Source of the DNA: Polaromonas sp.
GTDB taxonomy: Bacteria > Pseudomonadota > Gammaproteobacteria > Burkholderiales > Burkholderiaceae_C
DNA length: 64,000 nt
Assembly (NCBI GenBank): GCA_031386895.1
Contig: JANNCT010000041.1
Span: forward strand, 881 to 64,880
Reading direction: 5' to 3'
The translations under genes were made by a program, and so were the position numbers. Positions 1 through 64,000 of the stretch are shown here, piece after piece. Under the pieces are notes generated by a model that was given only the letters and a program-made list of their open reading frames with translations, ran no database searches and was not told where the DNA came from. Positions within the stretch are counted from its first letter, which is position 1; each line of letters starts with the position of its first letter.

Positions 1-1181
1 GCTGCGCAGGGCGTTGAAATGAAAAGTGTAAAGCTTGCCGGTAACGGGGGCAGCGGCCAGTTGCAGCTCGGAGAGTGACGCAACGTGGTGGAAGAAAGGC
101 GTGTCCTCGGTGGCGCGCAGCGTGTACCGTTGATCGAATTAATCGTGGCTCCAAGATCTCCAGCCACTTGCTTTTGATATCTGTCAGTTTGGAAAAGCTG
201 AAAGACAAAGTTCGGTGTGTAGGCACGGAAAACCGTCATAAATGCACCATGTGTGCATAACGGCATGCCCTGCGGTATCAGAGCGCATTTGCCAATCAAT
301 GCTTTTGAACCGTTTCGGACACAAATCAGTATGTCCGCGGGCTGAGATAAGTTCGCCCCTTTGATGGCTTGGTCCACATAAACACAGTCATCAAGCGCAA
401 TTTCGCTATTTTGGACGTTCGATGAACGCAACACCAACAACCCAGACCCACGCACATCATCTGGGCTGTATGTGAGCCCAGAGACAAGTTTTCCCAACTT
501 CCCTAGGCGGGTCTCCTCCCACTCCCCCGCCTCCCGAAACTCAGGAAACCGCAGTCGCGGTTGGGTTTTGCCTTCGCGGGGGAAAAGCTGCTGCATCAGC
601 CCTTTTTTATGGGTCTTGAGCGCGTCCACTTTGCGGGCTTGCGCGGCGATCAGTTCGTCCAAGGAACTCAGACAATCGGCGATTTTTTGTTGTTCTTCAG
701 ATGCTGGAACGGGGATTTGCAATTCTGAAAACTGCTTGTAGCTGATCATTTTTCCGTCACGCAAACCTTCAAGGTTTTTCGTGAGGATTTGAATGAATCT
801 GTCAGTCTTCAGGTAGTGTCTGAAATAAGTATCGCTTCCGCCACCACGCCGACGCAACACAACATACGCTGGACTGCATATGCCTTGGTACTGCGAATAC
901 TCAATGCCACCTTGAAACGAACGCAGACTGATGATGAAGTCTCCGACTTGAACAACTTTGTAGCTCTCGATGCTCTTCTCTGTCACCGAGACGTGGTAGT
1001 CGATCATGTGCCGGGGGATCGCCCCGTGTTCTTGCGTGATTGCCAACACGGGAAGTCCAGGTTCGGGCTTCTTGTCGCTAATCTGGTCAAACAAGTCAGC
1101 TCCGAACTGCTTTTGCCAACCCGCGGCCCCCCGAAACTCCGGAAACCGCAGCTTGGGCACCAAAGCATTCCCCTCACTCAT
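1..1181 (-). CDS. hsdS: Type I restriction-modification specificity subunit HsdS, partial (3' end leaves the window)
   Basis: Absent from the ORF track because there is no stop in the window. My translation from the ATG at 1181 gives MSEGNALVPKLRFPEFRGAAGW..., then TRD1. Next come the central conserved helix EEQQKIADCLSSLDELIAAQARKVDALKTHKKGLMQQLF, a second LRFPEFR and TRD2 (LRSSNVQNSEI..RNGSKALIGKCALI..GAFMTVFR). The start overlaps the upstream stop (ATGAGTGA). Confidence 0.8.
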   Translation of the reverse strand, partial: MSEGNALVPKLRFPEFRGAAGWQKQFGADLFDQISDKKPEPGLPVLAITQEHGAIPRHMIDYHVSVTEKSIESYKVVQVGDFIISLRSFQGGIEYSQYQGICSPAYVVLRRRGGGSDTYFRHYLKTDRFIQILTKNLEGLRDGKMISYKQFSELQIPVPASEEQQKIADCLSSLDELIAAQARKVDALKTHKKGLMQQLFPREGKTQPRLRFPEFREAGEWEETRLGKLGKLVSGLTYSPDDVRGSGLLVLRSSNVQNSEIALDDCVYVDQAIKGANLSQPADILICVRNGSKALIGKCALIPQGMPLCTHGAFMTVFRAYTPNFVFQLFQTDRYQKQVAGDLGATINSINGTRCAPPRTRLSSTTLRHSPSCNWPLPPLPASFTLFISTPCA

Positions 1182-2184
1182 TGCCCACCCCTTCATGCCG
1201 CACGAGCAACTCATGCAATTTGGCGGCAATCAATTTTTTATCAGGCAGTTGCAATTGATATTGCGCCACCAGCGCGGGTGAGAGGTTGCGCGAGAGGGCG
1301 TATTCCACCACCTCGTCATCTTTGTCGCGGCACAGCAACACGCCGATGCTGGGGTTTTCGTGCGGCTTCTTTACGTCGCGGTCTAGCGCCTCAAGGTAGA
1401 AATTGAGCTGACCCATGTGCTCGGGCTTGAACTGGCCCACTTTCAGCTCAAAGGCCACCAGCGCAGACAGGCCCCGGTGGTAGAACAGCAGATCAATATA
1501 GAAATCCTGATTGCCCACCTGCAGGCGGTGCTGCTCGCTCACAAACAGAAAGTCTTTGCCCGGCTCCAGTACAAAGGCTTTCATGTGCTGCACCATGGCG
1601 CATTGCAGGTCGTTTTCGCTATGCGGCTCGGGCAGCCCCAGAAATTCCAGTATGTAGTGGTCTTTGAACACGCCGCCTATGTCGGGATGCAAAACTCTCG
1701 CCGCTGGCGAGAGTTTTGCGGACTGGCTGATGCGCTCAAAAGTTGCTGCATCAATTTGCCGCTCCAGCTCGCGCTTGCCCAGTTTTTCAGCAATGGTTTG
1801 GTGTAAGTAGTACTTGCGTTCGGTCGGGCTTTTGCAGCGCGAAAAAATGATGACGTTGTGCGTCCAGGGTAATTCTCTCGCCAGTGGCGCGAGTTCTTCG
1901 TCGCCCTGATAGGTCTCATAAAACTGCTTCATACGCCACAGGTTTTTGTCACTGAAGCCTTTAAGGCCGGGGTCGGCCTGAGCAATGTAGCGCGCCAGCT
2001 CTGCCACCACGCCCTTGCCCCAGCCTGCTTGCTCCACCCGCTGGCTGATGATGCCACCGACGTGCCAGTACAGGGTTATGAGGCTGGTGTTGGCCTGTGC
2101 AAAGACCCGCTGCCGCGTTTGCTGAATGTGCCCCAGCACCTCAGCAAAGTCTGGGTGATAGACCGGTACAGGCTTATTGCTCAT
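1174..2184 (-). CDS. DUF1016 / YhcG-like PD-(D/E)xK nuclease-fold protein embedded in the type I R-M operon
   Basis: 336-aa ORF. Motifs are YWHVGGII, NLWRMKQFYETY, and the C-terminal nuclease-like core DFYIDLLFYHRGLSALVAFELKVGQFKPEHMGQLNFYL. It overlaps hsdR by 11 nt and hsdS by 8 nt. Confidence 0.75.
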   Translation of the reverse strand: MSNKPVPVYHPDFAEVLGHIQQTRQRVFAQANTSLITLYWHVGGIISQRVEQAGWGKGVVAELARYIAQADPGLKGFSDKNLWRMKQFYETYQGDEELAPLARELPWTHNVIIFSRCKSPTERKYYLHQTIAEKLGKRELERQIDAATFERISQSAKLSPAARVLHPDIGGVFKDHYILEFLGLPEPHSENDLQCAMVQHMKAFVLEPGKDFLFVSEQHRLQVGNQDFYIDLLFYHRGLSALVAFELKVGQFKPEHMGQLNFYLEALDRDVKKPHENPSIGVLLCRDKDDEVVEYALSRNLSPALVAQYQLQLPDKKLIAAKLHELLVRHEGVGNE

Positions 2185-5100
2185 ACGCGCTCAGGCCAGA
2201 AATGTCGCGGCCTTGAGCGCGTTTGGTCAGCAATGGCGCCAGCTCTCTCATCAAAGCCAATTCTGCCTCGGCTCTAAGCTTCCAGCCCAAGTCCAGCGGA
2301 GCCATCAGGTCGCTCAAGACTTCTCCATCAAAAATCATGCGCTGCAAGATGCTATCAACAAAGGTTTGCAAGGCGGCCGGGGCTAGTTGGTGGCGCGTAG
2401 CAATTTCGGCCAGCACCGTGCTATCTTTTTCTTTCTTGAACCGGGTGTAGCCCTCGCGGATAGCGACTTCGCTCAAGCCTTCACCTGCCTTCAGGGTGTT
2501 GATGTACGCAGCAATGTCGTCGCGCTCGTCCATGAACTTGGCATCGGCCAGGATCAGCCCGATCAGCTCGTCCTTGGTCATCTTCTGTTTGCCAGTGCCT
2601 TGGGAGTAACGGGACATCAGGCCCATGATGTAGTCGTAGTCGATCACCGCGCTAGCGAAAAGCACAAACTCAAAGTCGAGCTGGTCTACAGCGGCTGCGT
2701 CAGCGCCTTTGATATCTGCGCCTTTGTCCTGCTGGGCTTGTTGGTGCTTGAGGCGCTGGGCTGTCTCCAGGTACGCACCTCGAAAGCCTTGCAAATTTTC
2801 TGCGGGCAAGATGTGTTCAATGGCCGTAGCGTTGTCTTCTGTCAGGTCGGTGTACTGGTCAAGCTGGGTTTTAAGCCGCTGCACTTCTTTAAAGTTTTTG
2901 ATGAAGGCAGCGCGCGCGTCGTCACCCTTAAGGCTGTGCACGGCATCGGGCGTGCAGGTCAGGCCCTGGCTTTGCATGAAGTCGGCCAGCACGGTGACGG
3001 CTGCGTCCAGCTTTTGGATAACTACTGGGGCTTGGTCTACCAGCCAGATTTTGCGAGCCTCTTCGCCCGACTTTTCGCCTGAGAACAGGGCAATGGCGGC
3101 ATCCACGTTGGTTTGTTGCTGGCGAAAGTCCAGAATGTTTCCATAAGGCTTGGTGCCGTTGAGCACGCGGTTAGTGCGCGAGAACGCCTGTATCAAGCCG
3201 TGGTACTTGAGGTTTTTGTCTACGTACAAGGTATTCAGGTATTTGCTGTCAAAGCCGGTGAGCAGCATGTCCACCACGATCGTGATGTCGACTTTCTTAG
3301 CGGCGGGGTAGTCGGCATTGGGCCACTGCTGGTCTTTGATGCGCTTTTGCACGTCTTGGTAGTACAGGTCGAACTCATTGATGCTGTGGTTGGTGCCGTA
3401 GCGCGTGTTGTAGCTGGCCAAGATGGCTTTGAGGGCAGCCTTTTTGCCCTCGGGGTCTTGCTGGTTGTCCTGCTTTTCTTGCGGCAGGTCTTCTTGAATC
3501 TGCTTCACATCGGCATCGCCATCGGCTGGTGGCGAGAACACGCAGGCGATATTGAGCGGCACAAAGTCAGGGTTGGCTTCTTGTCTGGCTTGCTGCAGTT
3601 CGGCAAATAGCCTGTGGTATTCGATGGCGTCGTTGATGCTGGCAGTGGCCAGCACGGCGTTAAAGCGGCGGTTGGCCGTGGCCGTGTTGTGTTTGGCCAG
3701 AATGGCCTCGATCACCGCCCGTTTAGCCAGCGCCTCACCGGGCTTGGGCTGGGCAGATTTGGTGCCTTGCCCCTCGGGCTTGTAGTAGTCCACATGGAAC
3801 CGCAGCACGTTGGCGTCTTCAATGGCGTGGGTGATGGTGTAGGCGTGTAGCTGCTTTTGAAAGATGTCTTGCGTAGTACGCAACTGGCCTTCCTCACCCT
3901 CAAACTGCTTGACCGTGGCGTTCTTCTCAAAAATCGGCGTACCGGTAAAGCCAAAGAGCTGAGCCTTAGGAAAAAAGTTTTTGATGGCGTCGTGGTTGTC
4001 GCCGAATTGGGAGCGGTGACATTCGTCAAAGATGAAGACGATGCGCTTGTCGCTTAGCGGTGCCAGTTGCTCTTTGAAGGTGGCCCTGCCGTCTTTCCTT
4101 TGCTGTTTATTGCGCTTGCTGTTTTCGTCCAGCGCCAAGCCCAGCTTTTGAATGGTGGTGACGATCACCTTGTCGGCATAGTCGTCAGACAGCAGGCGGC
4201 GCACAAGCGTGGCGGTGTTGGTGTTTTCCTCCACGCAGCCTTCTTGGAAGCGGTTGAATTCCTCACGGGTCTGGCGGTCAAGGTCTTTGCGGTCCACCAC
4301 AAAGAGGCACTTTTCAATGTCGGGGTTGTCTTTGAGCAGCGTGGATGCTTTGAAAGACGTAAGCGTCTTGCCGCTGCCGGTGGTGTGCCAGATGTAGCCA
4401 TTGCCGCAGTTTTGGTGGATGCAGTCCACGATTTGCTTTACCGCATACACCTGGTACGGCCGCATCATCAAAAGCTTTTGCTCGCTGGCCACCAGCACCA
4501 TGTAGCGGCTGATAGTTTCGCCCAAGGTGCATTTGGCCAAAAACTTGTCAGCAAACTCGTCAAGCTGGCTGATCTTGTTATTGGTCTCGTCCGCAAACTG
4601 GTAGATGGGCAAAAAGCGCTCGTCCGCATTGAACGCAAAGTGCCGCGCATTGTTGTTGGCGAAGTAGTAGGTATTGGTACGGTTGCTGACGATGAACAAC
4701 TGCAAAAAGCTCAGCAACGTTTTGGTGTAACCGTTACCAGGGTCGTTTTTGTAGTCAACGATTTGCTCCATGGCGCGGCGCGGGTTGATGCCCAGCGTTT
4801 TCAGCTCGATCTGCACGCATGGCACGCCGTTGATGAGGATGAGCACGTCATATCGGTGGTGGCTGTAGTCGGTGTTGATGCGCAGCTGGTTGACCACCTC
4901 GAAGGTGTTTTTGCACCAGTCTTTGATGTTGACCAGCGTGTAATTGAGTGGCGTGCCGTCTTCGCGCGTGAATGAATTGATAGTGCGCAGGGTCTTGGCT
5001 GCGGTGAATACGTCGGGCGTGACGATTTCATCGAGCAGGCGGGCGAACTCTCCGTCGGACAGCTTGACGCGGTTCAGCGCCTCAAACTTCTCGCGGAAGT

Positions 5101-5254
5101 TCTGCTCGAGCGAAGCTCGGTCACGAATGTCATCGCGGTATTCGTATTTGAGGCGTTGAAGTTTGCCGATGAAGCCGTATTCGATCTGCTCCTCCCGCAC
5201 GACATGCTTTGTGGCTTCAGGCCGCGGGGGATAGTTGAACGGGGGTGAAGACAT
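2174..5254 (-). CDS. hsdR: Type I restriction enzyme R subunit HsdR (EcoR124-like, family IC-like length and C-terminus)
   Basis: 1026-aa ORF. It has an N-terminal PD-(D/E)xK region (DVLILINGVPCVQIELK) and SF2 helicase motifs HTTGSGKTLT, FDECHRSQ and FTGTPI, plus QAFSRTNR. Confidence 0.9.
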   Translation of the reverse strand: MSSPPFNYPPRPEATKHVVREEQIEYGFIGKLQRLKYEYRDDIRDRASLEQNFREKFEALNRVKLSDGEFARLLDEIVTPDVFTAAKTLRTINSFTREDGTPLNYTLVNIKDWCKNTFEVVNQLRINTDYSHHRYDVLILINGVPCVQIELKTLGINPRRAMEQIVDYKNDPGNGYTKTLLSFLQLFIVSNRTNTYYFANNNARHFAFNADERFLPIYQFADETNNKISQLDEFADKFLAKCTLGETISRYMVLVASEQKLLMMRPYQVYAVKQIVDCIHQNCGNGYIWHTTGSGKTLTSFKASTLLKDNPDIEKCLFVVDRKDLDRQTREEFNRFQEGCVEENTNTATLVRRLLSDDYADKVIVTTIQKLGLALDENSKRNKQQRKDGRATFKEQLAPLSDKRIVFIFDECHRSQFGDNHDAIKNFFPKAQLFGFTGTPIFEKNATVKQFEGEEGQLRTTQDIFQKQLHAYTITHAIEDANVLRFHVDYYKPEGQGTKSAQPKPGEALAKRAVIEAILAKHNTATANRRFNAVLATASINDAIEYHRLFAELQQARQEANPDFVPLNIACVFSPPADGDADVKQIQEDLPQEKQDNQQDPEGKKAALKAILASYNTRYGTNHSINEFDLYYQDVQKRIKDQQWPNADYPAAKKVDITIVVDMLLTGFDSKYLNTLYVDKNLKYHGLIQAFSRTNRVLNGTKPYGNILDFRQQQTNVDAAIALFSGEKSGEEARKIWLVDQAPVVIQKLDAAVTVLADFMQSQGLTCTPDAVHSLKGDDARAAFIKNFKEVQRLKTQLDQYTDLTEDNATAIEHILPAENLQGFRGAYLETAQRLKHQQAQQDKGADIKGADAAAVDQLDFEFVLFASAVIDYDYIMGLMSRYSQGTGKQKMTKDELIGLILADAKFMDERDDIAAYINTLKAGEGLSEVAIREGYTRFKKEKDSTVLAEIATRHQLAPAALQTFVDSILQRMIFDGEVLSDLMAPLDLGWKLRAEAELALMRELAPLLTKRAQGRDISGLSAYEQ

Positions 5255-5382
5255 AGGTGACGGTTAACGTGTCGAATAGAGTTTTCGACTGGATTGAAGT
5301 AATTCGCCCTATCGTACCCACGTTTGTGACCGTTAGCCTTTGATTCCAGCACGGCACCTGCGCATATTCTCTGGCCGCAAAG

Positions 5383-5416
5383 AAAAAAACCCGAGCTAGG
5401 AAAGCTAGGGTTTTTA
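5383..5416 (-). terminator. Rho-independent terminator after lpdA (A-tract / hairpin / T-tract, potentially bidirectional)
   Basis: aaaaaaacccgagct-aggaa-agctagggttttt lies between the lpdA stop (5436) and the hsdR start (5254). Confidence 0.6.
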
Positions 5417-5435
5417 TTGGGAATCGGATGCTGTT

Positions 5436-7295
5436 TTACCGCTTCACAGGCGGCAAGTCCGTACAACTTCCATGCGCGACCTCAGCCGCCATTCCAATCG
5501 ATTCCCCAAGCGTGGGGTGTGGGTGAATCGTTTTGCCGATGTCGATTGCATCAGCACCCATTTCAATAGCCAACGCAATCTCACCAATCATGTCGCCCGC
5601 ATGGGTGCCGACCATGCCGCCGCCCAGTATTTTGCCGTGGCCGTGTGCCTCGGGGCTGTCATCAAACAGCAGTTTGGTGACGCCTTCGTCCCGGCCGTTG
5701 GCAATGGCGCGGCCTGATGCTGTCCAGGGGAACAGGCCTTTTTTGATCTTGATGCCTTTTGCCTTGGCCTCGTCTTCCGTCAGGCCGACCCATGCGACTT
5801 CGGGGTCGGTGTAGGCGACGCTTGGGATGACTCTGGCGTTGAAGGCGGCGCTGGCGAGTTCTTTGTTGCCTTGCAGTTCGCCTGCGATGACTTCAGCGGC
5901 GACATGCCCTTCATGCACCGCCTTGTGCGCGAGCATGGGCTGACCAATGATGTCGCCGATGGCGAAGATGTGGGACACGTTGGTGCGCATCTGGATATCG
6001 ACGTTGATGAAGCCGCGGTCTGTGACGGCTACGCCTGCCTTTTCAGCGGCGAGCTTTTTGCCGTTGGGGGTGCGGCCTACGGCTTGCAGTACCAGGTCGT
6101 AGGTTTGTGGCTCTGGTGCCGCAACGCTTGCGTTGCCTCCAGCTTCGCCCGGCTCAGAGCTTTCAAACGTAACTTCGATACCAGCGGGCTTCGCCTTGGC
6201 ACCCACCGTTTTGGTTTTCAGCATGATGTTGTCAAAACGCGGCGCGTTCATCTTTTGCCAGATTTTGACCAGGTCGCGGTCAGCGCCTTGCATCAGGCCG
6301 TCCATCATTTCCACCACGTCCAGCCGTGCGCCCAGCGTGCTGTAGACCGTGCCCATTTCCAGACCGATGATGCCGCCGCCCAGAATCAACATGCGCTTGG
6401 GCACTTCTTTCAAGCCCAATGCGCCGGTGGAATCGACCACGCGCGGGTCGTCGGGCATGAAGGGCAAGCGTACAGCCTGGCTGCCTGCGGCGATGATGCA
6501 GTTTTTAAACGCAATAGTCTGGCTTTTTCCAGTTTTTTCCTGACCCTGCGCACCACTGGTTTCTTCAACCCGCAAATGGTTTGCCCCCACGAATTGGCCG
6601 ACACCGCGCACCACAGTTACCTTGCGCATTTTGGCCATCGCTGCCAGGCCGCCGGTGAGCTTGCCGATAACCTTGTCTTTGTGGCTGCGCAGCATGTCGA
6701 TGTTGACTTTGGGCGGGCCAAACTCAATGCCCAATGCGCCCAGGTGGCTGACTTCGTCCATCACTGCTGCTACGTGCAGCAATGCTTTCGACGGGATGCA
6801 GCCGACGTTCAGGCACACACCGCCCAGCGCGGCGTAACGCTCAACCAAAATGACTTTCAACCCTAGATCCGCCGCGCGGAAAGCAGCGCTGTAGCCGCCT
6901 GGGCCTGCGCCGAGTACCAGCAGGTCGCAGTCCAGATCGGCTGTGCCTGCGAAGCTGTTTGCAACTGGTGTTTTTGTAGCAACAGATGCTACTATTTCAG
7001 GAGCTGCTTGCGCCCGTATCTGTTGGGCTACAGGCTCTTTTGGCACCATATTAACGCCGGATTCAGCACTTTCAACACTTAAAACGACAGATCCTTGTTT
7101 GACCTTGTCGCCCAGCTTGACGTTGATCGACTTGACCACGCCCGCACTTGACGACGGAATTTCCATCGACGCTTTGTCGCTTTCAACGGTCAGCAAACTC
7201 TGGTCAACCTTGATGGTGTCGCCGACTTTCACCAGCAGTTCAATCACAGTGACTTCGTCAAAATCGCCAATATCGGGCACTTTAATTTCGAGCAT
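5436..7295 (-). CDS. lpdA: Dihydrolipoyl dehydrogenase (E3) with N-terminal lipoyl domain
   Basis: 619 aa. The N-terminal lipoyl domain carries [12 protein letters not shown]. Then come the FAD site [10 protein letters not shown], the redox disulfide [13 protein letters not shown] and the C-terminal HPHPTLGE. Confidence 0.95.
6989..7035 (+). repeat. 47-bp dispersed repeat, copy A (perfect 18-nt core), in frame in the lpdA lipoyl-domain linker
   Basis: ctactatttcagg AGCTGCTTGCGCCCGTAT ctgttgggctacaggc. Read on the minus strand as [16 protein letters not shown]. Confidence 0.9.
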
Positions 7296-7297
7296 GA

Positions 7298-7882
7298 CTA
7301 CACCTTCAGTTTCACTGAGTAAATATCGATTGGCCCGCCAGAGTTTTTGTCAAACTCGCAGCCTGCGTGCATGCCGGCCATGGCAACTTCTTTGGCGGTT
7401 TTGGATTTACCCCAAGCAGCATGCATGGCGCCCAGCGCAAAGCCGCGCCCTGTGCCGATACCCCAAAATTCCTTGAATTCAAAAATTTCGCGGTAACTGT
7501 ACAAGCCGTAAATTCCACTGGCATTGGCTATCAGCACAGTAAACTGCATCGACTCATACGGGTCGTTGTCGTCTTCTTTGGTTTGCAGAAAAAAGTTGTC
7601 TTTCAGCAGCGGGTGCAGCTTTAAAAACGTATCAAACACCTCGTCTTTGGAACCCAGCTTCAAATCTTCTTTGGGCAACGCCGTGATAGCCTTGCGCAGA
7701 GCCGGAAAGTGCGCCACGGTGCCCGCCATACCAATGTGGCTGATGCCTTGCGGGCCAGTGACCTTGAAGATTTTGCTGTTGGCTTCGAAGCGGTGCGGCA
7801 AGCGCGTATCACCAAACGTGACCATGGTGTCTGCGGCCATCACGACCTGGCCAGATTTGCGCACAACGACTACTGTGGTCAT
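7298..7882 (-). CDS. HslV-like proteasome-type Ntn hydrolase (BPH-type; no HslU partner nearby)
   Basis: 194 aa. The N-terminus [26 protein letters not shown] parallels E. coli HslV [26 protein letters not shown] (recalled from memory), with the Thr nucleophile right after Met. There is also a [15 protein letters not shown] glycine loop. The ATGA overlaps the aceF stop, and lpdA starts 2 nt after this gene ends. Confidence 0.7.
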
Positions 7883-9579
7883 AACAGAACCCGCCGGAAG
7901 TCGCTCAAAATTTGTCCGAGATAGGCATTAAAACGCGCAGCAGCTGCGCCATCGATAACTCGGTGGTCCCAAGTAAGAGACAGCGGCAACATCAGCCGTG
8001 GCTGAAATTCTGTGCCGTTCCACACGGGTTCCATATTGCTTTTGCACACACCCAAAATAGCGACTTCGGGCGCGTTGATGATGGGTGTGAAGTAACGCCC
8101 GCCAATACCACCCAGGCTGGAGATGGTGAAGCACGCGCCCTGCATTTCAGCCGGGCTGAGTTTGCCGTCCCGTGCTTTTTTGGCCAGCTCGCCCATCTCG
8201 GCGCTGATCTGCATCACGCCTTTTTTGTCGCAATCGCGAATGACGGGCACCATCAAACCGTTGGGGGTGTCGGCCGCAAAGGCGATGTGAAAGTATTGCT
8301 TGTAGACGATTGAATCACCATCAAGCGACGCATTGAAGTCTGGGAATTTTTTGAGCGCAGACACGCAAGCTTTGATGAGAAACGCAAGCATCGTTACCTT
8401 GATGCCCGACTTCTCGTTTTCTTTATTCGTCGCGACACGAAACGCTTCAAGGTCGGTGATGTCGGCATCGTCAAAGTTGGTGACTGCGGGAATGACGATG
8501 GCGTTACGCAGCAGGTTGGCACCGCTGATTTTTTTGATGCGGCCCATCTCCTTGCGCTCAATTGGGCCGAACTTGGCGAAGTCCACTTTGGGCCACGGTA
8601 GTAAGTCAATACCAACACCAGAACTACCTGATGCAGGAACTTTGGCAGCCTGCGCAACCGTTTGTACAGCGCCCGCCATCACCGACTTGGTGAACGCCTG
8701 CACGTCATCCATCGTGATACGGCCTTTGGGCCCCGCGCCTTTGACTTCGGCCAGCGGAACACCCAGCTCGCGTGCGAATTTGCGTACTGAAGGCGATGCG
8801 TGGGGCAGCGCGCCAGTAGGTGCGGTGGTGGGGTTGTGCGCGGGAGCGGCAACAGGCGCGGCTGCGATGGGCTGAGTGGATCCGGGATCAGACGAGGCGG
8901 AAACTGCTGGTGCAGGTGCCGGTGCAGGTGCAGGTGCAGGTGCTGGTGCAGGTGAGGCAACAGCAGCTGCCCCGTTCACCGCGGCCCCTTCCAGCACAGC
9001 AAGCAAGTCTCCAATATTGATCTTGTCACCCAGCTTGACTTTCAGATCTTTCAGCACGCCAGCGGCGGACGAAGGAATCTCCATGGAGGCTTTGTCAGAC
9101 TCCACAGTGACCAGCGATTGCTCAACCTTGATGCTGTCGCCCACCTTAACCAGCACTTCGATGACGGTCACGTCTTTGAAGTCGCCGATATCTGGCACAT
9201 GGATGTCGATTGGGCCACTGGAAGCAGGTGCAGGCGCAGCCGCCGCAGCGGGCGCTACTTTAGTTGCTATTATTTCAGAAGCTGCTTGCGCCCGTATTTC
9301 TTGCGCTGCAGGCACTTTTGATGCCAAATTCGAGTCTAAATCGGCACTTTCCAGGCTCAAAACGACAGATCCTTGTTTGACCTTGTCGCCGAGTTTGACT
9401 TTGACTTCTTTGACCACACCAGCTGCGCTCGACGGGATTTCCATCGAGGCTTTGTCTGACTCAACTGTCAGCAGCGACTGGTCTGCCTTGATAGTGTCGC
9501 CGGGCTTTACCAACAGCTCAATAACGGTAACTTCATCAAAATCACCAATGTCTGGAACTGCAATATCTATGGTTGCCAT
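7879..9579 (-). CDS. aceF: Dihydrolipoamide acetyltransferase (E2) of pyruvate dehydrogenase, two lipoyl domains
   Basis: 566 aa. It has two [12 protein letters not shown] lipoyl domains, Ala/Pro linkers including (AP)n, a subunit-binding domain (SPSVRKFARELGV) and the catalytic motif DHRVIDGA. Confidence 0.95.
   Translation of the reverse strand: MATIDIAVPDIGDFDEVTVIELLVKPGDTIKADQSLLTVESDKASMEIPSSAAGVVKEVKVKLGDKVKQGSVVLSLESADLDSNLASKVPAAQEIRAQAASEIIATKVAPAAAAAPAPASSGPIDIHVPDIGDFKDVTVIEVLVKVGDSIKVEQSLVTVESDKASMEIPSSAAGVLKDLKVKLGDKINIGDLLAVLEGAAVNGAAAVASPAPAPAPAPAPAPAPAVSASSDPGSTQPIAAAPVAAPAHNPTTAPTGALPHASPSVRKFARELGVPLAEVKGAGPKGRITMDDVQAFTKSVMAGAVQTVAQAAKVPASGSSGVGIDLLPWPKVDFAKFGPIERKEMGRIKKISGANLLRNAIVIPAVTNFDDADITDLEAFRVATNKENEKSGIKVTMLAFLIKACVSALKKFPDFNASLDGDSIVYKQYFHIAFAADTPNGLMVPVIRDCDKKGVMQISAEMGELAKKARDGKLSPAEMQGACFTISSLGGIGGRYFTPIINAPEVAILGVCKSNMEPVWNGTEFQPRLMLPLSLTWDHRVIDGAAAARFNAYLGQILSDFRRVLL
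9267..9313 (+). repeat. 47-bp dispersed repeat, copy B (perfect core), in frame in the aceF first linker
   Basis: ctattatttcaga AGCTGCTTGCGCCCGTAT ttcttgcgctgcaggc. Read as PAAQEIRAQAASEIIA. Confidence 0.9.
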
Positions 9580-9657
9580 GGTGTCTCTTCTCCAATCAGT
9601 TGGGGACAGAGCAACAAATCGATTTGCGTATTTGTTGGTCTTTCCCGCAAAAATAAG

Positions 9658-12399
9658 TTATGCGTAAAGCGGGTTGATTTTGTCGACGGCGATACCGTAT
9701 TTTTTAATCGCCTCGGCCACTTTGGCGACTGGCACGGTGCCTTCTTCGCTCAGCGCTTTGAGCGCCGCCACCACGATGTAATGGCGGTTGATTTCAAAAT
9801 GCTCGCGCAATTTACTGCGGAAGTCGCTGCGACCAAATCCGTCGGTACCCAGCACCTTGAAGGTGCGCCCTTTGGGAATGTAGTTGCGAATCTGTTCGGC
9901 AAAAGCCTTCATGTAGTCGGTAGACGCAATGACCGGCCCCAGGTGCTTTTCCAGCTGCTGGCCAACGAACGGGACGCGGGCAGCTTCAAGCGGGTGTAGC
10001 AAGCTCCAGCGATCAGCATCTTGACCATCGCGCGCCAGTTCGTTAAAGCTTGGGCAGCTCCAAACGTTGGCGGCGACGCCCCACTCTTTTTCCAGCAGCT
10101 CTTGCGCTGCAATTGATTCGCGCAGTATGGTGCCTGAGCCCAACAACTGAACACGCGGCGCATTGGCTGCGGCGGTGTCTGCACCCGGCTTGCACAAATA
10201 CATGCCCTTGATGATCTGCTCTTCAGTACCAGGCGTGAGGCCTGGCATGGCATAGTTTTCATTGAGCAGTGTCAAATAAAAATACACGTTGTCTTGCTTT
10301 TCCACCATGCGTTTTAGGCCGTGGTGCAAGATCACGCCAACTTCGTGTGCGAAGGTTGGGTCGTAGGAAATGCAGTTGGGAATCGTGCCAGCCATGATGT
10401 GGCTGTGGCCGTCTTCGTGCTGCAGGCCTTCACCGTTGAGCGTGGTGCGCCCTGACGTGCCGCCCAACAAAAAGCCGCGCGCCTGCATATCGCCCGCAGC
10501 CCAGGCCAGGTCGCCGACACGCTGAAAGCCGAACATGGAGTAATACACATAAAACGGAATCATGATGCGGTTGTTGGTTGAGTACGACGTGGCCGCTGCA
10601 ATCCAGCTGCTCATGCCGCCCGCTTCATTGATGCCCTCTTGCAGAATTTGACCCTTGGTGTCTTCTTTGTAGTACATCACCTGGTCTTTATCAACCGGTG
10701 TGTATTTTTGGCCATCGGGGTTGTAAATGCCGATCTGGCGGAACAAGCCTTCCATGCCAAATGTGCGGGCTTCATCGACCAAAATTGGCACCACCCGCGG
10801 GCCCAGCGCCTGGTCGCGCAGCAACTGCGTCAAAAAGCGAACGTAGGCTTGCGTGGTTGAAATTTCACGGCCTTCCGGCGTTGGCTCCATCACCGATTTA
10901 AACGTGTCCAGCGCAGGCACGGTGAAGCTTTCATCGGCCTTGGTGCGGCGGTGCGGCAGGTAGCCACCCAGGGCCTTGCGCCGCTCGTGCAGGTAGCGCA
11001 TTTCAGGCGTGTCGTCGGCTGGTTTGTAAAACGGAATGTCGGCCAGCTGGCTGTCAGGAATCGGAATACCAAAGCGGTCGCGGAAGGCCTTGATATCGTC
11101 GTCAGACAACTTTTTGGTTTGGTGAACGTTGTTTTTGCCTTCACCGATTTTGCCCATGCCAAAACCTTTGACGGTTTTGATGAGAAGCACCGTCGGCTGA
11201 CCAACGTGTTTAACTGCTGCGTGAAACGCGGCGTAGACTTTTTGCGAATCATGCCCGCCACGGCGCAAATTAAAGATGTCGTCGTCGCTCATTTTGGCAA
11301 CCATCTCCAGCGTTTTCGGGTTCTGGCCAAAGAAGTGTTTGCGCACGTAGGCACCGTCGTTGGCCTTCATGGCTTGGTAGTCGCCGTCGAGCGTATCCAT
11401 CATGACTTTTTTGAGCGCGCCGTCTTTGTCGCGCGCCAACAAGGGGTCCCAGCCGTTACCCCAAATCAACTTCAATACGTTCCAGCCAGAGCCGCGAAAC
11501 TCACCTTCCAGCTCTTGAATAATTTTGCCGTTGCCGCGCACCGGGCCATCCAAGCGCTGCAGGTTGCAGTTGATGACGAAGATCAGGTTGTCCAAGCGCT
11601 CACGTGCTGCCAGGCCAATGGCGCCGAGCGATTCAACCTCGTCCATTTCGCCATCACCGCAAAACACCCAGACTTTTCGGTTGGCGGTGTCAGCAATGCC
11701 GCGTGCGTGCAGGTACTTTAAAAACCGCGCCTGATAAATAGCCATCAGCGGGCCCAGTCCCATTGACACCGTGGGGAACTGCCAAAACTCAGGCATTAAT
11801 TTAGGGTGCGGGTAGCTCGACAAGCCCTTGCCATCGACTTCTTGCCTGAAGTTCAGCAACTGCTCTTCAGTTAGCCGCCCTTCAAGGTAAGCACGCGCGT
11901 AAACACCGGGCGATACGTGGCCTTGTATGTACAGACAGTCGCCGCCGTGCTCTTTGCCAGGTTCATTCGACTCGGCATGCCAGAAGTGGTTAAAGCCCGC
12001 GCCAAACAAACTGGCCAGCGACGCAAATGAGCCAATATGCCCACCCAAGTCACCGCCATCCGCCGGGTGCAGCCTGTTGGCTTTAACGACCATGGCCATC
12101 GCGTTCCACCGCATGTAGGCGCGCAGTCGCTTTTCAATTTCAAGATTTCCGGGTGAGCGTTCTTCCTGGTCAGGTTCCAGCGTGTTGACATATCCGGTGG
12201 TGGCTGAAAACGGCATGTCAATACTGCTCTGGCGGGCGTGCTCCAGCAGTTGCTCGAGTAAAAAATGTGCACGCTCCGGGCCTTCGCTGTCGATGACCGC
12301 GGACAGCGCGTCCAGCCACTCGCGGGTTTCTTGTGCGTCCTGGTCCAGTGCGCTGTTCGCGCTGCTGCCTGAATCGGTGGGAATGGGGTTGGCTGCCAT
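9658..12399 (-). CDS. aceE: Pyruvate dehydrogenase E1 component (homodimeric type)
   Basis: Long ORF 9658..12426. The preferred start is the ATG at 12399 (MAANPIPTDS), preceded by AGGAGA 7 nt upstream. The sequence is typical AceE (GHISSF-like GGHIGSFASLA, ThDP motif GDGEMDE). Confidence 0.93.
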   Translation of the reverse strand: MAANPIPTDSGSSANSALDQDAQETREWLDALSAVIDSEGPERAHFLLEQLLEHARQSSIDMPFSATTGYVNTLEPDQEERSPGNLEIEKRLRAYMRWNAMAMVVKANRLHPADGGDLGGHIGSFASLASLFGAGFNHFWHAESNEPGKEHGGDCLYIQGHVSPGVYARAYLEGRLTEEQLLNFRQEVDGKGLSSYPHPKLMPEFWQFPTVSMGLGPLMAIYQARFLKYLHARGIADTANRKVWVFCGDGEMDEVESLGAIGLAARERLDNLIFVINCNLQRLDGPVRGNGKIIQELEGEFRGSGWNVLKLIWGNGWDPLLARDKDGALKKVMMDTLDGDYQAMKANDGAYVRKHFFGQNPKTLEMVAKMSDDDIFNLRRGGHDSQKVYAAFHAAVKHVGQPTVLLIKTVKGFGMGKIGEGKNNVHQTKKLSDDDIKAFRDRFGIPIPDSQLADIPFYKPADDTPEMRYLHERRKALGGYLPHRRTKADESFTVPALDTFKSVMEPTPEGREISTTQAYVRFLTQLLRDQALGPRVVPILVDEARTFGMEGLFRQIGIYNPDGQKYTPVDKDQVMYYKEDTKGQILQEGINEAGGMSSWIAAATSYSTNNRIMIPFYVYYSMFGFQRVGDLAWAAGDMQARGFLLGGTSGRTTLNGEGLQHEDGHSHIMAGTIPNCISYDPTFAHEVGVILHHGLKRMVEKQDNVYFYLTLLNENYAMPGLTPGTEEQIIKGMYLCKPGADTAAANAPRVQLLGSGTILRESIAAQELLEKEWGVAANVWSCPSFNELARDGQDADRWSLLHPLEAARVPFVGQQLEKHLGPVIASTDYMKAFAEQIRNYIPKGRTFKVLGTDGFGRSDFRSKLREHFEINRHYIVVAALKALSEEGTVPVAKVAEAIKKYGIAVDKINPLYA

Positions 12400-12427
12400 G
12401 TTGTGTCTCCTGCGATAACTTTGCACG

Positions 12428-12460
12428 TAACGGGTTCAGATGGAAATTTTTAGCCCGTTA
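12428..12460. repeat. 7-bp perfect inverted repeat TAACGGG-N19-CCCGTTA in the aceE / sensor-kinase divergent region
   Basis: Read directly from the sequence, 29-61 nt upstream of the preferred aceE ATG. Confidence 0.5.
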
Positions 12461-12620
12461 AGTGCAATGTAGGTGTTTTTAAGCTTGGTTCTCTATTTTC
12501 GCACAATGAATTCAAATTTTCAAATTATGCGTACTGATTTCATATTAAGAAAAAAGAACCTGCGTGGCGAGACTTGTTGCCGCCTGATTTGATCCATTCA
12601 CTTAAACTCACCTGTGCCCT

Positions 12621-15224
12621 ATGGCCTACCTTCCACCACCTTCCCGCCTCATTGCCACCAACGCAGCACCCATGGCGCTGTGGCGTCGCTGGTGGCGCAA
12701 ACAATCGCCAGCGCGGCAAGACCGTTTCATTACGTTGGGGCCGCTGCTGGCGGTGATTTTGTTTTTGTGTGCGGTGGTGGCCGCTTTTGGCTACCTGCGC
12801 CTTGAAGAAATTGACCGCGAGCAGCAAGCCGTCAAGCGCGATGTGGAATACGCGCAGCAGCGCCTGCGCCTGCGGCTGCTAGAGCGCCAGGAGCAGCTGA
12901 TGCGGCTGGGCCGTGACATCTCAAACAACGAGGTCGATGCCGAAGAGTTTGTGGTGCAAACTGAAACACTGGTCAACCAGTACCCCGAGCTGCTGGCGGT
13001 AACCTGGGTGGATGCCCGGCGGCGGGTGAAGGCGTCGTACAGCTCGGCCAGTGCCAATTCAGCCCAGCTGCGCACGCCCGGCCAAACGCTGCAACCTGGT
13101 GAAACCGATGGCACTTACGACCTGGCGCGGGACCTGCGTCAGCCGGTGTATTCCCGCCCTTTTGACAGCAAACCCGACACCACCGCGAACACTTTGGAAG
13201 CCCGCAAGGGCGAGGCTGCCGCCCTGCAGTTGCTGGTCCCGCTGGAAGAGCAAACCAAATTTGGCGGCGTCATTCTGGCGGAATACTCAATTGAAGGCAT
13301 GCTGCGCTATGGCGTTCCTTCAGAAGTCACGGCCAAATATGCGGTGGCGCTGGTGGATGACAAAGGCCGCTTGCTGGCAGGCAGCCTGGCGCCCAAACGC
13401 AACCGTGCGGGCCAGTTGTTGCCGTGGATTGAAGACGCGGCTGAATACGAAATTCCTGTCTCGTTGGTCGGCAACGGTCTGTTGATTCGGGCACAGGGCT
13501 ATCGCGCTTCTCTGGGCGTGGTCGGTAGCGGGTTTTTCTGGCTCGTCAGCGCGTTAAGTGCACTCACCGTATGGATGCTGATAGGCACGTGGCGGCACAC
13601 CCGCAGGCGCGTGCAGGCGCAGCAGGCGCTGGTGATTGAAACCAACTTTCGCCGCGCGATGGAAAACTCCATGCTGACCGGCATGCGGGCACTGGATATG
13701 AATGGCCGCATCACTTATGTAAACCCTGCGTTTTGCCAGATGACCGGCTGGAGCGAGGCCGAGCTGGTGGGCAGCGCGCCGCCTTTTCCTTACTGGCCTG
13801 CCGGTGAGCAGCAGTCGCTGCAGGCGCGGCTGGCCGATGAGCTGCAAGGCCGCTCGCCGCCGGGCGGCTTTGAAGTGCAAATAAAGCGCCGCACGGGCGC
13901 CGTGTTTGACGCGCGCATGTACGTCTCGCCCTTGGTTGACCCGCGCGGCCTGCAAACCGGCTGGATGACGTCGATGACCGACATCACCGAGCCCAAACGC
14001 GTGCGCGAAGAACTCACCGCATCGTATGAACGGTTCACCACGGTGCTGGAGGGGCTGGATGCTGCGGTGTCTGTAGCGCCACTGGGCAGTGAGGAGCTTC
14101 TGTTTGCCAACAAGTTGTACCGCTCATGGTTCAGCGCCGATGTGTCGGGCCATTTGCGGCTGATTGCGCAGGCCGGCATGCCAGCAGCCACCTCCAGCGG
14201 CGACGGGATGGATGAAGTCGACGGACTGGCCGGCCTGCCGACCGACTCACTGACTGCAGCGCAAAGCAAAAACGCAGAAATCTTTATTCCTGAGCTCAGC
14301 AAGTGGCTTGAGGTGCGCTCCCGCTACCTGACGTGGGTCGATGGCCGCCTGGCGCAAATGGTGATTGCAACCGACATCACACCGCGCCGCCACGCTGAAG
14401 AGCAAACCGCGCAGCAAAACGAACGGGCGCAAACCGCCAGCCGCCTGATCACCATGGGCGAGATGGCATCGAGCGTTGCGCATGAACTCAACCAGCCGTT
14501 GACAGCGATTAACAACTACTGCAACGGCATGGTCACCCGCATTAAAGGCGACAAAATCACCACGCAAGAGCTTTTGGTGGCGCTTGAAAAAACTGCCAAG
14601 CAAGCCAGCCGCGCCGGGCAAATCATTCAGCGTATCCGCTCGTTCGTCAAACGCAGTGAACCCAACCGCACATTGGCCGATGTGGGCACGATGGTCAGCA
14701 ACGCAATGGAGCTGGCTGAAATTGAGCTGCGCCGCCACAACGTGCGCCAGAGCCACTACATCGCGGCGCGGTTGCCGCAAATCATGGTGGACCCGATTTT
14801 GATTGAGCAGGTGCTGATCAATTTGATGAAAAACGCTGCAGAGTCGATTGAACATGCCAAGCTGCCAGTTGCCCGCCGCAGTGTCGAGCTGCGGGTGGTG
14901 CCAAAAACCATCGACGACAAGGCGGTGGTGGAGTTTTCAGTGCTTGACACCGGCCTGGGTATGTCAGAAGAAGTTATGGCCCGGGTATATGAGGCTTTCT
15001 ACACCACCAAACCCGAAGGTATGGGCATCGGGCTGAAGTTGTGCCGCAGTATTGTGGAGTCCCACCACGGCCGGCTGTACGCGGAGAACCTTTACAATGC
15101 AGGCGCTGTAGTGGGCTGCCGGTTTACCTTCTGGATACCGGTAAAACCACTTGTAGACACGGCAGCATTTGCACTTAATTCGGTTCCTGACAATTTGTCG
15201 TCGAAGAACTCAAGCCTGTCTTGA
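12621..15224 (+). CDS. PAS-domain sensor histidine kinase (membrane-anchored, periplasmic sensor region)
   Basis: 867 aa. HisKA H-box SSVAHELNQPLTAI, N-box LINLMKNAAES, G-boxes DTGLGM and GMGIGL. PAS region around MENSMLTGMRALDMNGRITYVNPAF. An alternative start at 12672 (MALWRRWW) is possible. Confidence 0.88.
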   Translation: MAYLPPPSRLIATNAAPMALWRRWWRKQSPARQDRFITLGPLLAVILFLCAVVAAFGYLRLEEIDREQQAVKRDVEYAQQRLRLRLLERQEQLMRLGRDISNNEVDAEEFVVQTETLVNQYPELLAVTWVDARRRVKASYSSASANSAQLRTPGQTLQPGETDGTYDLARDLRQPVYSRPFDSKPDTTANTLEARKGEAAALQLLVPLEEQTKFGGVILAEYSIEGMLRYGVPSEVTAKYAVALVDDKGRLLAGSLAPKRNRAGQLLPWIEDAAEYEIPVSLVGNGLLIRAQGYRASLGVVGSGFFWLVSALSALTVWMLIGTWRHTRRRVQAQQALVIETNFRRAMENSMLTGMRALDMNGRITYVNPAFCQMTGWSEAELVGSAPPFPYWPAGEQQSLQARLADELQGRSPPGGFEVQIKRRTGAVFDARMYVSPLVDPRGLQTGWMTSMTDITEPKRVREELTASYERFTTVLEGLDAAVSVAPLGSEELLFANKLYRSWFSADVSGHLRLIAQAGMPAATSSGDGMDEVDGLAGLPTDSLTAAQSKNAEIFIPELSKWLEVRSRYLTWVDGRLAQMVIATDITPRRHAEEQTAQQNERAQTASRLITMGEMASSVAHELNQPLTAINNYCNGMVTRIKGDKITTQELLVALEKTAKQASRAGQIIQRIRSFVKRSEPNRTLADVGTMVSNAMELAEIELRRHNVRQSHYIAARLPQIMVDPILIEQVLINLMKNAAESIEHAKLPVARRSVELRVVPKTIDDKAVVEFSVLDTGLGMSEEVMARVYEAFYTTKPEGMGIGLKLCRSIVESHHGRLYAENLYNAGAVVGCRFTFWIPVKPLVDTAAFALNSVPDNLSSKNSSLS

Positions 15225-15262
15225 GCTGTATAGATAAAAGAGTTTGTTAAAGAAAGTTTGCT

Positions 15263-15889
15263 ATGAGCTTGATACCGAAAAAAGGCACCGTGTACGTAGT
15301 TGACGACGACGAAGGCGTGCGCGACTCACTGCAGTGGCTGCTCGAAGGAAAAGACTACCGCGTGCGGTGCTACGACTCAGCTGAAACTTTTTTAAGCCGC
15401 TACGACGCGCGCGAAGTCGCCTGCCTGATCGTCGACATCCGCATGGGCGGCATGACGGGCCTGGAATTGCAAGACAAACTCGTTGAGCGCAAGTCACCGT
15501 TACCGATCGTGTTCATCACCGGCCACGGCGACGTGCCAATGGCGGTGACAACCATGAAAAAAGGCGCGATGGATTTCATCCAGAAGCCGTTTCAGGAAGA
15601 AGCTTTGGTCAATCTGGTCGAGCGCATGCTGGAGCAAGCCAGAGCCGCTTTTGCGGGCCACCAGCAGTCGGCCAGCCGCGACGCGTTGCTGGCCAAGCTG
15701 ACGACGCGTGAAACCCAGGTGCTTGAGCGCATTGTTGCGGGCCGCCTGAACAAGCAGATTGCTGACGACCTGGGCATCAGCATCAAAACCGTTGAAGCGC
15801 ACCGCGCCAACATCATGGAAAAGCTCAATGCCAATACCGTGGCCGACCTGTTAAAAATTGCCTTGGGCTCGACGACTCCGAAAGGCTGA
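15263..15889 (+). CDS. FixJ/LuxR-family response regulator
   Basis: 208 aa. Receiver domain (VVDDDEGVRDSL, phospho-acceptor in LIVDIRMGGMTG, K in FIQKPF) plus a C-terminal LuxR HTH (LTTRETQVLERIVAGRLNKQIADDLGISIKTVEAHR). Confidence 0.92.
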   Translation: MSLIPKKGTVYVVDDDEGVRDSLQWLLEGKDYRVRCYDSAETFLSRYDAREVACLIVDIRMGGMTGLELQDKLVERKSPLPIVFITGHGDVPMAVTTMKKGAMDFIQKPFQEEALVNLVERMLEQARAAFAGHQQSASRDALLAKLTTRETQVLERIVAGRLNKQIADDLGISIKTVEAHRANIMEKLNANTVADLLKIALGSTTPKG

Positions 15890-15907
15890 TTCACCTCTTC
15901 CAAATTG

Positions 15908-15954
15908 CTATATATTTTATAGCTGCTTGCGCCCGTATCCATTTGGCTAACGGG
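15908..15954 (+). repeat. 47-bp dispersed repeat, copy C (perfect core), intergenic between the response regulator and folD
   Basis: ctatatattttat AGCTGCTTGCGCCCGTAT ccatttggctaacggg, followed by cgtttt. The segment GCCCGT..ACGGGC can pair. Confidence 0.9.
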
Positions 15955-15984
15955 CGTTTTTACTTGTAAATTCAAAAAATAGCC

Positions 15985-16851
15985 ATGACAGCCCAAATCA
16001 TCGACGGTATCGCCCTATCCAAACAACTGCGACTGAACGTCGCCCAGCGCGCCGCCGCCCTGCGCGCTCGCGGTGTGACGCCTGGCCTGGCAGTGGTGTT
16101 GGTGGGCGAGAACCCGGCCAGCCAGGTGTACGTTCGCAACAAGGTCAAAGCCTGCGAAGACAACGGCATTTACTCAGTACTTGACCGGCACCCCGCCACT
16201 TTGAGCGAGGCTGACCTCTTGGCGCGCGTTGATGCGTTGAACAACGACCCCGCCATACACGGCATATTGGTGCAGCTGCCACTACCCCCGCACATTGACG
16301 CGCACAAGGTGATTGAAGCGATTGCGCCCGCCAAAGACGTTGACGGATTTCACGTGGCCAGCGCTGGCGCATTGATGGTGGGCCAGCCAGGGTTTTGGCC
16401 CTGCACGCCCTACGGCTGCATGAAGATGCTCGAAAGCATCGCTAACCACGAAGGGGGCAAAGGCTATGACCTCAAAGGCAAACACGCAGTAGTCATTGGC
16501 CGCAGCAACATCGTCGGCAAGCCCATGGCGCTCATGCTTCTGCAAAAAAACGCCACAGTCACTGTTTGCCACAGCGCCACTGCAGACTTGAAAGCCATGA
16601 CGCTGCAAGCCGACGTGATCGTTGCTGCAGTGGGCAAGCGCAATGTTTTAACTGCCGACATGGTCAAGCCCGGCGCGGTGGTGATTGATGTTGGCATGAA
16701 CCGCGACGACAACGGCAAGCTGTGCGGTGATGTCGATTTTGATGCTGTGAGCAAGGTCGCGGGCTACATTACACCGGTGCCGGGCGGTGTGGGGCCGATG
16801 ACGATCACCATGTTACTGGTCAATACTTTGGAAGCTGCAGAGCGCTTGTAA
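15985..16851 (+). CDS. folD: Bifunctional methylenetetrahydrofolate dehydrogenase/cyclohydrolase
   Basis: 288 aa. Contains [23 protein letters not shown] and [11 protein letters not shown]. Confidence 0.95.
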
Positions 16852-16957
16852 GTCGGGAGCAGATATCTTCGACGCCAAGAAGAGGAGAGAGCGGAGGACG
16901 CTGAGCAAGAAAAGATAAATTGAGTACTTAGCTCCTCTCCGCGCCCTGCGCGCTCTC

Positions 16958-17404
16958 CTACCCTTCGCGTTGAACTCCTCGCGTTTCAGCTCGGCTTAAA
17001 CCCCAAAGCGCAAACCCCGCACACAACCACTGGCCGAAACACATCGCGGTGCCCAGGCCGTGCAGCAGCTTTAAATTACCACCATCAGCGCGCGCGCTGA
17101 CGATGCGCGGTGACAAGCCAAACTCCACCAGTACTGCCAGCAGCAGCCCAGTTACTATAAATTTAATAGCTGCTTGCGCCCGTATATCTTGGGCTACAGC
17201 TTCTTTTTGGTTGTAAATCAGAAGTAAAAACATGGCGCAGGCAATACTAAGCCAGGTTTGTGCAGTAAAAAGTTTGGCCGCCATCTGCCCTGCTGCTGCC
17301 GGGCTGGGCAAGTGTGAAAAGAGCATCGGCACGACCATAAAACCCAGCGCAGTCAGGCTGCCCCACCAAAGGGCGGCAATCATCACGCCAAAACGATAGC
17401 GCAT
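16958..17404 (-). CDS. Small integral membrane protein (DUF4149-like), adjacent to greA
   Basis: 148 aa with four hydrophobic segments. The family assignment rests on my recollection of the betaproteobacterial greA neighbourhood. It contains repeat copy D in frame. Confidence 0.6.
   Translation of the reverse strand: MRYRFGVMIAALWWGSLTALGFMVVPMLFSHLPSPAAAGQMAAKLFTAQTWLSIACAMFLLLIYNQKEAVAQDIRAQAAIKFIVTGLLLAVLVEFGLSPRIVSARADGGNLKLLHGLGTAMCFGQWLCAGFALWGLSRAETRGVQREG
17155..17201 (+). repeat. 47-bp dispersed repeat, copy D (perfect core), in frame in the DUF4149-like membrane protein gene
   Basis: ctataaatttaat AGCTGCTTGCGCCCGTAT atcttgggctacagct. Read as AVAQDIRAQAAIKFIV. Confidence 0.9.
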
Positions 17405-17412
17405 TGCGCAGC

Positions 17413-17889
17413 TCAGATGTACATCACCGCAATAATTTCATAGCGCTTCAAGCCGCCCGGCGCTTGAAACTCCACCGTGTCGCCCTCGTCTTTGCCGATC
17501 AGCGCGCGCGCAATCGGTGAGCCAATATTGACGCGTCCAAACTTGATGTCGGCCTCGTCCTCACCCACGATCTGGTAGGTGACTTTGTTGCCAGAGTCTT
17601 CGTCTTCCAGCTCAATGGTCGAGCCAAAAACAACCTTGCCGCCCGCATCCATTTCAGACGGATCAATGATTTGTGCGACCGACAATTTGCCTTCTATTTC
17701 CTGAATCCGGCCTTCGACAAAGCCCTGCCGGTCTTTGGCGGATTCATACTCGGCATTTTCGCTCAAATCGCCCTGCGCACGCGCCTCAGAAATAGCGTTG
17801 ATGACCCACGGGCGGTGAATCGTTTTGAGTTCGTGCAGCTCAACCTTGAGTTTTTCAGCACCGATTTTTGTGATGGGAACAGTAGCCAT
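17413..17889 (-). CDS. greA: Transcription elongation factor GreA
   Basis: ORF 17413..17922. The preferred start is MATVPITKIGAEKLKVEL at 17889. Typical GreA sequence (EARAQGDLSENAEYESAKDRQ, C-terminal FKBP-like domain). Confidence 0.93.
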   Translation of the reverse strand: MATVPITKIGAEKLKVELHELKTIHRPWVINAISEARAQGDLSENAEYESAKDRQGFVEGRIQEIEGKLSVAQIIDPSEMDAGGKVVFGSTIELEDEDSGNKVTYQIVGEDEADIKFGRVNIGSPIARALIGKDEGDTVEFQAPGGLKRYEIIAVMYI

Positions 17890-18074
17890 GTTTATTCGTT
17901 TCTCTAAAAGCAAAACCGCCACCAGTTGCCTGGTAGCGGCGATATTTGTATTTTCCCAAGTTTAATGCAAACCTACCTGCAATTGCGCTGGTGGCGTACC
18001 CGCATTTCCAAGCTCAAGCCGCGGAACTGGCTTTGCCAGGCCGCAGGCGGGCGGCCCCCTCGGGGGGCAAGGAA

Positions 18075-21000
18075 CTACACGAAGTGAGCGACCGTGGGGG
18101 CAAGTTGCTCATGCATTTCCTGAACTGAAATTACGCCCAGGTTGTCCAGGTGCTTCATGCCTTCAACCGCAGCTTCCGCACCCGCAATCGTCGTGAAGGT
18201 TGTCACACGCGCCAACAAAGATGACGTGCGGATTTGCCGTGAATCGGCAATTGCATTGCGGCGCTCTTCTACTGTGTTGATGACCAGCGCAATCTCGTTG
18301 TTTTTGATCATGTCGACCACGTTTGGCCGGCCTTCTGCCACCTTGTTGACGACTCGGCATGCAATGCCCGCCGCAACGATGGAAGCGGCAGTGCCTTTGG
18401 TGGCCACAATGTCAAACTTCATAGCGCTTAACGCCCGTGCCACTTCGACTGCACGCGGTTTATCGTTGTTTTTAACCGTCAGGAAGACCGTACCAGCCGT
18501 CGGCAGTTTGGTACCTGCGCCCAGCTGCGACTTGACAAAAGCCTCGCCAAACGTTTTTCCAACGCCCATCACTTCGCCGGTGGACTTCATCTCAGGCCCA
18601 AGAATGGTGTCAACGCCCGGAAACTTCACGAACGGGAAAACCGCTTCTTTAACGCTGAAGTACGGCGGCGTCACTTCCTTCGTGATGCCTTGCGACGCCA
18701 GCGATTGGCCCACCATGCAGCGCGCCGCTACTTTGGCCAGCTGGATGCCGGTGGCTTTGCTGACGAACGGAACCGTACGGGAGGCGCGCGGGTTGACTTC
18801 CAGCACGTAAATGAGGTCTTTGCCATCCACGTGCTGAATCGCGAACTGCACGTTCATCAGGCCGACCACATTCAGGGCGGTGGCCATGGCGGCGGTTTGG
18901 CGCTTGATTTCCAGCACCGTTTCGGCACTGAGTGAGTACGGCGGCAATGAGCAAGCTGAGTCGCCGCTGTGCACTCCTGCTTGCTCAATGTGCTCCATCA
19001 CGCCGCCAATAAAGCTTGCGCCTGTGTCGTCGCGAATGCAGTCGACGTCGCACTCAATGGCGTCGTTCAGAAAGCGGTCTAGCAACACGGGCGAGTCGTG
19101 GCTGACTTTGACGGCTTCACGCATGTAGCGCTCGAGGTCGCGCTGCTCATGCACAATTTCCATTGCGCGGCCACCCAACACGTAGCTAGGGCGTACCACC
19201 AGCGGGTAGCCCAGCGCAGCGGCTTTTTCAAGTGCTTCAGGCTCTGTACGCGCGGTGGCGTTTGGCGGCTGCAGCAAAGCCAACTCGCGCAGCAGTGCCG
19301 AGAAACGCTCGCGGTCTTCAGCGGCGTCAATCATGTCTGGCGACGTGCCAATGATGGGCACGCCGTTGGCTTCCAGGTCCAGCGCCAGCTTCAAAGGCGT
19401 TTGCCCGCCGTACTGAACAATCACACCGAGCGGCTTTTCTTTGTCGACGATTTCCAGCACGTCTTCAAGTGTGAGCGGCTCAAAGTACAAGCGGTCTGAC
19501 GTGTCGTAGTCGGTGGATACGGTTTCCGGGTTGCAGTTGACCATGACGGTCTCGTAGCCGTCTTCACGCATTGCCAAAGCGGCGTGCACGCAGCAATAGT
19601 CAAACTCAATTCCCTGCCCGATGCGGTTGGGTCCACCGCCCAGCACCATGATTTTTTTGTTGGTGGTGGGTTCGGCTTCGCACTCTGAGCCAACGGCCTC
19701 GTAGGTTGAATACAAATATGCAGTGTTGGTGGCGAACTCGGCGGCGCAGGTGTCAACCCGTTTGAAAACTGGACGAACGCCGAGTTCTCGGCGGGCCGCA
19801 CGTATGGCGGTGTCGGTGGTTTTAAGCTGACGCGCCAAGCGGCGATCTGAAAAACCTTTTTGCTTGAGCGCACGCAAAGTCGCGGCGTCGATTTTTTCAA
19901 GTGACGTGGTTTCCAGTTCAAGTTCGATCTTGACGATCTGCTCAATCTGCACCAGAAACCAGCGGTCAATTTTGGTCAGCGCGAAGACTTCTTCAACGCT
20001 CATGCCCATCGCAAACGCATCGCCCACGTACCAGATGCGGTCGGGGCCGGGTGTGCCAAGTTCTTTCTCCAGCACTTCGCGGTCTTGGGTTTTTTCGTTC
20101 ATGCCGTCAACGCCAACTTCCAGCCCGCGCAGCGCTTTCTGAAACGACTCCTGAAAGGTGCGCCCCATCGCCATGACTTCACCGACCGACTTCATCTGCG
20201 TGGTCAAGCGCGCATCGGCTGTTGGAAATTTTTCAAACGCAAAGCGTGGGATCTTCGTCACGACGTAATCAATGCTGGGCTCAAACGATGCCGGTGTTGC
20301 ACCACCCGTGATCTCGTTGCGCAGCTCGTCCAGCGTGTAGCCAATGGCCAGCTTGGCGGCGACTTTGGCAATCGGGAACCCGGTGGCTTTAGAGGCCAGC
20401 GCCGACGAGCGGGACACGCGTGGGTTCATCTCGATGACGACCATGCGGCCGTCATCAGGGTTGATAGCAAACTGCACGTTGGAGCCGCCCGTGTCGACGC
20501 CGATTTCACGCAGCACCGCGAGCGAAGCGTTACGCAAAATCTGGTATTCCTTGTCGCTCAGCGTTTGCGCTGGAGCCACGGTGATGGAGTCACCTGTGTG
20601 CACGCCCATCGGGTCCAGGTTTTCAATCGAACACACGATGATGCAGTTGTCCGCCGTGTCGCGAACCACTTCCATTTCGTATTCTTTCCAGCCCAGCAGC
20701 GACTCTTCAATCAGCAGCTCACTGGTGGGCGATGCCTCAATGCCGCGCTTGCAAATCGTCTCAAACTCTTCAGCGTTGTAAGCAATGCCGCCGCCCGTGC
20801 CGCCCAGCGTGAAGCTGGGGCGAATCACCGTCGGAAAGCCGAGCGTTTTTTGCACTGCCCAAGCTTCTTCAAGCGTGTGCGCAATGCCCGACCTGGCTGA
20901 GCCCAGGCCAATTTTGGTCATCGCGTCTTTGAACTTCAGGCGGTCTTCGGCCTTGTCGATCGCCTCGGGTTTTGCACCAATGAGTTCAACCTCGTACTTC

Positions 21001-21326
21001 TCAAGCACGCCGTTATTCCATAAATCCAGCGCGCAGTTCAGCGCGGTCTGCCCACCCATGGTGGGCAAAATCGCATCGGGTTTTTCTTTGGCAATGATTT
21101 TTTCAACCGTCTGCCACGTGATGGGCTCGATGTACGTCACGTCGGCCGTGGCCGGGTCGGTCATGATGGTGGCCGGGTTGCTGTTGATCAAAATGACCTT
21201 GTAACCCTCTTCCCGCAGCGCCTTGCAAGCCTGCACGCCAGAGTAGTCAAACTCGCACGCCTGACCAATGATGATAGGGCCTGCGCCAATGATGAGGACG
21301 CTTTTGATGTCAGTGCGTTTAGGCAT
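18075..21326 (-). CDS. carB: Carbamoyl-phosphate synthase large subunit
   Basis: 1083 aa with duplicated ATP-grasp halves and an MGS-like C-terminus. It begins [30 protein letters not shown]. Confidence 0.97.
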
Positions 21327-22507
21327 TATTTGCTCCCGCCGTGTTGTTCCATCAATGCTGTGAAGCGATCGAACAGGTAAGAAATGTCATGCGGCCCAGG
21401 CGATGCTTCTGGGTGGCCCTGAAAGCAGAACGCCGGTTTGTCCGTCCAGGCCAGGCCTTGCAGCGTGCCGTCAAACAAACTGATGTGGGTGGCGCGCAGA
21501 TTGGGCGGCAAGCTTTTGTCGTCAACTGCAAAGCCGTGGTTCTGGCTGGTGATGCTAACGCGTCCCGTGTCCAGGTCTTTGACCGGATGGTTGGCGCCGT
21601 GGTGGCTTTGCTGCATCTTGTAGGTTTTAACTCCTGCCGCCAAAGCCATGATCTGGTGTCCCAGGCAAATGCCGAAGGTGGGAATGCCAGTTTCAATAAG
21701 CTCTCGGACCGCTGCAATGGCGTAATCACATGGCTCAGGGTCACCGGGGCCATTGGATAAAAAGATGCCGTCGGGTTTGAGCTTGAGCACGTCTTGCGCA
21801 CTGGTTTGCGCGGGCACTACGGTCACGCGTGCGCCGCGCTGGGCGAGCATTCGCAAGATGTTTTTCTTGATGCCAAAGTCATACGCGACGACGTGAAACT
21901 TCGGCGTAATTTGTACGCCGTACCCCGAGCCCAGCTTCCATTCGGTTTGCGTCCATTCATAGGTCTGCTGGCACGACACGACTTTTGCCAAATCAAGGCC
22001 TGACATGTTGGGCGCGGCTTTGGCCAAAGTCTTGGCCTGATCGATTGCAGAAGGAGATACAAGCTCACCCAAAGCCAGCGCCAAAATGCAGCCGTTTTGC
22101 GCGCCATGCGTGCGCAAATGGCGGGTTAACTGGCGGGTGTCGATATTTGCAATCGCAACCGTGCCTTCCTTGACCAGGTATTCATTGAGCGTCATTGACG
22201 AACGAAAGTTGGACGCCAGCAGCGGCAGGTCTTTGATGATCAAGCCTGCGGCGTGAATTTTTTCGGCCTCAACATCTTCGGCATTGATACCGTAGTTGCC
22301 AATGTGCGGATAGGTCAGCGTGACCAGTTGCTGGCAGTAGCTGGCATCGGTCAAGATTTCCTGATAGCCCGTCATGGCGGTGTTGAAAACCACCTCGCCG
22401 ACCGTGTTGCCTGTAGCGCCGATGGATGAACCGATGAAGACCGTACCGTCTGCCAGCGCCAAAATTGCGGGTGTGTGGGGCAAGCTCCCCTGAAGAGACA
22501 AAAGCAC
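21326..22507 (-). CDS. carA: Carbamoyl-phosphate synthase small subunit (glutamine amidotransferase)
   Basis: ORF 21326..22555 starts at a TTG. The preferred start is the GTG at 22507, with GGGAG 5 nt upstream. GATase triad region GICLGHQ and HGANHPV. The stop overlaps the carB ATG by 1 nt. Confidence 0.9.
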
Positions 22508-22831
22508 TGGAACTCCCGAAAAGTTTACTTCTCGTCCAAGCCTGCGCGGTGTCAAATTAAGACTTTGCAGACTGCTTTTGGTGGTGTTTTTGCTGTGAAG
22601 CGCGCCTGGACGAAGCTGTGATTAAAAAAGCCTCTGATTATAACGTTGACGCCTAACGCTAACCCTTAGAGAGGCGCTGAACAAGTCCCCTGCGGCGTGC
22701 GATCAGCCGGCCTCGGGCGGTCTGCTGCGTGAAATTTCTCGCAAATAGCCAGCTATTTGGCTGCAAAATTTTCCTTGCAACCCAACCCGATACGGCTGTC
22801 GCCCATCCGCAAGGACTTATTCAGCGATTCC

Positions 22832-23605
22832 TTACTTCACAGCGATTGCGCTGGCATGCAGGCAAATCGCGGCGGCCGCGGCAACGTTCAGCGACTCTTC
22901 TCCGCCGGGCTGGCCAATGCGCACTTTAAAAGCAGCCTTGTCCATCAGAGCCTGGCTGACGCCCTGCCCTTCGTGTCCCATGACCCACGCACAGGGGCTG
23001 GGCAATCTTGCACTGCCGAGCACTGCGCCTTCGTGCGAGCTGGTGACCACCAGCGGCACGGTAAAAGCATCAAGCGATGTTGCATCAACGCCTTCAATCA
23101 GCTGCAATGCAAAGTGCGCGCCCATGCCGGCCCGCAGCGCTTTGGGCGACCACAACGCAGCCGTGCCTTTGAGTGCAACGACTTGCGCAAAACCAAACGC
23201 AGCGGCGCTGCGCAAGATGGAGCCGACATTGCCCGCGTCTTGCACGCGGTCAAGTATGACGGTTGCAACCTTTGGCTCGAGGGCTGCGGCTTCAGGCAAG
23301 TCGAGCACAAAAGCCATGCTGGCTGGCGACTCCAGGCCACTGATCTGCGCAAACAGATGATCTGAAACTACTATGTTTTTTATAGCTGCTTGCGCCCATT
23401 TTGATTGGGCTATAGGCCAAAAAGACTCTGAATAAAGGGCTATTTGCGGCTTTAAACCGCGCTCCAGCGCGGCCCTGCACAGGTGGTCGCCTTCCAGCCA
23501 CACGCGACCCTGTTTGCGGTACGCTGTGCTGCCTGCGTTGAGCTTGCGCAGCTCGGCTATCAGCGGGTTGTCCCGCGAGGTGATCAGCGTGGGGTCTGCG
23601 GTCAC
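22832..23605 (-). CDS. TrmH/SpoU-family RNA 2'-O-methyltransferase
   Basis: 257 aa. SpoU motifs [31 protein letters not shown] and [14 protein letters not shown]. It contains repeat copy E in frame. Confidence 0.85.
23371..23417 (+). repeat. 47-bp dispersed repeat, copy E, in frame in the TrmH-family methyltransferase gene
   Basis: ctatgttttttat AGCTGCTTGCGCCCATTT tgattgggctataggc. Read as [16 protein letters not shown]. Confidence 0.85.
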
Positions 23606-24228
23606 AGCGCACTGCCGAGCACCGCTGCAACTGGCGCAAAAGACCTGCGGTGTTCAGGGCAGGCTCCGTGCGCGCGCAACGCGGCGAGGTGGCTTGCAGT
23701 GCCGTAACCCTTGTGCCCGGCAAAGCCGTACTGCGGGTACTGCAAATCCACTTCAGCACACCAGCGGTCGCGGTGAACTTTTGCCAGAATCGACGCTGCT
23801 GATATGGCCGGAATCAGCGCGTCGCCTTTGACAATCGCCTCCGCCAAAATAGCAATGACCGGCAAACGGTTGCCATCTACCAGCACTTTGTTGGGCTTCA
23901 AGCGCAACCCCTCAACGGCGCGCTTCATGGCGAGCATCGTGGCTTGCAGGATGTTCATCTCATCAATTTCTGCAACCGTGGCCTGGGCAATCGAGCAGCA
24001 CAACGCCTTTGCGAGTATCTCGTCGTAGAGCTTTTCACGGCGCAGAGCAGTAAGTTTTTTGGAATCAGCCAGGCCTTTGATGGGTTTGAGGTCGTTCAAA
24101 ATCACAGCAGCGGCAACCACTGGACCCATCAGCGGGCCGCGTCCGGCCTCGTCAACGCCTGCCATCAGGCCCAGAGAATCCCAGACCAGCGGGGCCTGTT
24201 CAAGCTTCAAGAATTTTTTGGATCGCAT
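23602..24228 (-). CDS. rnhB: Ribonuclease HII
   Basis: The ORF extends to 24291. The preferred start is MRSKKFLK at 24228, with 24165 as an alternative. Catalytic [15 protein letters not shown] and DSKKLT motifs are present. Confidence 0.88.
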
Positions 24229-25441
24229 CGGTTGCCAATTTGGAGGTGTCACGCTGCAACTCGCTGTGCAAAGCGGTAAAGCGCTGTTCAAGTGCCTGTA
24301 TTTTGGCAGGCGCCGATGTTTTAGCGTCGACCCAGCCCAAAACAGCTGTGGCCAATGCTTCGGGCGTCGCTGCGTTTTGAATCAGCTCTGGCACCACAAA
24401 ATCCTGACACAGAATGTTTGGCAGCCCAACCCACGGCTGCAGCTTTTTGCGTTTCATGATGTGCCAAGATAGCCAGTGCATGTTGTAGGCAATCACCATC
24501 GGGCGCTTGAACAGCGCGGCTTCCAGCGTGGCGGTCCCGCTGGCAATCAACGTCACGTCGCATGCTGCAAGGGCCAGGTGCGAATGCCCATCAGTGAACT
24601 GCACGGCACTGTGCACGCCCGCCTGCACCGCCAACTGCTCAATGCGCCCACGCAGCACAGGGATGCAAGGCACTATGAATTTAATAGCTGGTTGCGCCCG
24701 TAATATATGCGCTACAGCCTTAAAAAACCTTAAACCGAGGTACTGAATCTCTGAAGCCCTGCTGCCCGGCAGAATTGCCACCACAGTGTCTTCATCACGC
24801 AAACCCAGACGCGCCCGCGCGCCAGCACGGTCAATTTGCATCGGGATAACGCTGGCCAACGGGTGACCCACGTACGTCGCAGCAATACCGTGCTTTGCAA
24901 GCAGCGCGGGCTCAAACGGAAAAATACACAGCACATGGTCAACGCTGCGGTTGATTTTTTCAAGCCGCTCTGCGCGCCAGGCCCACACCGACGGGCAAAT
25001 AAAGTGAACGGTTTTGATGCCGCGTAGCTTGAGTGCAGCTTCCAGGTCAAGGTTAAAGTCAGGCGCATCCACACCTATAAATATGTCGGGCTGGTCTGCC
25101 AGCAGCCGCGTCTTGAGTTGGCTACGAATACCGACAATTTCACGGTAGTGGCGCAGCACTTCTACATAGCCCCGCACCGCGAGTTTTTCGCTTGGCCACC
25201 ACGCGTTGAAACCCTGCTTTGCCATCTGCTGGCCACCAATGCCGAATGATCGCAGGCCTGGCCAGCGCGACTTCAAACCATCGATGAACAGCGCCGCGAG
25301 CAGGTCGCCAGATGTCTCCCCAGCCACCATTGCCACACGAATGGAGCCCCCCACATTTGCCACTGCGTATGCTGCACCGCCCCCCACGGGGTCTGATCTT
25401 CCCGGGGGCGGCCCGTCGGAAGACCGCGGCGCATCATGCAT
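24200..25441 (-). CDS. lpxB: Lipid-A-disaccharide synthase
   Basis: 413-aa ORF. Contains [29 protein letters not shown] and [11 protein letters not shown]. The true start may lie downstream, near [16 protein letters not shown]. It contains repeat copy F in frame. Confidence 0.9.
24673..24719 (+). repeat. 47-bp dispersed repeat, copy F, in frame in lpxB
   Basis: ctatgaatttaat AGCTGGTTGCGCCCGTAA tatatgcgctacagcc. Read as [16 protein letters not shown]. Confidence 0.85.
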
Positions 25442-25447
25442 ATGCTG

Positions 25448-26239
25448 CTACCGAACAATACCGCGCTGGGGCAGCGTTTGCTCTAAAAAAGAGCGCATTA
25501 GCTCCACATCTTGCGCAGCCTCTGGGTATTGTTCGGCCAATGCTGCAATATGTACTTGCGCTTGCGCCAGCGTTAAATCTTCGCGGTACAAAGCCTTCTG
25601 CATAGCCTTGACAGCTGCAATGCGTTCGGGTGAAAAACCGCGCCGGCGCAAGCCCTCATAGTTCATCGATCTCGCTGCTGCGGGCTGGCCCTGCGCCATG
25701 ACAAAAGGGGGCAAGTCAGCAAACAGCAGCGAGCACATGGCTGTCATGGAGTGCGCGCCCAAACGCACAAACTGGTGCACTACCGTAAAACCGCCCAATA
25801 TCACCCAATCACCGACGTGTACGTGTCCTGCCAACTGCGAGTTGTTGGCAAAAATGGTTTGGTTGCCCACTTGGCAATCGTGCGCCAAATGCACGTAAGC
25901 CATCAACCAGTTGTCATCGCCCACGCGGGTGATGCCAGTGCCACCTGGCGAGCCGATATTGAAGGTGCAAAACTCACGAATCGTATTGCGGTCGCCGATG
26001 ACTAATTCGCACGGCTCACCCGCATACTTTTTATCTTGCGGAATCGCACCGAGTGAGGTGAACTGAAATATGCGGTTGTCGCTGCCAATCGTAGTGTGGC
26101 CTTCAATCACGCAATGTGGCCCCACCGTGGAGCCAGAGCCAATTTTGACGTTCGGCCCGATCACGGAGTACGGACCGACCGTGACAGAGCCGTGCAGCTC
26201 GGCCTGCGGGTCAATGATGGCGGTTGGATGTATTCCCAT
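25448..26239 (-). CDS. lpxA: UDP-N-acetylglucosamine acyltransferase
   Basis: 263 aa with left-handed beta-helix hexapeptide repeats. Begins IHPTAIIDP. Confidence 0.93.
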
Positions 26240-26248
26240 GCCTGGCGC

Positions 26249-26686
26249 TTAAGCAATCGTGCGCATGGTGCACATCAGCTCGGCCTCGCACGCGGTTGCC
26301 TCGCCCACGCGGGTAATGCCTTTGAACTTGAAAATGCCCGCCTTCATGCGCTCTAACGTCACGTCCATGATGAGCTGATCACCCGGCTCGACTGGCCTTT
26401 TAAAGCGCGCAGAGTCGATACCCGCAAAGTAATAGACGGTCTTGTCATCGGGCGCTTGCCCCAACATATCGAACGCCAAAAGCGCCGCGGCTTGCGCCAT
26501 GGCCTCCAGCATCAATACACCTGGCATGACCGGGCGATGCGGAAAATGGCCCATAAAAAACGGCTCGTTGATGGTCACATTTTTCAGTGCTTTGATCCGC
26601 TTGCCTTTTTCAATTTCCAGCACACGGTCGACCAGTAAAAAAGGATAGCGGTGCGGCAACTGCTTGAGTATTTGATGAATGTCCAT
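26249..26686 (-). CDS. fabZ: 3-hydroxyacyl-ACP dehydratase
   Basis: 145 aa. Contains [13 protein letters not shown] and [16 protein letters not shown]. Confidence 0.95.
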
Positions 26687-26722
26687 ATTGATGTTTCTTT
26701 GTTTTCGTTGCTTTGCGCCGTG

Positions 26723-27802
26723 CTAGCTTGTTGCCTTGTTTGTCAGAGGCTTTTCGGATGGCTTTTCGGATGGTTTTTCCAGGTGCTTTAACCTGTCCCG
26801 CAGCGAGTGAAGTTGCTTGACGGTGGCCGCATTTTTTTCCCACGCAGCATTGTCGTCAATCGGGAAAAATCCGGTGTAGTTGCCGGCCTTGGCAATTGAA
26901 CGCGTCACAACTGACGCTGCTGAAATATGCACATGGTCTGCCAGCTTAAGGTGGCCCAGCACCACCGCGCCGCCGCCGATAGTGCAGTGCGCGCCAATCA
27001 CAGCGCTGCCTGCAACACCAGCGCAGCCTGCCATGGCGGTATTGGCGCCAATGCGAACGTTGTGGCCAATCTGTATGAGGTTGTCGAGTTTGACGCCGTC
27101 TTCAATCACGGTGTCGCCCAACGCACCGCGGTCAATACATGTGTTGGCCCCAATTTCAACGTCGTTGCCAATGCGTACCGCGCCCAACTGTTCAATCTTG
27201 ACCCACTGACCGTTGTCTGGCGCAAACCCAAAACCGTCGGCGCCAATCACCACACCTGAATGGACTATGCAGCGCTGGCCTGCCGCGCAGCCAGCCAGCA
27301 GCGTGACGCGCGGTGCGAAGTGCGTGTTTGCGCCAACCGAGGCGCCTTCGCCCAACACGCAGTGCTCAGAAATGTGCGCACCGCCAGCAACCACTGCACG
27401 CGCACCCACTACTGCGAACGCACCAATTCTGGCGCTTGCATCCACGGTTGCGGTTGGGTCGATAAATGCGGTCGGATGCACCATAGGACCAGAAACTTGC
27501 ACTGCGTGGTGCCGCTTCCAGAGCTGGGTGATGTGGGCAAAATACAGATAAGGGTCATCCACAACAATGTATGCACCGCGCTTGGCTGCGGCTTGCTCCG
27601 CAGCAGGCGCTACAACAATGCAGGCCGCCTTTGAGGCGGTCAGTTTGTGAGAGTATTTTGGGTGACTGAGGAACGAAAGATCGCAGTCCCCTGCCTTGTC
27701 TAACGGAGCCAGCCGGTCAATGTGTGCTTCACCATCGCCAACGAGCCGTACATTGAACTTGCCGGAAAAAGCATCAACTATTTGCTGGAGTTTGAGCGTC
27801 AT
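26723..27802 (-). CDS. lpxD: UDP-3-O-acylglucosamine N-acyltransferase, with short C-terminal (EKPS)n tail
   Basis: 359 aa with hexapeptide repeats and a typical LpxD N-terminus (LQQIVDAF). The tail reads [19 protein letters not shown]. Confidence 0.92.
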
Positions 27803-27841
27803 AAAGCACTCGAGACGGCGCGGCCGCCAGCGATACAGACC

Positions 27842-28354
27842 TTACTTTGCGCCCGCTGCATTCAACGACTTGAGCACTTTGTCGGTAATGTCGTGCTTGG
27901 GGTTGACGTACACAGCCTCTTGAACGATGAGGTCGTACTTTTCAGCTTCGGCCAACGACTTCACAACGCGGTTTGCGCGTTCAATAACCTGCTGCAACTC
28001 TTCGTTCTTGCGGTTCGTCAGGTCTTCCTGAAACTCGCGCCGCTTGCGCTGAAAATCTCGTTCCTGGTCAGCCAGCTGCTTTTGGCGTGTCAGGCGCTGG
28101 CTCTCTGCCAGCGTCGGTGCTTCACGCTCGAACTTGTCGGCTGAGCCTTTTAGCTGGGCACCAATGTCGTTGATTTCCTTTTCACGCTTGCCAAACTCCT
28201 GCTCGAGTTTTGCCTGGGCGGTCTTTGCAGAGTTCGCTTCCCTGAAGATCCTGTCGAGGTTGACAATGCCGACCTTAAACTCTTGCGCGTTCGCCATGGC
28301 GCCCGCTGTAGCAAGCAAGAAAGCCAATAGCAATTTGGTTGAAATTTTGAACAT
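27842..28354 (-). CDS. skp: Periplasmic chaperone Skp (OmpH family)
   Basis: 170 aa with a signal peptide and a charged coiled-coil body. Located between bamA and lpxD. Confidence 0.88.
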   Translation of the reverse strand: MFKISTKLLLAFLLATAGAMANAQEFKVGIVNLDRIFREANSAKTAQAKLEQEFGKREKEINDIGAQLKGSADKFEREAPTLAESQRLTRQKQLADQERDFQRKRREFQEDLTNRKNEELQQVIERANRVVKSLAEAEKYDLIVQEAVYVNPKHDITDKVLKSLNAAGAK

Positions 28355-30654
28355 TAGAAAGATGTGCCGATCTGAAATTGGAATCGCTCTATTTTATCCC
28401 CTTCTTTTTTACGCAGCGGATTCGCCAGCGCAAAACGAAGTGGGCCGACAGGCGACAACCAGCTGATTCCGATACCGTAGGAAGAGCGGAGTTCTTTAAA
28501 GCTGTATTTTTCGTTTTCGCCGAATACATTGCCCATGTCAAAAAATGCGTAGGTGCGCAAAGTCCGGTCATTTCCGGTGCCAGGAAACGGCGCGATCAGT
28601 TCGGCATTGAACGTCAGCTTTTTAGGTCCGCCCAAAGCAAGTCCGGCTGAATCACGTGGGCCCAAAGATCCTTGTTCAAAACCACGAACCGACCCAAGCC
28701 CGCCCGATGATGAATTTTTAAAAACTGAAAAAGGTTTGCCACCTAGCCCCTGGCCCCAACCGAACTCAGCGTTCAGCGCAATGGTGAACTGCTTGTTCAG
28801 CGGAATGTACTCTTGACGCTGGACGGTTGCTTTCAGGTATTTCGCATTGCCGGCAATGCCCCACTCGCCATAAGCGCGCTGGTACCGGCCTGTGGTTGGA
28901 ACAATCGAGCTGTCACGGCTGTCACGTACCCAACCAACCGTCAGCGGCAGCGAGGTGGTGGTAAAGCCGAAGAGGTCAGAGTAGTTTTTATAGGTAATGG
29001 GCAGCGCATTCGCGCCGGGTTTGATCGTCAAACGCTCAACACCTGCCCCGAAGTACACGGTATCAATTTCATTGAACGGCACGCCAAAACGGATGCTTGC
29101 GCCGCTGGTGCGCAAACCGTAATCGCCGCCCTGCCCGTCAAGCGGTCGGCTGGTACGCAAGTACACGTCAACCGCCCGGGATATGCCGTCAGCGGTGAAG
29201 TAGGGGTCGACCGTGCTCAGCACCAGCGACCGATTGGCTTTGCTGGTGTTTACTTCAAGGCCCAAATAGTTGCCAGTGCCAAAAATGTTTTCCTGCTTGA
29301 TACCAAAGCTCAAGGAAAGCTTGTCAGCACTGGAAAACCCGGCGCCGAGCTGCAAATTCCCGGTAGGTTTTTCCACAACGGTGACTGCCAGGTCGACCTG
29401 GTCAGCTGTGCCGGCAACTTCTTGTGTGTCAACGTTTACGTCGGTAAAAAATCCCAACCGGTCAGTGCGATCACGAGAAAGTTTGATCTTGTCGCCGTCA
29501 TACCATGACGATTCAAACTGCCGGAATTCGCGGCGTACCACTTCATCGCGGGTGCGGGTGTTGCCACCAATGCTGATGCGGCGCACGTACGCACGGCGCG
29601 CAGGCTCTGCCTGAATGACAAACGCTACCTGGTTGTTGGTGCGGTCAATCTCCGGCACCACTTCGACTTTGGCAAACGCGAATCCGAACGTACCGAAGTA
29701 ATCGGTGATGGCCTTGGTGGTTTGCGCTACAGAATCTGCGTTGTAGGCTTGTCCGGGCTTGATCGTGACAAGCGATTTGAACTCGTCCTCGCGGTTGAGG
29801 AAATTGCCTTCGAGCTTGATGCCAGAGACCACAAACCGCTCACCTTCAGAAACATTGAGCGTGATGCTGACGTCCTGCTTGTCGGGCGATATGGCGACCT
29901 GGGTGGAGTCGATTTTGAACTCCAGGTAGCCACGCGTCAGGTAGTACGAGCGCATGGATTCGATGTCCGCGTTGAGCTTGGCGCGTGAATAGCGGTCTGA
30001 CTTGGTGTACCAGCTCATCCAGCCGCCGGTGTCCAGGTCAAACAATCCACGCAGCGTGGACTCGCTGAACGCCTTGTTGCCAACGATACGAATCTCTTTG
30101 ATCTTTGCAGTGTCGCCTTCCACCACATTGAAGGACAAGTTCACGCGGTTGCGCTCGATCGGCGTGATGGTGGTCAAGACTTCTGCGCTGTACATGCTGC
30201 GGTTGATGTACTGGCGCTTTAACTCTTGCTCGGCCTTGTCGGCCAGCGCTTTGTCAAAAGCCTGGCCTTCTGAAAGCCCAACCTCGCGCAGCGCTTTTTT
30301 CAGTGCTTCCTTGTCAAACTCTTTAATGCCGACAAAACCCACATCGGAAATGGTGGGGCGCTCTTCAACAATAACGATCAAGACATCGCCATTGACTTCC
30401 AGGCGTACGTCCTTGAAAAGACCTAAACCGAACAGGGCGCGAATGGCGTTTGAGCCCTTGTCGTCGTTGTACGTTTCACCAATCCGAAAAGGAAGCGATG
30501 CAAAAACTGTTCCCGGCTCAATACGCTGCAAGCCTTCCACGCGAATGTCACGCACTGTGAAAGGATCCACTGCAAAAGCCGACTGGGCCATGCACAAGGT
30601 AACGGCGACGGCACAGACCGCATGAAGTCGAAAACTATTGAATTTTTTTTGCAT
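28354..30654 (-). CDS. bamA: Outer membrane protein assembly factor BamA
   Basis: 766 aa with a signal peptide, POTRA repeats (IRVEGLQRIEPGTV) and a C-terminal beta-barrel ending FQFQIGTSF. Confidence 0.95.
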   Translation of the reverse strand: MQKKFNSFRLHAVCAVAVTLCMAQSAFAVDPFTVRDIRVEGLQRIEPGTVFASLPFRIGETYNDDKGSNAIRALFGLGLFKDVRLEVNGDVLIVIVEERPTISDVGFVGIKEFDKEALKKALREVGLSEGQAFDKALADKAEQELKRQYINRSMYSAEVLTTITPIERNRVNLSFNVVEGDTAKIKEIRIVGNKAFSESTLRGLFDLDTGGWMSWYTKSDRYSRAKLNADIESMRSYYLTRGYLEFKIDSTQVAISPDKQDVSITLNVSEGERFVVSGIKLEGNFLNREDEFKSLVTIKPGQAYNADSVAQTTKAITDYFGTFGFAFAKVEVVPEIDRTNNQVAFVIQAEPARRAYVRRISIGGNTRTRDEVVRREFRQFESSWYDGDKIKLSRDRTDRLGFFTDVNVDTQEVAGTADQVDLAVTVVEKPTGNLQLGAGFSSADKLSLSFGIKQENIFGTGNYLGLEVNTSKANRSLVLSTVDPYFTADGISRAVDVYLRTSRPLDGQGGDYGLRTSGASIRFGVPFNEIDTVYFGAGVERLTIKPGANALPITYKNYSDLFGFTTTSLPLTVGWVRDSRDSSIVPTTGRYQRAYGEWGIAGNAKYLKATVQRQEYIPLNKQFTIALNAEFGWGQGLGGKPFSVFKNSSSGGLGSVRGFEQGSLGPRDSAGLALGGPKKLTFNAELIAPFPGTGNDRTLRTYAFFDMGNVFGENEKYSFKELRSSYGIGISWLSPVGPLRFALANPLRKKEGDKIERFQFQIGTSF

Positions 30655-30738
30655 TGGTTTGCGTTGGCCCAGGATTCAGGAAACGTCGAAAGTGGGAAGC
30701 GGCATTTGTAAAGCTATGTCCGCAAGCCAGGTGTGAGT

Positions 30739-32148
30739 TTATAAACCACCAAAAAGGCGGGTGACGTCGTTAAAAAGTGCAACCGACATCATGGCAAGCA
30801 AAGCCGCTACACCGCCTCGTTGCAGCACCTCCATTGAGGTGGTCGATACGGGCTTGCCAGTCGCAGCCTCCCAAAGATAATACATCAGGTGCCCACCGTC
30901 CAATACCGGCAGCGGCAGCAAATTGAGCACACCCAGACTGACGCTGATAGCCGCCAAGAAAAGCAAATAAGCGCTCAATCCCAGGCTCGCTGATTTGCCC
31001 GCATAGTCAGCAATTGTCAATGGCCCGCTCAGGTTTTTAAGTGATGCCTGCCCGATCAACATTTTTCCCATCATCTTGAGCGTCAGTACAGATGAGTCCC
31101 AGGTTCTTTGCACGCCTTGCCACAGCCCGTCGAACACGCCGTATCGCACGGTGACAAACGCAGCCGCACCACCAACACCCGCATCGATTCGCGGCACGGT
31201 TAATTTGCCCTCGGTGGCCATACGCGGCGTGACCTGAACGTCCAGTGTCTTGCCTGCTCGAAGCACGCGCCATGTTTGCGGTGCAGCGCTGGCAGAAGCT
31301 GCTGTCGCTGGGATGGGATTGCGAATGGCAAACCGCAGTTGCTGGCCGTCTACAATTTTCATGGAATCAAGCTGCACTACCAGGTCACCAGCCTGCAGCC
31401 CGGCTTTGTCGGCCGGGCCACCGACCAGAAGATTGCTCAAAACAGGCTCTGTCCACGGCCCAATAATCCCGATGCGCCTGAACATCTGCGCGTCGACTTC
31501 GTTCACATCAAAATTTTGAAAATTCAAAACCACTTCACGCACCGGCGCGTCAACAGAACTTTGCGCGTTTTTCGGCACAGTTGAACCGTCTATAACGGCC
31601 AGGCGCACGTTGCGGCCATTGAGCGCACCCTGCATCAGACGCCAGCGTAAATCTTCAAATGATCGAACCGTCTCCAGAGACTCGCCATCAAAACTGGCGC
31701 TCTGCACCAACTCCTGACCGCGAAGGCCTGCACGCTCTGCAACTGAGCCGACTGTAGGACTTGCCAATACGGCCTTTGGCTCCTCCAGGCCAATCCAATT
31801 CAGGGCGCTGTAGATAAAAATTGCCAGCAGCAAGTTGGCAATCGGCCCAGCTGCAACCACAGCGGCGCGAGACTTTAGCGGCTGGTTGTTAAACGCCAGG
31901 TGCCGCTCTGAGGGGTCAACCGGGCCTTCGCGCTCGTCCAGCATTTTGACGAATCCTCCCAGGGGCAGCAGGCCAATGGAGAACTCGGTGGGTTTGCCTT
32001 TGAGTCGCCACGTATAAATCGGCTTGCCAAAGCCAATTGAGAATTTAAGCACCTTGATGCCGCACGCCACCGCCACGCGGTAATGACCATATTCATGAAT
32101 GGCGATCAACGCACCCAGCGCCACTAAAAAAGCAATAACGGTTGTCAT
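30739..32148 (-). CDS. rseP: RIP metalloprotease RseP (site-2 protease)
   Basis: ORF 30739..32235. The preferred start is MTTVIAFLV at 32148, 1 nt after the dxr stop. Contains the HEYGHY zinc motif, PDZ region and NLLPLPVLDGGH. Confidence 0.92.
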   Translation of the reverse strand: MTTVIAFLVALGALIAIHEYGHYRVAVACGIKVLKFSIGFGKPIYTWRLKGKPTEFSIGLLPLGGFVKMLDEREGPVDPSERHLAFNNQPLKSRAAVVAAGPIANLLLAIFIYSALNWIGLEEPKAVLASPTVGSVAERAGLRGQELVQSASFDGESLETVRSFEDLRWRLMQGALNGRNVRLAVIDGSTVPKNAQSSVDAPVREVVLNFQNFDVNEVDAQMFRRIGIIGPWTEPVLSNLLVGGPADKAGLQAGDLVVQLDSMKIVDGQQLRFAIRNPIPATAASASAAPQTWRVLRAGKTLDVQVTPRMATEGKLTVPRIDAGVGGAAAFVTVRYGVFDGLWQGVQRTWDSSVLTLKMMGKMLIGQASLKNLSGPLTIADYAGKSASLGLSAYLLFLAAISVSLGVLNLLPLPVLDGGHLMYYLWEAATGKPVSTTSMEVLQRGGVAALLAMMSVALFNDVTRLFGGL

Positions 32149-32149
32149 A

Positions 32150-33337
32150 TCAAATCTCCATCTTCCGCGCAAAATCGGCGGCCATTGCACGCGCTTGTCC
32201 ATCAATAGCCAGCAGGTCATTGATGCCGCTGACATGGGATAGAACCAAGCGGTCTAAAGTTGCACGGTTGACAATGTAAATCTGATCGAACCGGATCTTT
32301 TTCGCCAAAAAAGCGGCCACGGCGATTTCATTGGCGGCGTTCAAAACAGCAGTTGTGCCGACCGGCGCTGCCAGCACCTCCCACGCCAATTGCATGCACG
32401 GAAATCGATTCGGATCAAGCGCTTCAAAGGTCATGGCTGCCAGCGCTTTGAAGTCCAGCGCTTTGGCACCGGAGGCCAGCCGACCCGGCCAAGCCAGCCC
32501 GTAGGCAATGGGTACGCGCATGTCGGGTGTGCCCATTTGCGCAACCACGGATGTGTCGAGGTATTGCACCATCGAGTGGACGGTGCTTTGCGGATGGATC
32601 ACCACTTCAATTTGCGCCGGCTGCAGCCCGAACAAATACTTGGCTTCGATGACTTCCAGCGCCTTGTTCATCATGGTGGCGGAGTCGACTGAAATTTTGC
32701 GGCCCATCACCCAATTCGGGTGGGCGCAGGCTTCTTCAGGCGTTACATTGCGCAGAGTCGTCAAATCGCGCGTACGAAACGGCCCGCCAGACGCGGTCAG
32801 AATAATTTTCTCAATGCGTTCAGCCCACGTCGCTGGGTCGTCGGGCAGCGACTGGAAGATGGCCGAATGCTCACTGTCAATCGGCAGCAGCTGTGCGCCA
32901 GCCGATCGCACAGCCTGCATGAATACTTCACCGCCGACCACCAGCGCCTCTTTGTTGGCCAATAGCAAACGTTTGCCGGCTTTCGCTGCCGCCATGCATG
33001 CGCCCAGGCCCGCCGCACCCACAATAGCCGCCATCACAGCGTCAACATCGACGTGTGACGCTATCATTTCAAGAGCTGCTTGCGCCCGTATTACTTCGGT
33101 TTTAAGACCTTTCTGTTTGATTTTTTGGCTTAGTACTTCAGCCTGCACATCATCGGCCATCACCGCAAAGCGCGGCTGAAATTTAACGCACTGGGCTAAA
33201 AGCAGCTCGGTTTGGGTGGCTGCGCTGAGAGCAAACACTTCAAATTTATCAGGGTGCATGGCAATCACGTCCAGCGTATTGACACCGACTGATCCGGTCG
33301 AACCCAAAACCGTGATGCGCTGCTTTCTCATCGTCAT
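32150..33337 (-). CDS. dxr: 1-deoxy-D-xylulose 5-phosphate reductoisomerase
   Basis: 395 aa. Contains [30 protein letters not shown] and HPNWVMG. It contains repeat copy G in frame. Confidence 0.95.
   Translation of the reverse strand: [395 protein letters not shown]
33061..33107 (+). repeat. 47-bp dispersed repeat, copy G (perfect core, right arm diverged), in frame in dxr
   Basis: ctatcatttcaag AGCTGCTTGCGCCCGTAT tacttcggttttaaga. Read as [13 protein letters not shown]. Confidence 0.8.
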
Positions 33338-33349
33338 GTTGCAATACTT

Positions 33350-33374
33350 AGTTCAGTTCAGTTCAATTCAATCA
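33350..33374. repeat. Pentanucleotide tract (AGTTC)3-AATTC-AATCA filling the cdsA-dxr intergenic gap
   Basis: Read directly from the sequence. It spans from the cdsA stop to 13 nt upstream of the dxr ATG. Confidence 0.7.
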
Positions 33375-34202
33375 AAGGCTGACCAGCATCATGGCCAAAG
33401 GCAGCGCTGGCAGGAGCGCATCCACACGGTCAAGCACGCCGCCGTGGCCCGGTAGCAAATTGCTGGAATCTTTGGCACCCGCAGCGCGTTTGACGAGTGA
33501 TTCGACCAAGTCACCGGCAACACTCATGGCCACCATGAACAAACCAGCTACGGCCAAAAACACCCAGCCGTGGCGCGCTTGCAATTGGGCATACAGATTT
33601 CCGTTCGAACGCGAGGCCCAAAAGGATGCCATGGCGAGCACGCACGCAATTGCGCCCCAAACCCCTTCCCAGGTTTTGCCAGGGCTGATGCTGGGCGCAA
33701 GCTTGCTTTTGGTAAAACGTCCCCCAAAACTACGGCCAGCGAAATAGGCGCCAATGTCAGCGACCCAAACCAGCAGCAACACTGACAGCAAAAACTCAAC
33801 GCCCCGCACGCGCGCCTGCGCTAGGGCTAACCAAGCCAGACACAAGGCAACTACGCCAACCGCCAATCGCAGTGTTTGCGGAATCTTGAGCCAAACAGAC
33901 GGGCCACGCGCCAGCAACCAGCCACCGGCCAAAACCCAGGCAGCGCCCGTCACAACCCACAGCACCGGCATCGCCATGCCAATAACTCCATAAAACCATG
34001 CTGTAGCGCATATAAACAGAGCGCAAGCAGCTATAAAAAGTGAAGTACTCTGGCTGAAGCCATTCAGCTTTCCCCACTCCCACGCGGCCGCACCAATTAG
34101 CACGAGTGCTACTGCGTTAAAGGCAACCGGGTTGGGGTAGAACAGCGCTGGAAGCAATACAGCCAGTAAAGCCACGGCGGTAACAATGCGCGTTTTGAGC
34201 AT
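33372..34202 (-). CDS. cdsA: Phosphatidate cytidylyltransferase
   Basis: 276 aa, polytopic. Carries the CdsA signature SVAGDLVESLVKRAAGAKDSSNLLPGHGGVLDRVD. It contains repeat copy H in frame. Confidence 0.93.
   Translation of the reverse strand: MLKTRIVTAVALLAVLLPALFYPNPVAFNAVALVLIGAAAWEWGKLNGFSQSTSLFIAACALFICATAWFYGVIGMAMPVLWVVTGAAWVLAGGWLLARGPSVWLKIPQTLRLAVGVVALCLAWLALAQARVRGVEFLLSVLLLVWVADIGAYFAGRSFGGRFTKSKLAPSISPGKTWEGVWGAIACVLAMASFWASRSNGNLYAQLQARHGWVFLAVAGLFMVAMSVAGDLVESLVKRAAGAKDSSNLLPGHGGVLDRVDALLPALPLAMMLVSL
33999..34045 (-). repeat. 47-bp dispersed repeat, copy H (reverse orientation), in frame in cdsA, read in the sense frame of the element
   Basis: The reverse complement is cttcactttttat AGCTGCTTGCGCTCTGTT tatatgcgctacagca. 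Read as FIAACALFICATA, within a TM helix. Confidence 0.8.
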
Positions 34203-34960
34203 CAGGCGGCTTTTGCGTTGTGATTAGTACGGCGAGCAACTTCAAGTGGCTCGTCAAGCTGGGCGGAGGTCAAGCCAAACCTCCGTTCGCGGGTTTTAAA
34301 GACGTCGATAGCTTCATCGAGCGCTGCCGCATCAAAATCCGGCCACAATTTTTTGGAGAAGTGCAGCTCGGAATACGCCGCTTGCCACAGCAAGAAATTG
34401 CTGATGCGCAACTCACCACCAGTGCGAATCAACAAGTCAGGGTCAGGCACATGGGCCAGCGCCATGGCGCGGTCAAGCGACACTTCAGTGACGGGCTGGC
34501 CACTGGCTATCAGCTTTTGAGCCGCTTGTGCAATATCCCATCGGCCACCGTAGTTAAAGCAGACATTTAGCACCAGACGCTGGTTAACGGACGTGTCCAG
34601 CTCGGCCTTAGCGAGGCCAGCCTGCACCTTGGAAGACAATTGCTTGCGGTTGCCAATGAAGTGCATCCGCACTCCGTTGGTTTGCAAACGGGGAACCTCG
34701 CGCGACAGGGCCATCGCCAAAAGCTCCATCAAGCCGGAGACCTCATCGACCGGTCGGCTCCAGTTTTCAGAAGAAAAAGCGAACACTGTAAGCACACCAA
34801 CGCCGCGGTCTACACAGGCCTGAACACATGCCTTGAGCGCATCAACGCCTTGCCTGTGCCCTGCAATACGCGGCAAAAACCGCTTGGAGGCCCATCTGCC
34901 ATTACCGTCCATCACAATTGCGATGTGGTAAGGGACGGCATTCGAAATAGGCATCGACAT
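34202..34960 (-). CDS. uppS: Undecaprenyl diphosphate synthase
   Basis: The ORF extends to 34990. The preferred ATG is at 34960, with AGGAG 8 nt upstream. Contains HIAIVMDGNGRWA, FSSENWSRP and RTGGELRISNFLLWQ. Confidence 0.93.
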   Translation of the reverse strand: MSMPISNAVPYHIAIVMDGNGRWASKRFLPRIAGHRQGVDALKACVQACVDRGVGVLTVFAFSSENWSRPVDEVSGLMELLAMALSREVPRLQTNGVRMHFIGNRKQLSSKVQAGLAKAELDTSVNQRLVLNVCFNYGGRWDIAQAAQKLIASGQPVTEVSLDRAMALAHVPDPDLLIRTGGELRISNFLLWQAAYSELHFSKKLWPDFDAAALDEAIDVFKTRERRFGLTSAQLDEPLEVARRTNHNAKAA

Positions 34961-35013
34961 TCGGGCGGCTCCTGTCTGAAAGGTCAGCAATGGTGGCGCG
35001 CAGCGGCCAGGTT

Positions 35014-35574
35014 TTACACCGCCATGATGTCGGCTTCTTTGCCTGACACCAGCTTGTCAACTTCAACAATGCAGCGGTCGGTGAATTTTTGCACTTCATC
35101 GTGCGAGCGGCGTTCGTCGTCTTCTGACGCCAGCTTGTCTTTCACCAGCTTTTTAACGCCGTCATTCACATCGCGGCGCAAATTGCGGATCGCTACCTTG
35201 GCGTGCTCGCCTTCAGCACGCACCACCTTCGTCAATTCTTTGCGGCGCTCTTCGGTCATGGCGGGCATCGGCACCCGAATCAAATCGCCTTGTGAAGCCG
35301 GGTTCAGACCCAGATCGGAATCGCGAATGGCTTTTTCAATTTTCGCGCCCATGCCTTTTTCCCAAGGCGACACGCTGATGGTGCGCGCGTCAAGCAGCGC
35401 AACGTTGGCCACCTGGCTGATAGGCACCATCGAGCCGTAGTAATCCACCTGCACAGTATCAAGCAGGCCAGGATTGGCACGGCCAGTACGAATTTTGGTC
35501 AAACTGCTTTTAAACGACTCTATCGACTGCTGCATTTTTTGCTCGGCAGTTTGTTTAATCTCGGCAATGCTCAT
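35014..35574 (-). CDS. frr: Ribosome recycling factor
   Basis: The ORF extends to 35628. The preferred start is MSIAEIKQ at 35574, after GGGAGA. Typical Frr sequence ([25 protein letters not shown]). Confidence 0.94.
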
Positions 35575-35631
35575 TTCTATCTCCCAAATTTCTACGCTAG
35601 ACGTCAGTTTAAAACCTAATCCGTACAACCT

Positions 35632-36342
35632 TCAAACGTGAACCAGCGTGCCTTCGTCTGCGCCCATCACCACACGCTTGAGGGCGCCGTGTTTAAAGAT
35701 GCTGAACACTTTGAGCGGCAGTTTCTGGTCCCGGCACAGCGCGAATGCAGTCGCGTCCATCACTTCCAGGTTTTTGCCCATGGCCTCGTCGAAAGTGATG
35801 CTGGTGTAGCGCGTTGCGGTCGGGTCTTTTTTGGGGTCGGCCGAATAAACGCCGTCGACCTTGGTGGCTTTCAACACAATTTCCGCGCCCATTTCAGCGC
35901 CGCGCAACGCAGCCGCCGTGTCGGTCGTAAAAAATGGATTGCCAGTACCCGCAGCAAAGATAACGACTTTGCCCTCTTCAAGGTACTGCAGCGCTTTGGG
36001 ACGCACGTAGGGCTCCACCACGCGCTCAATGGCAATGGCTGACATCACGCGGGCGGTCAAACCTGCCTTGTCCATCGTGTCACCGAGCGCAAGCGCGTTC
36101 ATCACGGTAGCCAGCATGCCCATGTAGTCAGCCGTTGCGCGGTCCATGCCCACTGAGCCACCCGCTACACCACGGAAGATATTGCCGCCCCCAATCACTA
36201 CTGCTACCTGCACGCCCATCCGGGTAACTTCAGCAATTTCTTCGACCATCCGCACAATGGTGGCGCGGTTGATGCCGAAGGCGTCGTCCCCCATCAAAGC
36301 CTCACCTGACAGTTTTAACAAGATTCGCTTGTAGGCTGGCAT
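35632..36342 (-). CDS. pyrH: UMP kinase
   Basis: 236 aa. Contains [24 protein letters not shown] and [16 protein letters not shown]. Confidence 0.96.
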
Positions 36343-36407
36343 GGGAGAGCTTTCTGATATTGGATTGAAGATAAATTTTACGGCCTCGGCAGAGGCGATG
36401 CGTTGGT

Positions 36408-37322
36408 TCAGGCTGCCTTGGCGGCAGCGATTTGTGCCGCTACTTCGGCGGCAAAATCGTCGACTTTTTTCTCAATGCCCTCGCCCACCACATAAAGCGT
36501 GAACGCCTTGACCGTAGTAGCTTTTTCTTTAAGCATTTGCTCAACCGTTTGCTTGTCGTTTTTAACGAACGACTGGTTGAAAAGGCTCACTTCCTTGAGG
36601 TATTTCTGAACCCCGCCTTCAATGCGCTTGGCAACGATTTCTGCGGACTGCACGGGCTTGCCCGCAGCGGTTGCAACGGATGCGTCTTCAGCCGCCTTGG
36701 CAGCAGCAACTGAACGTTCACGCGCTACCAGCTCGGCAGGTACCTGGTCGCTGGACAACGACACCGGCTTCATCGCAGCCACGTGCATGGCAACGTCTTT
36801 GGCAGCGGCTTCGTCGCCGTCGAACTCCACGACTACGCCAATGCGTGTGCCGTGCAGGTAGGCTGCAGACAAGCCAGCAGCAAAGCGCTGGAAGCGGCGC
36901 ACAGACATGTTCTCGCCAATCTTGCCAATAAGACCCTTGCGCACGTCTTCGACCGTCGGACCAAAGCCGTCGAGGGTCATTGGCATTGCCGCAATTGCAG
37001 CAATGTCAGCCGGGTTGTGCGCCACGATACCGCTGGCAACGCCACTGGCAAACGCCAGAAAACTGTCGTTTTTGGTGACGAAGTCGGTTTCGCAATTGAT
37101 CTCAACCAAAGCGCTGACATAGTTGGCACTGTGGTGTGCAACTACGCCTTCAGCAGTGACGCGCGACGAAGCTTTGCCAGCTTTGTTACCGAGCTTGACG
37201 CGCAAAATTTCTTCGGCTTTTTCAAAATTGCCTTCGGCCTCGGTCAGCGCTTTTTTGCACTCCATCATCGGGGCGTCGGTTTTGGCGCGCAACTCGGCGA
37301 CCATGCTTGCTGTAATTGCCAT
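36408..37322 (-). CDS. tsf: Elongation factor Ts
   Basis: The ORF extends to 37337. The preferred start is [12 protein letters not shown] at 37322, after GGAGA. Contains [12 protein letters not shown]. Confidence 0.95.
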
Positions 37323-37371
37323 TTTTAATTTCTCCATTAGGTAAACGGCTATCCGTTTTCGATTAACTTGT

Positions 37372-37396
37372 AAAAAAGGGGCTACCTGAGCCCCTT
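37372..37396 (-). terminator. Hairpin plus T-tract between rpsB and tsf (terminator/attenuator)
   Basis: The minus strand reads AAGGGGCT-CAGGT-AGCCCC-TTTTTT. Confidence 0.55.
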
Positions 37397-37426
37397 GATC
37401 GCATGGTGCGCAAAGCGCATTGCGTC

Positions 37427-38176
37427 TTAGGCGGCTGTAGGAACTTCCACGAATTCGTCGGAGCTCTCAGGCTGCACCATCTTCACGACTTCACTCGAGG
37501 CGTTGGCACGGCCTTCGATAATTGCGTCAGCAATGCCGCGTGCGTACAGTGCAACAGCTTTTGACGAGTCGTCGTTGCCCGGAATCACGTAATCGATGCC
37601 GATAGGTGAATGGTTGGAGTCGACGACACCGATCAGTGGAATACCGAGTTTCTTGGCTTCCAGAATCGCGATCTTGTGGAAACCAACGTCAATCACAAAA
37701 ATAGCATCCGGCAGCGCTGCCATGTCCTGAATGCCGCCAATGTCTTTTTCAAGCTTTTCGATCTCGCGCTTGAAGGTGAGCTGCTCTTTTTTGCTGATGG
37801 TGTCGAGGCCAGCTTCTTGCTGGGCCTTCATTTCCTTCAGGCGCTTGATCGATGTTTTGACGGTTTTGAAGTTCGTCAACATACCGCCCAACCAGCGTTG
37901 GTCAACAAACGGCACGCCTGCGCGCTTGGCTTCCATCGCCACAGTCTCGCGCGCTTGGCGCTTGGTGCCCACCATCAAAATCGTGCCGCGATTAGCCGAC
38001 AACTGCTTCGCGAATTTCATCGCGTCGTTGTACATCGGCAGCGACTTTTCCAGGTTGATGATGTGAATACGATTGCGATGGCCAAAAATGTACGGTGCCA
38101 TTTTTGGGTCCCAGAAGCGGGTTTGGTGTCCGAAGTGGACGCCAGCTTCCAACATTTCGCGCATTGTGGTTGACAT
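37427..38176 (-). CDS. rpsB: 30S ribosomal protein S2
   Basis: 249 aa. Contains [19 protein letters not shown] and LGGMLTNF. Confidence 0.97.
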
Positions 38177-38439
38177 GTAAATACTCCAAAAGGTTGTGTC
38201 TAAAATCAGCGCTTATCGTCAGAAAATGCTTCTGGCAACACCTTGAATGGCTAATTTGCGATTTACTTCGCAGTTCGGGCGAAATGCCTGCCGCAAAGCT
38301 TGTCGAGTATAGCACCCTCACGGGCCAATTTCACCTCGCCCTATGACCGTTGCTGCCTTGGAAAATATCACGCAGCGCGCCTTAACTGCGTGGTCAGGTA
38401 CCTGCCAGTTAGGTGCCCGCGCACCGGCCAGATAAAACG

Positions 38440-38486
38440 CTACCAAAATAATAGCTGCTTGCGCCCGTATTTATTGCGCTACAGAT
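38440..38486 (+). repeat. 47-bp dispersed repeat, copy I (perfect core), intergenic between divergent rpsB and dadA
   Basis: ctaccaaaataat AGCTGCTTGCGCCCGTAT ttattgcgctacagat. Confidence 0.9.
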
Positions 38487-38555
38487 TGAATTGATCAAGA
38501 ATATGAACACGAAAAAGTTAGTTAACGCGTTATTGCCAAAGCTGGGGCAACAGGT

Positions 38556-39827
38556 ATGAAAATCGCCATCATTGGCGCGGGCATCATTGGCATCACTACG
38601 GCTTACGAACTGGCTGTTGACGGGCATGAAGTGACGGTTTTTGAAAGGCGCGGAGCCGCCGCAGAAGAAACCAGTTTTGCCAACGCGGGCGTGGTCGCGC
38701 CAGGCTGGGTGACGCCATGGGCAGCGCCCGGTATGCCGGGCAAAGTGCTGGGTAACCTGATGAGCCGCCACGCTGCCGTCAAGCTCAGCTGGCCGTTGTC
38801 TACAGGCGACTTGGCGTGGATGTGGAAATGGTGGCGCGCCTGCAAGCTTGAGACTTACCTTGCCAACCGTGCACGCCTTCAGCGTTTGGCGTTTTACAGC
38901 CGTGAACGGCTGCACCACATCACGGCTGAATTGCAGCTAGACTACGACCGCGCAGGCGGCTATACCGTGCTGCTGCGCACTGAAAAAGACAGTCGAATGG
39001 TGCAGCCCGGCCTGGTGGTGCTGCGCGATGCAGGCGTGCATTTCAGCGAAATCGATGCCGAGGCGGTGCGCAAAATAGAACCGGCCATCAACCCCGACAC
39101 TGAATTTTTAGGCGGCATCCACCTGCCGCAAGATGAGGTTGCAAATTGCCGCCAATTCGCACTGATGCTAAAAGACGTTGCCCGCGGAATCGGCGTCAAT
39201 TTCGAGTTTAATTCGACTGTGGCGCAATTAAATCGGGCGCAAGCAGCTATTGTTTTAATAGTAAACAGCAACAGCGGCCAGGATGAATCCCGCAGCTTTG
39301 ATGCAGTGGTGGTGTGCGCAGGCCTGGCCTCAAGCGCGCTGCTCAAATCGCTTGGCTTGCGCATTTCGATGGCGGCGGTGTACGGCTACTCCATCAGCGC
39401 GCCGATTCGTGAGCCACTGAACGCGCCGCGCAGCGCGCTGATGGATGAGCGCTACAAAGTCGCCATTTCGCGCCTGGGCAACCGCGTGCGGGTAGCGGGT
39501 GGTGCCGAGTTGGGCGGATCTTTAACCGGGCGGCGCGCATCGTCCATTCAGACACTTTACAAAGTCTTGCACGACTGGTTTCCGGGCGCAGTGCAGCATG
39601 CCAACACCGGAGCCAGCGTGCAGCTGTGGAAAGGCGCCCGCCCGATGCTGCCGGATGGCCCACCCATCATTGGGGCCAGTGGCACGCCGGGCGTGTGGCT
39701 GAACCTCGGGCACGGCTCCAGTGGTTGGGCCCTCAGCTGCGGCAGCGCGCGGGCCCTGGCCGACCAAATTGCCGGGAAAAAGCCCGACATTGACATGAGC
39801 GGACTGGACATTGGACGTTTGCCTTGA
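38556..39827 (+). CDS. dadA: D-amino acid dehydrogenase (FAD-dependent)
   Basis: 423 aa. Begins MKIAIIGAGIIGITTAYELA (Rossmann fold). Collinear with E. coli DadA as I recall it (PGWVTPWAAPG, LNLGHGSSGW). It contains repeat copy J in frame. Confidence 0.88.
   Translation: MKIAIIGAGIIGITTAYELAVDGHEVTVFERRGAAAEETSFANAGVVAPGWVTPWAAPGMPGKVLGNLMSRHAAVKLSWPLSTGDLAWMWKWWRACKLETYLANRARLQRLAFYSRERLHHITAELQLDYDRAGGYTVLLRTEKDSRMVQPGLVVLRDAGVHFSEIDAEAVRKIEPAINPDTEFLGGIHLPQDEVANCRQFALMLKDVARGIGVNFEFNSTVAQLNRAQAAIVLIVNSNSGQDESRSFDAVVVCAGLASSALLKSLGLRISMAAVYGYSISAPIREPLNAPRSALMDERYKVAISRLGNRVRVAGGAELGGSLTGRRASSIQTLYKVLHDWFPGAVQHANTGASVQLWKGARPMLPDGPPIIGASGTPGVWLNLGHGSSGWALSCGSARALADQIAGKKPDIDMSGLDIGRLP
39215..39261 (-). 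repeat. 47-bp dispersed repeat, copy J (reverse orientation), in frame in dadA
   Basis: The reverse complement is ctattaaaacaat AGCTGCTTGCGCCCGATT taattgcgccacagtc. Read in dadA as VAQLNRAQAAIVLIV. Confidence 0.85.
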
Positions 39828-39869
39828 TGCCTGCACGCCAACGTCGTCCGGGCGCGGTACAGTGCCTTT

Positions 39870-39899
39870 GCGCTACACGTCGTAGCGCAGCAACTTTTT
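39870..39899 (+). terminator. Hairpin GCGCTAC-acgtc-GTAGCGC followed by a T-rich tail, after dadA
   Basis: Read directly from the sequence. The tail agcaacttttt makes it only moderately terminator-like. Confidence 0.45.
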
Positions 39900-39912
39900 G
39901 ATTGGAGCCACC

Positions 39913-40416
39913 ATGGGCATGTTCAGTTTTATCAAAGAAGCAGGCGAGAAATTGTTCGGTACGGGCGAAGCCAAGGCAGCGCAAGCCGCTGTAGCCGCGG
40001 CACCCACCCCAGAAAACATTGCCGCCATGAGCCAGGCCGCAGGTGATGCCATTGCCACATACGTTCGCGCCATGAAGCTCGATGTAGAAGGCCTGGACGT
40101 TGGTTTTGACGCAACGACTGGGGTTGCAACCGTGGCAGGCATTGCGCCCGACCAGGCCACCAAAGAAAAAGTGCTGCTGTGCTGCGGCAATGTGGCCTCA
40201 GTTGCCAGCGTAAACGACATGATGACCGTCTCCTCACCCGAGCCAGAATCGCAAATGCACATTGTTGTGAGCGGCGACAACCTCTCAAAAATCAGCAAGC
40301 ATTACTACGACACGCCCAACAAATACCCGCAGATTTTTGAAGCCAACAAACCCATGTTGACGCACCCTGACAAGATTTACCCGGGGCAGGTACTGCGCAT
40401 TCCGGCAGACGCTTAA
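39913..40416 (+). CDS. BON plus LysM domain protein (Kbp/YgaU-like)
   Basis: The preferred start [15 protein letters not shown] at 39913 follows GGAG. It closely parallels E. coli YgaU/Kbp (MGLFNFVKDAGEKLW ... [23 protein letters not shown]), recalled from memory. Confidence 0.88.
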   Translation: [167 protein letters not shown]

Positions 40417-40444
40417 ACGCTTTAACTGCATACCATTGGCCGCA

Positions 40445-41980
40445 ATGCAAAAGATCACTTCTGCACACGGCCATGCCCTGTTTAGCGTAGCAGCCACAAG
40501 GCGTATTGAGGACCGCGCGGCGGCTCTCTTGCCGCCCTTTACATTGATGCATCGCGCAGGTTTGTCGGTTGCCCAACTCACCCTCGCGCTGGCCCCGCAC
40601 GCCAAAAACATCTGGATGGCCTGCGGCCCCGGCAACAACGGCGGTGACGGCTTTCAAGCTGCCATGCACCTGCACCAGTGGAGCAAGAAAGTCACCGTGA
40701 CCTGCGTTGAGCCAGGCCCAAAGGGACTACCGCCTGATGCTGCAGCAGCGCGCGAGCACGCCTTGGCTGCTGGAGTCGCCTTTACGGCCCAGCCGCCTGA
40801 AGATTTTGATTTTTGCGTTGACGCGCTGCTAGGCCTGGGCGGCTCAAGCGCACTGCGCGGCAGTCGGCCAGGAACGCGGTTGATGCTCGACTGGCTTGAC
40901 GCAATGCGCACCAGCGCTGCGCCATGCCTTGCGGTCGACGTGCCCACTGGACTTGACTGCGATACAGGCGTTATTTACAGTGCCTCAAACGCTATTTATT
41001 CAGGAGCTGCTAGCGCCCAGATTTATTCGCCCAAAGCCCTTTTTACCTTGAGCTTATTGACATTGAAACCCGGTTTGTTCACAGCCCACGGACGTGATGC
41101 AGCAGGCCAGGTGTGGTTTGACGCCCTGGGGGTCAGCCCCGAAGTTGAGCCACTCACTGCGCACCTGCTCGGCGCAGATGCCGTTGCACCATTTGGTCGC
41201 AGATTGGCGCGACACGACAGCCACAAAGGCGTGTTTGGCGACGTTGCGGTGGTTGGCGGCCAGTCGACGGACACGAGCCACATGGTTGGCGCTGCGCTGC
41301 TGGCTGCACGGGCGGCACTGCATGCGGGCGCTGGCCGCGTGTTTGTGGCGCTACTGGGTAATGGCGGCCCAGGCTTCGACGTTATGCAGCCGGAGCTGAT
41401 GTTTCGCAGCTTTGACGCCCTGGATCTGGAAAATTGCACCGTGGTGTGCGGCTGCGGCGGCGGCAATGCCGTTCAAGCTGTACTGCCAAAGGTTTTATCT
41501 GCCGCGCCAAAGCTGGTGCTGGACGCAGATGCCTTGAACGCAATCGCCACTGATGCTGCGTTGGTGCAACTCTTGAAAGCCAGAAGCGGCCAAGGGTACA
41601 GCACCGTACTGACACCCCATCCGCTCGAAGCAGCCCGCTTGCTGGGAACGACCGCTGCGCAGGTGCAATCAGACAGGCTTGAAGCTGCGCAGCGGCTCTC
41701 CTCGATCTTCAGCGCTGTGGTGGTACTTAAAGGTTCGGGCACCGTTATCGCGATGCCTGAACACGCGAGCCGCATCAACTACAGCGGCAATGCAACGCTT
41801 TCCACCGCTGGCACTGGCGATGTATTGGCAGGCATGGTGGGGGCCGGTTTGGCAGCTGGATCAGCAGCGTTTGAAGCGGCCTGCGCCGCCGTATTCAGGC
41901 ACGGAGAAGTAGCAGACAAGTGGTCGGCGCAGCAAAACGGCCTGCGTTTGACCGCTTCTGGCCTGGCTGCTGCGATCTGA
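40445..41980 (+). CDS. nnr: Bifunctional NAD(P)H-hydrate repair enzyme (epimerase / ADP-dependent dehydratase)
   Basis: The ORF opens at the TTG at 40436, and the first ATG is at 40445. YjeF_N motif CGPGNNGGDG and a C-terminal kinase-like domain (GTGDVLAG). It contains repeat copy K in frame. Confidence 0.88.
   Translation: MQKITSAHGHALFSVAATRRIEDRAAALLPPFTLMHRAGLSVAQLTLALAPHAKNIWMACGPGNNGGDGFQAAMHLHQWSKKVTVTCVEPGPKGLPPDAAAAREHALAAGVAFTAQPPEDFDFCVDALLGLGGSSALRGSRPGTRLMLDWLDAMRTSAAPCLAVDVPTGLDCDTGVIYSASNAIYSGAASAQIYSPKALFTLSLLTLKPGLFTAHGRDAAGQVWFDALGVSPEVEPLTAHLLGADAVAPFGRRLARHDSHKGVFGDVAVVGGQSTDTSHMVGAALLAARAALHAGAGRVFVALLGNGGPGFDVMQPELMFRSFDALDLENCTVVCGCGGGNAVQAVLPKVLSAAPKLVLDADALNAIATDAALVQLLKARSGQGYSTVLTPHPLEAARLLGTTAAQVQSDRLEAAQRLSSIFSAVVVLKGSGTVIAMPEHASRINYSGNATLSTAGTGDVLAGMVGAGLAAGSAAFEAACAAVFRHGEVADKWSAQQNGLRLTASGLAAAI
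40992..41038 (+). repeat. 47-bp dispersed repeat, copy K (diverged), in frame in nnr, read in the sense frame of the element
   Basis: ctatttattcagg AGCTGCTAGCGCCCAGAT ttattcgcccaaagcc. Read as AIYSGAASAQIYSPKA. Confidence 0.7.
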
Positions 41981-41983
41981 AAA

Positions 41984-42550
41984 TCAGACCAGTACCATCA
42001 ATCCAATCTGCAGAGCAATGATCAGTGCAATAGCAGACAAATCCACACCACCCACCGACGGGATAATGCGCCGCAACGGGCTGAGTAGCGGCTCGGTCAG
42101 CCGACCCAGCAGCGCGTAAGCCGACGACCCGGGCTGAACCCAGGACAAAATCGCAAACGCGATGACCAGAATGATGGTGGCCTGCAGCGCGACGCGAAGC
42201 AGCATTTTGAAGGCAAACAGCAACACCGACGCCAACACCAGCGGGTCAAGTGCCGCCAAGCCGATGCCGCTGAGAAGTACGGTGAAAAGCAAAAGCCAGA
42301 TCACGCCGTAGCCTAGTGCCAGCAGCGCCGCAGCCAGCAGACTGGCCCAGTCAACTTTGGATTGCATCAGTGGTTTGGGCAGCACGAGGCGCAGCGGCTT
42401 GACGCACCAGTCCGTCACCGCCATCACAAAAACGCCAGGCTGCCCGTGCATGCTGACGCGTGTCCAGTTCATCCAGGCGCGCAGCAGCGCTGACGCAATC
42501 AGCACGAAAAAAATACTCTCGAGCAGGAACGAAAGAATGCGAATCAACAT
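41984..42550 (-). CDS. yggT: YggT-family membrane protein
   Basis: 188 aa with two YGGT-like hydrophobic repeats (LLRAWMNW...PLRLVLP and LLSPLRRIIPSVGGVDLS). Confidence 0.8.
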   Translation of the reverse strand: MLIRILSFLLESIFFVLIASALLRAWMNWTRVSMHGQPGVFVMAVTDWCVKPLRLVLPKPLMQSKVDWASLLAAALLALGYGVIWLLLFTVLLSGIGLAALDPLVLASVLLFAFKMLLRVALQATIILVIAFAILSWVQPGSSAYALLGRLTEPLLSPLRRIIPSVGGVDLSAIALIIALQIGLMVLV

Positions 42551-42574
42551 GTTTTTAGAACTTAAAGAAGGTCA

Positions 42575-45013
42575 TCAACGACGCGGTTTTTTGCCTTGCT
42601 TGCGCCCGGCTTTTGAGGCGGTTTTGCCTGCTGCTTTTTTAATCGATGCTTTAAGCGCCTGCACTGGCGAAGGCAGCAACCCGCCAGAGCCCCGCTCCGT
42701 GCGGCTCGACGAAGACGCGCCAGATGCTCCGGACGCCCGCGAGCCCCGCGCCGGCCCGGACGCGCCAGCAGTAGCCCGCCGGTTTCCTTTGCCGTCACGC
42801 GTCACACCGCGCTCTTGCGCAGGCAGCTCCCCAGCATGGCCACCAGTTTTGTCTTTCATGGCGCGGTTCGTCAACGCCAGTAGCGCCTCGCCTTCGTTGA
42901 TCAGCCTGAAATCAATTTTGCGGCCATCCAGATCAACCCGGCTGACCTGCACCCGCACCCGCGTACCAATGGCGTAGCGAATGCCCGTGCGCTCGCCGCG
43001 CAGTTCTTGCTTGGCCTCGTCAAAGCGAAAGTACTCGCCGCCCAGCTCAGTAATGTGCACCAAGCCTTCAACGTACATGGCATCCAGCGTCACAAAAATA
43101 CCAAAGGTAGTTGCCGCCGACACCACGCCGCCAAACTCTTCGCCCAAATGCTCGCGCATATATTTGCATTTGAGCCAGGCTTCCACGTCGCGGCTGGCCT
43201 CATCGGCGCGGCGCTCGTTGGCGCTGCAATGCAGGCCAGCAGCTTGCCAGGCCAGCTCGTCTACGCTGGTTTTTTTCGGCTTTTGTTCTGGGTCCCTGAC
43301 GCTTGCGTCAGTTCGTAATTTATCTCTTGAAGCCAGCCGTTTTGACAGCTTTGCTTCAGCTTCCCCCGGCGTTGGCAGGCTCGGCAACTGGTATTTGGCT
43401 TTGTTCAGCACCGCTTTAATCACGCGGTGCACCAGCAAGTCCGGGTAGCGGCGGATTGGGCTGGTGAAGTGCGTGTAGGCCTCGTATGCCAAGCCGAAGT
43501 GGCCGCTGTTCATGGGTGTGTAAATCGCCTGCTGCATCGAGCGCAGCAGCATGGTGTGAATTTGCTGCGCATCGGGCCGGTCTTTGGTGGCCTGCGCGAT
43601 TTGCTGAAACTCACCCGGCGCTGGGTCGTCGCTGATGGTCATGCCGATGCCTGCGGCCTTGAGGTAATTGCGCAGCATGTCCTTTTTCTCGGGCGTGGGG
43701 CCTTCGTGCACGCGGAACAAACCCACGTGTTTGCTGCTGGCAATAAAGTCCGCCGAGCACACGTTGGCTGCCAGCATGGCTTCTTCAATCAAACGGTGCG
43801 CCACGTTGCGGGTACGGGGAATGATTTTTTCTATCCGGCCCGCTTCATCGCAAACGATTTGGGTTTCGGTGGTTTCAAAGTCCACAGCGCCGCGAACGCC
43901 GCGCTCTTTGAGCAGCGCCTGATATACGTCGTGCAGCTCAAGCAAATGCGGTACCAAGGTCTTACGCTGCGTTGCTTCAGGCCCGCGTGTGTTGGCCAAA
44001 ATAGCTGCAACTTCGGTATAAGTAAACCGCGCTTTGCTGAACATGACCGCTGGGTAAAACTGGTAAGCATGCACGTCACCTTTGGCGGTGACAAGCATGT
44101 CGCATACCATGCACAGTCGCTCAACATTAGGATTGAGCGAGCACAAACCGTTCGACAGCTTTTCAGGCAGCATCGGGATCACCCGACGCGGAAAATACAC
44201 GCTGGTGGCACGGTCATAGGCGTCAATGTCAATGGCGCTGCCGGTTTCAACATAGTGGCTTACGTCAGCAATGGCAACCAACAAGCGCCAGCCTTTTCCG
44301 CGTCCTACTTTGGCAGGCTCGCAATATACGGCGTCGTCAAAATCGCGCGCGTCTTCGCCGTCGATGGTGACCAGAGCGATGTCGGTCAAATCCACCCGAT
44401 TCTTCTTGTCCGCTGGGCGAACCGCATCAGGCAGGGTACGGCTTAAGGCCATTGCTTCGTCTGAAAACTCATGCGGCACGCCATATTTGCGCACCGCGAT
44501 TTCAATTTCCATACCGGGGTCGTCAATCTCGCCGAGCACTTCTTTTACGCGGCCCACCGGCTGGCCGAACAGCGCTGGCGGCTCGGTGAGTTGCACCACC
44601 ACAATCTGGCCGGTTTTGGCCGACCCCGTGGCGCCTTTTGGAATCAATACATCCTGACCGTAGCGCTTGTCTTCTGGCGCAACCAGCCAGACGCCGCTTT
44701 CTTGCAGCAACCTGCCGATGATCGGGTTGGGGGATCGCTCGATAATTTCAGTAACACGCCCTTCCGGCCTGTTTTTACGGTCATGGCGCACGATACGGGC
44801 CTTGACGCGGTCTTTATGAAGTACAGCGCGCATCTCATTGGGCGGCAGGTAAATGTCAGACTCGCCGTCGTCTCGCTGCACAAATCCGTGGCCGTCGCGG
44901 TGGCCAGAAACTGTTCCCTCGAACTCTGCGAGTAGCCCAGAACCTGGAGCGGTTGCGTTTGAATGTGGTGTTTTGATAAAAGTCTCTTTAATCGAGGGTT
45001 TGAACAATGCCAA
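42575..45013 (-). CDS. rnr: Ribonuclease R
   Basis: 812 aa. RNB domain (TIDGEDARDFDDAVY, SVYFPRRVIPMLPE, HFGLAYEAYTHFTSPIRRYPDL), an S1 domain and a Lys/Arg-rich tail. The ORF opens with TTG and there is no in-frame ATG near the 5' end. Confidence 0.92.
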   Translation of the reverse strand: MALFKPSIKETFIKTPHSNATAPGSGLLAEFEGTVSGHRDGHGFVQRDDGESDIYLPPNEMRAVLHKDRVKARIVRHDRKNRPEGRVTEIIERSPNPIIGRLLQESGVWLVAPEDKRYGQDVLIPKGATGSAKTGQIVVVQLTEPPALFGQPVGRVKEVLGEIDDPGMEIEIAVRKYGVPHEFSDEAMALSRTLPDAVRPADKKNRVDLTDIALVTIDGEDARDFDDAVYCEPAKVGRGKGWRLLVAIADVSHYVETGSAIDIDAYDRATSVYFPRRVIPMLPEKLSNGLCSLNPNVERLCMVCDMLVTAKGDVHAYQFYPAVMFSKARFTYTEVAAILANTRGPEATQRKTLVPHLLELHDVYQALLKERGVRGAVDFETTETQIVCDEAGRIEKIIPRTRNVAHRLIEEAMLAANVCSADFIASSKHVGLFRVHEGPTPEKKDMLRNYLKAAGIGMTISDDPAPGEFQQIAQATKDRPDAQQIHTMLLRSMQQAIYTPMNSGHFGLAYEAYTHFTSPIRRYPDLLVHRVIKAVLNKAKYQLPSLPTPGEAEAKLSKRLASRDKLRTDASVRDPEQKPKKTSVDELAWQAAGLHCSANERRADEASRDVEAWLKCKYMREHLGEEFGGVVSAATTFGIFVTLDAMYVEGLVHITELGGEYFRFDEAKQELRGERTGIRYAIGTRVRVQVSRVDLDGRKIDFRLINEGEALLALTNRAMKDKTGGHAGELPAQERGVTRDGKGNRRATAGASGPARGSRASGASGASSSSRTERGSGGLLPSPVQALKASIKKAAGKTASKAGRKQGKKPRR

Positions 45014-45102
45014 ATCGTGGGCTTAGCCTCTTAAGTATGCTGTGAAAATGTTTCAGCGTTTGGCCAAGCGCAGCACGTTGGCAATGGTACACTTGAAGGC
45101 TT

Positions 45103-45187
45103 GCCCGGGTGGCGGAATTGGTAGACGCGCACGGTTCAGGTCCGTGTATCGCAAGATGTGGAGATTCGAGTTCTCTCCCGGGCACCA
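45103..45187 (+). tRNA. tRNA-Leu (anticodon CAG)
   Basis: Folded by hand. Acceptor GCCCGGG/CCCGGGC plus ACCA, anticodon stem CACGG/CCGTG with loop TTCAGGT, a long variable arm, and T-arm GGAGA-TTCGAGT-TCTCC. Confidence 0.95.
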
Positions 45188-45226
45188 TAAAGTTGTTTGA
45201 AGGCTATCAATCTTCAAAGCCGTCAC

Positions 45227-45264
45227 AAAAAGCCGCTGAAATATTGATGTTCAGCGGCTTTTTT
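45227..45264. terminator. Bidirectional rho-independent terminator (tRNA-Leu / rimO convergent)
   Basis: AAAA-AGCCGCTGAA-atattgatg-TTCAGCGGCT-TTTTT. Confidence 0.8.
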
Positions 45265-45285
45265 GTTGCCCCACTCAAATCAAAC

Positions 45286-46695
45286 TTAAAACGGTACAGC
45301 CACCAGGTCATGGCCTTGCGTTCCAACTATGCGGGCCTTGGTGAATTCGCCCACTTTCAGCGTTTTGCTGATTTTCTCTAGTGGCATCAGCTTGACTACG
45401 CCATCAATCTCAGGCGCATCTGCATAAGAACGCCCAACGCCGCCCTTGCGCCCCAAGGCTGGCGCTGAATCGACCAGGACCTGCATCGTTGCGCCTATGC
45501 GCTGGCGCAGCTTTTCGTTTGACACGCTTTCAGCCGCAGCCATGAACCGCGCACGGCGTTCTTCGCGCAGCTCAATCGGCAACATGCCTGGAATATCATT
45601 GGCAGTTGCTCCCGCCACTGCGCTGTAAGCAAAGCAACCGGCGCGGTCAATTTTGGCTTCGTGAATAAAGTCGAGCAAATGCTGAAATTCAGCTTCGGTT
45701 TCACCCGGGAAGCCTGCAATAAACGTGCTGCGGATCACGATTTCAGGGCATATCTCTCGCCAGCGCGCAAGCCGCTCCAGGTTTTTTTCTCCACTTGCCG
45801 GGCGCTTCATTCTTTTAAGCACATCCGGGTGGCTGTGCTGCAACGGCACATCCAGATACGGCAACACTTTGCCGGTGGCCATCAGCGGCAAAATATCGTC
45901 CACGCTTGGGTATGGGTAAACGTAATGCAAGCGCACCCAGGCGCCGTAGGGCTCAGCTATTTCGCCCAGTGCCTGCACCAGTTCCAGCATGCGGGTTTTG
46001 ATGGGTTTGCCATCAAAAAAACCGGTGCGGTACTTCACATCAACACCGTAGGCGGACGTGTCCTGGCTGATTACCAGCAATTCTTTGACGCCGCCTTCAA
46101 ACAACGCGCGCGCTTCAACCAGCACATCGCCAATCGGCCGCGACACCAAATCGCCGCGCATCGACGGGATGATGCAGAACGTGCACCGGTGGTTGCAGCC
46201 TTCGCTGATTTTTAAATAGGCGTAATGGCGCGGCGTGAGCTTGATACCGGCTACGCCAAAAGAGTTCGGGACTAAATCAACAAACGGGTCATGCGGTTTG
46301 GGCAGGTTCAAATGCACAGCGTCCATTACTTCTTGCGTAGCGTGTGGGCCCGTCACTGCCAGCACACTCGGGTGCATTTGCCGCACCATATTCCCGCCGC
46401 CCTCGCCTTCTTTTGCGCCCAGGCAACCAGTAACGATCACCTTGCCGTTGGCTGCGAGCGCCTCGCCAATGGTGTCCAGGCTTTCTTTAACGGCATCGTC
46501 AATAAAACCGCAGGTGTTGACGATGACGAGGTCAGCGCCCTCAAAAGTTTTGGACGTTGCATAACCTTCGGCGCTGAGCTGGGTCAGGATTAATTCAGAA
46601 TCGGTCAGCGCTTTGGGGCAACCCAAGCTGACAAAGCCAATGCGTGGTGCAGGTTTGCTGGAAATGGGTGCTGGTGGGGTAATAACTTCGCTCAT
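45286..46695 (-). CDS. rimO: Ribosomal protein S12 methylthiotransferase RimO
   Basis: 469 aa. UPF0004 N-domain cysteines (LGCPKAL, NTCGFI), radical SAM motif CNHRCTFC and a TRAM C-terminus. Confidence 0.92.
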
Positions 46696-46737
46696 ACGCT
46701 CTATTGTCTCAGAGCGTCGAAAAATGTACGCGCAGGC

Positions 46738-47295
46738 TTACTTTTTCAAACCAAAGGCGGACAACATCTGCTCGCTTTGCTTTTGCATCTGTTCCTGCAT
46801 TTGCGTAAATACGTCTTTGGACTGTTCAACGTAGTTCCCCAGCATGCCCTTCATCATGGGTGACTGCCCATTCATCAATTGCGCCCACTTTTCAGGAGAC
46901 AAGCCTTTGGATTGTTCAGCCATTTTGGCTTGCAAATCCATGAAAGCTTGCACGTTTTTCTCAAGGTAGGCGCCCATGAAGCTCTGCATGGCGTTGCCAT
47001 AAAACCGGATGATGTTGCCCAGCACCGGCTCACTAAACATGGGTGCGCCGCCAGATTCTTCTTCCAGAATGATCTGAAGGAGGATGCTGCGCGTCAAATC
47101 TTCGCTGGTTTTCGCATCCAGCACTGCAAACGGTGTGCTGCCCATGACCAATGCGCGTACGTCACTGAGGGTGATGTAGCTAGAGGTTTGCGTGTCGTAC
47201 AACCTGCGATTCGGATACTTTTTAATGACTCGACCGCTTACTTCTGGCGATGATGCTTTGGCGGCAGTGGCGTTCGTTGCTTTGATTTTTGACAC
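46738..47295 (-). CDS. phaR: Polyhydroxyalkanoate synthesis repressor PhaR
   Basis: Contains VIKKYPNRRLYDTQTSSYITLSDV, the hallmark PhaR N-terminus. The ORF track opens at the TTG at 47352. I prefer the GTG at 47295, with AGGAA 7 nt upstream. Confidence 0.85.
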   Translation of the reverse strand: MSKIKATNATAAKASSPEVSGRVIKKYPNRRLYDTQTSSYITLSDVRALVMGSTPFAVLDAKTSEDLTRSILLQIILEEESGGAPMFSEPVLGNIIRFYGNAMQSFMGAYLEKNVQAFMDLQAKMAEQSKGLSPEKWAQLMNGQSPMMKGMLGNYVEQSKDVFTQMQEQMQKQSEQMLSAFGLKK

Positions 47296-47323
47296 TCGAA
47301 AATTCCTGAAAATTCCTGACACT
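47291..47323. repeat. GACACT-c-(GAAAATTCCT)x2-GACACT nested direct repeats at the phaR 5' end
   Basis: Read directly from the sequence. The minus strand gives two tandem AGGAATTTTC units just upstream of the preferred GTG. Confidence 0.7.
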
Positions 47324-47475
47324 GACCTCTGCGGACAGCGCGAGGGTCTCAAGGCATTCTAGGAAATTTCAGCAGGAGGGGTGTTTTGCAAACCCTGATG
47401 CGAAGCAGCTCCCAGCAAAATGAGTGCTGAAAGCCAAACGCGTGAAGCGGGAAGTATAAGGGAAACCAGAAAATC

Positions 47476-47552
47476 TGGTAGGCGCAATTGGACTCGAACC
47501 AACGACCCCCACCATGTCAAGGTGGTGCTCTAACCAGCTGAGCTATGCGCCT
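47476..47552 (-). tRNA. tRNA-Val (anticodon GAC)
   Basis: The reverse complement is AGGCGCATAGCTCAGCTGGTTAGAGCACCACCTTGACATGGTGGGGGTCGTTGGTTCGAGTCCAATTGCGCCTACCA. The cloverleaf folds by hand. Confidence 0.95.
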
Positions 47553-47607
47553 AAAGTCGAAGCGAAAGTATAGCAGACGAGTTTGACGTTGCCAGCCAAG
47601 CGCAAAG

Positions 47608-49848
47608 CTATCGCCTGCGTGCAGACCGCACTCCTGCAACTTCTGCCACGGCCAGCAACACCTGCTTCAAGCGGCTTGAGCTGGCAACTTCAACCGTGAA
47701 CATCATCCACGCTGTGCCGGCGCGCGTGTCTTTTTTGTCGTTTATCGACTGCGTTTGCACGCCAATCACGTTCATTTTTTCTTTGGTAAATACTTCAGAG
47801 ATGTCGCGGAGCAAGCCCTGCCTGTCAGACGCCTCAATCGCAACATCGACCGCATACACACCAGTTTGTACGGCACCGTCCGCGTTTTTGGGTGCGTTCC
47901 ACTCGACATCAATCACCCGATCCGGGCTGCCGCTGGCCATGTTGCGAAAGTTGCTGCAGTCACTGCGGTGTACGCTCACGCCTTTGCCTTTGGTGACAAA
48001 ACCCACAATGCCATCGGGCGGTGCGGCCTTGCAGCAGTTGGCCAGTTGCGTGAGCAGCGAGCCCATGCCAACCACCAGCACGCCGCCCTTGGCTTTTTGA
48101 TGTTGTGCCGTTGAACGGCTTTTTTTGGTGGGCACAAACTCGTCTAGAGCTGGTTCAGGCTCAGCTGGGCGAAGCAGGTTTTCAATGGTACGAAGGGACA
48201 GCTCGTCCTTGCCAACCACCTCAAACAAATCATCCGCACCTTTAAAGCCTAACTGCGCCGCGAGGTCGTCCAGCTTCATGGCCGTTCTTCCCTCGCGCTG
48301 CAGCAGCTTTTCAACCGCTTCACGGCCTTTGGCAACGGTTTGCGCCACCTCAAGCGCGTTGAACCATGCACGCACTTTTGACCTGGCGCGGTGGCTTGAT
48401 AAAAAGCGTAGTTCGGGGTTGAGCCAGTCGCGCGACGGCCCGCCTTCTTTGACGGTAATCACTTCGACCGTTTGGCCGTTCACAAGCGGTGTGTTCAAAG
48501 GCACCATCACGCCATCAACCCGCGCGCCCCGGCAGCGGTGACCAACGTTGGTGTGCACGCTGTAGGCAAAGTCCACCGCAGTTGCGCCCTGCGGCAATTC
48601 GACGATGGCGGCGTCTGGGGTCAGCACATAAATACGGTCTTCAAACAGGCCCTGCCCTGCGTTGCGACTTGTGCCCGAATCGGTACCAGACAGCTCGCGC
48701 TCCCAGGCCAGCAACTGGCGCAGCACTGCAATTTTTGCGTCGTATTCGCCACTGGCCGACACGCCCGCGTAGCCTTTAACGCCAGCTTCCTTATAGGCCC
48801 AATGGGCAGCTACGCCGTGCTCGGCATGGTCGTGCATGGCCTGCGTGCGGATTTGAATTTCAATGGCTTTGCTAGAGGCATCCCGCACCACGGTGTGGAG
48901 CGACTGATATCCGTTGGACTTGGGCTTGGCGATGTAGTCGTCAAACTCGCCGTCAAGCGGCTTGAAGTTCGCGTGCACAAAACCCAGCGCGGCGTAGCAG
49001 CCCGGTATGTCTGCGGCAATCACCCGCAGGGCGCGAATGTCAAACACCTGGTCAAACGCCAGCGCCTTGCCGCGCATTTTTTTAACAATGCTGTAGATGT
49101 GTTTTGGCCGGCCGTAGACGAGCGCCGCTACACCGCTTTTATTTAACCCACGCTCAAGTTCGGCGCGCTGCGCGTTCATCGACAGCTCGCGCTCGGCGCG
49201 TTTTTCATCCAGCAGCCTGGCAGTTCGCTTGTAGGTTTCGGGCTCTAAAAACCTGAACGCCAGGTCTTCCATTTCCCACTTGATTTGCCAGATTCCCAAA
49301 CGGTTGGCCAGCGGTGCAAACACATTAAGCGACTCGTGCGCCATTCCAGGCGGTGCATCGGTTTTGCTGGCGGCAAAGTAACGCAGGTCTTGCAGACGAG
49401 ACGCAAGGCGCAGCATGACGACCCGCAAGTCACGCGAGAACGCCAGCAGCATTTTGCGCACATTTTCAGTTTGCGCCGCCGGGTTGTCGGCCTGCCTGGC
49501 ATGGCTTGCTTGGCGCTGCACGCTTGCCAGCTTGTTCGTTTCAATGGCCAGTGCGCCGTAGTTTGCACCAAAGGCCTTGGCAATTGCCTCTTGCGGCTTG
49601 CTCAAATGCTGGCACGCATGCACCAGGTAAATGGCGGTTTGCAAAGCCAGCGAGCCGCCGATTACCCTCAAAATTTCGGCTACTGCGTCTGCATGGGCCA
49701 GTGTGTTTTCACCGCTCTCGAGTTTTTCGTAGGCAATCAGCGGCTCGGCAAAAGCGCGGGCGCGCAGCAAAGCCTGGGCCGGGTCTGGCGCATCGTCTGC
49801 CGTAGCAGCAACGATCGAGGCAATAGCGTTCTCAAGCTTGCTTTTCAT
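47608..49848 (-). CDS. relA: GTP pyrophosphokinase, RelA-type long RSH (degenerate hydrolase domain)
   Basis: 746 aa. Synthetase core (YGRPKHIYSIVKKM, NGYQSLHTVV), a TGS domain and an ACT C-terminus. The N-terminal region lacks a clear HD motif. Confidence 0.88.
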   Translation of the reverse strand: MKSKLENAIASIVAATADDAPDPAQALLRARAFAEPLIAYEKLESGENTLAHADAVAEILRVIGGSLALQTAIYLVHACQHLSKPQEAIAKAFGANYGALAIETNKLASVQRQASHARQADNPAAQTENVRKMLLAFSRDLRVVMLRLASRLQDLRYFAASKTDAPPGMAHESLNVFAPLANRLGIWQIKWEMEDLAFRFLEPETYKRTARLLDEKRAERELSMNAQRAELERGLNKSGVAALVYGRPKHIYSIVKKMRGKALAFDQVFDIRALRVIAADIPGCYAALGFVHANFKPLDGEFDDYIAKPKSNGYQSLHTVVRDASSKAIEIQIRTQAMHDHAEHGVAAHWAYKEAGVKGYAGVSASGEYDAKIAVLRQLLAWERELSGTDSGTSRNAGQGLFEDRIYVLTPDAAIVELPQGATAVDFAYSVHTNVGHRCRGARVDGVMVPLNTPLVNGQTVEVITVKEGGPSRDWLNPELRFLSSHRARSKVRAWFNALEVAQTVAKGREAVEKLLQREGRTAMKLDDLAAQLGFKGADDLFEVVGKDELSLRTIENLLRPAEPEPALDEFVPTKKSRSTAQHQKAKGGVLVVGMGSLLTQLANCCKAAPPDGIVGFVTKGKGVSVHRSDCSNFRNMASGSPDRVIDVEWNAPKNADGAVQTGVYAVDVAIEASDRQGLLRDISEVFTKEKMNVIGVQTQSINDKKDTRAGTAWMMFTVEVASSSRLKQVLLAVAEVAGVRSARRR

Positions 49849-49867
49849 AAGTCAGGCACGACAAAAA

Positions 49868-49937
49868 CTGATCATTTAATACTGGTCATCTGATACTGGT
49901 CATCTCATACTGGGCATTTAACGTTGGTCATTTCACC
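49868..49937. repeat. Five tandem 14-bp units (consensus CTGGTCATyTnAyA) between relA start and the upstream hydrolase stop
   Basis: Units are ctgatcatttaata, ctggtcatctgata, ctggtcatctcata, ctgggcatttaacg and ttggtcatttcacc. The last unit overlaps the hydrolase stop codon. Confidence 0.8.
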
Positions 49938-50844
49938 CAAGAAAAGAAACCACTGCGGCCACTTGGTTGCCCGCCATCAGCGTCGGCGCATGCCCCACGC
50001 CGGCGAATTCAACCAACGTTGCTTTTGGCCCGCGCTGGGTCATGGCTTTAGCTGTTTCGACGCTCAGCAGGTCAGAGTCCGCGCCCCGAATCAGCAGCGT
50101 TTGTGCGGAAACGTTGTCGTAAAACTGCCAAAGAACTTGTTCGCTTTGCAGCGTTGAAGCCTCAGTCGCCTGCTTGAACGGCACTGCAAGCGCCGGGTCG
50201 TAGTGCAAGCGGTACTGTGTGTTTGGTGCGCTTGAAATTGGCCGGGTCATGGGCGTTGACAAAGCCAGCCACTGCTCTGGCGTGTGCGGGCCAAACCCTT
50301 TAGAAATCGTCCACATGGCGTCAGCTGCGGCCTGCACAGAGTCAAACAAACCCGCTGCGCCAAGGTAGGTGCCAATCCGCACTATGGCTTGCCACTGCAA
50401 GGCAGGGCCAACGTCGTTGAGCACCAGCCGGCGTACTGGTACTGGCAGTAGCAAGCCATGTTGCCCGCACACTACCAGCCCAATCAAACCGCCCATGCTG
50501 GTACCTACCCAGTCCAGCGTGTTGATGGGGCATTGCGCATGCAGCTGGACCAGCAGCGCCAGCATGTCGCCCGCATATTGCGGCACCTGGTAGCCCGCCG
50601 GGTCTTTCAGCCAGCCGCTCTCGCCCCGGCCCACTACGTCAACACACACAACACGAATGTCGCCGCCGGGCGCTGCAGCCACCAGCGCGCGCGCCAGCGT
50701 ATCAAAATCACGCCCCTGGCGTGAAAGCCCGTGTACGCACACCACCACGTGGGGACTTGTCGGGTTGCCCCACTGCCAATAGGCCATCAAATGGCCATCA
50801 TTGGCGTCTTGGCATTGCACGTAGTTCAGGCTGGGTTCTTGCAT
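49933..50844 (-). CDS. Alpha/beta-fold hydrolase
   Basis: The ORF extends to 50880 (TTG). The preferred ATG is at 50844 (MQEPSLNYV). Contains the HGLSRQGRDFD oxyanion region and the nucleophile elbow GTSMGG. Confidence 0.8.
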   Translation of the reverse strand: MQEPSLNYVQCQDANDGHLMAYWQWGNPTSPHVVVCVHGLSRQGRDFDTLARALVAAAPGGDIRVVCVDVVGRGESGWLKDPAGYQVPQYAGDMLALLVQLHAQCPINTLDWVGTSMGGLIGLVVCGQHGLLLPVPVRRLVLNDVGPALQWQAIVRIGTYLGAAGLFDSVQAAADAMWTISKGFGPHTPEQWLALSTPMTRPISSAPNTQYRLHYDPALAVPFKQATEASTLQSEQVLWQFYDNVSAQTLLIRGADSDLLSVETAKAMTQRGPKATLVEFAGVGHAPTLMAGNQVAAVVSFLG

Positions 50845-50911
50845 GGTGTGGTGAGTTGAAAGCTGGATAATAAAAAACAATTTTGATCAATCATACGGAG
50901 AAACTTTCACC

Positions 50912-51694
50912 ATGCTTCAAGGTAAAACCGCACTAGTTACAGGCTCCACCAGCGGCATTGGGCTGGGCATCGCCAAAGCGCTGGCCGCACAGGGCGCCAA
51001 CATCGTGATGAACGGCTTTGGCGACGTAGCTGGCCCGAAGGCCGAGATTGAAGCCTTTGGCACAAATGTCATCCACCACAACGCCGACATGAGCAAGCCG
51101 CAAGAAATTGCCGACATGATGGCGTTTGCCGCAGCTCAGTTTGGCCGCGTTGATATTTTGGTTAACAACGCGGGCATTCAACACGTTGCGCGGATTGAGA
51201 ACTTCCCCATTGAAAAATGGGATGCCATCATCGCAATTAATCTGTCCAGTGCTTTTCATGCAACACGACTGGCGCTACCGGCCATGCAACAAGCAGACGG
51301 CGGCCAAGGTTGGGGGCGCATCATCAACATCGCCTCAGCCCACGGCCTGGTCGGCTCGCCTGAAAAATCCGCCTACGTGGCCGCCAAGCACGCGATTGTG
51401 GGGCTAACCAAAGTTACCGCACTTGAGAACGCCAAGAGCGGCGTGACCTGCAACGCCATCTGCCCAGGCTGGGTGTTGACACCACTGGTGCAAAAGCAGC
51501 TGGACGACCGCGCCAAGGCAGGCGGCATGACGATGGAAGCCGCCACAACCCAACTGCTGGGCGAAAAAGAGCCATCCCTTCAGTTCACCACCCCAGATGA
51601 GCTGGGCGCACTGGCGGTGTTTTTCTGCTCCCCAGCAGGCAACAACGTGCGCGGCGTGGCGTGGAACATGGATGGTGGGTGGGTGGCGCAGTAA
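50912..51694 (+). CDS. bdhA: 3-hydroxybutyrate dehydrogenase (SDR)
   Basis: 260 aa. Contains TGSTSGIGLGIA, NNAGIQHVA and YVAAKHA. GGAGA precedes the ATG. Confidence 0.88.
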   Translation: MLQGKTALVTGSTSGIGLGIAKALAAQGANIVMNGFGDVAGPKAEIEAFGTNVIHHNADMSKPQEIADMMAFAAAQFGRVDILVNNAGIQHVARIENFPIEKWDAIIAINLSSAFHATRLALPAMQQADGGQGWGRIINIASAHGLVGSPEKSAYVAAKHAIVGLTKVTALENAKSGVTCNAICPGWVLTPLVQKQLDDRAKAGGMTMEAATTQLLGEKEPSLQFTTPDELGALAVFFCSPAGNNVRGVAWNMDGGWVAQ

Positions 51695-51718
51695 GAGAGC
51701 GCAGTGAGCATGCATTTG

Positions 51719-51765
51719 CTATTAAATTAGTAGCTTTTAGCGCCCGAATCTATTGGGCTAAAGCA
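51719..51765 (+). repeat. 47-bp dispersed repeat, copy L (diverged core), intergenic between convergent bdhA and the LysR gene
   Basis: ctattaaattagt AGCTTTTAGCGCCCGAAT ctattgggctaaagca. Confidence 0.75.
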
Positions 51766-51827
51766 CTAAATTTCCCAAAAAAGCCTTTTAAATTCTATGA
51801 AATGCATGGTTTGCCGCTGCTGGTGTT

Positions 51828-52730
51828 TCAATCACCCCACCAAGTTGGCCCAAACTGCCCTTGAAGCCAGCTGACAAATCGAGTGACTTTGGCAGGCACC
51901 AACTGCGGCGACGGGTAGACCGCATGAATTTCTTGCGCGGGCAGTGTCCAGTCGCTCAATACCACCGCCAAAGCGCCACTGAGCACCGACGCATTGGCCA
52001 CATAGCTTGGCAGCGCCGCCAGCCCCATGCCAGAGCGTGCCGCCACAAGCAACGCCGATAAATTGTTTGACCTGAGCGGCCCCGCCACCGCTACGGTTTG
52101 CACCCGCCCGTCCGTGCCTGTGAAGTGCCAGCGCGCATCGCCCTGCACTGTGCTGTAGACCAGCGCATGGTGCTGGGCCAAATCAGTCGGCTGCAGCGGA
52201 ACACCTTTGGCTGCAAGGTAGTTGCCAGAGCCCACCAGCACCCAAGGATTGATACCCAGGTAGCGCGCACCCAGCGTTGAGTCTGCCAGCGGCCCCATTC
52301 GTATGGCGACGTCGATGCCTTGCTCGACCAGGTTGGTGTAGCGGTCTTCCAGGTTCAACTCCACTTGCAGTTTGGGGTGCAGCTGCATAAAGCGCATCAC
52401 CATTGGGGACAGCACGCGCCTGCCAAAAGCGACTGAGCACGTGATGCGCAGCGTGCCCTGCACCTGCGACTGCAGCAGCGTCGTAACCGTTTGCGCTTCG
52501 TCAATATGGTGAACGATGAGTTTGCATTTTTCGTAGTACAACGCGCCAATTTCTGTGGTTGTTACGCCGTGGGTTGAGCGGTGCAAAAGCCGCGAACCCA
52601 CGCGCTTTTCAAGTGCGACTACCAGCTTGGTGGCGCTGGGCTGGCCTATTCCCATGGCAGTTGCCGCCTTGCTGAACGAGCCCAAATCCACCACACGTAT
52701 GAAGAGTTCTATGGCTTGAAGTCGGTCCAT
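51828..52730 (-). CDS. LysR-family transcriptional regulator (divergent from gcl)
   Basis: The ORF track extends to 53237, but that extension is antisense to gcl. The real start is MDRLQAIELFIRVVDLGSFSKAA at 52730 (canonical LysR HTH). Confidence 0.88.
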   Translation of the reverse strand: MDRLQAIELFIRVVDLGSFSKAATAMGIGQPSATKLVVALEKRVGSRLLHRSTHGVTTTEIGALYYEKCKLIVHHIDEAQTVTTLLQSQVQGTLRITCSVAFGRRVLSPMVMRFMQLHPKLQVELNLEDRYTNLVEQGIDVAIRMGPLADSTLGARYLGINPWVLVGSGNYLAAKGVPLQPTDLAQHHALVYSTVQGDARWHFTGTDGRVQTVAVAGPLRSNNLSALLVAARSGMGLAALPSYVANASVLSGALAVVLSDWTLPAQEIHAVYPSPQLVPAKVTRFVSWLQGQFGPTWWGD

Positions 52731-52792
52731 GTAGAAGTTCCAAAAAGTGCAATGGTCAGGCAAGTAGACCACGGCTTGCAGCACGATATTTT

Positions 52793-52811
52793 CATTGGGA
52801 TTATTCCAATC
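52793..52811. promoter_or_regulatory. LysR-type T-N11-A palindrome (cATTGG-gattatt-CCAATc) in the LysR/gcl divergent region
   Basis: A perfect 5-bp inverted repeat with a 7-nt spacer, 63 nt upstream of the LysR start and 95 nt upstream of gcl. Confidence 0.5.
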
Positions 52812-52905
52812 AAGAATAACCGTAATGCACCGGCTGGGGCTTCCACATTTGCGCTGCGCCTGTGACCATTGCCCTGCTGGTTCAAATAACATCCTGGAGA
52901 CAACA

Positions 52906-54702
52906 ATGGCAAAAATGAAGGCCGCTATGGCCGCAGTGCTGGTGATGGAAAAAGAAGGCGTGACGCAGGCCTTTGGCGTACCGGGCGCGGCGATTAACCC
53001 GCTGTACGCAGCCATGCGTGAGCGGCAATCCATCGCGCACATTCTGGCGCGCCACGTAGAGGGCGCATCACACATGGCCGAGGGGTACACGCGGGCCATT
53101 GCCGGCAATATTGGCGTGTGTATTGGCACGTCAGGCCCCGGCGGCACCGACATGATTACCGGTTTGTATTCAGCCATTGCCGACAGCATTCCCATTTTGT
53201 GCATCACTGGGCAGGCACCCCGAGCACGGCTGTACAAAGAAGATTTTCAGGCGGTAGACATAGAGTCGATTTCCAAGCCCGTCACGAAGTGGTCTTACAC
53301 CGTGCGGGAACCTGGCCAGCTGCCACGGGCTTTTCAGCAGGCGTTTCATTTGATGCGTTCAGGCCGGCCAGGCCCGGTGCTGCTGGACTTGCCGTTTGAT
53401 GTGCAAATGGCTGAAATTGAGTTTGACATCGATACCTACGAGCCCCTGCCGGTGCACAAACCTGCTGCCACACGCAATCAAATCGACAAGGCACTCGATA
53501 TGCTGTGCGCAGCCAAAAACCCACTGATAGTTGCGGGCGGCGGCATTATCAACGCCGACGCCAGCGCTTTGCTCGTCGAGTTCGCGGAGCTGACCGGCGT
53601 GCCGGTGATTCCCACGCTCATGGGCTGGGGTGCCATCCCTGATGATCACCCCTTGATGGCAGGCATGGTAGGCCTGCAAACCAGCCACCGTTACGGCAAC
53701 GCCACCATGCTGGCCAGTGACTTTGTGCTGGGCATTGGCAACCGCTGGGCGAACCGCCATACCGGCTCGACCGAGGTGTATTGCAAGGGCCGCACCTTTG
53801 TACACGTTGACATTGAACCGACCCAAATTGGCCGCGTTTTTACGCCCGATTACGGCATCGTGTCTGACGCCAAAGCGGCACTGAAGTTGTTTGTAGAAGC
53901 AGCGCGGGAGCGCAAGGCGGCCGGCCAACTGCCAAGTCGAAGCGACTGGGCACACCGCTGCGCCGAGCGCAAGCGCCTCATGCACCGCAAAACGCACTAC
54001 GACAACATTCCCATCAAACCGCAGCGCGTGTATGAAGAAATCAACCAGGCGTTTCCGCGCGACACGGTGTACGTCAGCAACATTGGTTTGAGCCAAATTG
54101 CAGCTGGCCAGTTTCTAAACATTTACGGCCCGCGCCAGTGGATCAATTGCGGGCAGGCCGGGCCACTGGGCTGGTCCATGCCAGCCGCGCTCGGCGTGGT
54201 GGCTGCTGACCCCACACGCACTGTGGTGGCAGTTACCGGCGACTATGACTTTCAGTTTTTGCTGGAAGAGCTGGCCGTGGGCGCGCAATTCAAACTGCCG
54301 TACGTGCATGTGCTGGTCAACAATTCTTACCTGGGCTTGATACGCCAAAGCCAGCGCGGTTTCGACATGGATTTTTGTGTGCAACTGGCGTTTGACAATA
54401 TCAACGTGCCAGAGTCGGAAGACAACCTGCGCAGCTACGGCGTGGACCACGTCAAGGTGGTGGAAGGCCTGGGTTGCAAGGCACTGCGCGTCAAGGACCC
54501 GGCCGACATTCAGGCGGCATTGCGCCAGGCACAAGTCATGGCGCAACAGTTCCGGGTACCAGTGGTGGTCGAGATGATCCTTGAGAAAGTCACTAACATT
54601 GCAATGGGCACCGAGATCGACAAAGTCAATGAATTTGAAGACATCGACTGCCGCCACCCCGAAGGCCTGAAGGGCCTGGAATTGGCTGGCCTGCTTGAGT
54701 AA
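52906..54702 (+). CDS. gcl: Glyoxylate carboligase (tartronate-semialdehyde synthase)
   Basis: The preferred start [34 protein letters not shown] follows GGAGA. It is near-collinear with E. coli Gcl ([34 protein letters not shown]), recalled from memory. Confidence 0.93.
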
Positions 54703-54729
54703 ACCAGCACATTGAACAAGACACCAACC

Positions 54730-55524
54730 ATGCCAAAATTTGCCGCCAACCTGACGATGCTTTTCACCGAGCATCCGTTTTTAGACCGCTTTGAACACGC
54801 CGCCAAGGCGGGCTTCAAAGCCGTAGAGTTTTTGTTTCCGTACGCGTACCCAGCGCAAGACATCAAAGCCCGGCTAGATGCCAACGGCCTCACTCTGGTG
54901 CTTCACAACCTGCCCGCAGGCAATTGGGACGCAGGCGAACGCGGCATTGCCTGCCACCCTGACCGCGTAGATGAATTTCGCGCAGACGTTGCCACGGCCA
55001 TCACCTATGCCAAAGCGCTGGAGGTAAAACAGCTCAACTGCCTGGCAGGCAAAACGCAGCCCGGCATCACTGAGCAAATGCACCGGCAAACCTTTGTGGC
55101 CAACCTGAAGTTTGCCGCCAGCGCGCTGCACGGCGCTGGCCTCCGCCTGCTGATTGAGCCGATCAACACATTTGATATTCCTGGCTTTTACCTGAGCCGT
55201 ACTGCTCAAGCGCTGGACATACTGGCAGAAGTTGGCAGCGACAACGCCTTTGTTCAGTACGATATTTACCATGCACAGCGCATGGAGGGCGAACTGGCCG
55301 CCACGATGCAGAAAGTCTTGCCGCGCATTGGCCATATTCAGCTGGCCGACAACCCGGGCCGCAACGAACCCGGCACGGGTGAAATCAACTACCCGTTTTT
55401 GTTCGCCCATCTTGACCGCATTGGCTACACAGGCTGGATAGGCTGCGAATACAAGCCCGCCACCACCACCGAAGCGGGCTTGGGCTGGCTTGCCACTGTG
55501 CACCATTTAAAAGCAAACGCATGA
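54730..55524 (+). CDS. hyi: Hydroxypyruvate isomerase
   Basis: MPKFAANLTMLFTE resembles E. coli Hyi MLRFSANLSMLFGE (from memory). TIM-barrel xylose-isomerase-like fold. Confidence 0.9.
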   Translation: MPKFAANLTMLFTEHPFLDRFEHAAKAGFKAVEFLFPYAYPAQDIKARLDANGLTLVLHNLPAGNWDAGERGIACHPDRVDEFRADVATAITYAKALEVKQLNCLAGKTQPGITEQMHRQTFVANLKFAASALHGAGLRLLIEPINTFDIPGFYLSRTAQALDILAEVGSDNAFVQYDIYHAQRMEGELAATMQKVLPRIGHIQLADNPGRNEPGTGEINYPFLFAHLDRIGYTGWIGCEYKPATTTEAGLGWLATVHHLKANA

Positions 55525-56456
55525 CAACAGACACATCCAAAGAACCGCTCAAAATTGGCTTCATCGGCCTGGGCATCATGGGAACGCCAATGGCAGAACA
55601 TTTGCTGTCGGCCAAGCACACGCTTTTTGTATTTACCCGCAGCAAAATTCCCGCAAGCATCGCCAGCAGCAGCGCCACCCAATGCGCAGATGCAAGCGCA
55701 GTAGCCGAGCAGGCAGACCTCATCTTCACGATGGTGCCGGATACGCAAGACGTTGAAGCCGTGCTGTTTGGGCAAGCGGGCGTTGCCGCAGGACTCAAAA
55801 AATCTGCGGGCAAGGCCCGCAAGGTCGTGATCGACTTGAGTTCCATCTCGCCGATTGCCACCAAAATATTTGCACAGAAAATCAATGTCCTTGGTTGCGA
55901 CTACCTTGATGCACCCGTGTCGGGCGGCGAAGTAGGTGCAAAAAATGCAACGCTTTCATTCATGGTGGGCGGTGATGAGCATGTTTTTGAACGCATCAAA
56001 CCGCTCTTTGAATTGATGGGTAAAAACATCACGCTGGTTGGCGGTAATGGCGATGGGCAAACGGCCAAAGTAGCCAATCAAATCATCGTGGCGTTGAATA
56101 TTGAAGCGGTAGCCGAGGCTTTGGTGTTTGCCGCCAAAGCCGGGGCAGACCCAGCCCGCGTGCGCCAAGCGTTGATGGGCGGCTTTGCGTCGTCCAAGAT
56201 TCTTGAAGTGCATGGCGAACGCATGATCAAACGCACCTTCAACCCCGGCTTTCGCATTGAGCTGCACCAAAAAGATCTGAACCTCGCGTTGTCGACGGCC
56301 CGCACTTTAGGCGTGTCGCTGCCCAACACCGCAACAGCGCAAGAGCTATTCAACGCCTGCAGCGCACACGGTGGCAAAGCCTGGGACCATTCAGCGATGG
56401 TGAAAGCGCTAGAAAAACTCGCAAACTTTGAGATTGGCCAAGCTCCGAATTTGTAA
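55521..56456 (+). CDS. glxR: 2-hydroxy-3-oxopropionate (tartronate semialdehyde) reductase
   Basis: 311 aa. Contains GFIGLGIMGTPMA and a beta-hydroxyacid dehydrogenase signature. Position is directly after gcl-hyi. Confidence 0.88.
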   Translation: MTTDTSKEPLKIGFIGLGIMGTPMAEHLLSAKHTLFVFTRSKIPASIASSSATQCADASAVAEQADLIFTMVPDTQDVEAVLFGQAGVAAGLKKSAGKARKVVIDLSSISPIATKIFAQKINVLGCDYLDAPVSGGEVGAKNATLSFMVGGDEHVFERIKPLFELMGKNITLVGGNGDGQTAKVANQIIVALNIEAVAEALVFAAKAGADPARVRQALMGGFASSKILEVHGERMIKRTFNPGFRIELHQKDLNLALSTARTLGVSLPNTATAQELFNACSAHGGKAWDHSAMVKALEKLANFEIGQAPNL

Positions 56457-56531
56457 CGCTTAGAAAGTACCGCGTTGTGTGTAGGGGCCGCTGATGTCAC
56501 AATTTTTGTGACACTTCACAAGGCGGGCAAC

Positions 56532-58103
56532 ATGCAACGACTCGGGCCAATTCTTCAATTTTTAGGCACGCAAGGCAACGCCTGGGGCGTTAGTGCGCTG
56601 GTGGTGATCGATGCGGCAGACGCTGCGCCAAGCTTGAGCCTGTCCGCCTCAGCCACCGTCACCCGCGTTTCCTGCCCGGTGCCAGGGCAAGCCGCAACCG
56701 CGTGGCGCTTTGACTTTGCCGTACCGCAAACCGCGCAAAGCCAGGTGGTGGCGTACACCGTTGGCGGAAAACACTTTAGCTTCGTGGTGCCAGGGCTCAA
56801 CGCCATGCCCAGTCTGGCGTACGCGTCGTGCAACGGGTTTTCAAGCCTGAGTGCGATGAAGTCTGTACCCGTGCCCAACGCGCTGTGGGCACGCATGCAG
56901 CGCCTGCACAGGCTGCAAGACAAAGTCGATAACCAGACGTATGGCCCCTACCATTTGCTGCTACTCGGCGGCGACCAGGTTTACAGCGACGGCATGTGGG
57001 CGGTGCTGCCCGACATGCAAGCTTGGGCGCAGCTTGACCGCCCCGCGCGCGTGGCAGCGCCGTTCACCGCCGCCATGCAATCTGCCCTGACGGCCTACTT
57101 ATCAAAAATGTACCTTGAGCGTTGGTCGCAGCCCGATGTAGCTGCCGCACTGAGCAGCATCCCCACGGTGATGATGTGGGACGACCACGACATCATGGAC
57201 GGCTGGGGTTCGCACCCCGCTGACTTGCACGAGTGCGCGGTGTTTCAAGGCATTTACAAAGTTGCTCGGGCCGCGTTTGAATTGTTTCAGCGGCAGATCA
57301 TGCAGCCCGGTGCACACGCTCCAGCCACCCTGCCTGGCCAAAGCGCGCACAGCAGCGGGTACCGCATGGGCGCAGCCGGGCTGCTCACGCTGGACATGCG
57401 CAGCGAGCGCAGCCCGCGCTCGGGCGATATCGACGCCGTGGGTGGCGTACTGCACGCAGAACAAGTCATGAGCCAGGCCAGCTGGCGTGCGGTGTTCCAG
57501 TGGCTGGATGCGCAAGAAGCGGCTGGCGATATGAAGCACTTGTTTGTAATGAGCAGCATTCCGGTTGTTCACCCCAGCTTTGAACTGCTGGAAAAACTGC
57601 TGGGCATTTTCCCCGGCCAGCAAACATTGGAAGACGACCTGCGCGACCACTGGACCAGCCCGCCGCACAAGGCCGAGCGCCTGCGGCTGATTCACCGGCT
57701 GCTGGCTGCAAGCGCCAAGGGTATTCGCGTCACGTTGCTGTCTGGCGACGTGCATGTGGCGGCCATCGGCGTGATTGAGTCTGACCGCAGCAGCGCCTCA
57801 AGCACCGCGCGGGTGGTCAACCAGCTGACGTCCAGCGGCATCGTGCACTCGCCGCCGCCGGGCGTAGCGCTCTTCTTTTTAGAGCAAGCGTGCCAGCGCG
57901 TTGAGCAGATCGACCGCGGCATCACTGGCACGATGTACGAGTTTCCCACCACCAGCCACCGCATGATTGGCGCGCGCAATTTCTTAACACTGCAGCCAGA
58001 TACGCCCAACGCGCAAGGGCTGACGCAGCAGCGCTACTGGGCCAACTGGTGGGCTGAGGGCGAGCCGCACCCTTATACGAAGGTGATTCATACGGTGGGC
58101 TAA
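56532..58103 (+). CDS. PhoD-like metallophosphatase family protein (no signal peptide seen)
   Basis: Metallophosphoesterase-like motifs GGDQVYSDG, MMWDDHDIMDGWGS and LSGDVHVAAIG. The preferred ATG is at 56532 (MQRLGPILQF). Confidence 0.7.
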   Translation: MQRLGPILQFLGTQGNAWGVSALVVIDAADAAPSLSLSASATVTRVSCPVPGQAATAWRFDFAVPQTAQSQVVAYTVGGKHFSFVVPGLNAMPSLAYASCNGFSSLSAMKSVPVPNALWARMQRLHRLQDKVDNQTYGPYHLLLLGGDQVYSDGMWAVLPDMQAWAQLDRPARVAAPFTAAMQSALTAYLSKMYLERWSQPDVAAALSSIPTVMMWDDHDIMDGWGSHPADLHECAVFQGIYKVARAAFELFQRQIMQPGAHAPATLPGQSAHSSGYRMGAAGLLTLDMRSERSPRSGDIDAVGGVLHAEQVMSQASWRAVFQWLDAQEAAGDMKHLFVMSSIPVVHPSFELLEKLLGIFPGQQTLEDDLRDHWTSPPHKAERLRLIHRLLAASAKGIRVTLLSGDVHVAAIGVIESDRSSASSTARVVNQLTSSGIVHSPPPGVALFFLEQACQRVEQIDRGITGTMYEFPTTSHRMIGARNFLTLQPDTPNAQGLTQQRYWANWWAEGEPHPYTKVIHTVG

Positions 58104-58129
58104 AAACAGGAGAATTTATAGTGTTTTAG

Positions 58130-58176
58130 GCTTCTAGCGCAATGAATACAGGCGCAGACAGCTATAAAAAACATAG
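58130..58176 (-). repeat. 47-bp dispersed repeat, copy M (reverse orientation), intergenic between the convergent PhoD-like and aldehyde dehydrogenase genes
   Basis: The reverse complement is ctatgttttttat AGCTGTCTGCGCCTGTAT tcattgcgctagaagc. The left arm is identical to copy E. Confidence 0.8.
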
Positions 58177-58193
58177 TAAAGGACAACAGACAG

Positions 58194-59609
58194 CTAGAAC
58201 CAGCGCTTGAGCAGCCCCATGATCTGGTCAAACCGTTTGCCGTACGGCGGGTAAAACAAATCACCGCGCGCCCATTTCGATTGCACCAGCACGGGCTTTT
58301 GCATGGTCAGCCGCAAGAACCCAGCTTCACCGTGGTAGCTGCCCCATCCGCTTTCGCCGATGCCGCCGAATGGCAAGTTTTCATGGGCAATGTGCATCAG
58401 GGTGTCGTTGATGCTGACGCCACCGCTTACCGTGCGGGCCAGCACGGTGTCGCGCACGGCGTTGTCTTGCCCAAACCAGTACAGCGCCAGCGGCCTAGGT
58501 CTGGCGTTGATGTAGTTAATCGCCTGATCGACTGAGTCGTACGGCACCACCGGCAGAACCGGGCCAAAAATTTCTTCGTGCAGCAACTTGGCATCTGGCG
58601 GAACGTCAAACACCAGCAACGGCGCCATTTGCCGGTGCGCTGTGGCAACGCCGCCGGTATCAATGGCTTGCAGTCGTGCGCCGCCCGCCTCGGCAGCAGC
58701 CACCATCGCCTGCAGGCGCTCATGGTGGCGTGGGCTGATGATGGCGGCGTAGTCTGGGTTGCCTGCAATGGTTGGGAAAAGCTTTGCAACGGCCTGCGCA
58801 AATGCGTGGCCAAAGGCGGCCTCTTGGCCTTTGGGCAGCAGCACGTAGTCAGGTGCAATGCAGGTCTGCCCCGCGTTTAGCAATTTGCCGTGGGCAATTT
58901 TGAGGGCGGCGGTTTGCAGGTCGCAACTTGCGTCAATGATGCACGGCGACTTGCCGCCCAATTCGAGCGTTGTGGGCGTTAAATTCGCAGCTGCTGCTTT
59001 GGCCACAATGCGGCCAACGGCGGTGGAGCCAGTGAAGAACAAATGGTCAAACGGCAGGCTTGAAAATTCAGCAGCTACAGTGCCATCGCCCTGCACCACG
59101 CACACTTCATCTGATGCAAAGGTTTTCCCAATCAGCTCTGCCATCAGCGCTGACGTTGCGGGCGTCAGCTCACTAGGCTTGAGCATCACGCGGTTGCCCG
59201 CGCTCAGTGCCGTAATGATGGGGCCCAAAGCCAATTGCACCGGGTAGTTCCAGGGCGACACCACACCGACCACGCCCAGCGGCTGGCGCTGCAAAAAAGC
59301 ACGTGCCGGTTGCAGGTAAATGGGGGTCGATACCTTGACGGGCTTCATCCACCTAGGCAGACACTTGAGCGTGTGGGACATCAAGCTGCGCAGCACCAGC
59401 AAATCGGCCACCTCAGTAAGCTGCAAACTGCGCACACCGAAGTCGGCTTGCACCGCTTGCGCGAGTGCAACGCTGTTGTTTTCAATCAGCGCCTTCATCC
59501 GCAGCAGGCGGTCGCGACGCACTTCCAGCGGCACGTCTACATCACGGCGGCTGGCCGCATACTGGTCGTCAAAAAGCTGGCGCATGCCGGAGGTGGGTGA
59601 GGTATTCAT
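58194..59609 (-). CDS. NAD(P)-dependent aldehyde dehydrogenase (coniferyl-aldehyde-DH-like)
   Basis: 471 aa. Contains ELGGKSP and the catalytic Cys region NAGQTCIAPDY. Confidence 0.88.
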   Translation of the reverse strand: MNTSPTSGMRQLFDDQYAASRRDVDVPLEVRRDRLLRMKALIENNSVALAQAVQADFGVRSLQLTEVADLLVLRSLMSHTLKCLPRWMKPVKVSTPIYLQPARAFLQRQPLGVVGVVSPWNYPVQLALGPIITALSAGNRVMLKPSELTPATSALMAELIGKTFASDEVCVVQGDGTVAAEFSSLPFDHLFFTGSTAVGRIVAKAAAANLTPTTLELGGKSPCIIDASCDLQTAALKIAHGKLLNAGQTCIAPDYVLLPKGQEAAFGHAFAQAVAKLFPTIAGNPDYAAIISPRHHERLQAMVAAAEAGGARLQAIDTGGVATAHRQMAPLLVFDVPPDAKLLHEEIFGPVLPVVPYDSVDQAINYINARPRPLALYWFGQDNAVRDTVLARTVSGGVSINDTLMHIAHENLPFGGIGESGWGSYHGEAGFLRLTMQKPVLVQSKWARGDLFYPPYGKRFDQIMGLLKRWF

Positions 59610-59661
59610 ACCGCATCATAGGGGTTGATGGGGTTCATTTTTTAGGGGTGCAGCACCACAA

Positions 59662-59702
59662 TAAAAAAGGCGATGCATTGCGGCTCGCCTTGACATCGCC
59701 TT
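59662..59702 (-). terminator. Rho-independent terminator after phoX
   Basis: The minus strand reads AAGGCGATG-(18-nt loop)-CATCGCCTT-TTTT. Confidence 0.55.
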
Positions 59703-59731
59703 GCTAAAGCAAGTTAGAAACGCTTGCCTGT

Positions 59732-62098
59732 TTACAAACCAATTACACCGCCATCATTTTTGGTAATCACAATCGTCGCCGACCGTGGCCGGGCCGATGC
59801 ACCACCTGCGCCATAAGCGGCCACACCGCCGCCGTTGGCTGGCCAATTGCTCTCAAAAATCTTGGTGGTGAACTGCGTGTTGGTTGTGTTTTCACCGGGG
59901 TGCTGGATGTTGACGAACAGTGCCTTGCCGTCTGGCGACTCCGTCAGGCCAGTGACTTCAGCGCCGACCGGTGCTGTTAAAAATCGCTTGAAGGTCACGT
60001 CGCTCATTTTGCGGCCCATATAAGTGGTCACGGTTTTGTCAGCCGTTACCGTGCGGTTCGGGCTGCCGTCGGGCTTGTTGACCACCGTTATCGGCCCGCC
60101 ATCTCCGTAGTTGCCCGGCACCGCCGCCAGCAACATGCAGGTGGTTTGGTCGGTATACGTGTTGTCATCGGTTTGCACCCACAAAATGCCGCTGGCGCCT
60201 GAAAACCAGCAGCCATCGGGTTTAGACAAATCGTTCAATGGGCTCAGGCCAGACAGGTTCACATTCTTTTGCCAATTCACGTCGTCAACGCCTGCATCTG
60301 CTACAGCTTGCGAGCCGAACATGAAGATGTCCCATTTGAAGCCTTCAGCACCTGCGTTGTCACCGTCTTCACGCATGCGCACGATGTGGCCGTTCACGTT
60401 GCCACGCTGCGCAGGAATTGCGGTGGGGTTTTGTGACGAGACGCCTTTGGTGTCAAACCAGTAACGCGGGTTCGATGCATCTACGTCCGGATTGGTGAAG
60501 TTGTTGCCCGATACGGCGGTGGTGTTGCCGCGGTCCGGGTTTTCTGTCACGGTGATGTAGATTTCGCCGTTTTTCGGGTTCACGGCTGTCCACTCGGGGC
60601 GGTCCATTCGGGTGGCTTTGGCAGCGTCTGCAGCCAGGCGGGTGTTCACGCAAATGTCGGCTTTGCTTTCAAACTTGTAGCCCTCAGGGTTCAAAGCACT
60701 TGCGAGCACACCAGCGGCTACGTCCGGGTTGGTCAGGTCGAGCTTGACCCAATTGCCCGTTCCGTTTGCGTTAAACCGCGCAGCATAAATGGTGCCTTCG
60801 TCCATGTACTCAGCGCCTACGCTCAAGCGGTCAGCGCGGTTGGCATCGCCAGGAGTCCACAACTTCTTGGACACAAACTTGTAGATGTACTCACCGCGTG
60901 AATCGCAGCCAATGTAAAACGCCAGTGGCCTGCCCGCTGTAGGAATGCTGATGCTGGTGCCTTCGTTGGCGCGGCGGCCCAGCGCGGTGCGCTTTACCGG
61001 CGCAGCGTTGGGGTTGTACGGGTCAATTTCAACGACGTAGCCGAATGTATTGGACTCGTTTCTGAAGTCGCCTGTACCGTCGGCTGCTTTGCCATCCAGC
61101 GCAGTGCAATCAAAGCGGCTAAATGCGGTGCTGGAGGCGTCTGCTGCCACCACGCTGGCCCAGCGGTTGTGCGCAAAGCCTGCTGCACCGGGGCGAATGC
61201 CGTTGCGCAGCAGGGCAGAATTGTCGCGTTGGCTACGCGCTGCAGTGTCGGCGCGTCGAACGAAATATCCAGCCCAGTTTTCTTCACACGTCAAATACGT
61301 GCCCCATGGCGTGTAGCCGTTGGCGCAATTGTTGATGGTGCCGCGCGTTTTTGTGCCTTCTGGCGAATACACGGTTTTGGTGTACGCCGAGCCGCGGGCC
61401 GGGCCAGACAATTCCATCGGCGTTGCGCCGGTAATGCGGCGGTTAAAACTCGACGACTTCACGTAGCTGTATTTGCCGTTTACGCGGCGCAGTTCAACTA
61501 CTGACACGCCATGCGCGTCGATTTCCTTGACAACTTCGCCCTCCGGGCGCGGCCCGGCAGTCGCCGCAATGTTGGTTTGCCCGCGAACGTGCATGAACTT
61601 GGCCGTACCGGTGATGTTCTCGTGGTTCATGACCAGCAAAGCGCGATCAAGGTTGTTTTTGTCAGGCGCTCCAGCTGCACTGAGTCCAAAATAATGGATG
61701 CCGTCATGGTGGTCACCCGCGCGGCGCGCAAAGTTGTCGTCGGTGCCGTCATTTTTGTAGTCGGCAAGCGCCGCATCAATTGGGTCGCCAGTGGCATACA
61801 CCACGGTGGCGGAGTAGCCCTCGGGCACGGTAACGCGGTCCATCAGTGACTTGCTCACTGCTTTAAAACCCAGCGTGACGCTGGAGCCGCCTGCACCACC
61901 CGCCATCGTGCTGCAAGCACTCAAGCCCAGCGTGCCCAAGCTGGCCATAGTGATGGCCCCTACGCCGCCTTTTAAAACATACCTGCGGTGCATGCGTGCC
62001 GCCAGTACATCGGCAATCGTGGGGTTGCCACTGGTGTTATTATCCAGGTCGTCCGGGTCAGTCCAGAGCGGGGCGGTGGGTTTTGCAATGTGGGTCAT
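59732..62098 (-). CDS. phoX: PhoX-family alkaline phosphatase (DUF839 beta-propeller), Tat-exported
   Basis: 788 aa. The N-terminal NTSGNPTIADVLAARMHRRYVLKGGVGAITMASLG is a twin-arginine signal typical of PhoX. Confidence 0.8.
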   Translation of the reverse strand: MTHIAKPTAPLWTDPDDLDNNTSGNPTIADVLAARMHRRYVLKGGVGAITMASLGTLGLSACSTMAGGAGGSSVTLGFKAVSKSLMDRVTVPEGYSATVVYATGDPIDAALADYKNDGTDDNFARRAGDHHDGIHYFGLSAAGAPDKNNLDRALLVMNHENITGTAKFMHVRGQTNIAATAGPRPEGEVVKEIDAHGVSVVELRRVNGKYSYVKSSSFNRRITGATPMELSGPARGSAYTKTVYSPEGTKTRGTINNCANGYTPWGTYLTCEENWAGYFVRRADTAARSQRDNSALLRNGIRPGAAGFAHNRWASVVAADASSTAFSRFDCTALDGKAADGTGDFRNESNTFGYVVEIDPYNPNAAPVKRTALGRRANEGTSISIPTAGRPLAFYIGCDSRGEYIYKFVSKKLWTPGDANRADRLSVGAEYMDEGTIYAARFNANGTGNWVKLDLTNPDVAAGVLASALNPEGYKFESKADICVNTRLAADAAKATRMDRPEWTAVNPKNGEIYITVTENPDRGNTTAVSGNNFTNPDVDASNPRYWFDTKGVSSQNPTAIPAQRGNVNGHIVRMREDGDNAGAEGFKWDIFMFGSQAVADAGVDDVNWQKNVNLSGLSPLNDLSKPDGCWFSGASGILWVQTDDNTYTDQTTCMLLAAVPGNYGDGGPITVVNKPDGSPNRTVTADKTVTTYMGRKMSDVTFKRFLTAPVGAEVTGLTESPDGKALFVNIQHPGENTTNTQFTTKIFESNWPANGGGVAAYGAGGASARPRSATIVITKNDGGVIGL

Positions 62099-62149
62099 TT
62101 TGGGCGCTCCAAACTGGGGGGGGTTGTTTAATCGTGTTGGTTTTTATTG

Positions 62150-62167
62150 TGTGACGTTTTTGTGACG
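62150..62167 (-). promoter_or_regulatory. Pho-box-like direct repeat (minus strand CGTCACA-AAAA-CGTCACA) upstream of phoX
   Basis: Two identical 7-mers at 11-bp periodicity with an A-rich 4-nt spacer, 52-69 nt upstream of the phoX ATG. Compare the E. coli Pho box CTGTCATAWAWCTGTCAY. Confidence 0.5.
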
Positions 62168-62373
62168 GTTTGATGAAAATAATACCTTCGCCAGCCGCAC
62201 CTTGCGCGCACAGCGCCGCAGTAAACGCCAGCAAGAACAGCGGCGTATCGTGCAGCTATTTTTTACTTTCCAGTTCAATACTGGGCAGTAAAAAACGCAA
62301 GCCGGGCCTCGTTTAAATCACGTCAAACCACTTGTTTGGGTAGGTCGTAAAGGTGCATGTTGATCCGGGGGGT

Positions 62374-63459
62374 TCAACGCAAAACCGCCACGCCTTTGAC
62401 CTGCGCAAACACGGGTTGTCCTGGTGCCAGGGCCAAAGCGTCAACAGATTTTTGCGTCAGCCGCGCTAGTAGCCGCGTGCCGCCCACATCAAGCGCCACC
62501 ATAGCCTGACCGGGGCTGTCATCTGCAACGCTGACAACGGTAGCTGCAAAAATGTTCTGCACGCTGGTACTGGCTGGATTGAGCAAACTGATGCTGACGT
62601 CACGCGCCTGTACCCTCACGCGCACTACCTGCCCAACCTTTTTAGGTGAATTGATCAGGCTGATTTGCCCGCCTGCAAAGCTGGCGTAGCTCAAAAAGTA
62701 CTGCGGCTCCACGCTGCTGACAACTGCATCAATGATGGAAGCAGCTGCATCGCCGTGGGCCAGCGGCAGTTCCAGGCGAGTCATGACGTCGCCCGTAGCG
62801 CCGGTTGCAACCACCTGCCCAGCGTCTAGCAACACAAGGTGGTCGGCCAGGCGCGCTACTTCGTCTACTGCGTGGCTGACGTAGATGATGGGCACTTCCA
62901 GCTCTGATGCCAGCCGCTCCAAATAGGGCAGCACATCGGCTTTGCGCTGCGCATCAAGAGACGCCAGGGGCTCGTCCATTAACAGCACACGTGGGCTGGT
63001 GGCCAGCGCACGCGCTATGCCGACGCGCTGGCGCTCGCCGCCTGACAGCGCTGTAGTTTGGCGGTGTAGCAACGATGAAAGACCGAGCAAATCAATTGCT
63101 TGTTCGAGCGGCAGCTTTTGATGGGCAACCGGAACACGCGACCGCCCAAACTCAAGGTTTTGCAGCACAGTTAAGTGAGCAAAAAGATTGGCTTCCTGGA
63201 ACACAAAGCCCAGCGGCCTTTGGTGCACCGGCGTGAAAACCTTTGCAGCCTCGTCTTGCCACACGTCGTCGCCCATTCGCAGGTACCCATTTGCGCAACG
63301 CTGCAGCCCCGCAATGCAGCGCAGCAGTGTAGTTTTGCCCGAGCCCGAAGGCCCAAAAACAGCACTGACGCCGCGCGCGGGAAAATCGATATTCACGTTG
63401 AGCGTGAAGTTTTCAAACGTCTGGCGAAAACGCGCAGTGATAGGTGTAGCGCCCGTCAT
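62374..63459 (-). CDS. modC: Molybdate ABC transporter ATP-binding protein
   Basis: Walker [10 protein letters not shown], signature LSGGERQR, Walker B LLMDEP and a C-terminal Mop/TOBE domain. The preferred ATG at 63459 overlaps the modB stop (ATGA). Confidence 0.9.
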
Positions 63460-64000
63460 GTGCGGCGCGCCCGGCGATTCATCCATTGCAGGCCCAGCAG
63501 CACAACAAAGGAGAACACCAGCAGCGCCGCAGCCAGTACGTGCGCCTGGCTGTACTGCATGGCTTCAACCTGGTCGTAAATTTGCACCGACATCACGCGC
63601 GTGGCACCGGGTATGTTGCCGCCAATCATGAGCACAATGCCGAACTCACCCACCGTATGCGCAAACCCCATCACAGCGGCAGTGATGTAGGCGGGTTTGG
63701 CCAGGGGCAGCACCACGCTGAAAAAAGTGTCGAGCGGCGATGCCCGCAACGTGGCAGCCGCTTCGAGCGGCTTGGGCCCAATTGCCTCAAAAGCATTTTG
63801 CAAAGGCTGCACCACAAACGGCAGCGAGTAAAACACCGAACCCACAACCAGCGCGGAAAAAGTAAACGGCAGCAGCCCAAGGCCCAGCCACTGCGTGAAC
63901 TGACCCACCGGCCCATGCGGGCCCATCAACATCAGCAAATAAAAACCAATCACCACTGGCGGCAGCACCAACGGCAGCGCAACCAATGCGCCTACCACGC
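63456..64000 (-). CDS. modB: Molybdate ABC transporter permease, partial (5' end outside window)
   Basis: Polytopic, with an EAA-like loop ([22 protein letters not shown]). Directly upstream of modC. Confidence 0.85.

Follow-up and report, generated by a model that had tools for sequence, protein, structure and literature searches.

The DNA of Polaromonas carries an asymmetric repeat element of ~110 bp, which consists of a box and, flanking it on one side, helically phased A/T tracts. The element lies preferentially outside genes, is conserved between species in a position-specific manner, and where it coincides with coding sequence it mostly overlays the gene without changing its length. We tentatively read it, at a probability of roughly 40%, as a duplex element that is bound and bent by a protein in a role similar to that of REP/BIME elements, which selection maintains and conversion copies into sequence that resembles it.

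Size and spread of the repeat family

The window, i.e. the whole 64-kb stretch of DNA that was analysed, contains six exact copies of the 18-mer AGCTGCTTGCGCCCGTAT and five copies with up to three mismatches. This count of 11 was reached in 0 of 100 shuffles of the window (shuffle mean 0.08), which agrees with an earlier note on this DNA that had judged the repeat to be far beyond chance. The window was then scanned with a profile built from the 11 copies, and 13 gap-free copies were obtained, 10 on the forward and three on the reverse strand (Table 1), at a density of ~1 copy per 5 kb. The number of copies, and of identical cores among them, is that given in the earlier note, and copy-by-copy gene placement likewise confirmed that nine copies are located within intact open genes and four are intergenic. 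The partial copy in cdsA is weak and the least secure member of the family.

Table 1. Copies of the repeat in the 64-kb window. Host or flanking genes are given with their coordinates and strand in brackets.
Copy	Position	Strand	Core or score	Setting	Reading
A	6983..7043	+	exact	antisense in lpdA (5436-7295, -)	17 residues
B	9262..9321	+	exact	antisense in aceF (7879-9579, -)	PAAQEIRAQAASEIIAT
C	15902..15962	+	exact	intergenic, response-regulator gene (ends 15889) / folD (starts 15985)	
D	17149..17207	+	exact	antisense in DUF4149 gene (16958-17404, -)	AVAQDIRAQAAIKFIVT
E	23366..23425	+	2 mismatches	antisense in SpoU/TrmH-type methylase gene (22832-23605, -)	17 residues
F	24668..24726	+	2 mismatches	antisense in lpxB (24200-25441, -)	17 residues
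G	33057..33112	+	exact	antisense in dxr (32150-33337, -)	EVIRAQAALEMIAS
cdsA partial	33997..34039	-	23.6 bits, E 1.9e-6	sense-oriented in cdsA (33372-34202, -)	
H	38435..38494	+	exact	divergent intergenic, rpsB (ends 38176, -) / dadA (starts 38556, +)	
dadA	39207..39265	-		antisense in dadA (38556-39827, +)	TVAQLNRAQAAIVLIVN
nnr	40986..41045	+		sense in nnr (40436-41980, +)	NAIYSGAASAQIYSPKA
Convergent 1	51714..51770	+		intergenic, short-chain dehydrogenase gene (ends 51694) / LysR gene (-)	
Convergent 2	58122..58179	-		intergenic, PhoD-like gene (ends 58103) / aldehyde dehydrogenase gene (-, 3' end 58194)	

The exact 18-mer recurs at more than 111 loci in at least 24 species-level assemblies, almost all of which are labelled Polaromonas, in line with the dispersed family, rather than a local duplication, that had been proposed. 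A look at relatives had been suggested as well: many Polaromonas assemblies carry the motif, and the family was absent from 952 kb of relatives' DNA. The repeat family of Polaromonas is real and clade-wide. Copies were also present in a phage genome, and none were found on plasmids.

No description of a Polaromonas repeat element of this kind was found in the literature, and the element is lineage-specific and previously undescribed. The Betaproteobacterial repeat element (BRE), which is ~90 bp long, has been reported from Bordetella and, most often (29 copies), from Polaromonas sp. JS666, and is mostly intergenic with some copies wholly within coding sequences (Hot et al. 2011, PMC3110155). 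In these respects it is similar to the element. BRE has a G+C content of 64-79%, is often arranged in tandem and reads TTTTTTTGGCCGCGGGCCGCCCAAGGCAAAAAAGCCCCC... (PMC3110155). Identity of the two was rejected, as the sequences differ and MAFFT finds no colinear similarity.

Anatomy and genomic location

The earlier note had described a repeat of 47 bp. This stretch is indeed conserved, but it is only the best-conserved part of an element that extends over ~75-110 bp. Behind a sharp left boundary lies a box of ~50 bp, made up of GCTAT, ~9 A/T-rich bases, AGCTGCTTGCGCCCGTAT, ~4 bases and TTGGGCTA-N-AGGCC. On one side of the box only, ~6 A/T tracts follow each other at a distance of one helical turn (10.5 bp); the phasing covers model positions ~15 to 121 on the 3' side with a spectral power of 16x the median, and it is absent from the left flank. 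In the window, the phased tail of copy A runs on to ~7105 with a phasing score of 6.7 (~99th percentile of random window positions), the tails of copies B and E score 8.1 (>99th percentile) and 10.9, respectively, and convergent copy 1 has a typical A-type tail. Strong covariation was confined to adjacent bases, with AAA and TTT replacing each other at one and the same position. The 18-bp core holds 25 bits of information and the whole element ~70 bits over at least 75 bp; the latter is far above the need of one ordinary binding site and equally fits copies related by descent.

Eight inverted pairs were identified, each composed of one TTT-type and one AAA-type half with outward-facing boxes and a gap of 96-107 bp. 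Their centres are constant in length and unconserved in sequence, and no target-site duplication was found at their outer borders. Solo halves account for ~92% of copies, and a paired unit of ~216 bp may therefore be secondary.

Density was highest between convergent genes (2.8 copies per kb), followed by tandem (1.1) and divergent (0.57) intergenic regions and by coding sequence (0.09); these values are approximate, as loci had been sampled for the presence of the exact 18-mer and gene calls were home-made. Within genes, 62 of 202 classified copies (~31%) were located. As for orientation, which the earlier note had raised, no preference relative to transcription was seen in tandem intergenic regions (36 vs 41), and with respect to GC skew the two orientations are only weakly biased (116:82).

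In all 15 orthologous copy pairs, a small sample biased towards alignable flanks, the copy was present at the same site and with the same length in both species. Consensus positions were 87% identical between orthologous copies and variable positions 61%. The lone copy without a called partner (L020 vs L088) differed by substitution and not by an indel. For the window copies, orthologous copies were found in L069 (copy C) and in L108 (copy H, dadA and nnr), and at copy D the L069 ortholog is of equal length and differs by substitutions; between the orthologs of copy H 45 of 50 consensus positions and 9 of 23 variable positions are kept, and the flanks are unalignable.

Copies within genes

The earlier note had considered that a REP/MITE-like element may be inserted into genes and tolerated there, as are the Rickettsia palindromic elements (RPEs). 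For most coding copies this is contradicted by gap-free alignments of equal length. In 14-40 relatives without the family, the SpoU methylase, LpxB and Dxr are just as long; copies F and G lie in segments that align without gaps with E. coli LpxB and Dxr, respectively, and the DUF4149 Pfam profile was matched without an insertion at copy D. Across the dadA copy, the protein is as long as in the closest relative, L118, which reads VARLEQAQPASLIIA in the native segment overlaid by the repeat, and small indels occur in more distant relatives. Copy E overlays a native AQAAIKNIV, which is present in relatives too. The left arm of copy G coincides with the native ALEMIA codons of dxr, and its right arm is missing because TEV is conserved in Dxr.

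Compared with relatives, the bases that differ in coding copies are just those needed for the consensus, and for most coding copies tested native codons have been replaced base for base, without insertion. The peptide AQAA is encoded by GCG-CAA-GCA-GCT in 27 of 46 cases, for which 0.3% is expected from codon usage; the pressure acts on the DNA and not on the protein.

The sole candidates for insertion could be the nnr copy and the linkers that hold copies A and B, which follow the lipoyl domain of LpdA and lipoyl domain 1 of AceF. Among the window copies only that in nnr has the look of an insertion: it lies in a loop whose length varies and which exceeds that of the closest relative by ~12 residues.

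RPEs likewise lie in frame inside housekeeping genes, encode a recurrent peptide and have old copies that are common to orthologous sites between species. However, they add residues to their hosts, and an insertion of the RPE or MITE type fails for Dxr, LpxB, the SpoU methylase, DUF4149 and, compared with its closest relative, DadA, none of which has gained residues. Even the extra residues of nnr are far fewer than the length of the element would give. RPE copies deteriorate with time, whereas the consensus positions of the element stay fixed.

Candidate explanations

According to our preferred reading, a host protein would recognise the box and the phased arm would bend or wrap around it. 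Functionally, the element would be comparable to the enterobacterial REP/BIME elements, whose copies downstream of genes are bound by gyrase and IHF. The copies of the element lie for the most part just outside genes, chiefly between convergent ones, and purifying selection would maintain the consensus positions. The family probably originated as a mobile or duplicating unit of ~216 bp, because the inverted pairs have two box ends and a fixed spacing; there is no sign of present-day movement by insertion. Copies within genes would have arisen by replacement, in which a stretch similar beforehand, where the protein already reads like the translated element (e.g. xAQxIRAQAAxKxIV), would be overwritten towards the consensus by ectopic gene conversion or templated repair, and the change would be retained solely where the peptide is tolerated. 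Against this reading stand the ~70 bits of the element, the ~92% of solo copies and the inefficiency of gene conversion at ~75% prior identity; a drive by point mutation would lead to the same outcome.

REP/BIME elements (enterobacteria, pseudomonads; RAYT transposases) share several features with the element: they occur in hundreds of copies, are specific to a species or genus, lie chiefly downstream of genes and between convergent ones, show no target-site duplication, combine two sequence types, inverted at fixed spacing, into a mosaic unit as in the eight pairs described here, and probably function as double-stranded DNA that is bent or wrapped by bound proteins (IHF, gyrase), as the element may do as well. 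The start of the box, (G/A)(T/G)AGC, loosely recalls the GTAG head of REPs (PMC2817692). In contrast to the imperfect palindrome of 20-40 nt and the stem-loop of REP/BIME, the box is non-palindromic and has no conserved stem, the element has roughly twice the length of a REP, and its six phased A/T tracts all lie on one side. REP/BIME elements are extragenic, whereas nine of the 13 window copies and almost a third of the classified copies lie in genes as length-preserving overlays; this share is unlike that of REP/BIME elements and counts against the reading preferred here. Protein clustering of the surroundings of the copies revealed no recurrent protein family, and no RAYT gene was seen there; a single-copy gene may lie elsewhere in the genome.

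The second candidate of the earlier note was a recognition motif whose spread is due to biased recombination. DNA that bears the box would have an advantage with the competence machinery or in a recombination step, improved partial matches would be transmitted preferentially, and the motif would accumulate in place wherever it is tolerated. The uptake signal sequences of Pasteurellaceae (USS) and Neisseriaceae (DUS) are thought to spread by such preferential transmission. In-place substitution of unchanged length in genes whose peptide was already compatible, the overriding of codon choice, conservation at orthologous sites across species and confinement to one clade are as in USS and DUS and speak for this part of the proposal. 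The use of both orientations with a weak GC-skew bias fits as well, as do the share of copies in genes and the enrichment in gene-distal intergenic regions; DUS have a similar genic and intergenic distribution. Moreover, a core followed by one-sided, helically phased A/T tracts recalls the extended Haemophilus USS. The scale of the element speaks against it: its ~70 bits compare with cores of 9-12 bp in known uptake sequences, its conserved stretch is longer by a factor of five to eight, phasing extends over six tracts and not two, and its density is about a fifth of the ~1 per 1 kb of USS and DUS. Inverted pairs at a fixed distance of ~100 bp, where USS and DUS form tight terminator palindromes, imply a structural unit that a point-mutation drive would not create, and copies also occur in the phage genome. 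For Comamonadaceae, sequence-specific uptake is not known to us, nor did a search of the literature reveal any. An uptake-signal-like motif is rather unlikely.

A selfish, non-autonomous transposon is quite unlikely. The element would be MITE- or REPIN-like, with a mobile unit either of ~216 bp, bounded by long terminal inverted repeats, or of ~108 bp and one-ended; its transposase would be encoded elsewhere, and the solos would be decayed halves. The long inverted ends of a MITE are present in the pairs, with outward-facing boxes and constant length, and the sharp left boundary and high information content are as for copies related by descent; the abundance between genes, the nnr copy in its expanded loop and the phage copies also suit this proposal. 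Several transposon ends, for example those of IS10 with IHF, furthermore have a comparable layout, with a bent subterminal region behind a specific end. However, target-site duplications are absent in 8/8 pairs, most coding copies are not insertions, and the 15 orthologous pairs, few and biased towards alignable flanks, were all filled and revealed no clean-indel presence/absence polymorphism, the L020/L088 difference being a substitution. A decaying selfish element would not conserve its consensus across species while variable positions and flanks are saturated, and variable positions far apart are not linked into subfamilies. Protein clustering of 830 kb around copies uncovered neither a recurrent transposase nor any other recurrent protein family, and an insertion sequence that could be the parent, having a transposase and ends like those of the element, was found neither in these 830 kb nor in the window, on plasmids or among phage records. 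When 20 ORFs of the window, namely the less obvious ones and several hosts of the repeat, were scanned with Pfam, neither a transposase nor an integrase was detected, as the earlier note had stated for the window, and plasmids are free of copies.

The hairpin put forward in the earlier note can be drawn but is unsupported. RNAalifold returned no consensus structure for 235 copies, no long-range covariation was seen among copies, and single copies were no more stably folded than their shuffled versions (z -0.05 to -2.2), with the exception of copy C (z -2.8), whose core GCGCCCGT pairs with ACGGGCG downstream of the box, followed by a T run as in a terminator. In Rfam, no window copy was covered by a match at gathering score, and two loci with six copies gave none at E<=1. 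No consensus structure was thus seen, be it of RNA or of single-stranded DNA. An RNA-level element (3' UTR stabiliser, terminator or small RNA) acting via a hairpin is very improbable given these results, the lack of orientation preference relative to transcription and the AAA/TTT swap at one position, which suits duplex bending and not RNA pairing, even though copies are enriched downstream of genes and the core, in copy C and on two viral contigs, supplies the 5' half of a hairpin that precedes a T run and resembles a terminator.

Finally, it is somewhat unlikely that the family is a new kind of genomic signal: a long duplex recognition box (at least 50 bp) with a built-in curved arm, which spreads not through insertion but by overwriting pre-similar sequence including essential coding DNA. 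The overwriting could proceed by biased uptake or recombination, as with a giant uptake signal, or by a dedicated templated conversion. If this were true, a 70-bit consensus would be steadily imposed on hundreds of sites of a bacterial genome.

Extent and anatomy of the family

The 18-mer AGCTGCTTGCGCCCGTAT occurs six times exactly in the window and a further five times with up to three mismatches, against a mean of 0.08 in dinucleotide-preserving shuffles. A profile built from 11 copies recovered, at unchanged coordinates, the 13 gap-free copies described in an earlier note (10 on the plus and 3 on the minus strand), including the six with an identical core; the copy in cdsA is weak (23.6 bits in the profile search). 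Translation gave open reading frames at all nine copies that had been placed within genes, and Pfam scans of 20 window ORFs agreed with the earlier note in detecting no transposase or integrase. Of the host genes, Dxr and LpxB were identified by PDB sequence search, DUF4149, the SpoU-type methylase and Nnr by Pfam, and LpdA, AceF, CdsA and DadA from their sequences. The start codons of two ORFs look over-called, as the E. coli LpxB match begins at residue 34 of the 413 aa LpxB ORF and the HTH domain at residue 173 of a 469 aa LysR-type ORF. Elsewhere in the window, a gene for a YhcG/DUF1016 PDDEXK nuclease adjoins that of a type I restriction R subunit (HsdR), a defence-type segment bordering the housekeeping region. 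A 194-aa ORF lies between aceF and lpdA, its sole Pfam match being a weak N-terminal one to the Proteasome family (E 6.6e-6, residues 2-54), and between dadA and nnr there is a gene for a small BON-LysM protein. The sole Rfam match in the window is a tRNA gene (RF00005, 67.5 bits).

In a species-representative genome collection of 596 Gb, exact matches to the 18-mer occur in more than 111 stretches from at least 24 assemblies, where by our own arithmetic about 17 matches would be expected by chance. The family is therefore dispersed across the clade and is not a local duplication. Among the matches listed, labels were almost all Polaromonas, with a few unclassified Burkholderiales MAGs, which makes the 18-mer a near-specific marker. 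It also exposed a contig (L097, CALRUM020000005.1) in a MAG labelled Asaia bogorensis, which is orthologous to three Polaromonas loci (L016, L036 and L066), has an identical gene set and shares their intragenic copy (SFGLLAHEIRAQAA...); the contig probably comes from Polaromonas and was mis-binned into an acetic-acid-bacterium MAG. Within the 768 kb of loci bearing the 18-mer, those outside the window having been selected for an exact match, the profile matched 225 times. No real copies were present in 952 kb around dxr of relatives (Dxr 65-79% identical), where the profile gave no more than weak matches, at the orthologous sites in lpxB, SpoU and dxr. Extrapolated from the window density of one copy per 4.9 kb, the genome-wide copy number would be several hundred to a thousand.

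The 47-bp unit of the earlier note corresponds to the conserved segment, but the full element is longer. Two alignments, an ungapped profile (228 copies) and a gapped one (150 intergenic copies), gave the consensus A.ttGCTATtaATTtAgTAGCTGCTTGCGCCCGTATTtATTGGgCTA.AGgCctATTTgAt.c.tAAAAa.ggcc, with a sharp left and a fading right border. After removal of one ascertained copy per locus, the remaining 124 copies yielded an information content of about 70 bits (left arm 17, core 25, right arm 14, tail 13); matches to these four blocks are nearly independent of one another. In 176 intergenic copies, A/T peaks were located at model positions ~15, 27, 38, 48, 59, 70, 81, 91, 101, 111 and 121. Beyond position 64 the spectral peak lies at 10.5 bp with a power of 16x the median, and the left flank of the same copies shows no 10.5-bp A/T periodicity. 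The period is also seen in individual sequences. Among coding copies, phased-tail scores were 10.9 in SpoU, 8.1 in aceF, 6.8 in DUF4149 and 6.7 in lpdA (99th percentile of the null: 7.0); the copies in lpxB (1.3) and dxr (-1.3) have no phased tail. Helix-phased A/T tracts in which A and T are interchangeable are a classical mark of intrinsically bent or protein-wrapped DNA.

Length-preserving coding copies, placement and conservation

The central result is that the coding copies are length-preserving overlays and not insertions. Dxr and LpxB align without gaps to their E. coli counterparts over the repeat (Dxr: window EVIRAQAALEMIAS, E. coli EVLSGQQAACDMAA; LpxB: E. coli FLKTAQLLRQTYPDLEIVVP). 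At the repeat, the length of the SpoU methylase, LpxB and Dxr is that of 14-40 family-free relatives, and DadA is as long as its closest relative (L118), with small indels in more distant ones; the DUF4149 domain follows its Pfam profile residue by residue. That no residues were added in Dxr, LpxB, SpoU, DUF4149 and, compared with L118, DadA contradicts the insertion into coding sequence previously considered, and sets the element apart from Rickettsia palindromic elements, for which added residues are the criterion. The nnr copy alone looks insertion-like, with about 12 extra residues in a variable-length loop, far fewer than the element would add. The lpdA and aceF copies sit in inter-domain linkers and may be either insertions or overlays.

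The origin of the overlays can be followed in relatives. In dxr, the left arm GCTATCATTTCAAGAGC consists of native ALEMIA codons common to relatives, and DNA comparison shows that about six base changes in the window lineage produced the perfect 18-mer; there is no right arm, since its place is taken by the conserved residues TEV. SpoU relatives already encode AQAAIKNIV at the repeat, and lpxB relatives likewise carry the compatible 11-residue peptide. In one relative's locus (L115) the left 26 bases are identical to the window, and the other differences of the window mainly bring the remainder closer to the consensus. Of the nine genic copies, seven run antisense to their gene and are read in one frame, xAQxIRAQAAxxxIV, which in a wider sample accounts for 24 of 44 intragenic copies, the rest being read in four other frames. 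Within the called genes, GCG-CAA-GCA-GCT encodes 27 of 46 AQAA peptides, where codon usage predicts 0.3%; the observed share is inflated because the loci were chosen for the core, but its direction is clear. The motif also imposes ATA, a rare Ile codon (7% usage). The pressure at coding copies thus acts on DNA.

Genes were called with a home-made codon log-odds caller that was checked on known genes. Out of 202 classifiable copies, 62 are intragenic (0.09 per kb), 77 lie between tandem genes (1.1 per kb), 51 between convergent genes (2.8 per kb) and 12 between divergent genes (0.57 per kb). From these densities, the element preferentially lies 3' of genes and keeps away from promoters, a placement shared with DUS and one in which, as in its proposed role, it resembles REP/BIME. 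Tandem intergenic copies are co-oriented with the genes in 36 cases and opposed in 41. Orientation is weakly related to local GC skew (116:82), on which ground a replication-tied orientation of the Chi, KOPS or IS200 type was rejected, and the 10:3 strand bias of the window is mostly due to the orientation of the genes and to the frame in which copies are preferentially read.

Four loci from other species (L069, L108, L085 and L010) are orthologous to the window at 75-84% DNA identity, and copies C (upstream of folD), D (in the DUF4149 gene) and H (between rpsB and dadA) as well as those in dadA and nnr are found at the same places in these species. Among motif-bearing species, orthologous copies share site and length in 15 of 15 pairs. 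One further copy (L020 vs L088), for which no partner was called, differs by substitutions only, as do strong and weak versions of a copy. Orthologous pairs are 87% identical at consensus and 61% at variable positions, in a comparison biased to sites with alignable flanks; the intergenic copy H, the flanks of which are unalignable, kept 45 of 50 consensus and 9 of 23 variable positions. Since the consensus was kept while variable positions diverged, the copies are not neutral relics of an old transposition burst. They are either under purifying selection or have their consensus restored by drive or conversion.

An uptake-signal-like drive, corresponding to the recognition motif suggested in the earlier note, is rather unlikely. 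The in-place origin of coding copies speaks for it, as they arise in the manner of USS/DUS, but the element differs from these signals in its length, its information content and its fixed-spacing pairs. No report of uptake sequences in Comamonadaceae was found in the literature searched.

Inverted pairs and mobility

Eight facing pairs with a gap of 96-107 bp form units of about 216 bp, and about 92% of copies have no partner. At model positions 56-58, each of the eight combines a TTT half with an AAA half, and the centres differ in sequence at constant length. The resemblance between halves at variable positions is no greater within pairs than across them (0.38 vs 0.40), so that no hairpin constraint is apparent. 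That the spacing is fixed while the sequence is free speaks for a structural unit, which would stem from a mobile ancestor or be imposed by a protein complex.

The paired form resembles BIME/REPIN, and a MITE of Polaromonas JS666, for which PMC10969869 cites Mattes et al. 2008, may be a related element. A MITE or REPIN that is still active nevertheless appears quite improbable: no target-site duplication was found at the eight pairs, and no recurrent protein family or transposase adjoins the copies. REP/BIME are defined by a palindrome and an extragenic location, whereas the element lacks the palindrome and is not confined to extragenic sites. BRE, which has most of its copies in Polaromonas JS666, some of them inside genes (Hot et al. 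2011, PMC3110155), was rejected because the sequences in the supplement are unrelated to the element. One locus (L006) harbors two complete inverted-pair units with similar centres and partly similar right flanks, which looks like a tandem duplication of gene and element and not like transposition.

No copies were present in plasmid and phage record collections, and IMG/VR yielded six contigs with one or two copies each. One of them (L193, IMGVR_UViG_3300037346_000552) encodes a primase-helicase, TerS, TerL and a head-tail joining protein and is therefore a genuine phage fragment; by our own translation, its TerL copy uses the IRAQAA frame known from the host genes.

Coordinates of repeat copies, repeat-related arrangements and other features in the window and in loci of other assemblies
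Sequence	Positions	Strand	Feature
Window	1-6900		no repeat copy
Window	1174-5254	-	nuclease and HsdR genes
Window	7298-7882	-	194-aa ORF
Window	15902-15962	+	copy C
Window	15921-15958		terminator-like arrangement in copy C
Window	17149-17207	+	copy D
Window	24200-25441		LpxB ORF
Window	38435-38494	+	copy H
Window	39898-40416	+	BON-LysM protein gene
Window	47479-47552	-	tRNA gene
Window	51828-53237		LysR-type ORF
L069	~1390-1450		terminator-like arrangement
L192 (viral contig)	2689-2730		terminator-like arrangement
L195 (viral contig)	1236-1277		terminator-like arrangement
L193 (viral contig)	11131-11182 and 2993-3035		two copies, one within the TerL 3' end
L006	6474-6693 and 7609-7830		inverted-pair units, 1.1 kb apart
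L097	around 3134		repeat in contig of Asaia-labelled MAG

Mode of action and significance

An element working at the RNA level is highly improbable, and the hairpin described in the earlier note likewise finds no support, since RNAalifold on 235 copies gave no consensus structure on either strand, long-range covariation is lacking and, copy C excepted, the folding of single copies does not surpass that of shuffles (z -0.05 to -2.2). Mutual information is high solely between adjacent columns, the strongest signal being an AAA/TTT swap at model positions 56-58. Distant variable positions show no linkage, and hence no clear subfamilies exist. That a 220-nt pair folds into a long hairpin (z -4.2) is a trivial result of its inverted arms, and no Rfam family matched the repeat. 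Given the lack of RNA structure, the covariation between neighbours only and the lack of orientation bias, the element appears to act as duplex DNA and not as RNA or a single-strand hairpin. In some copies a terminator-like hairpin is formed by the core GCGCCCGT and an ACGGGCG downstream of it, with a T run behind (copy C: z -2.8); the ortholog L069 retains this arrangement, which is also seen on two viral contigs.

Starting from the observed anatomy, location, conservation and overlay, we infer a duplex element that would be bound by a protein and bend DNA, would be kept by selection and have a mobile ancestry, and whose coding copies would have arisen by conversion of sequence that was already similar. 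To this tentative reading as a whole we assign a probability of about 0.4.

The core sequence was not mentioned in the literature searched and, as far as this literature shows, the family, which is real, is undescribed and has an unusual combination of properties. Insertion is the usual explanation for long dispersed repeats in bacteria, and motifs with an in-place origin (USS, DUS, Chi, HIP1) are short. The family unites a REP/MITE-like length and information content with length-preserving coding overlays that override codon usage, and its host genes include the essential dxr, lpxB, aceF and lpdA. If the element is a protein-bound site of curved DNA, an unknown nucleoid, topology or recombination factor would exist in Polaromonas, a widespread genus of cold environments. 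Should it be a signal for uptake or conversion, sequence-biased gene exchange would reach the Comamonadaceae, with a signal much longer than the known ones.

Follow-up and report, generated by a model that had tools for sequence, protein, structure and literature searches.

Copies of the motif in the window

A motif of about 70 bp, built around the core AGCTGCTTGCGCCC, is present 13 times in the stretch of Polaromonas DNA analysed here (64 kb, hereafter the window), nine times within genes and four times between genes. The core occurs eight times without a mismatch, while only about 0.001 exact copies would be expected by chance, and three more times with one mismatch; a weight-matrix scan of the window adds two degenerate copies, at 51732(+) and 58150(-). 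The copies are listed below, with reading frames designated as sense (s) or antisense (a).

6984..7054, motif +, gene -: lpdA, frame a0; exact core, weight-matrix score 78.7
9262..9332, motif +: aceF, frame a0, peptide AAQEIRAQAASEII
15903..15973, +: intergenic, in the spacer between a response-regulator gene and folD
17150..17220, motif +: DUF4149 gene, frame a0, peptide VAQDIRAQAAIKFIV
23366..23436, motif +: TrmH/SpoU-family methyltransferase gene, frame a0
24668..24738, motif +: lpxB, frame a0, one core mismatch
33056..33126, motif +: dxr, frame a0, peptide EVIRAQAALEMI
33980..34050 (core 34019), motif -, gene -: cdsA, sense frame s1, peptide FIAACALFI
38435..38505, +: intergenic, about 100 bp 5' of dadA, with an orthologous copy in lineage L108
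39196..39266, motif -, gene +: dadA, frame a0, peptide VAQLNRAQAAIVLIV
40987..41057 (core 41005), motif +, gene +: nnr/YjeF, sense frame s1, peptide SGAASAQI
51714..51784, +: degenerate intergenic copy, weight-matrix score 64.2, three core mismatches and good flanks
58111..58181, -: degenerate intergenic copy, weight-matrix score 51.2, three core mismatches

In the extended consensus, built from about 200 copies, conservation covers roughly positions -18 to +52 relative to the core, so the unit is larger than the 14-bp core itself and reads GCTAT-N-ATTTAGT-AGCTGCTTGCGCCC-GTATTTATTGGGCTA-N-AGGCC... The copies belong to one family, in which a strongly conserved core is accompanied by weaker, AT-rich flanks over a conserved unit of 50-70 bp. 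Some copies match it incompletely: the dxr copy follows the consensus in the core and the 5' flank only, and the cdsA and nnr/YjeF copies each have one core mismatch, with a weight-matrix score of 25.5 for cdsA.

The first-pass annotation had described seven copies between 6989 and 39261, all translated antisense in one frame within unrelated proteins. All seven peptides were recovered, Pfam confirms the identities of the host genes, and dadA indeed lies on the + strand with the motif inverted. The tally, though, is seven of nine, as the two s1 copies in cdsA and nnr had been missed, the former (at 34019, - strand) inside the very range described. Nor are all seven hosts independent: the lpdA copy lies in the linker C-terminal to the N-terminal lipoyl domain and the aceF copy in the linker past lipoyl domain 1, so that both follow the same duplicated domain, and the two copies cluster together as paralogues. 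In an AlphaFold model of the DUF4149 protein, the segment encoded by the copy takes in a loop and the first part of a membrane helix.

Among the intergenic copies, the core of the one upstream of folD overlaps the 5' arm of a predicted hairpin (GCGCCCG...CGGGCG) that resembles a terminator and has a T run behind it. This site is occupied in four Polaromonas lineages and also in non-Polaromonas relatives, with a variable TGCTTG spacer, and its homologue can be recognised in relatives where no further copies were seen, a hint at some copying process by which the family could have spread out of a progenitor locus. The copy at 51714..51784 stands directly past the stop codon of an SDR gene in a convergent spacer, the copy at 58111..58181 lies between convergent PhoD-like and aldehyde dehydrogenase genes, and both have orthologous copies in L195 and L198.

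Reading frame and origin of the genic copies

Seven of the nine genic copies in the window are read in a0 and the remaining two in s1, a concentration in one of six frames with p=9e-5, or p=4e-4 when lpdA and aceF are merged (six of eight). The bias is real across the genus: 46 independent Polaromonas genic sites, called genic or intergenic by the Markov classifier of this analysis with a subset checked by homology, are distributed as a0 24, s1 11, s2 6, a1 3, a2 2 and s0 0 (p≈1e-9). With about 48% of the genic sites outside a0, this frame is preferred and not exclusive.

Translated in a0, the motif gives the Ala/Gln/Arg/Ile-rich peptide xAQxIRAQAA[I/P]xxI[V/A], while the core read in sense gives Cys-containing peptides (SCLRP in s0, AACA in s1) and the s1 copies of the window encode an A-A-C/S-A peptide. 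The flanks of most intergenic copies contain stop codons in a1, a2 and s2, and the consensus has one in a0 as well, at a variable position. A filter for stop-free frames predicts 5.6 a0 sites, against the 24 of 46 that were seen (p=6e-15). The best reading is that the frame is shared because purifying selection acts on the translated product, the a0 segment being one that many proteins could tolerate. Mutational accessibility was also considered as a cause of the a0 bias and rejected, as near-matches in outgroup genes without the motif are scarcest in a0 and s1.

Alignments with homologues bear on how the genic copies came about. Dxr aligns across the copy without gaps to E. coli DXR (EVLSGQQAACDMAA), and so does LpxB to E. 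coli LpxB (5w8n), where the sole core mismatch of lpxB encodes a Pro that is conserved in the E. coli protein; the 11-residue peptide at this copy is widespread among Polaromonas LpxB. The TrmH-like protein shows a four-residue gap at the copy (+4) relative to PDB 7qiu, LpxK a one-residue gap relative to a motif-free homologue, and ProA gaps of 0 and 3 residues relative to motif-free homologues. In GpsA the core peptide is gap-free, with nine extra residues immediately upstream of the copy, and in DUF4149 no gap was found at the copy across more than 100 orthologues. Taken against motif-free homologues, no element-sized insertion was found in Dxr, LpxB, LpxK, ProA, TrmH or DUF4149 (gaps of 0-4 residues).

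The DUF4149 gene gives the clearest picture of the process. Outgroups without the motif carry QAQAAMKFVV in different, GC-rich codons, while Polaromonas has a near-identical peptide in the codons of the motif, including the rarer CAA, GCA, GCT, AAA and ATA. Judged from these orthologues, (Q/R)AQAA(M/I)KF(V/I)V is ancestral in DUF4149, and Polaromonas shifted only the codons towards the motif. For at least this one gene the peptide is therefore present in motif-free taxa, an outcome that the first-pass annotation had listed against itself; it explains where the motif can settle, and the DNA-level phenomenon stands. Going by the alignments, genic copies overlie pre-existing peptides of a fitting type, with protein length essentially unchanged, and the earlier proposal that the motif is acquired where its peptide is tolerated is in this sense strengthened.

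Constraint on the DNA and its possible causes

Third codon positions of DUF4149 show an entropy of 0.33 within the core, compared with 0.95 over the remaining gene, and three of five are invariant in the core versus three of 65 elsewhere (Fisher p=0.003). The exact 14-mer encodes 37 of 44 [RGW]AQAA peptides in loci that were picked for carrying the motif, and unrelated genes use identical, partly rare codons for the peptide. The invariance of the core is partly an effect of ascertainment: copies found by their flanks alone, in DUF4149-anchored loci that include non-Polaromonas relatives, have a perfect core in only 13 of 64 cases.

The copies are also stable in position. All 11 testable window copies occupy orthologous sites in other species, and the between-species comparison revealed neither presence/absence polymorphism nor element-sized indels at these sites. 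At six shared sites the mean number of core mismatches is 0.17, 0.17 and 0.67 in three lineages; in L193 it reaches 3.2 over the five sites that its locus covers, every one of them decayed. For example, the lpdA and TrmH-like copies are orthologous in L192 and L194 and degenerate in L193. L108, a species at 85% identity on the amino-acid level, has an exact core at the orthologous dadA site and also an orthologue of the nnr/YjeF copy. Some orthologous copies are degenerate in all species examined.

Beyond the window, the 18-mer AGCTGCTTGCGCCCGTAT occurs in more than 111 genome stretches, nearly all labelled Polaromonas, and in only six viral contigs, while the plasmid and phage collections searched gave no match. 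The family, which has no description in the searchable literature, is found mainly in Polaromonas. Its density is about one copy per 5-9 kb (13 in the 64-kb window and, in other Polaromonas, about one per 9 kb in the surroundings of DUF4149). Overall, 55 of 199 copies lie inside genes and about 144 (~72%) are intergenic, even though coding sequence takes up most of the genome. Spacers adjoining gene ends are favoured, with convergent exceeding divergent ones by 21 to 3 in one count and 13 to 7 in another. About 90% of the copies are singletons. Close neighbours are nearly all inverted pairs, with seven "+ -" doublets spaced 158-171 bp apart among about 300 copies and just two pairs in the same orientation, whose members are separated by more than 300 bp; no head-to-tail arrays were found among neighbouring copies. 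Putative stems within the motif show no base-pair covariation, since shuffled controls pair as well as their variable positions do, and often better, and we infer that the motif is recognised as a sequence and not as a hairpin.

We consider it probable that the family represents a recognition motif in double-stranded DNA which is maintained at the level of the DNA itself, behaves like an uptake signal and owes its frame bias to selection on the encoded peptide. Under this explanation, genic copies come into being where they stand and are retained there, through substitutions that are mostly synonymous or conservative and are laid over peptides that already fit, at helix ends followed by a strand or a membrane helix and in domain linkers. 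A putative trans-acting factor would recognise the sequence, and a genome-wide force would hold the copies near the consensus. The likeliest candidate for this force would be an uptake-signal-like drive, that is, preferential uptake or recombination of motif-bearing DNA, with direct selection for binding sites ranking as a close second.

This second possibility, which we regard as plausible but rather unlikely, supposes that a chromosomal protein (nucleoid-associated, terminator-associated or regulatory) binds an array of such sites, with direct selection on each site and with genic sites evolving where spacers are scarce. It accounts equally well for the origin in place, the constraint on the DNA, the missing covariation and the lineage in which all sites have decayed together, and it fits the preference for gene ends and convergent spacers as well as the overlap of the folD-upstream copy with an intrinsic-terminator-like hairpin conserved beyond the genus. 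However, a non-palindromic site of 50-70 bp in hundreds of near-identical copies would be unusual for a bacterial DNA-binding protein, the spacing is irregular (in the weight-matrix scan, positions 1-6984 and 41057-51714 of the window are free of copies), and the orthologous copies that are degenerate in every species examined show that not every site is needed.

Less probable still is an ancient mobile element of the REP, REPIN or MITE type, now immobile, whose genic copies would be in-frame insertions like those of the Rickettsia palindromic elements (RPEs). The size of about 70 bp, the short inverted repeats (GCTA...TAGC and GCCC...GGGC), the GTAG/CTAC tetranucleotide, the inverted doublets at 167-171 bp and the mostly extragenic location near gene 3' ends would all suit such an element, and so would the possible progenitor locus upstream of folD and the slightly greater length of many motif-bearing proteins (TrmH +4, GpsA +9, ProA +3). 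On the other hand, no protein compared with motif-free homologues contains an insertion of element length, none of the 11 tested window sites is polymorphic for presence, the stems lack compensatory covariation, the copies are overwhelmingly singletons with no match in the plasmid collection, and the DUF4149 peptide predates the motif.

It is very improbable that the shared peptide is a protein-level feature, due to convergence or homology, with the DNA similarity as a by-product. The ancestral A-Q-A-A-(M/I)-K-F-V-V of DUF4149 and the chemically similar helix-then-strand segments at matching positions of E. coli Dxr and LpxB would agree with it, but this reading is refuted by the same DNA in the four intergenic copies of the window and about 144 elsewhere and by the codon identity between unrelated genes, along with the constrained synonymous sites and the different peptide encoded by the sense-frame copies. 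Hardly credible, finally, is a replication-oriented motif such as Chi or KOPS, with gene-relative orientation as a side effect of gene/replication co-orientation: nine of the 11 core-bearing window copies do lie on the + strand and most window genes on the - strand, but local GC skew does not predict the orientation of the motif (74 versus 65 intergenic copies, p=0.21, a weak proxy in 8-kb loci; 31 versus 18 in strongly skewed loci), the inverted dadA copy follows its gene and not the strand, as a0 predicts, and no known polar oligomer comes near the motif in length.

Comparison with known systems

Unlike Chi and KOPS, the Polaromonas motif has an orientation that is not tied to the direction of replication. 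With REP, REPIN and BIME sequences it shares a length of tens of bp, hundreds of copies per genome, a location mostly in spacers at gene 3' ends or between convergent genes, and the short inverted repeats, the tetranucleotide and occasional inverted doublets. In REPINs such doublets form the mobile unit, in association with a RAYT transposase. The Polaromonas motif differs from REP and REPIN sequences in not being confined to extragenic space, about a quarter of the copies lying in genes, in frame and without insertion, as well as in its stems without covariation, its mostly single copies and the ancient position of all copies tested.

Like RPEs, it is one repeat read as a peptide in many unrelated proteins and in a preferred frame. 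RPEs, however, lengthen the host protein by 30-50 residues, whereas the length of the Polaromonas host proteins is about unchanged and the DUF4149 peptide is older than the motif. The likeness to in-frame palindromic elements drawn in the first-pass annotation fails, with no element-sized insertions, covariation or presence/absence polymorphism, while its other parallel, to uptake sequences, agrees with how the motif evolves.

Another betaproteobacterial repeat, BRE, is most abundant in the Polaromonas genome JS666 (Hot et al. 2011, PMC3110155). It is 75-91 bp long with ~69% GC, typically forms tandem arrays of varying number, and is chiefly found in spacers, with "some repeats located entirely within coding sequences" (PMC3110155). 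The motif studied here has AT-rich flanks and is dispersed instead of tandem, and its core string was not found in the supplementary text of that paper (PMC3110155); from its description, BRE is probably a different family.

The closest parallels are found with the DNA uptake signal sequences, the USS of Pasteurellaceae such as Haemophilus and the DUS of Neisseriaceae such as Neisseria, whose genic copies are biased in orientation and frame towards harmless peptides and towards parts of proteins under weaker constraint (PMC2817400, PMC2346458). Similarly, the Polaromonas motif is taxon-specific and hugely overrepresented, combines a conserved core with weaker AT-rich flanks, and has both spacer copies and genic ones, the latter formed by substitution with a frame and orientation bias. 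Its copies are positionally stable across species and show no replication polarity, and some of the spacer copies are terminator-associated or in inverted pairs. USS and DUS have cores of 9-12 bp and an extended motif of about 30 bp, and they reach thousands of copies per genome, at a density near one per kb. Competent cells with such systems preferentially import DNA that bears the motif and have a dedicated receptor. The Polaromonas motif has a core of 14 bp and a conserved unit of 50-70 bp, the latter far longer than in the known systems; its density is 5-10x lower, and ~72% of its copies are intergenic. The searchable literature contains no link of the Comamonadaceae, the host family, to uptake sequences and documents neither competence nor uptake specificity in Polaromonas.

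By analogy with these systems, Polaromonas, and perhaps the wider Comamonadaceae, might tentatively be regarded as having a third, independently evolved system of the uptake-signal type. In that case, the factor would read a long composite signal made of the 14-bp core and the AT-rich flanks, biased uptake or recombination would drive this signal into spacers and, through synonymous rewriting, into housekeeping genes, and lineages such as L193 would have lost the factor. If this were true, comparative genomics could identify the factor.

The motif, its copies in the window and its range

In the 64-kb window, the 14-bp core AGCTGCTTGCGCCC occurs eight times exactly and three times with one mismatch, against about 0.001 exact occurrences expected from base composition. 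The consensus of about 200 copies, A..tGCTATtaATTtAgT-AGCTGCTTGCGCCC-GTATTtATTGGgCTA.AGgCc.ATTTgAt.c.taAAAa, extends from about -18 to +52 relative to the core, a unit far above 14 bp, and a weight matrix built from the same copies recognizes 13 copies in the window. Two of them are degenerate, with three core mismatches and good flanks, and both lie directly 3' of a stop codon in the spacer between convergent genes. Since the core varies between copies found by a flank-only search, its apparent perfection is partly a search artefact. Frames of genic copies are termed a0, a1 and a2 where the gene reads the motif antisense, and s0, s1 and s2 where it reads the motif in sense.

Copies of the motif in the window (a0 peptides from six-frame translation and Pfam, degenerate copies from the weight matrix)
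6984-7054, in lpdA: frame a0, peptide of 14 residues
9262-9332, in aceF: frame a0, peptide AAQEIRAQAASEII
15903-15990, upstream of folD
In the DUF4149 gene: frame a0, peptide VAQDIRAQAAIKFIV
23366-23436, in the TrmH/SpoU-like gene: frame a0, peptide of 15 residues
In lpxB: frame a0, peptide of 15 residues
In dxr: frame a0, peptide EVIRAQAALEMI
34019, minus strand, in cdsA: frame s1, ...AACA..., one core mismatch
Upstream of dadA: spacer copy
In dadA: frame a0, peptide VAQLNRAQAAIVLIV
41005, plus strand, in the nnr/YjeF gene: frame s1, ...AASA..., one core mismatch
51714-51784, plus strand, core at 51732: degenerate spacer copy
58111-58181, minus strand, core at 58150: degenerate spacer copy

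The first-pass annotation held that seven unrelated proteins read the motif antisense in a single frame, with dadA carrying it inverted on the opposite strand. All seven quoted peptides were recovered by six-frame translation and Pfam, and the inversion in dadA was borne out. The single frame stood for these seven copies and not for two that had been missed, in cdsA (inside the range it covered) and in nnr/YjeF, both in s1, so that a0 accounts for 7 of the 9 genic copies in the window (p=9e-5 against 1/6). Nor are all seven hosts unrelated: the lpdA and aceF copies both follow the same duplicated lipoyl domain and cluster as paralogues, being either one event or kept alike by conversion between both genes. 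Elsewhere in the window, a type I restriction R subunit gene adjoins a YhcG/DUF1016 PD-(D/E)XK nuclease gene (1174-5254), and neither this region nor the first 7 kb holds a copy. Copies are likewise missing from 41 to 51.7 kb, where genes for RNase R, a radical-SAM methylthiotransferase-like protein, a PHB/PHA regulator (PhaR-like) and RelA/SpoT are located. No competence genes were found by Pfam among 20 window proteins.

An exact scan with AGCTGCTTGCGCCCGTAT, using one genome per species, returned at least 111 stretches. Nearly all among the matches listed are labelled Polaromonas, and this near-specificity to the genus may make the motif usable as a flag for Polaromonas contigs in metagenomes. 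Plasmid and phage collections gave zero matches, and only 6 of 2.9 million viral contigs carry the motif. In three DUF4149 orthologues of 53-58% identity (retrieved loci L180, L185 and L187), W-A-Q-A-A is encoded with 0-1 mismatch to the 14-mer and without the family flanks; chance may therefore suffice to produce the core on an AQAA peptide, or the motif could range beyond the genus. In the window and five loci, no Rfam family matches the motif, a tRNA being the sole match (in the window, the gene at 47479-47552, minus strand), and our by-eye reading of the consensus gave no convincing match to sigma-70, sigma-54 or IHF sites. In the literature search, the core string was absent from the relevant papers, and nothing relevant was found on uptake sequences in Comamonadaceae or on Polaromonas transformation; the motif family appears to be undescribed. 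The nearest published item, the betaproteobacterial repeat element (BRE), has about 69% GC and a tandem organisation (PMC3110155). It was set aside because it differs in both respects and the supplements of that paper do not hold the core string, and the two are probably different families.

Copies at pre-existing peptides

Three syntenic 20-kb loci from other Polaromonas (L192, L193 and L194), reached through homologues of window proteins, were compared with the window at six sites: lpdA, aceF, folD-upstream, DUF4149, TrmH and lpxB. Copies occupy the same positions at 6/6 sites in L192 and L194 and at 5/5 covered sites in L193. Furthermore, L108 has the window's dadA, dadA-upstream and nnr copies, and L195 and L198 have both degenerate spacer copies, despite a changed neighbouring gene in places. 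This brings the orthologous copies to 11 of the 11 testable ones in the window. No element-sized indel was found in any orthologous-site comparison; the all-against-all flank comparison, aimed at insertion polymorphisms, drew on loci picked for motif presence.

Motif-free homologues give a similar picture. At the copy, Dxr aligns gap-free with E. coli Dxr (EVIRAQAALEMIAS over EVLSGQQAACDMAA), as does LpxB with E. coli LpxB (a 17-residue segment over TAQLLRQTYPDLEIVVP), the single core mismatch in lpxB being the codon of a Pro also present in E. coli. TrmH shows a 4-residue gap against PDB 7qiu. Against solved homologues, LpxK of other Polaromonas shows a 1-residue gap, the first ProA copy none (ARAQAATKNAAL over ARASTAAKNAAL) and the second a 3-residue gap, and the GpsA core peptide is gap-free with 9 extra residues just upstream. 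Judged from these alignments, the genic copies are not insertions, and the analogy to palindromic insertions drawn in the first-pass annotation was wrong. A few extra residues beside the copy (+3 to +9) were observed relative to homologues in TrmH, GpsA (L016), ProA (L096) and dadA (window versus L108), consistent in direction and far below element length. In Rossmann-type enzymes, the copy seems to fall at a helix end, followed by Pro or a loop and then a strand.

DUF4149 is, on its codons, the clearest case of an in-place copy. No indels occur across more than 100 Polaromonas orthologues, and codons were compared over 80 orthologous metagenomic loci. In relatives of roughly 70% identity that lack motif copies in the vicinity, QAQAAMKFVV is written CAG GCG CAG GCC GCC ATG AAG TTC GTG GTC; in Polaromonas, (R)AQAAIKFIV is written CGG GCG CAA GCA GCT ATT AAA TTT ATA GT. 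As the motif-free relatives encode a peptide of the same type, the peptide is ancestral and its codons were rewritten toward the motif. The earlier idea of a tolerated peptide was thus right, and the alignments and these codons sharpen it to a peptide that already existed and had its codons rewritten. In a set of 18 distinct Polaromonas orthologues, the five core codons have a third-position entropy of 0.33, compared with 0.95 for other conserved-residue codons, and third positions are invariant in 3/5 core codons against 3/65 elsewhere (p=0.003). In called genes from loci chosen for carrying the motif, the exact 14-mer encodes 37 of 44 [RGW]AQAA peptides. These codon patterns point to a constraint on genic copies that acts at the DNA level. 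In essential enzymes such as Dxr, LpxB, LpxK and ProA, a non-coding DNA signal appears to have set which codons, and a few of the residues, are used. In the AlphaFold model of DUF4149 (mean pLDDT 65), the peptide forms a loop and the start of helix 74-107.

Placement and frame bias across the genus

A 3-periodic Markov model trained on long ORFs, which was right on all nine genic and two core-bearing intergenic window copies, replaced a codon-usage classifier that was too strict and missed membrane proteins. It placed 55 of 199 copies within genes and 144 in spacers or at gene boundaries. Convergent spacers outnumbered divergent ones by 21 to 3, or 13 to 7 under stricter settings. Once orthologues and paralogues were merged, the genic copies came down to 46 independent sites, distributed as a0 24, s1 11, s2 6, a1 3, a2 2 and s0 0 (chi-square against an even spread, p=7e-10). 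The frame preference is therefore real across the genus and not exclusive; taken as a whole, the first-pass observation is confirmed in part and its interpretation supported in part.

Mutational accessibility was rejected as the cause, because core near-matches in motif-free relatives are scarcest in a0 and s1 and commonest in a2 and s2, the reverse of the observed order. Stop codons alone also fail: over -15..+35, intergenic copies are stop-free with frequencies of 0.69 in s1, 0.40 in s0, 0.38 in a1, 0.24 in a0, 0.20 in s2 and 0.06 in a2, which predicts 5.6 a0 sites against 24 observed (p=6e-15). With both simple causes failing, the nature of the peptide remains. In frame a0 the peptide is R-A-Q-A-A with Ile, Val, Pro and Ala around it, in s0 it is S-C-L-R-P, in a1 G-R-K-Q-L, and in s1 A-A-C-A, which in the window cdsA lies within a hydrophobic stretch reading like a membrane helix. 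The a0 peptide would then be the best tolerated. The motif would settle on compatible pre-existing peptides or on unconstrained protein parts, such as the lpdA and aceF linkers, and in our reading further sites of the latter kind may be the linker of MutL and that joining two cytochrome c domains. Single long ORFs with two copies were seen in four loci (by our reading an ImuB-like gene, PutA, a UvrD/nuclease-like gene and a xanthine dehydrogenase subunit), in opposite orientations in L057, L080 and L105 and both in sense, in different frames, in L026. The shared frame is the mark that purifying selection leaves on a DNA motif imposed on genes from outside the protein level, and it warns against taking shared peptides as homology.

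Maintenance of the motif and its likeness to known systems

Mean core mismatches are 0.17 in the window, 0.17 in L192 and 0.67 in L194 over the six sites, and 3.2 over the five sites covered in L193 (ENA ERZ27272753 k141_947499; Polaromonas, GC 53%). There, every covered orthologous copy is degenerate, the core differing at 1-4 positions, and drift extends to the encoded peptides, a pattern that looks like a lineage-wide loss of the factor maintaining the motif. With all copies of one lineage decaying together, the maintaining force must act in trans and genome-wide, and comparing L193 with motif-keeping lineages offers a concrete route to the responsible gene.

Two or three hairpins can be drawn from the consensus, whose folding beats that of shuffles by only a modest margin (z=-2.2). 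A structural role in RNA or hairpins was rejected, as variable stem positions pair at or below the shuffled expectation; with no covariation, the motif is conserved as double-stranded sequence. Replication polarity was also rejected, orientation being independent of local GC skew (74 versus 65 copies).

DNA uptake signals are known systems with the evolutionary signature of this motif (PMC2817400, PMC2346458). We rank first an uptake-signal-like drive, which would account for the maintenance of the motif. To our knowledge, genome-wide uptake signals are known in only two bacterial families. The same signature in environmental Betaproteobacteria could represent a third group, and it would point to a wider occurrence of sequence-biased DNA exchange, or of some other genome-wide drive, than is currently assumed. 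Direct selection for putative protein-binding sites comes a close second to such a drive.

An old REP- or MITE-type element is a distant third, although part of the anatomy speaks for it. Some 7% of copies occur as inverted '+ -' pairs at a distance of 158-171 bp, including the following.

Tail-to-tail inverted doublets in retrieved loci
L006, 6456-6696 and 7591-7833
L034, 5633-5871
L056, 4410-4650
L085, 604-844
L087, 1124-1362
L107, 5795-6024

The middle of these doublets is poorly conserved, and they resemble REPINs or MITEs. The copy upstream of folD contains a small hairpin (GCTAT...ATAGC) and an intrinsic-terminator-like hairpin (GCGCCCG...CGGGCG) followed by Ts, an arrangement kept in non-Polaromonas Comamonadaceae in which no other copies were seen (L133-L191, about 3030-3060). 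In these relatives the flanks are the same, and the 6 nt between both hairpins, TGCTTG in Polaromonas, vary. This copy may represent the family's progenitor or, alternatively, a position that fitted the motif beforehand. Against a mobile origin stands the lack of an element-sized indel at the compared sites. The motif family combines USS-like evolution with REP-like anatomy, the latter seen in its inverted pairs, possible progenitor, 72% intergenic share and low density.
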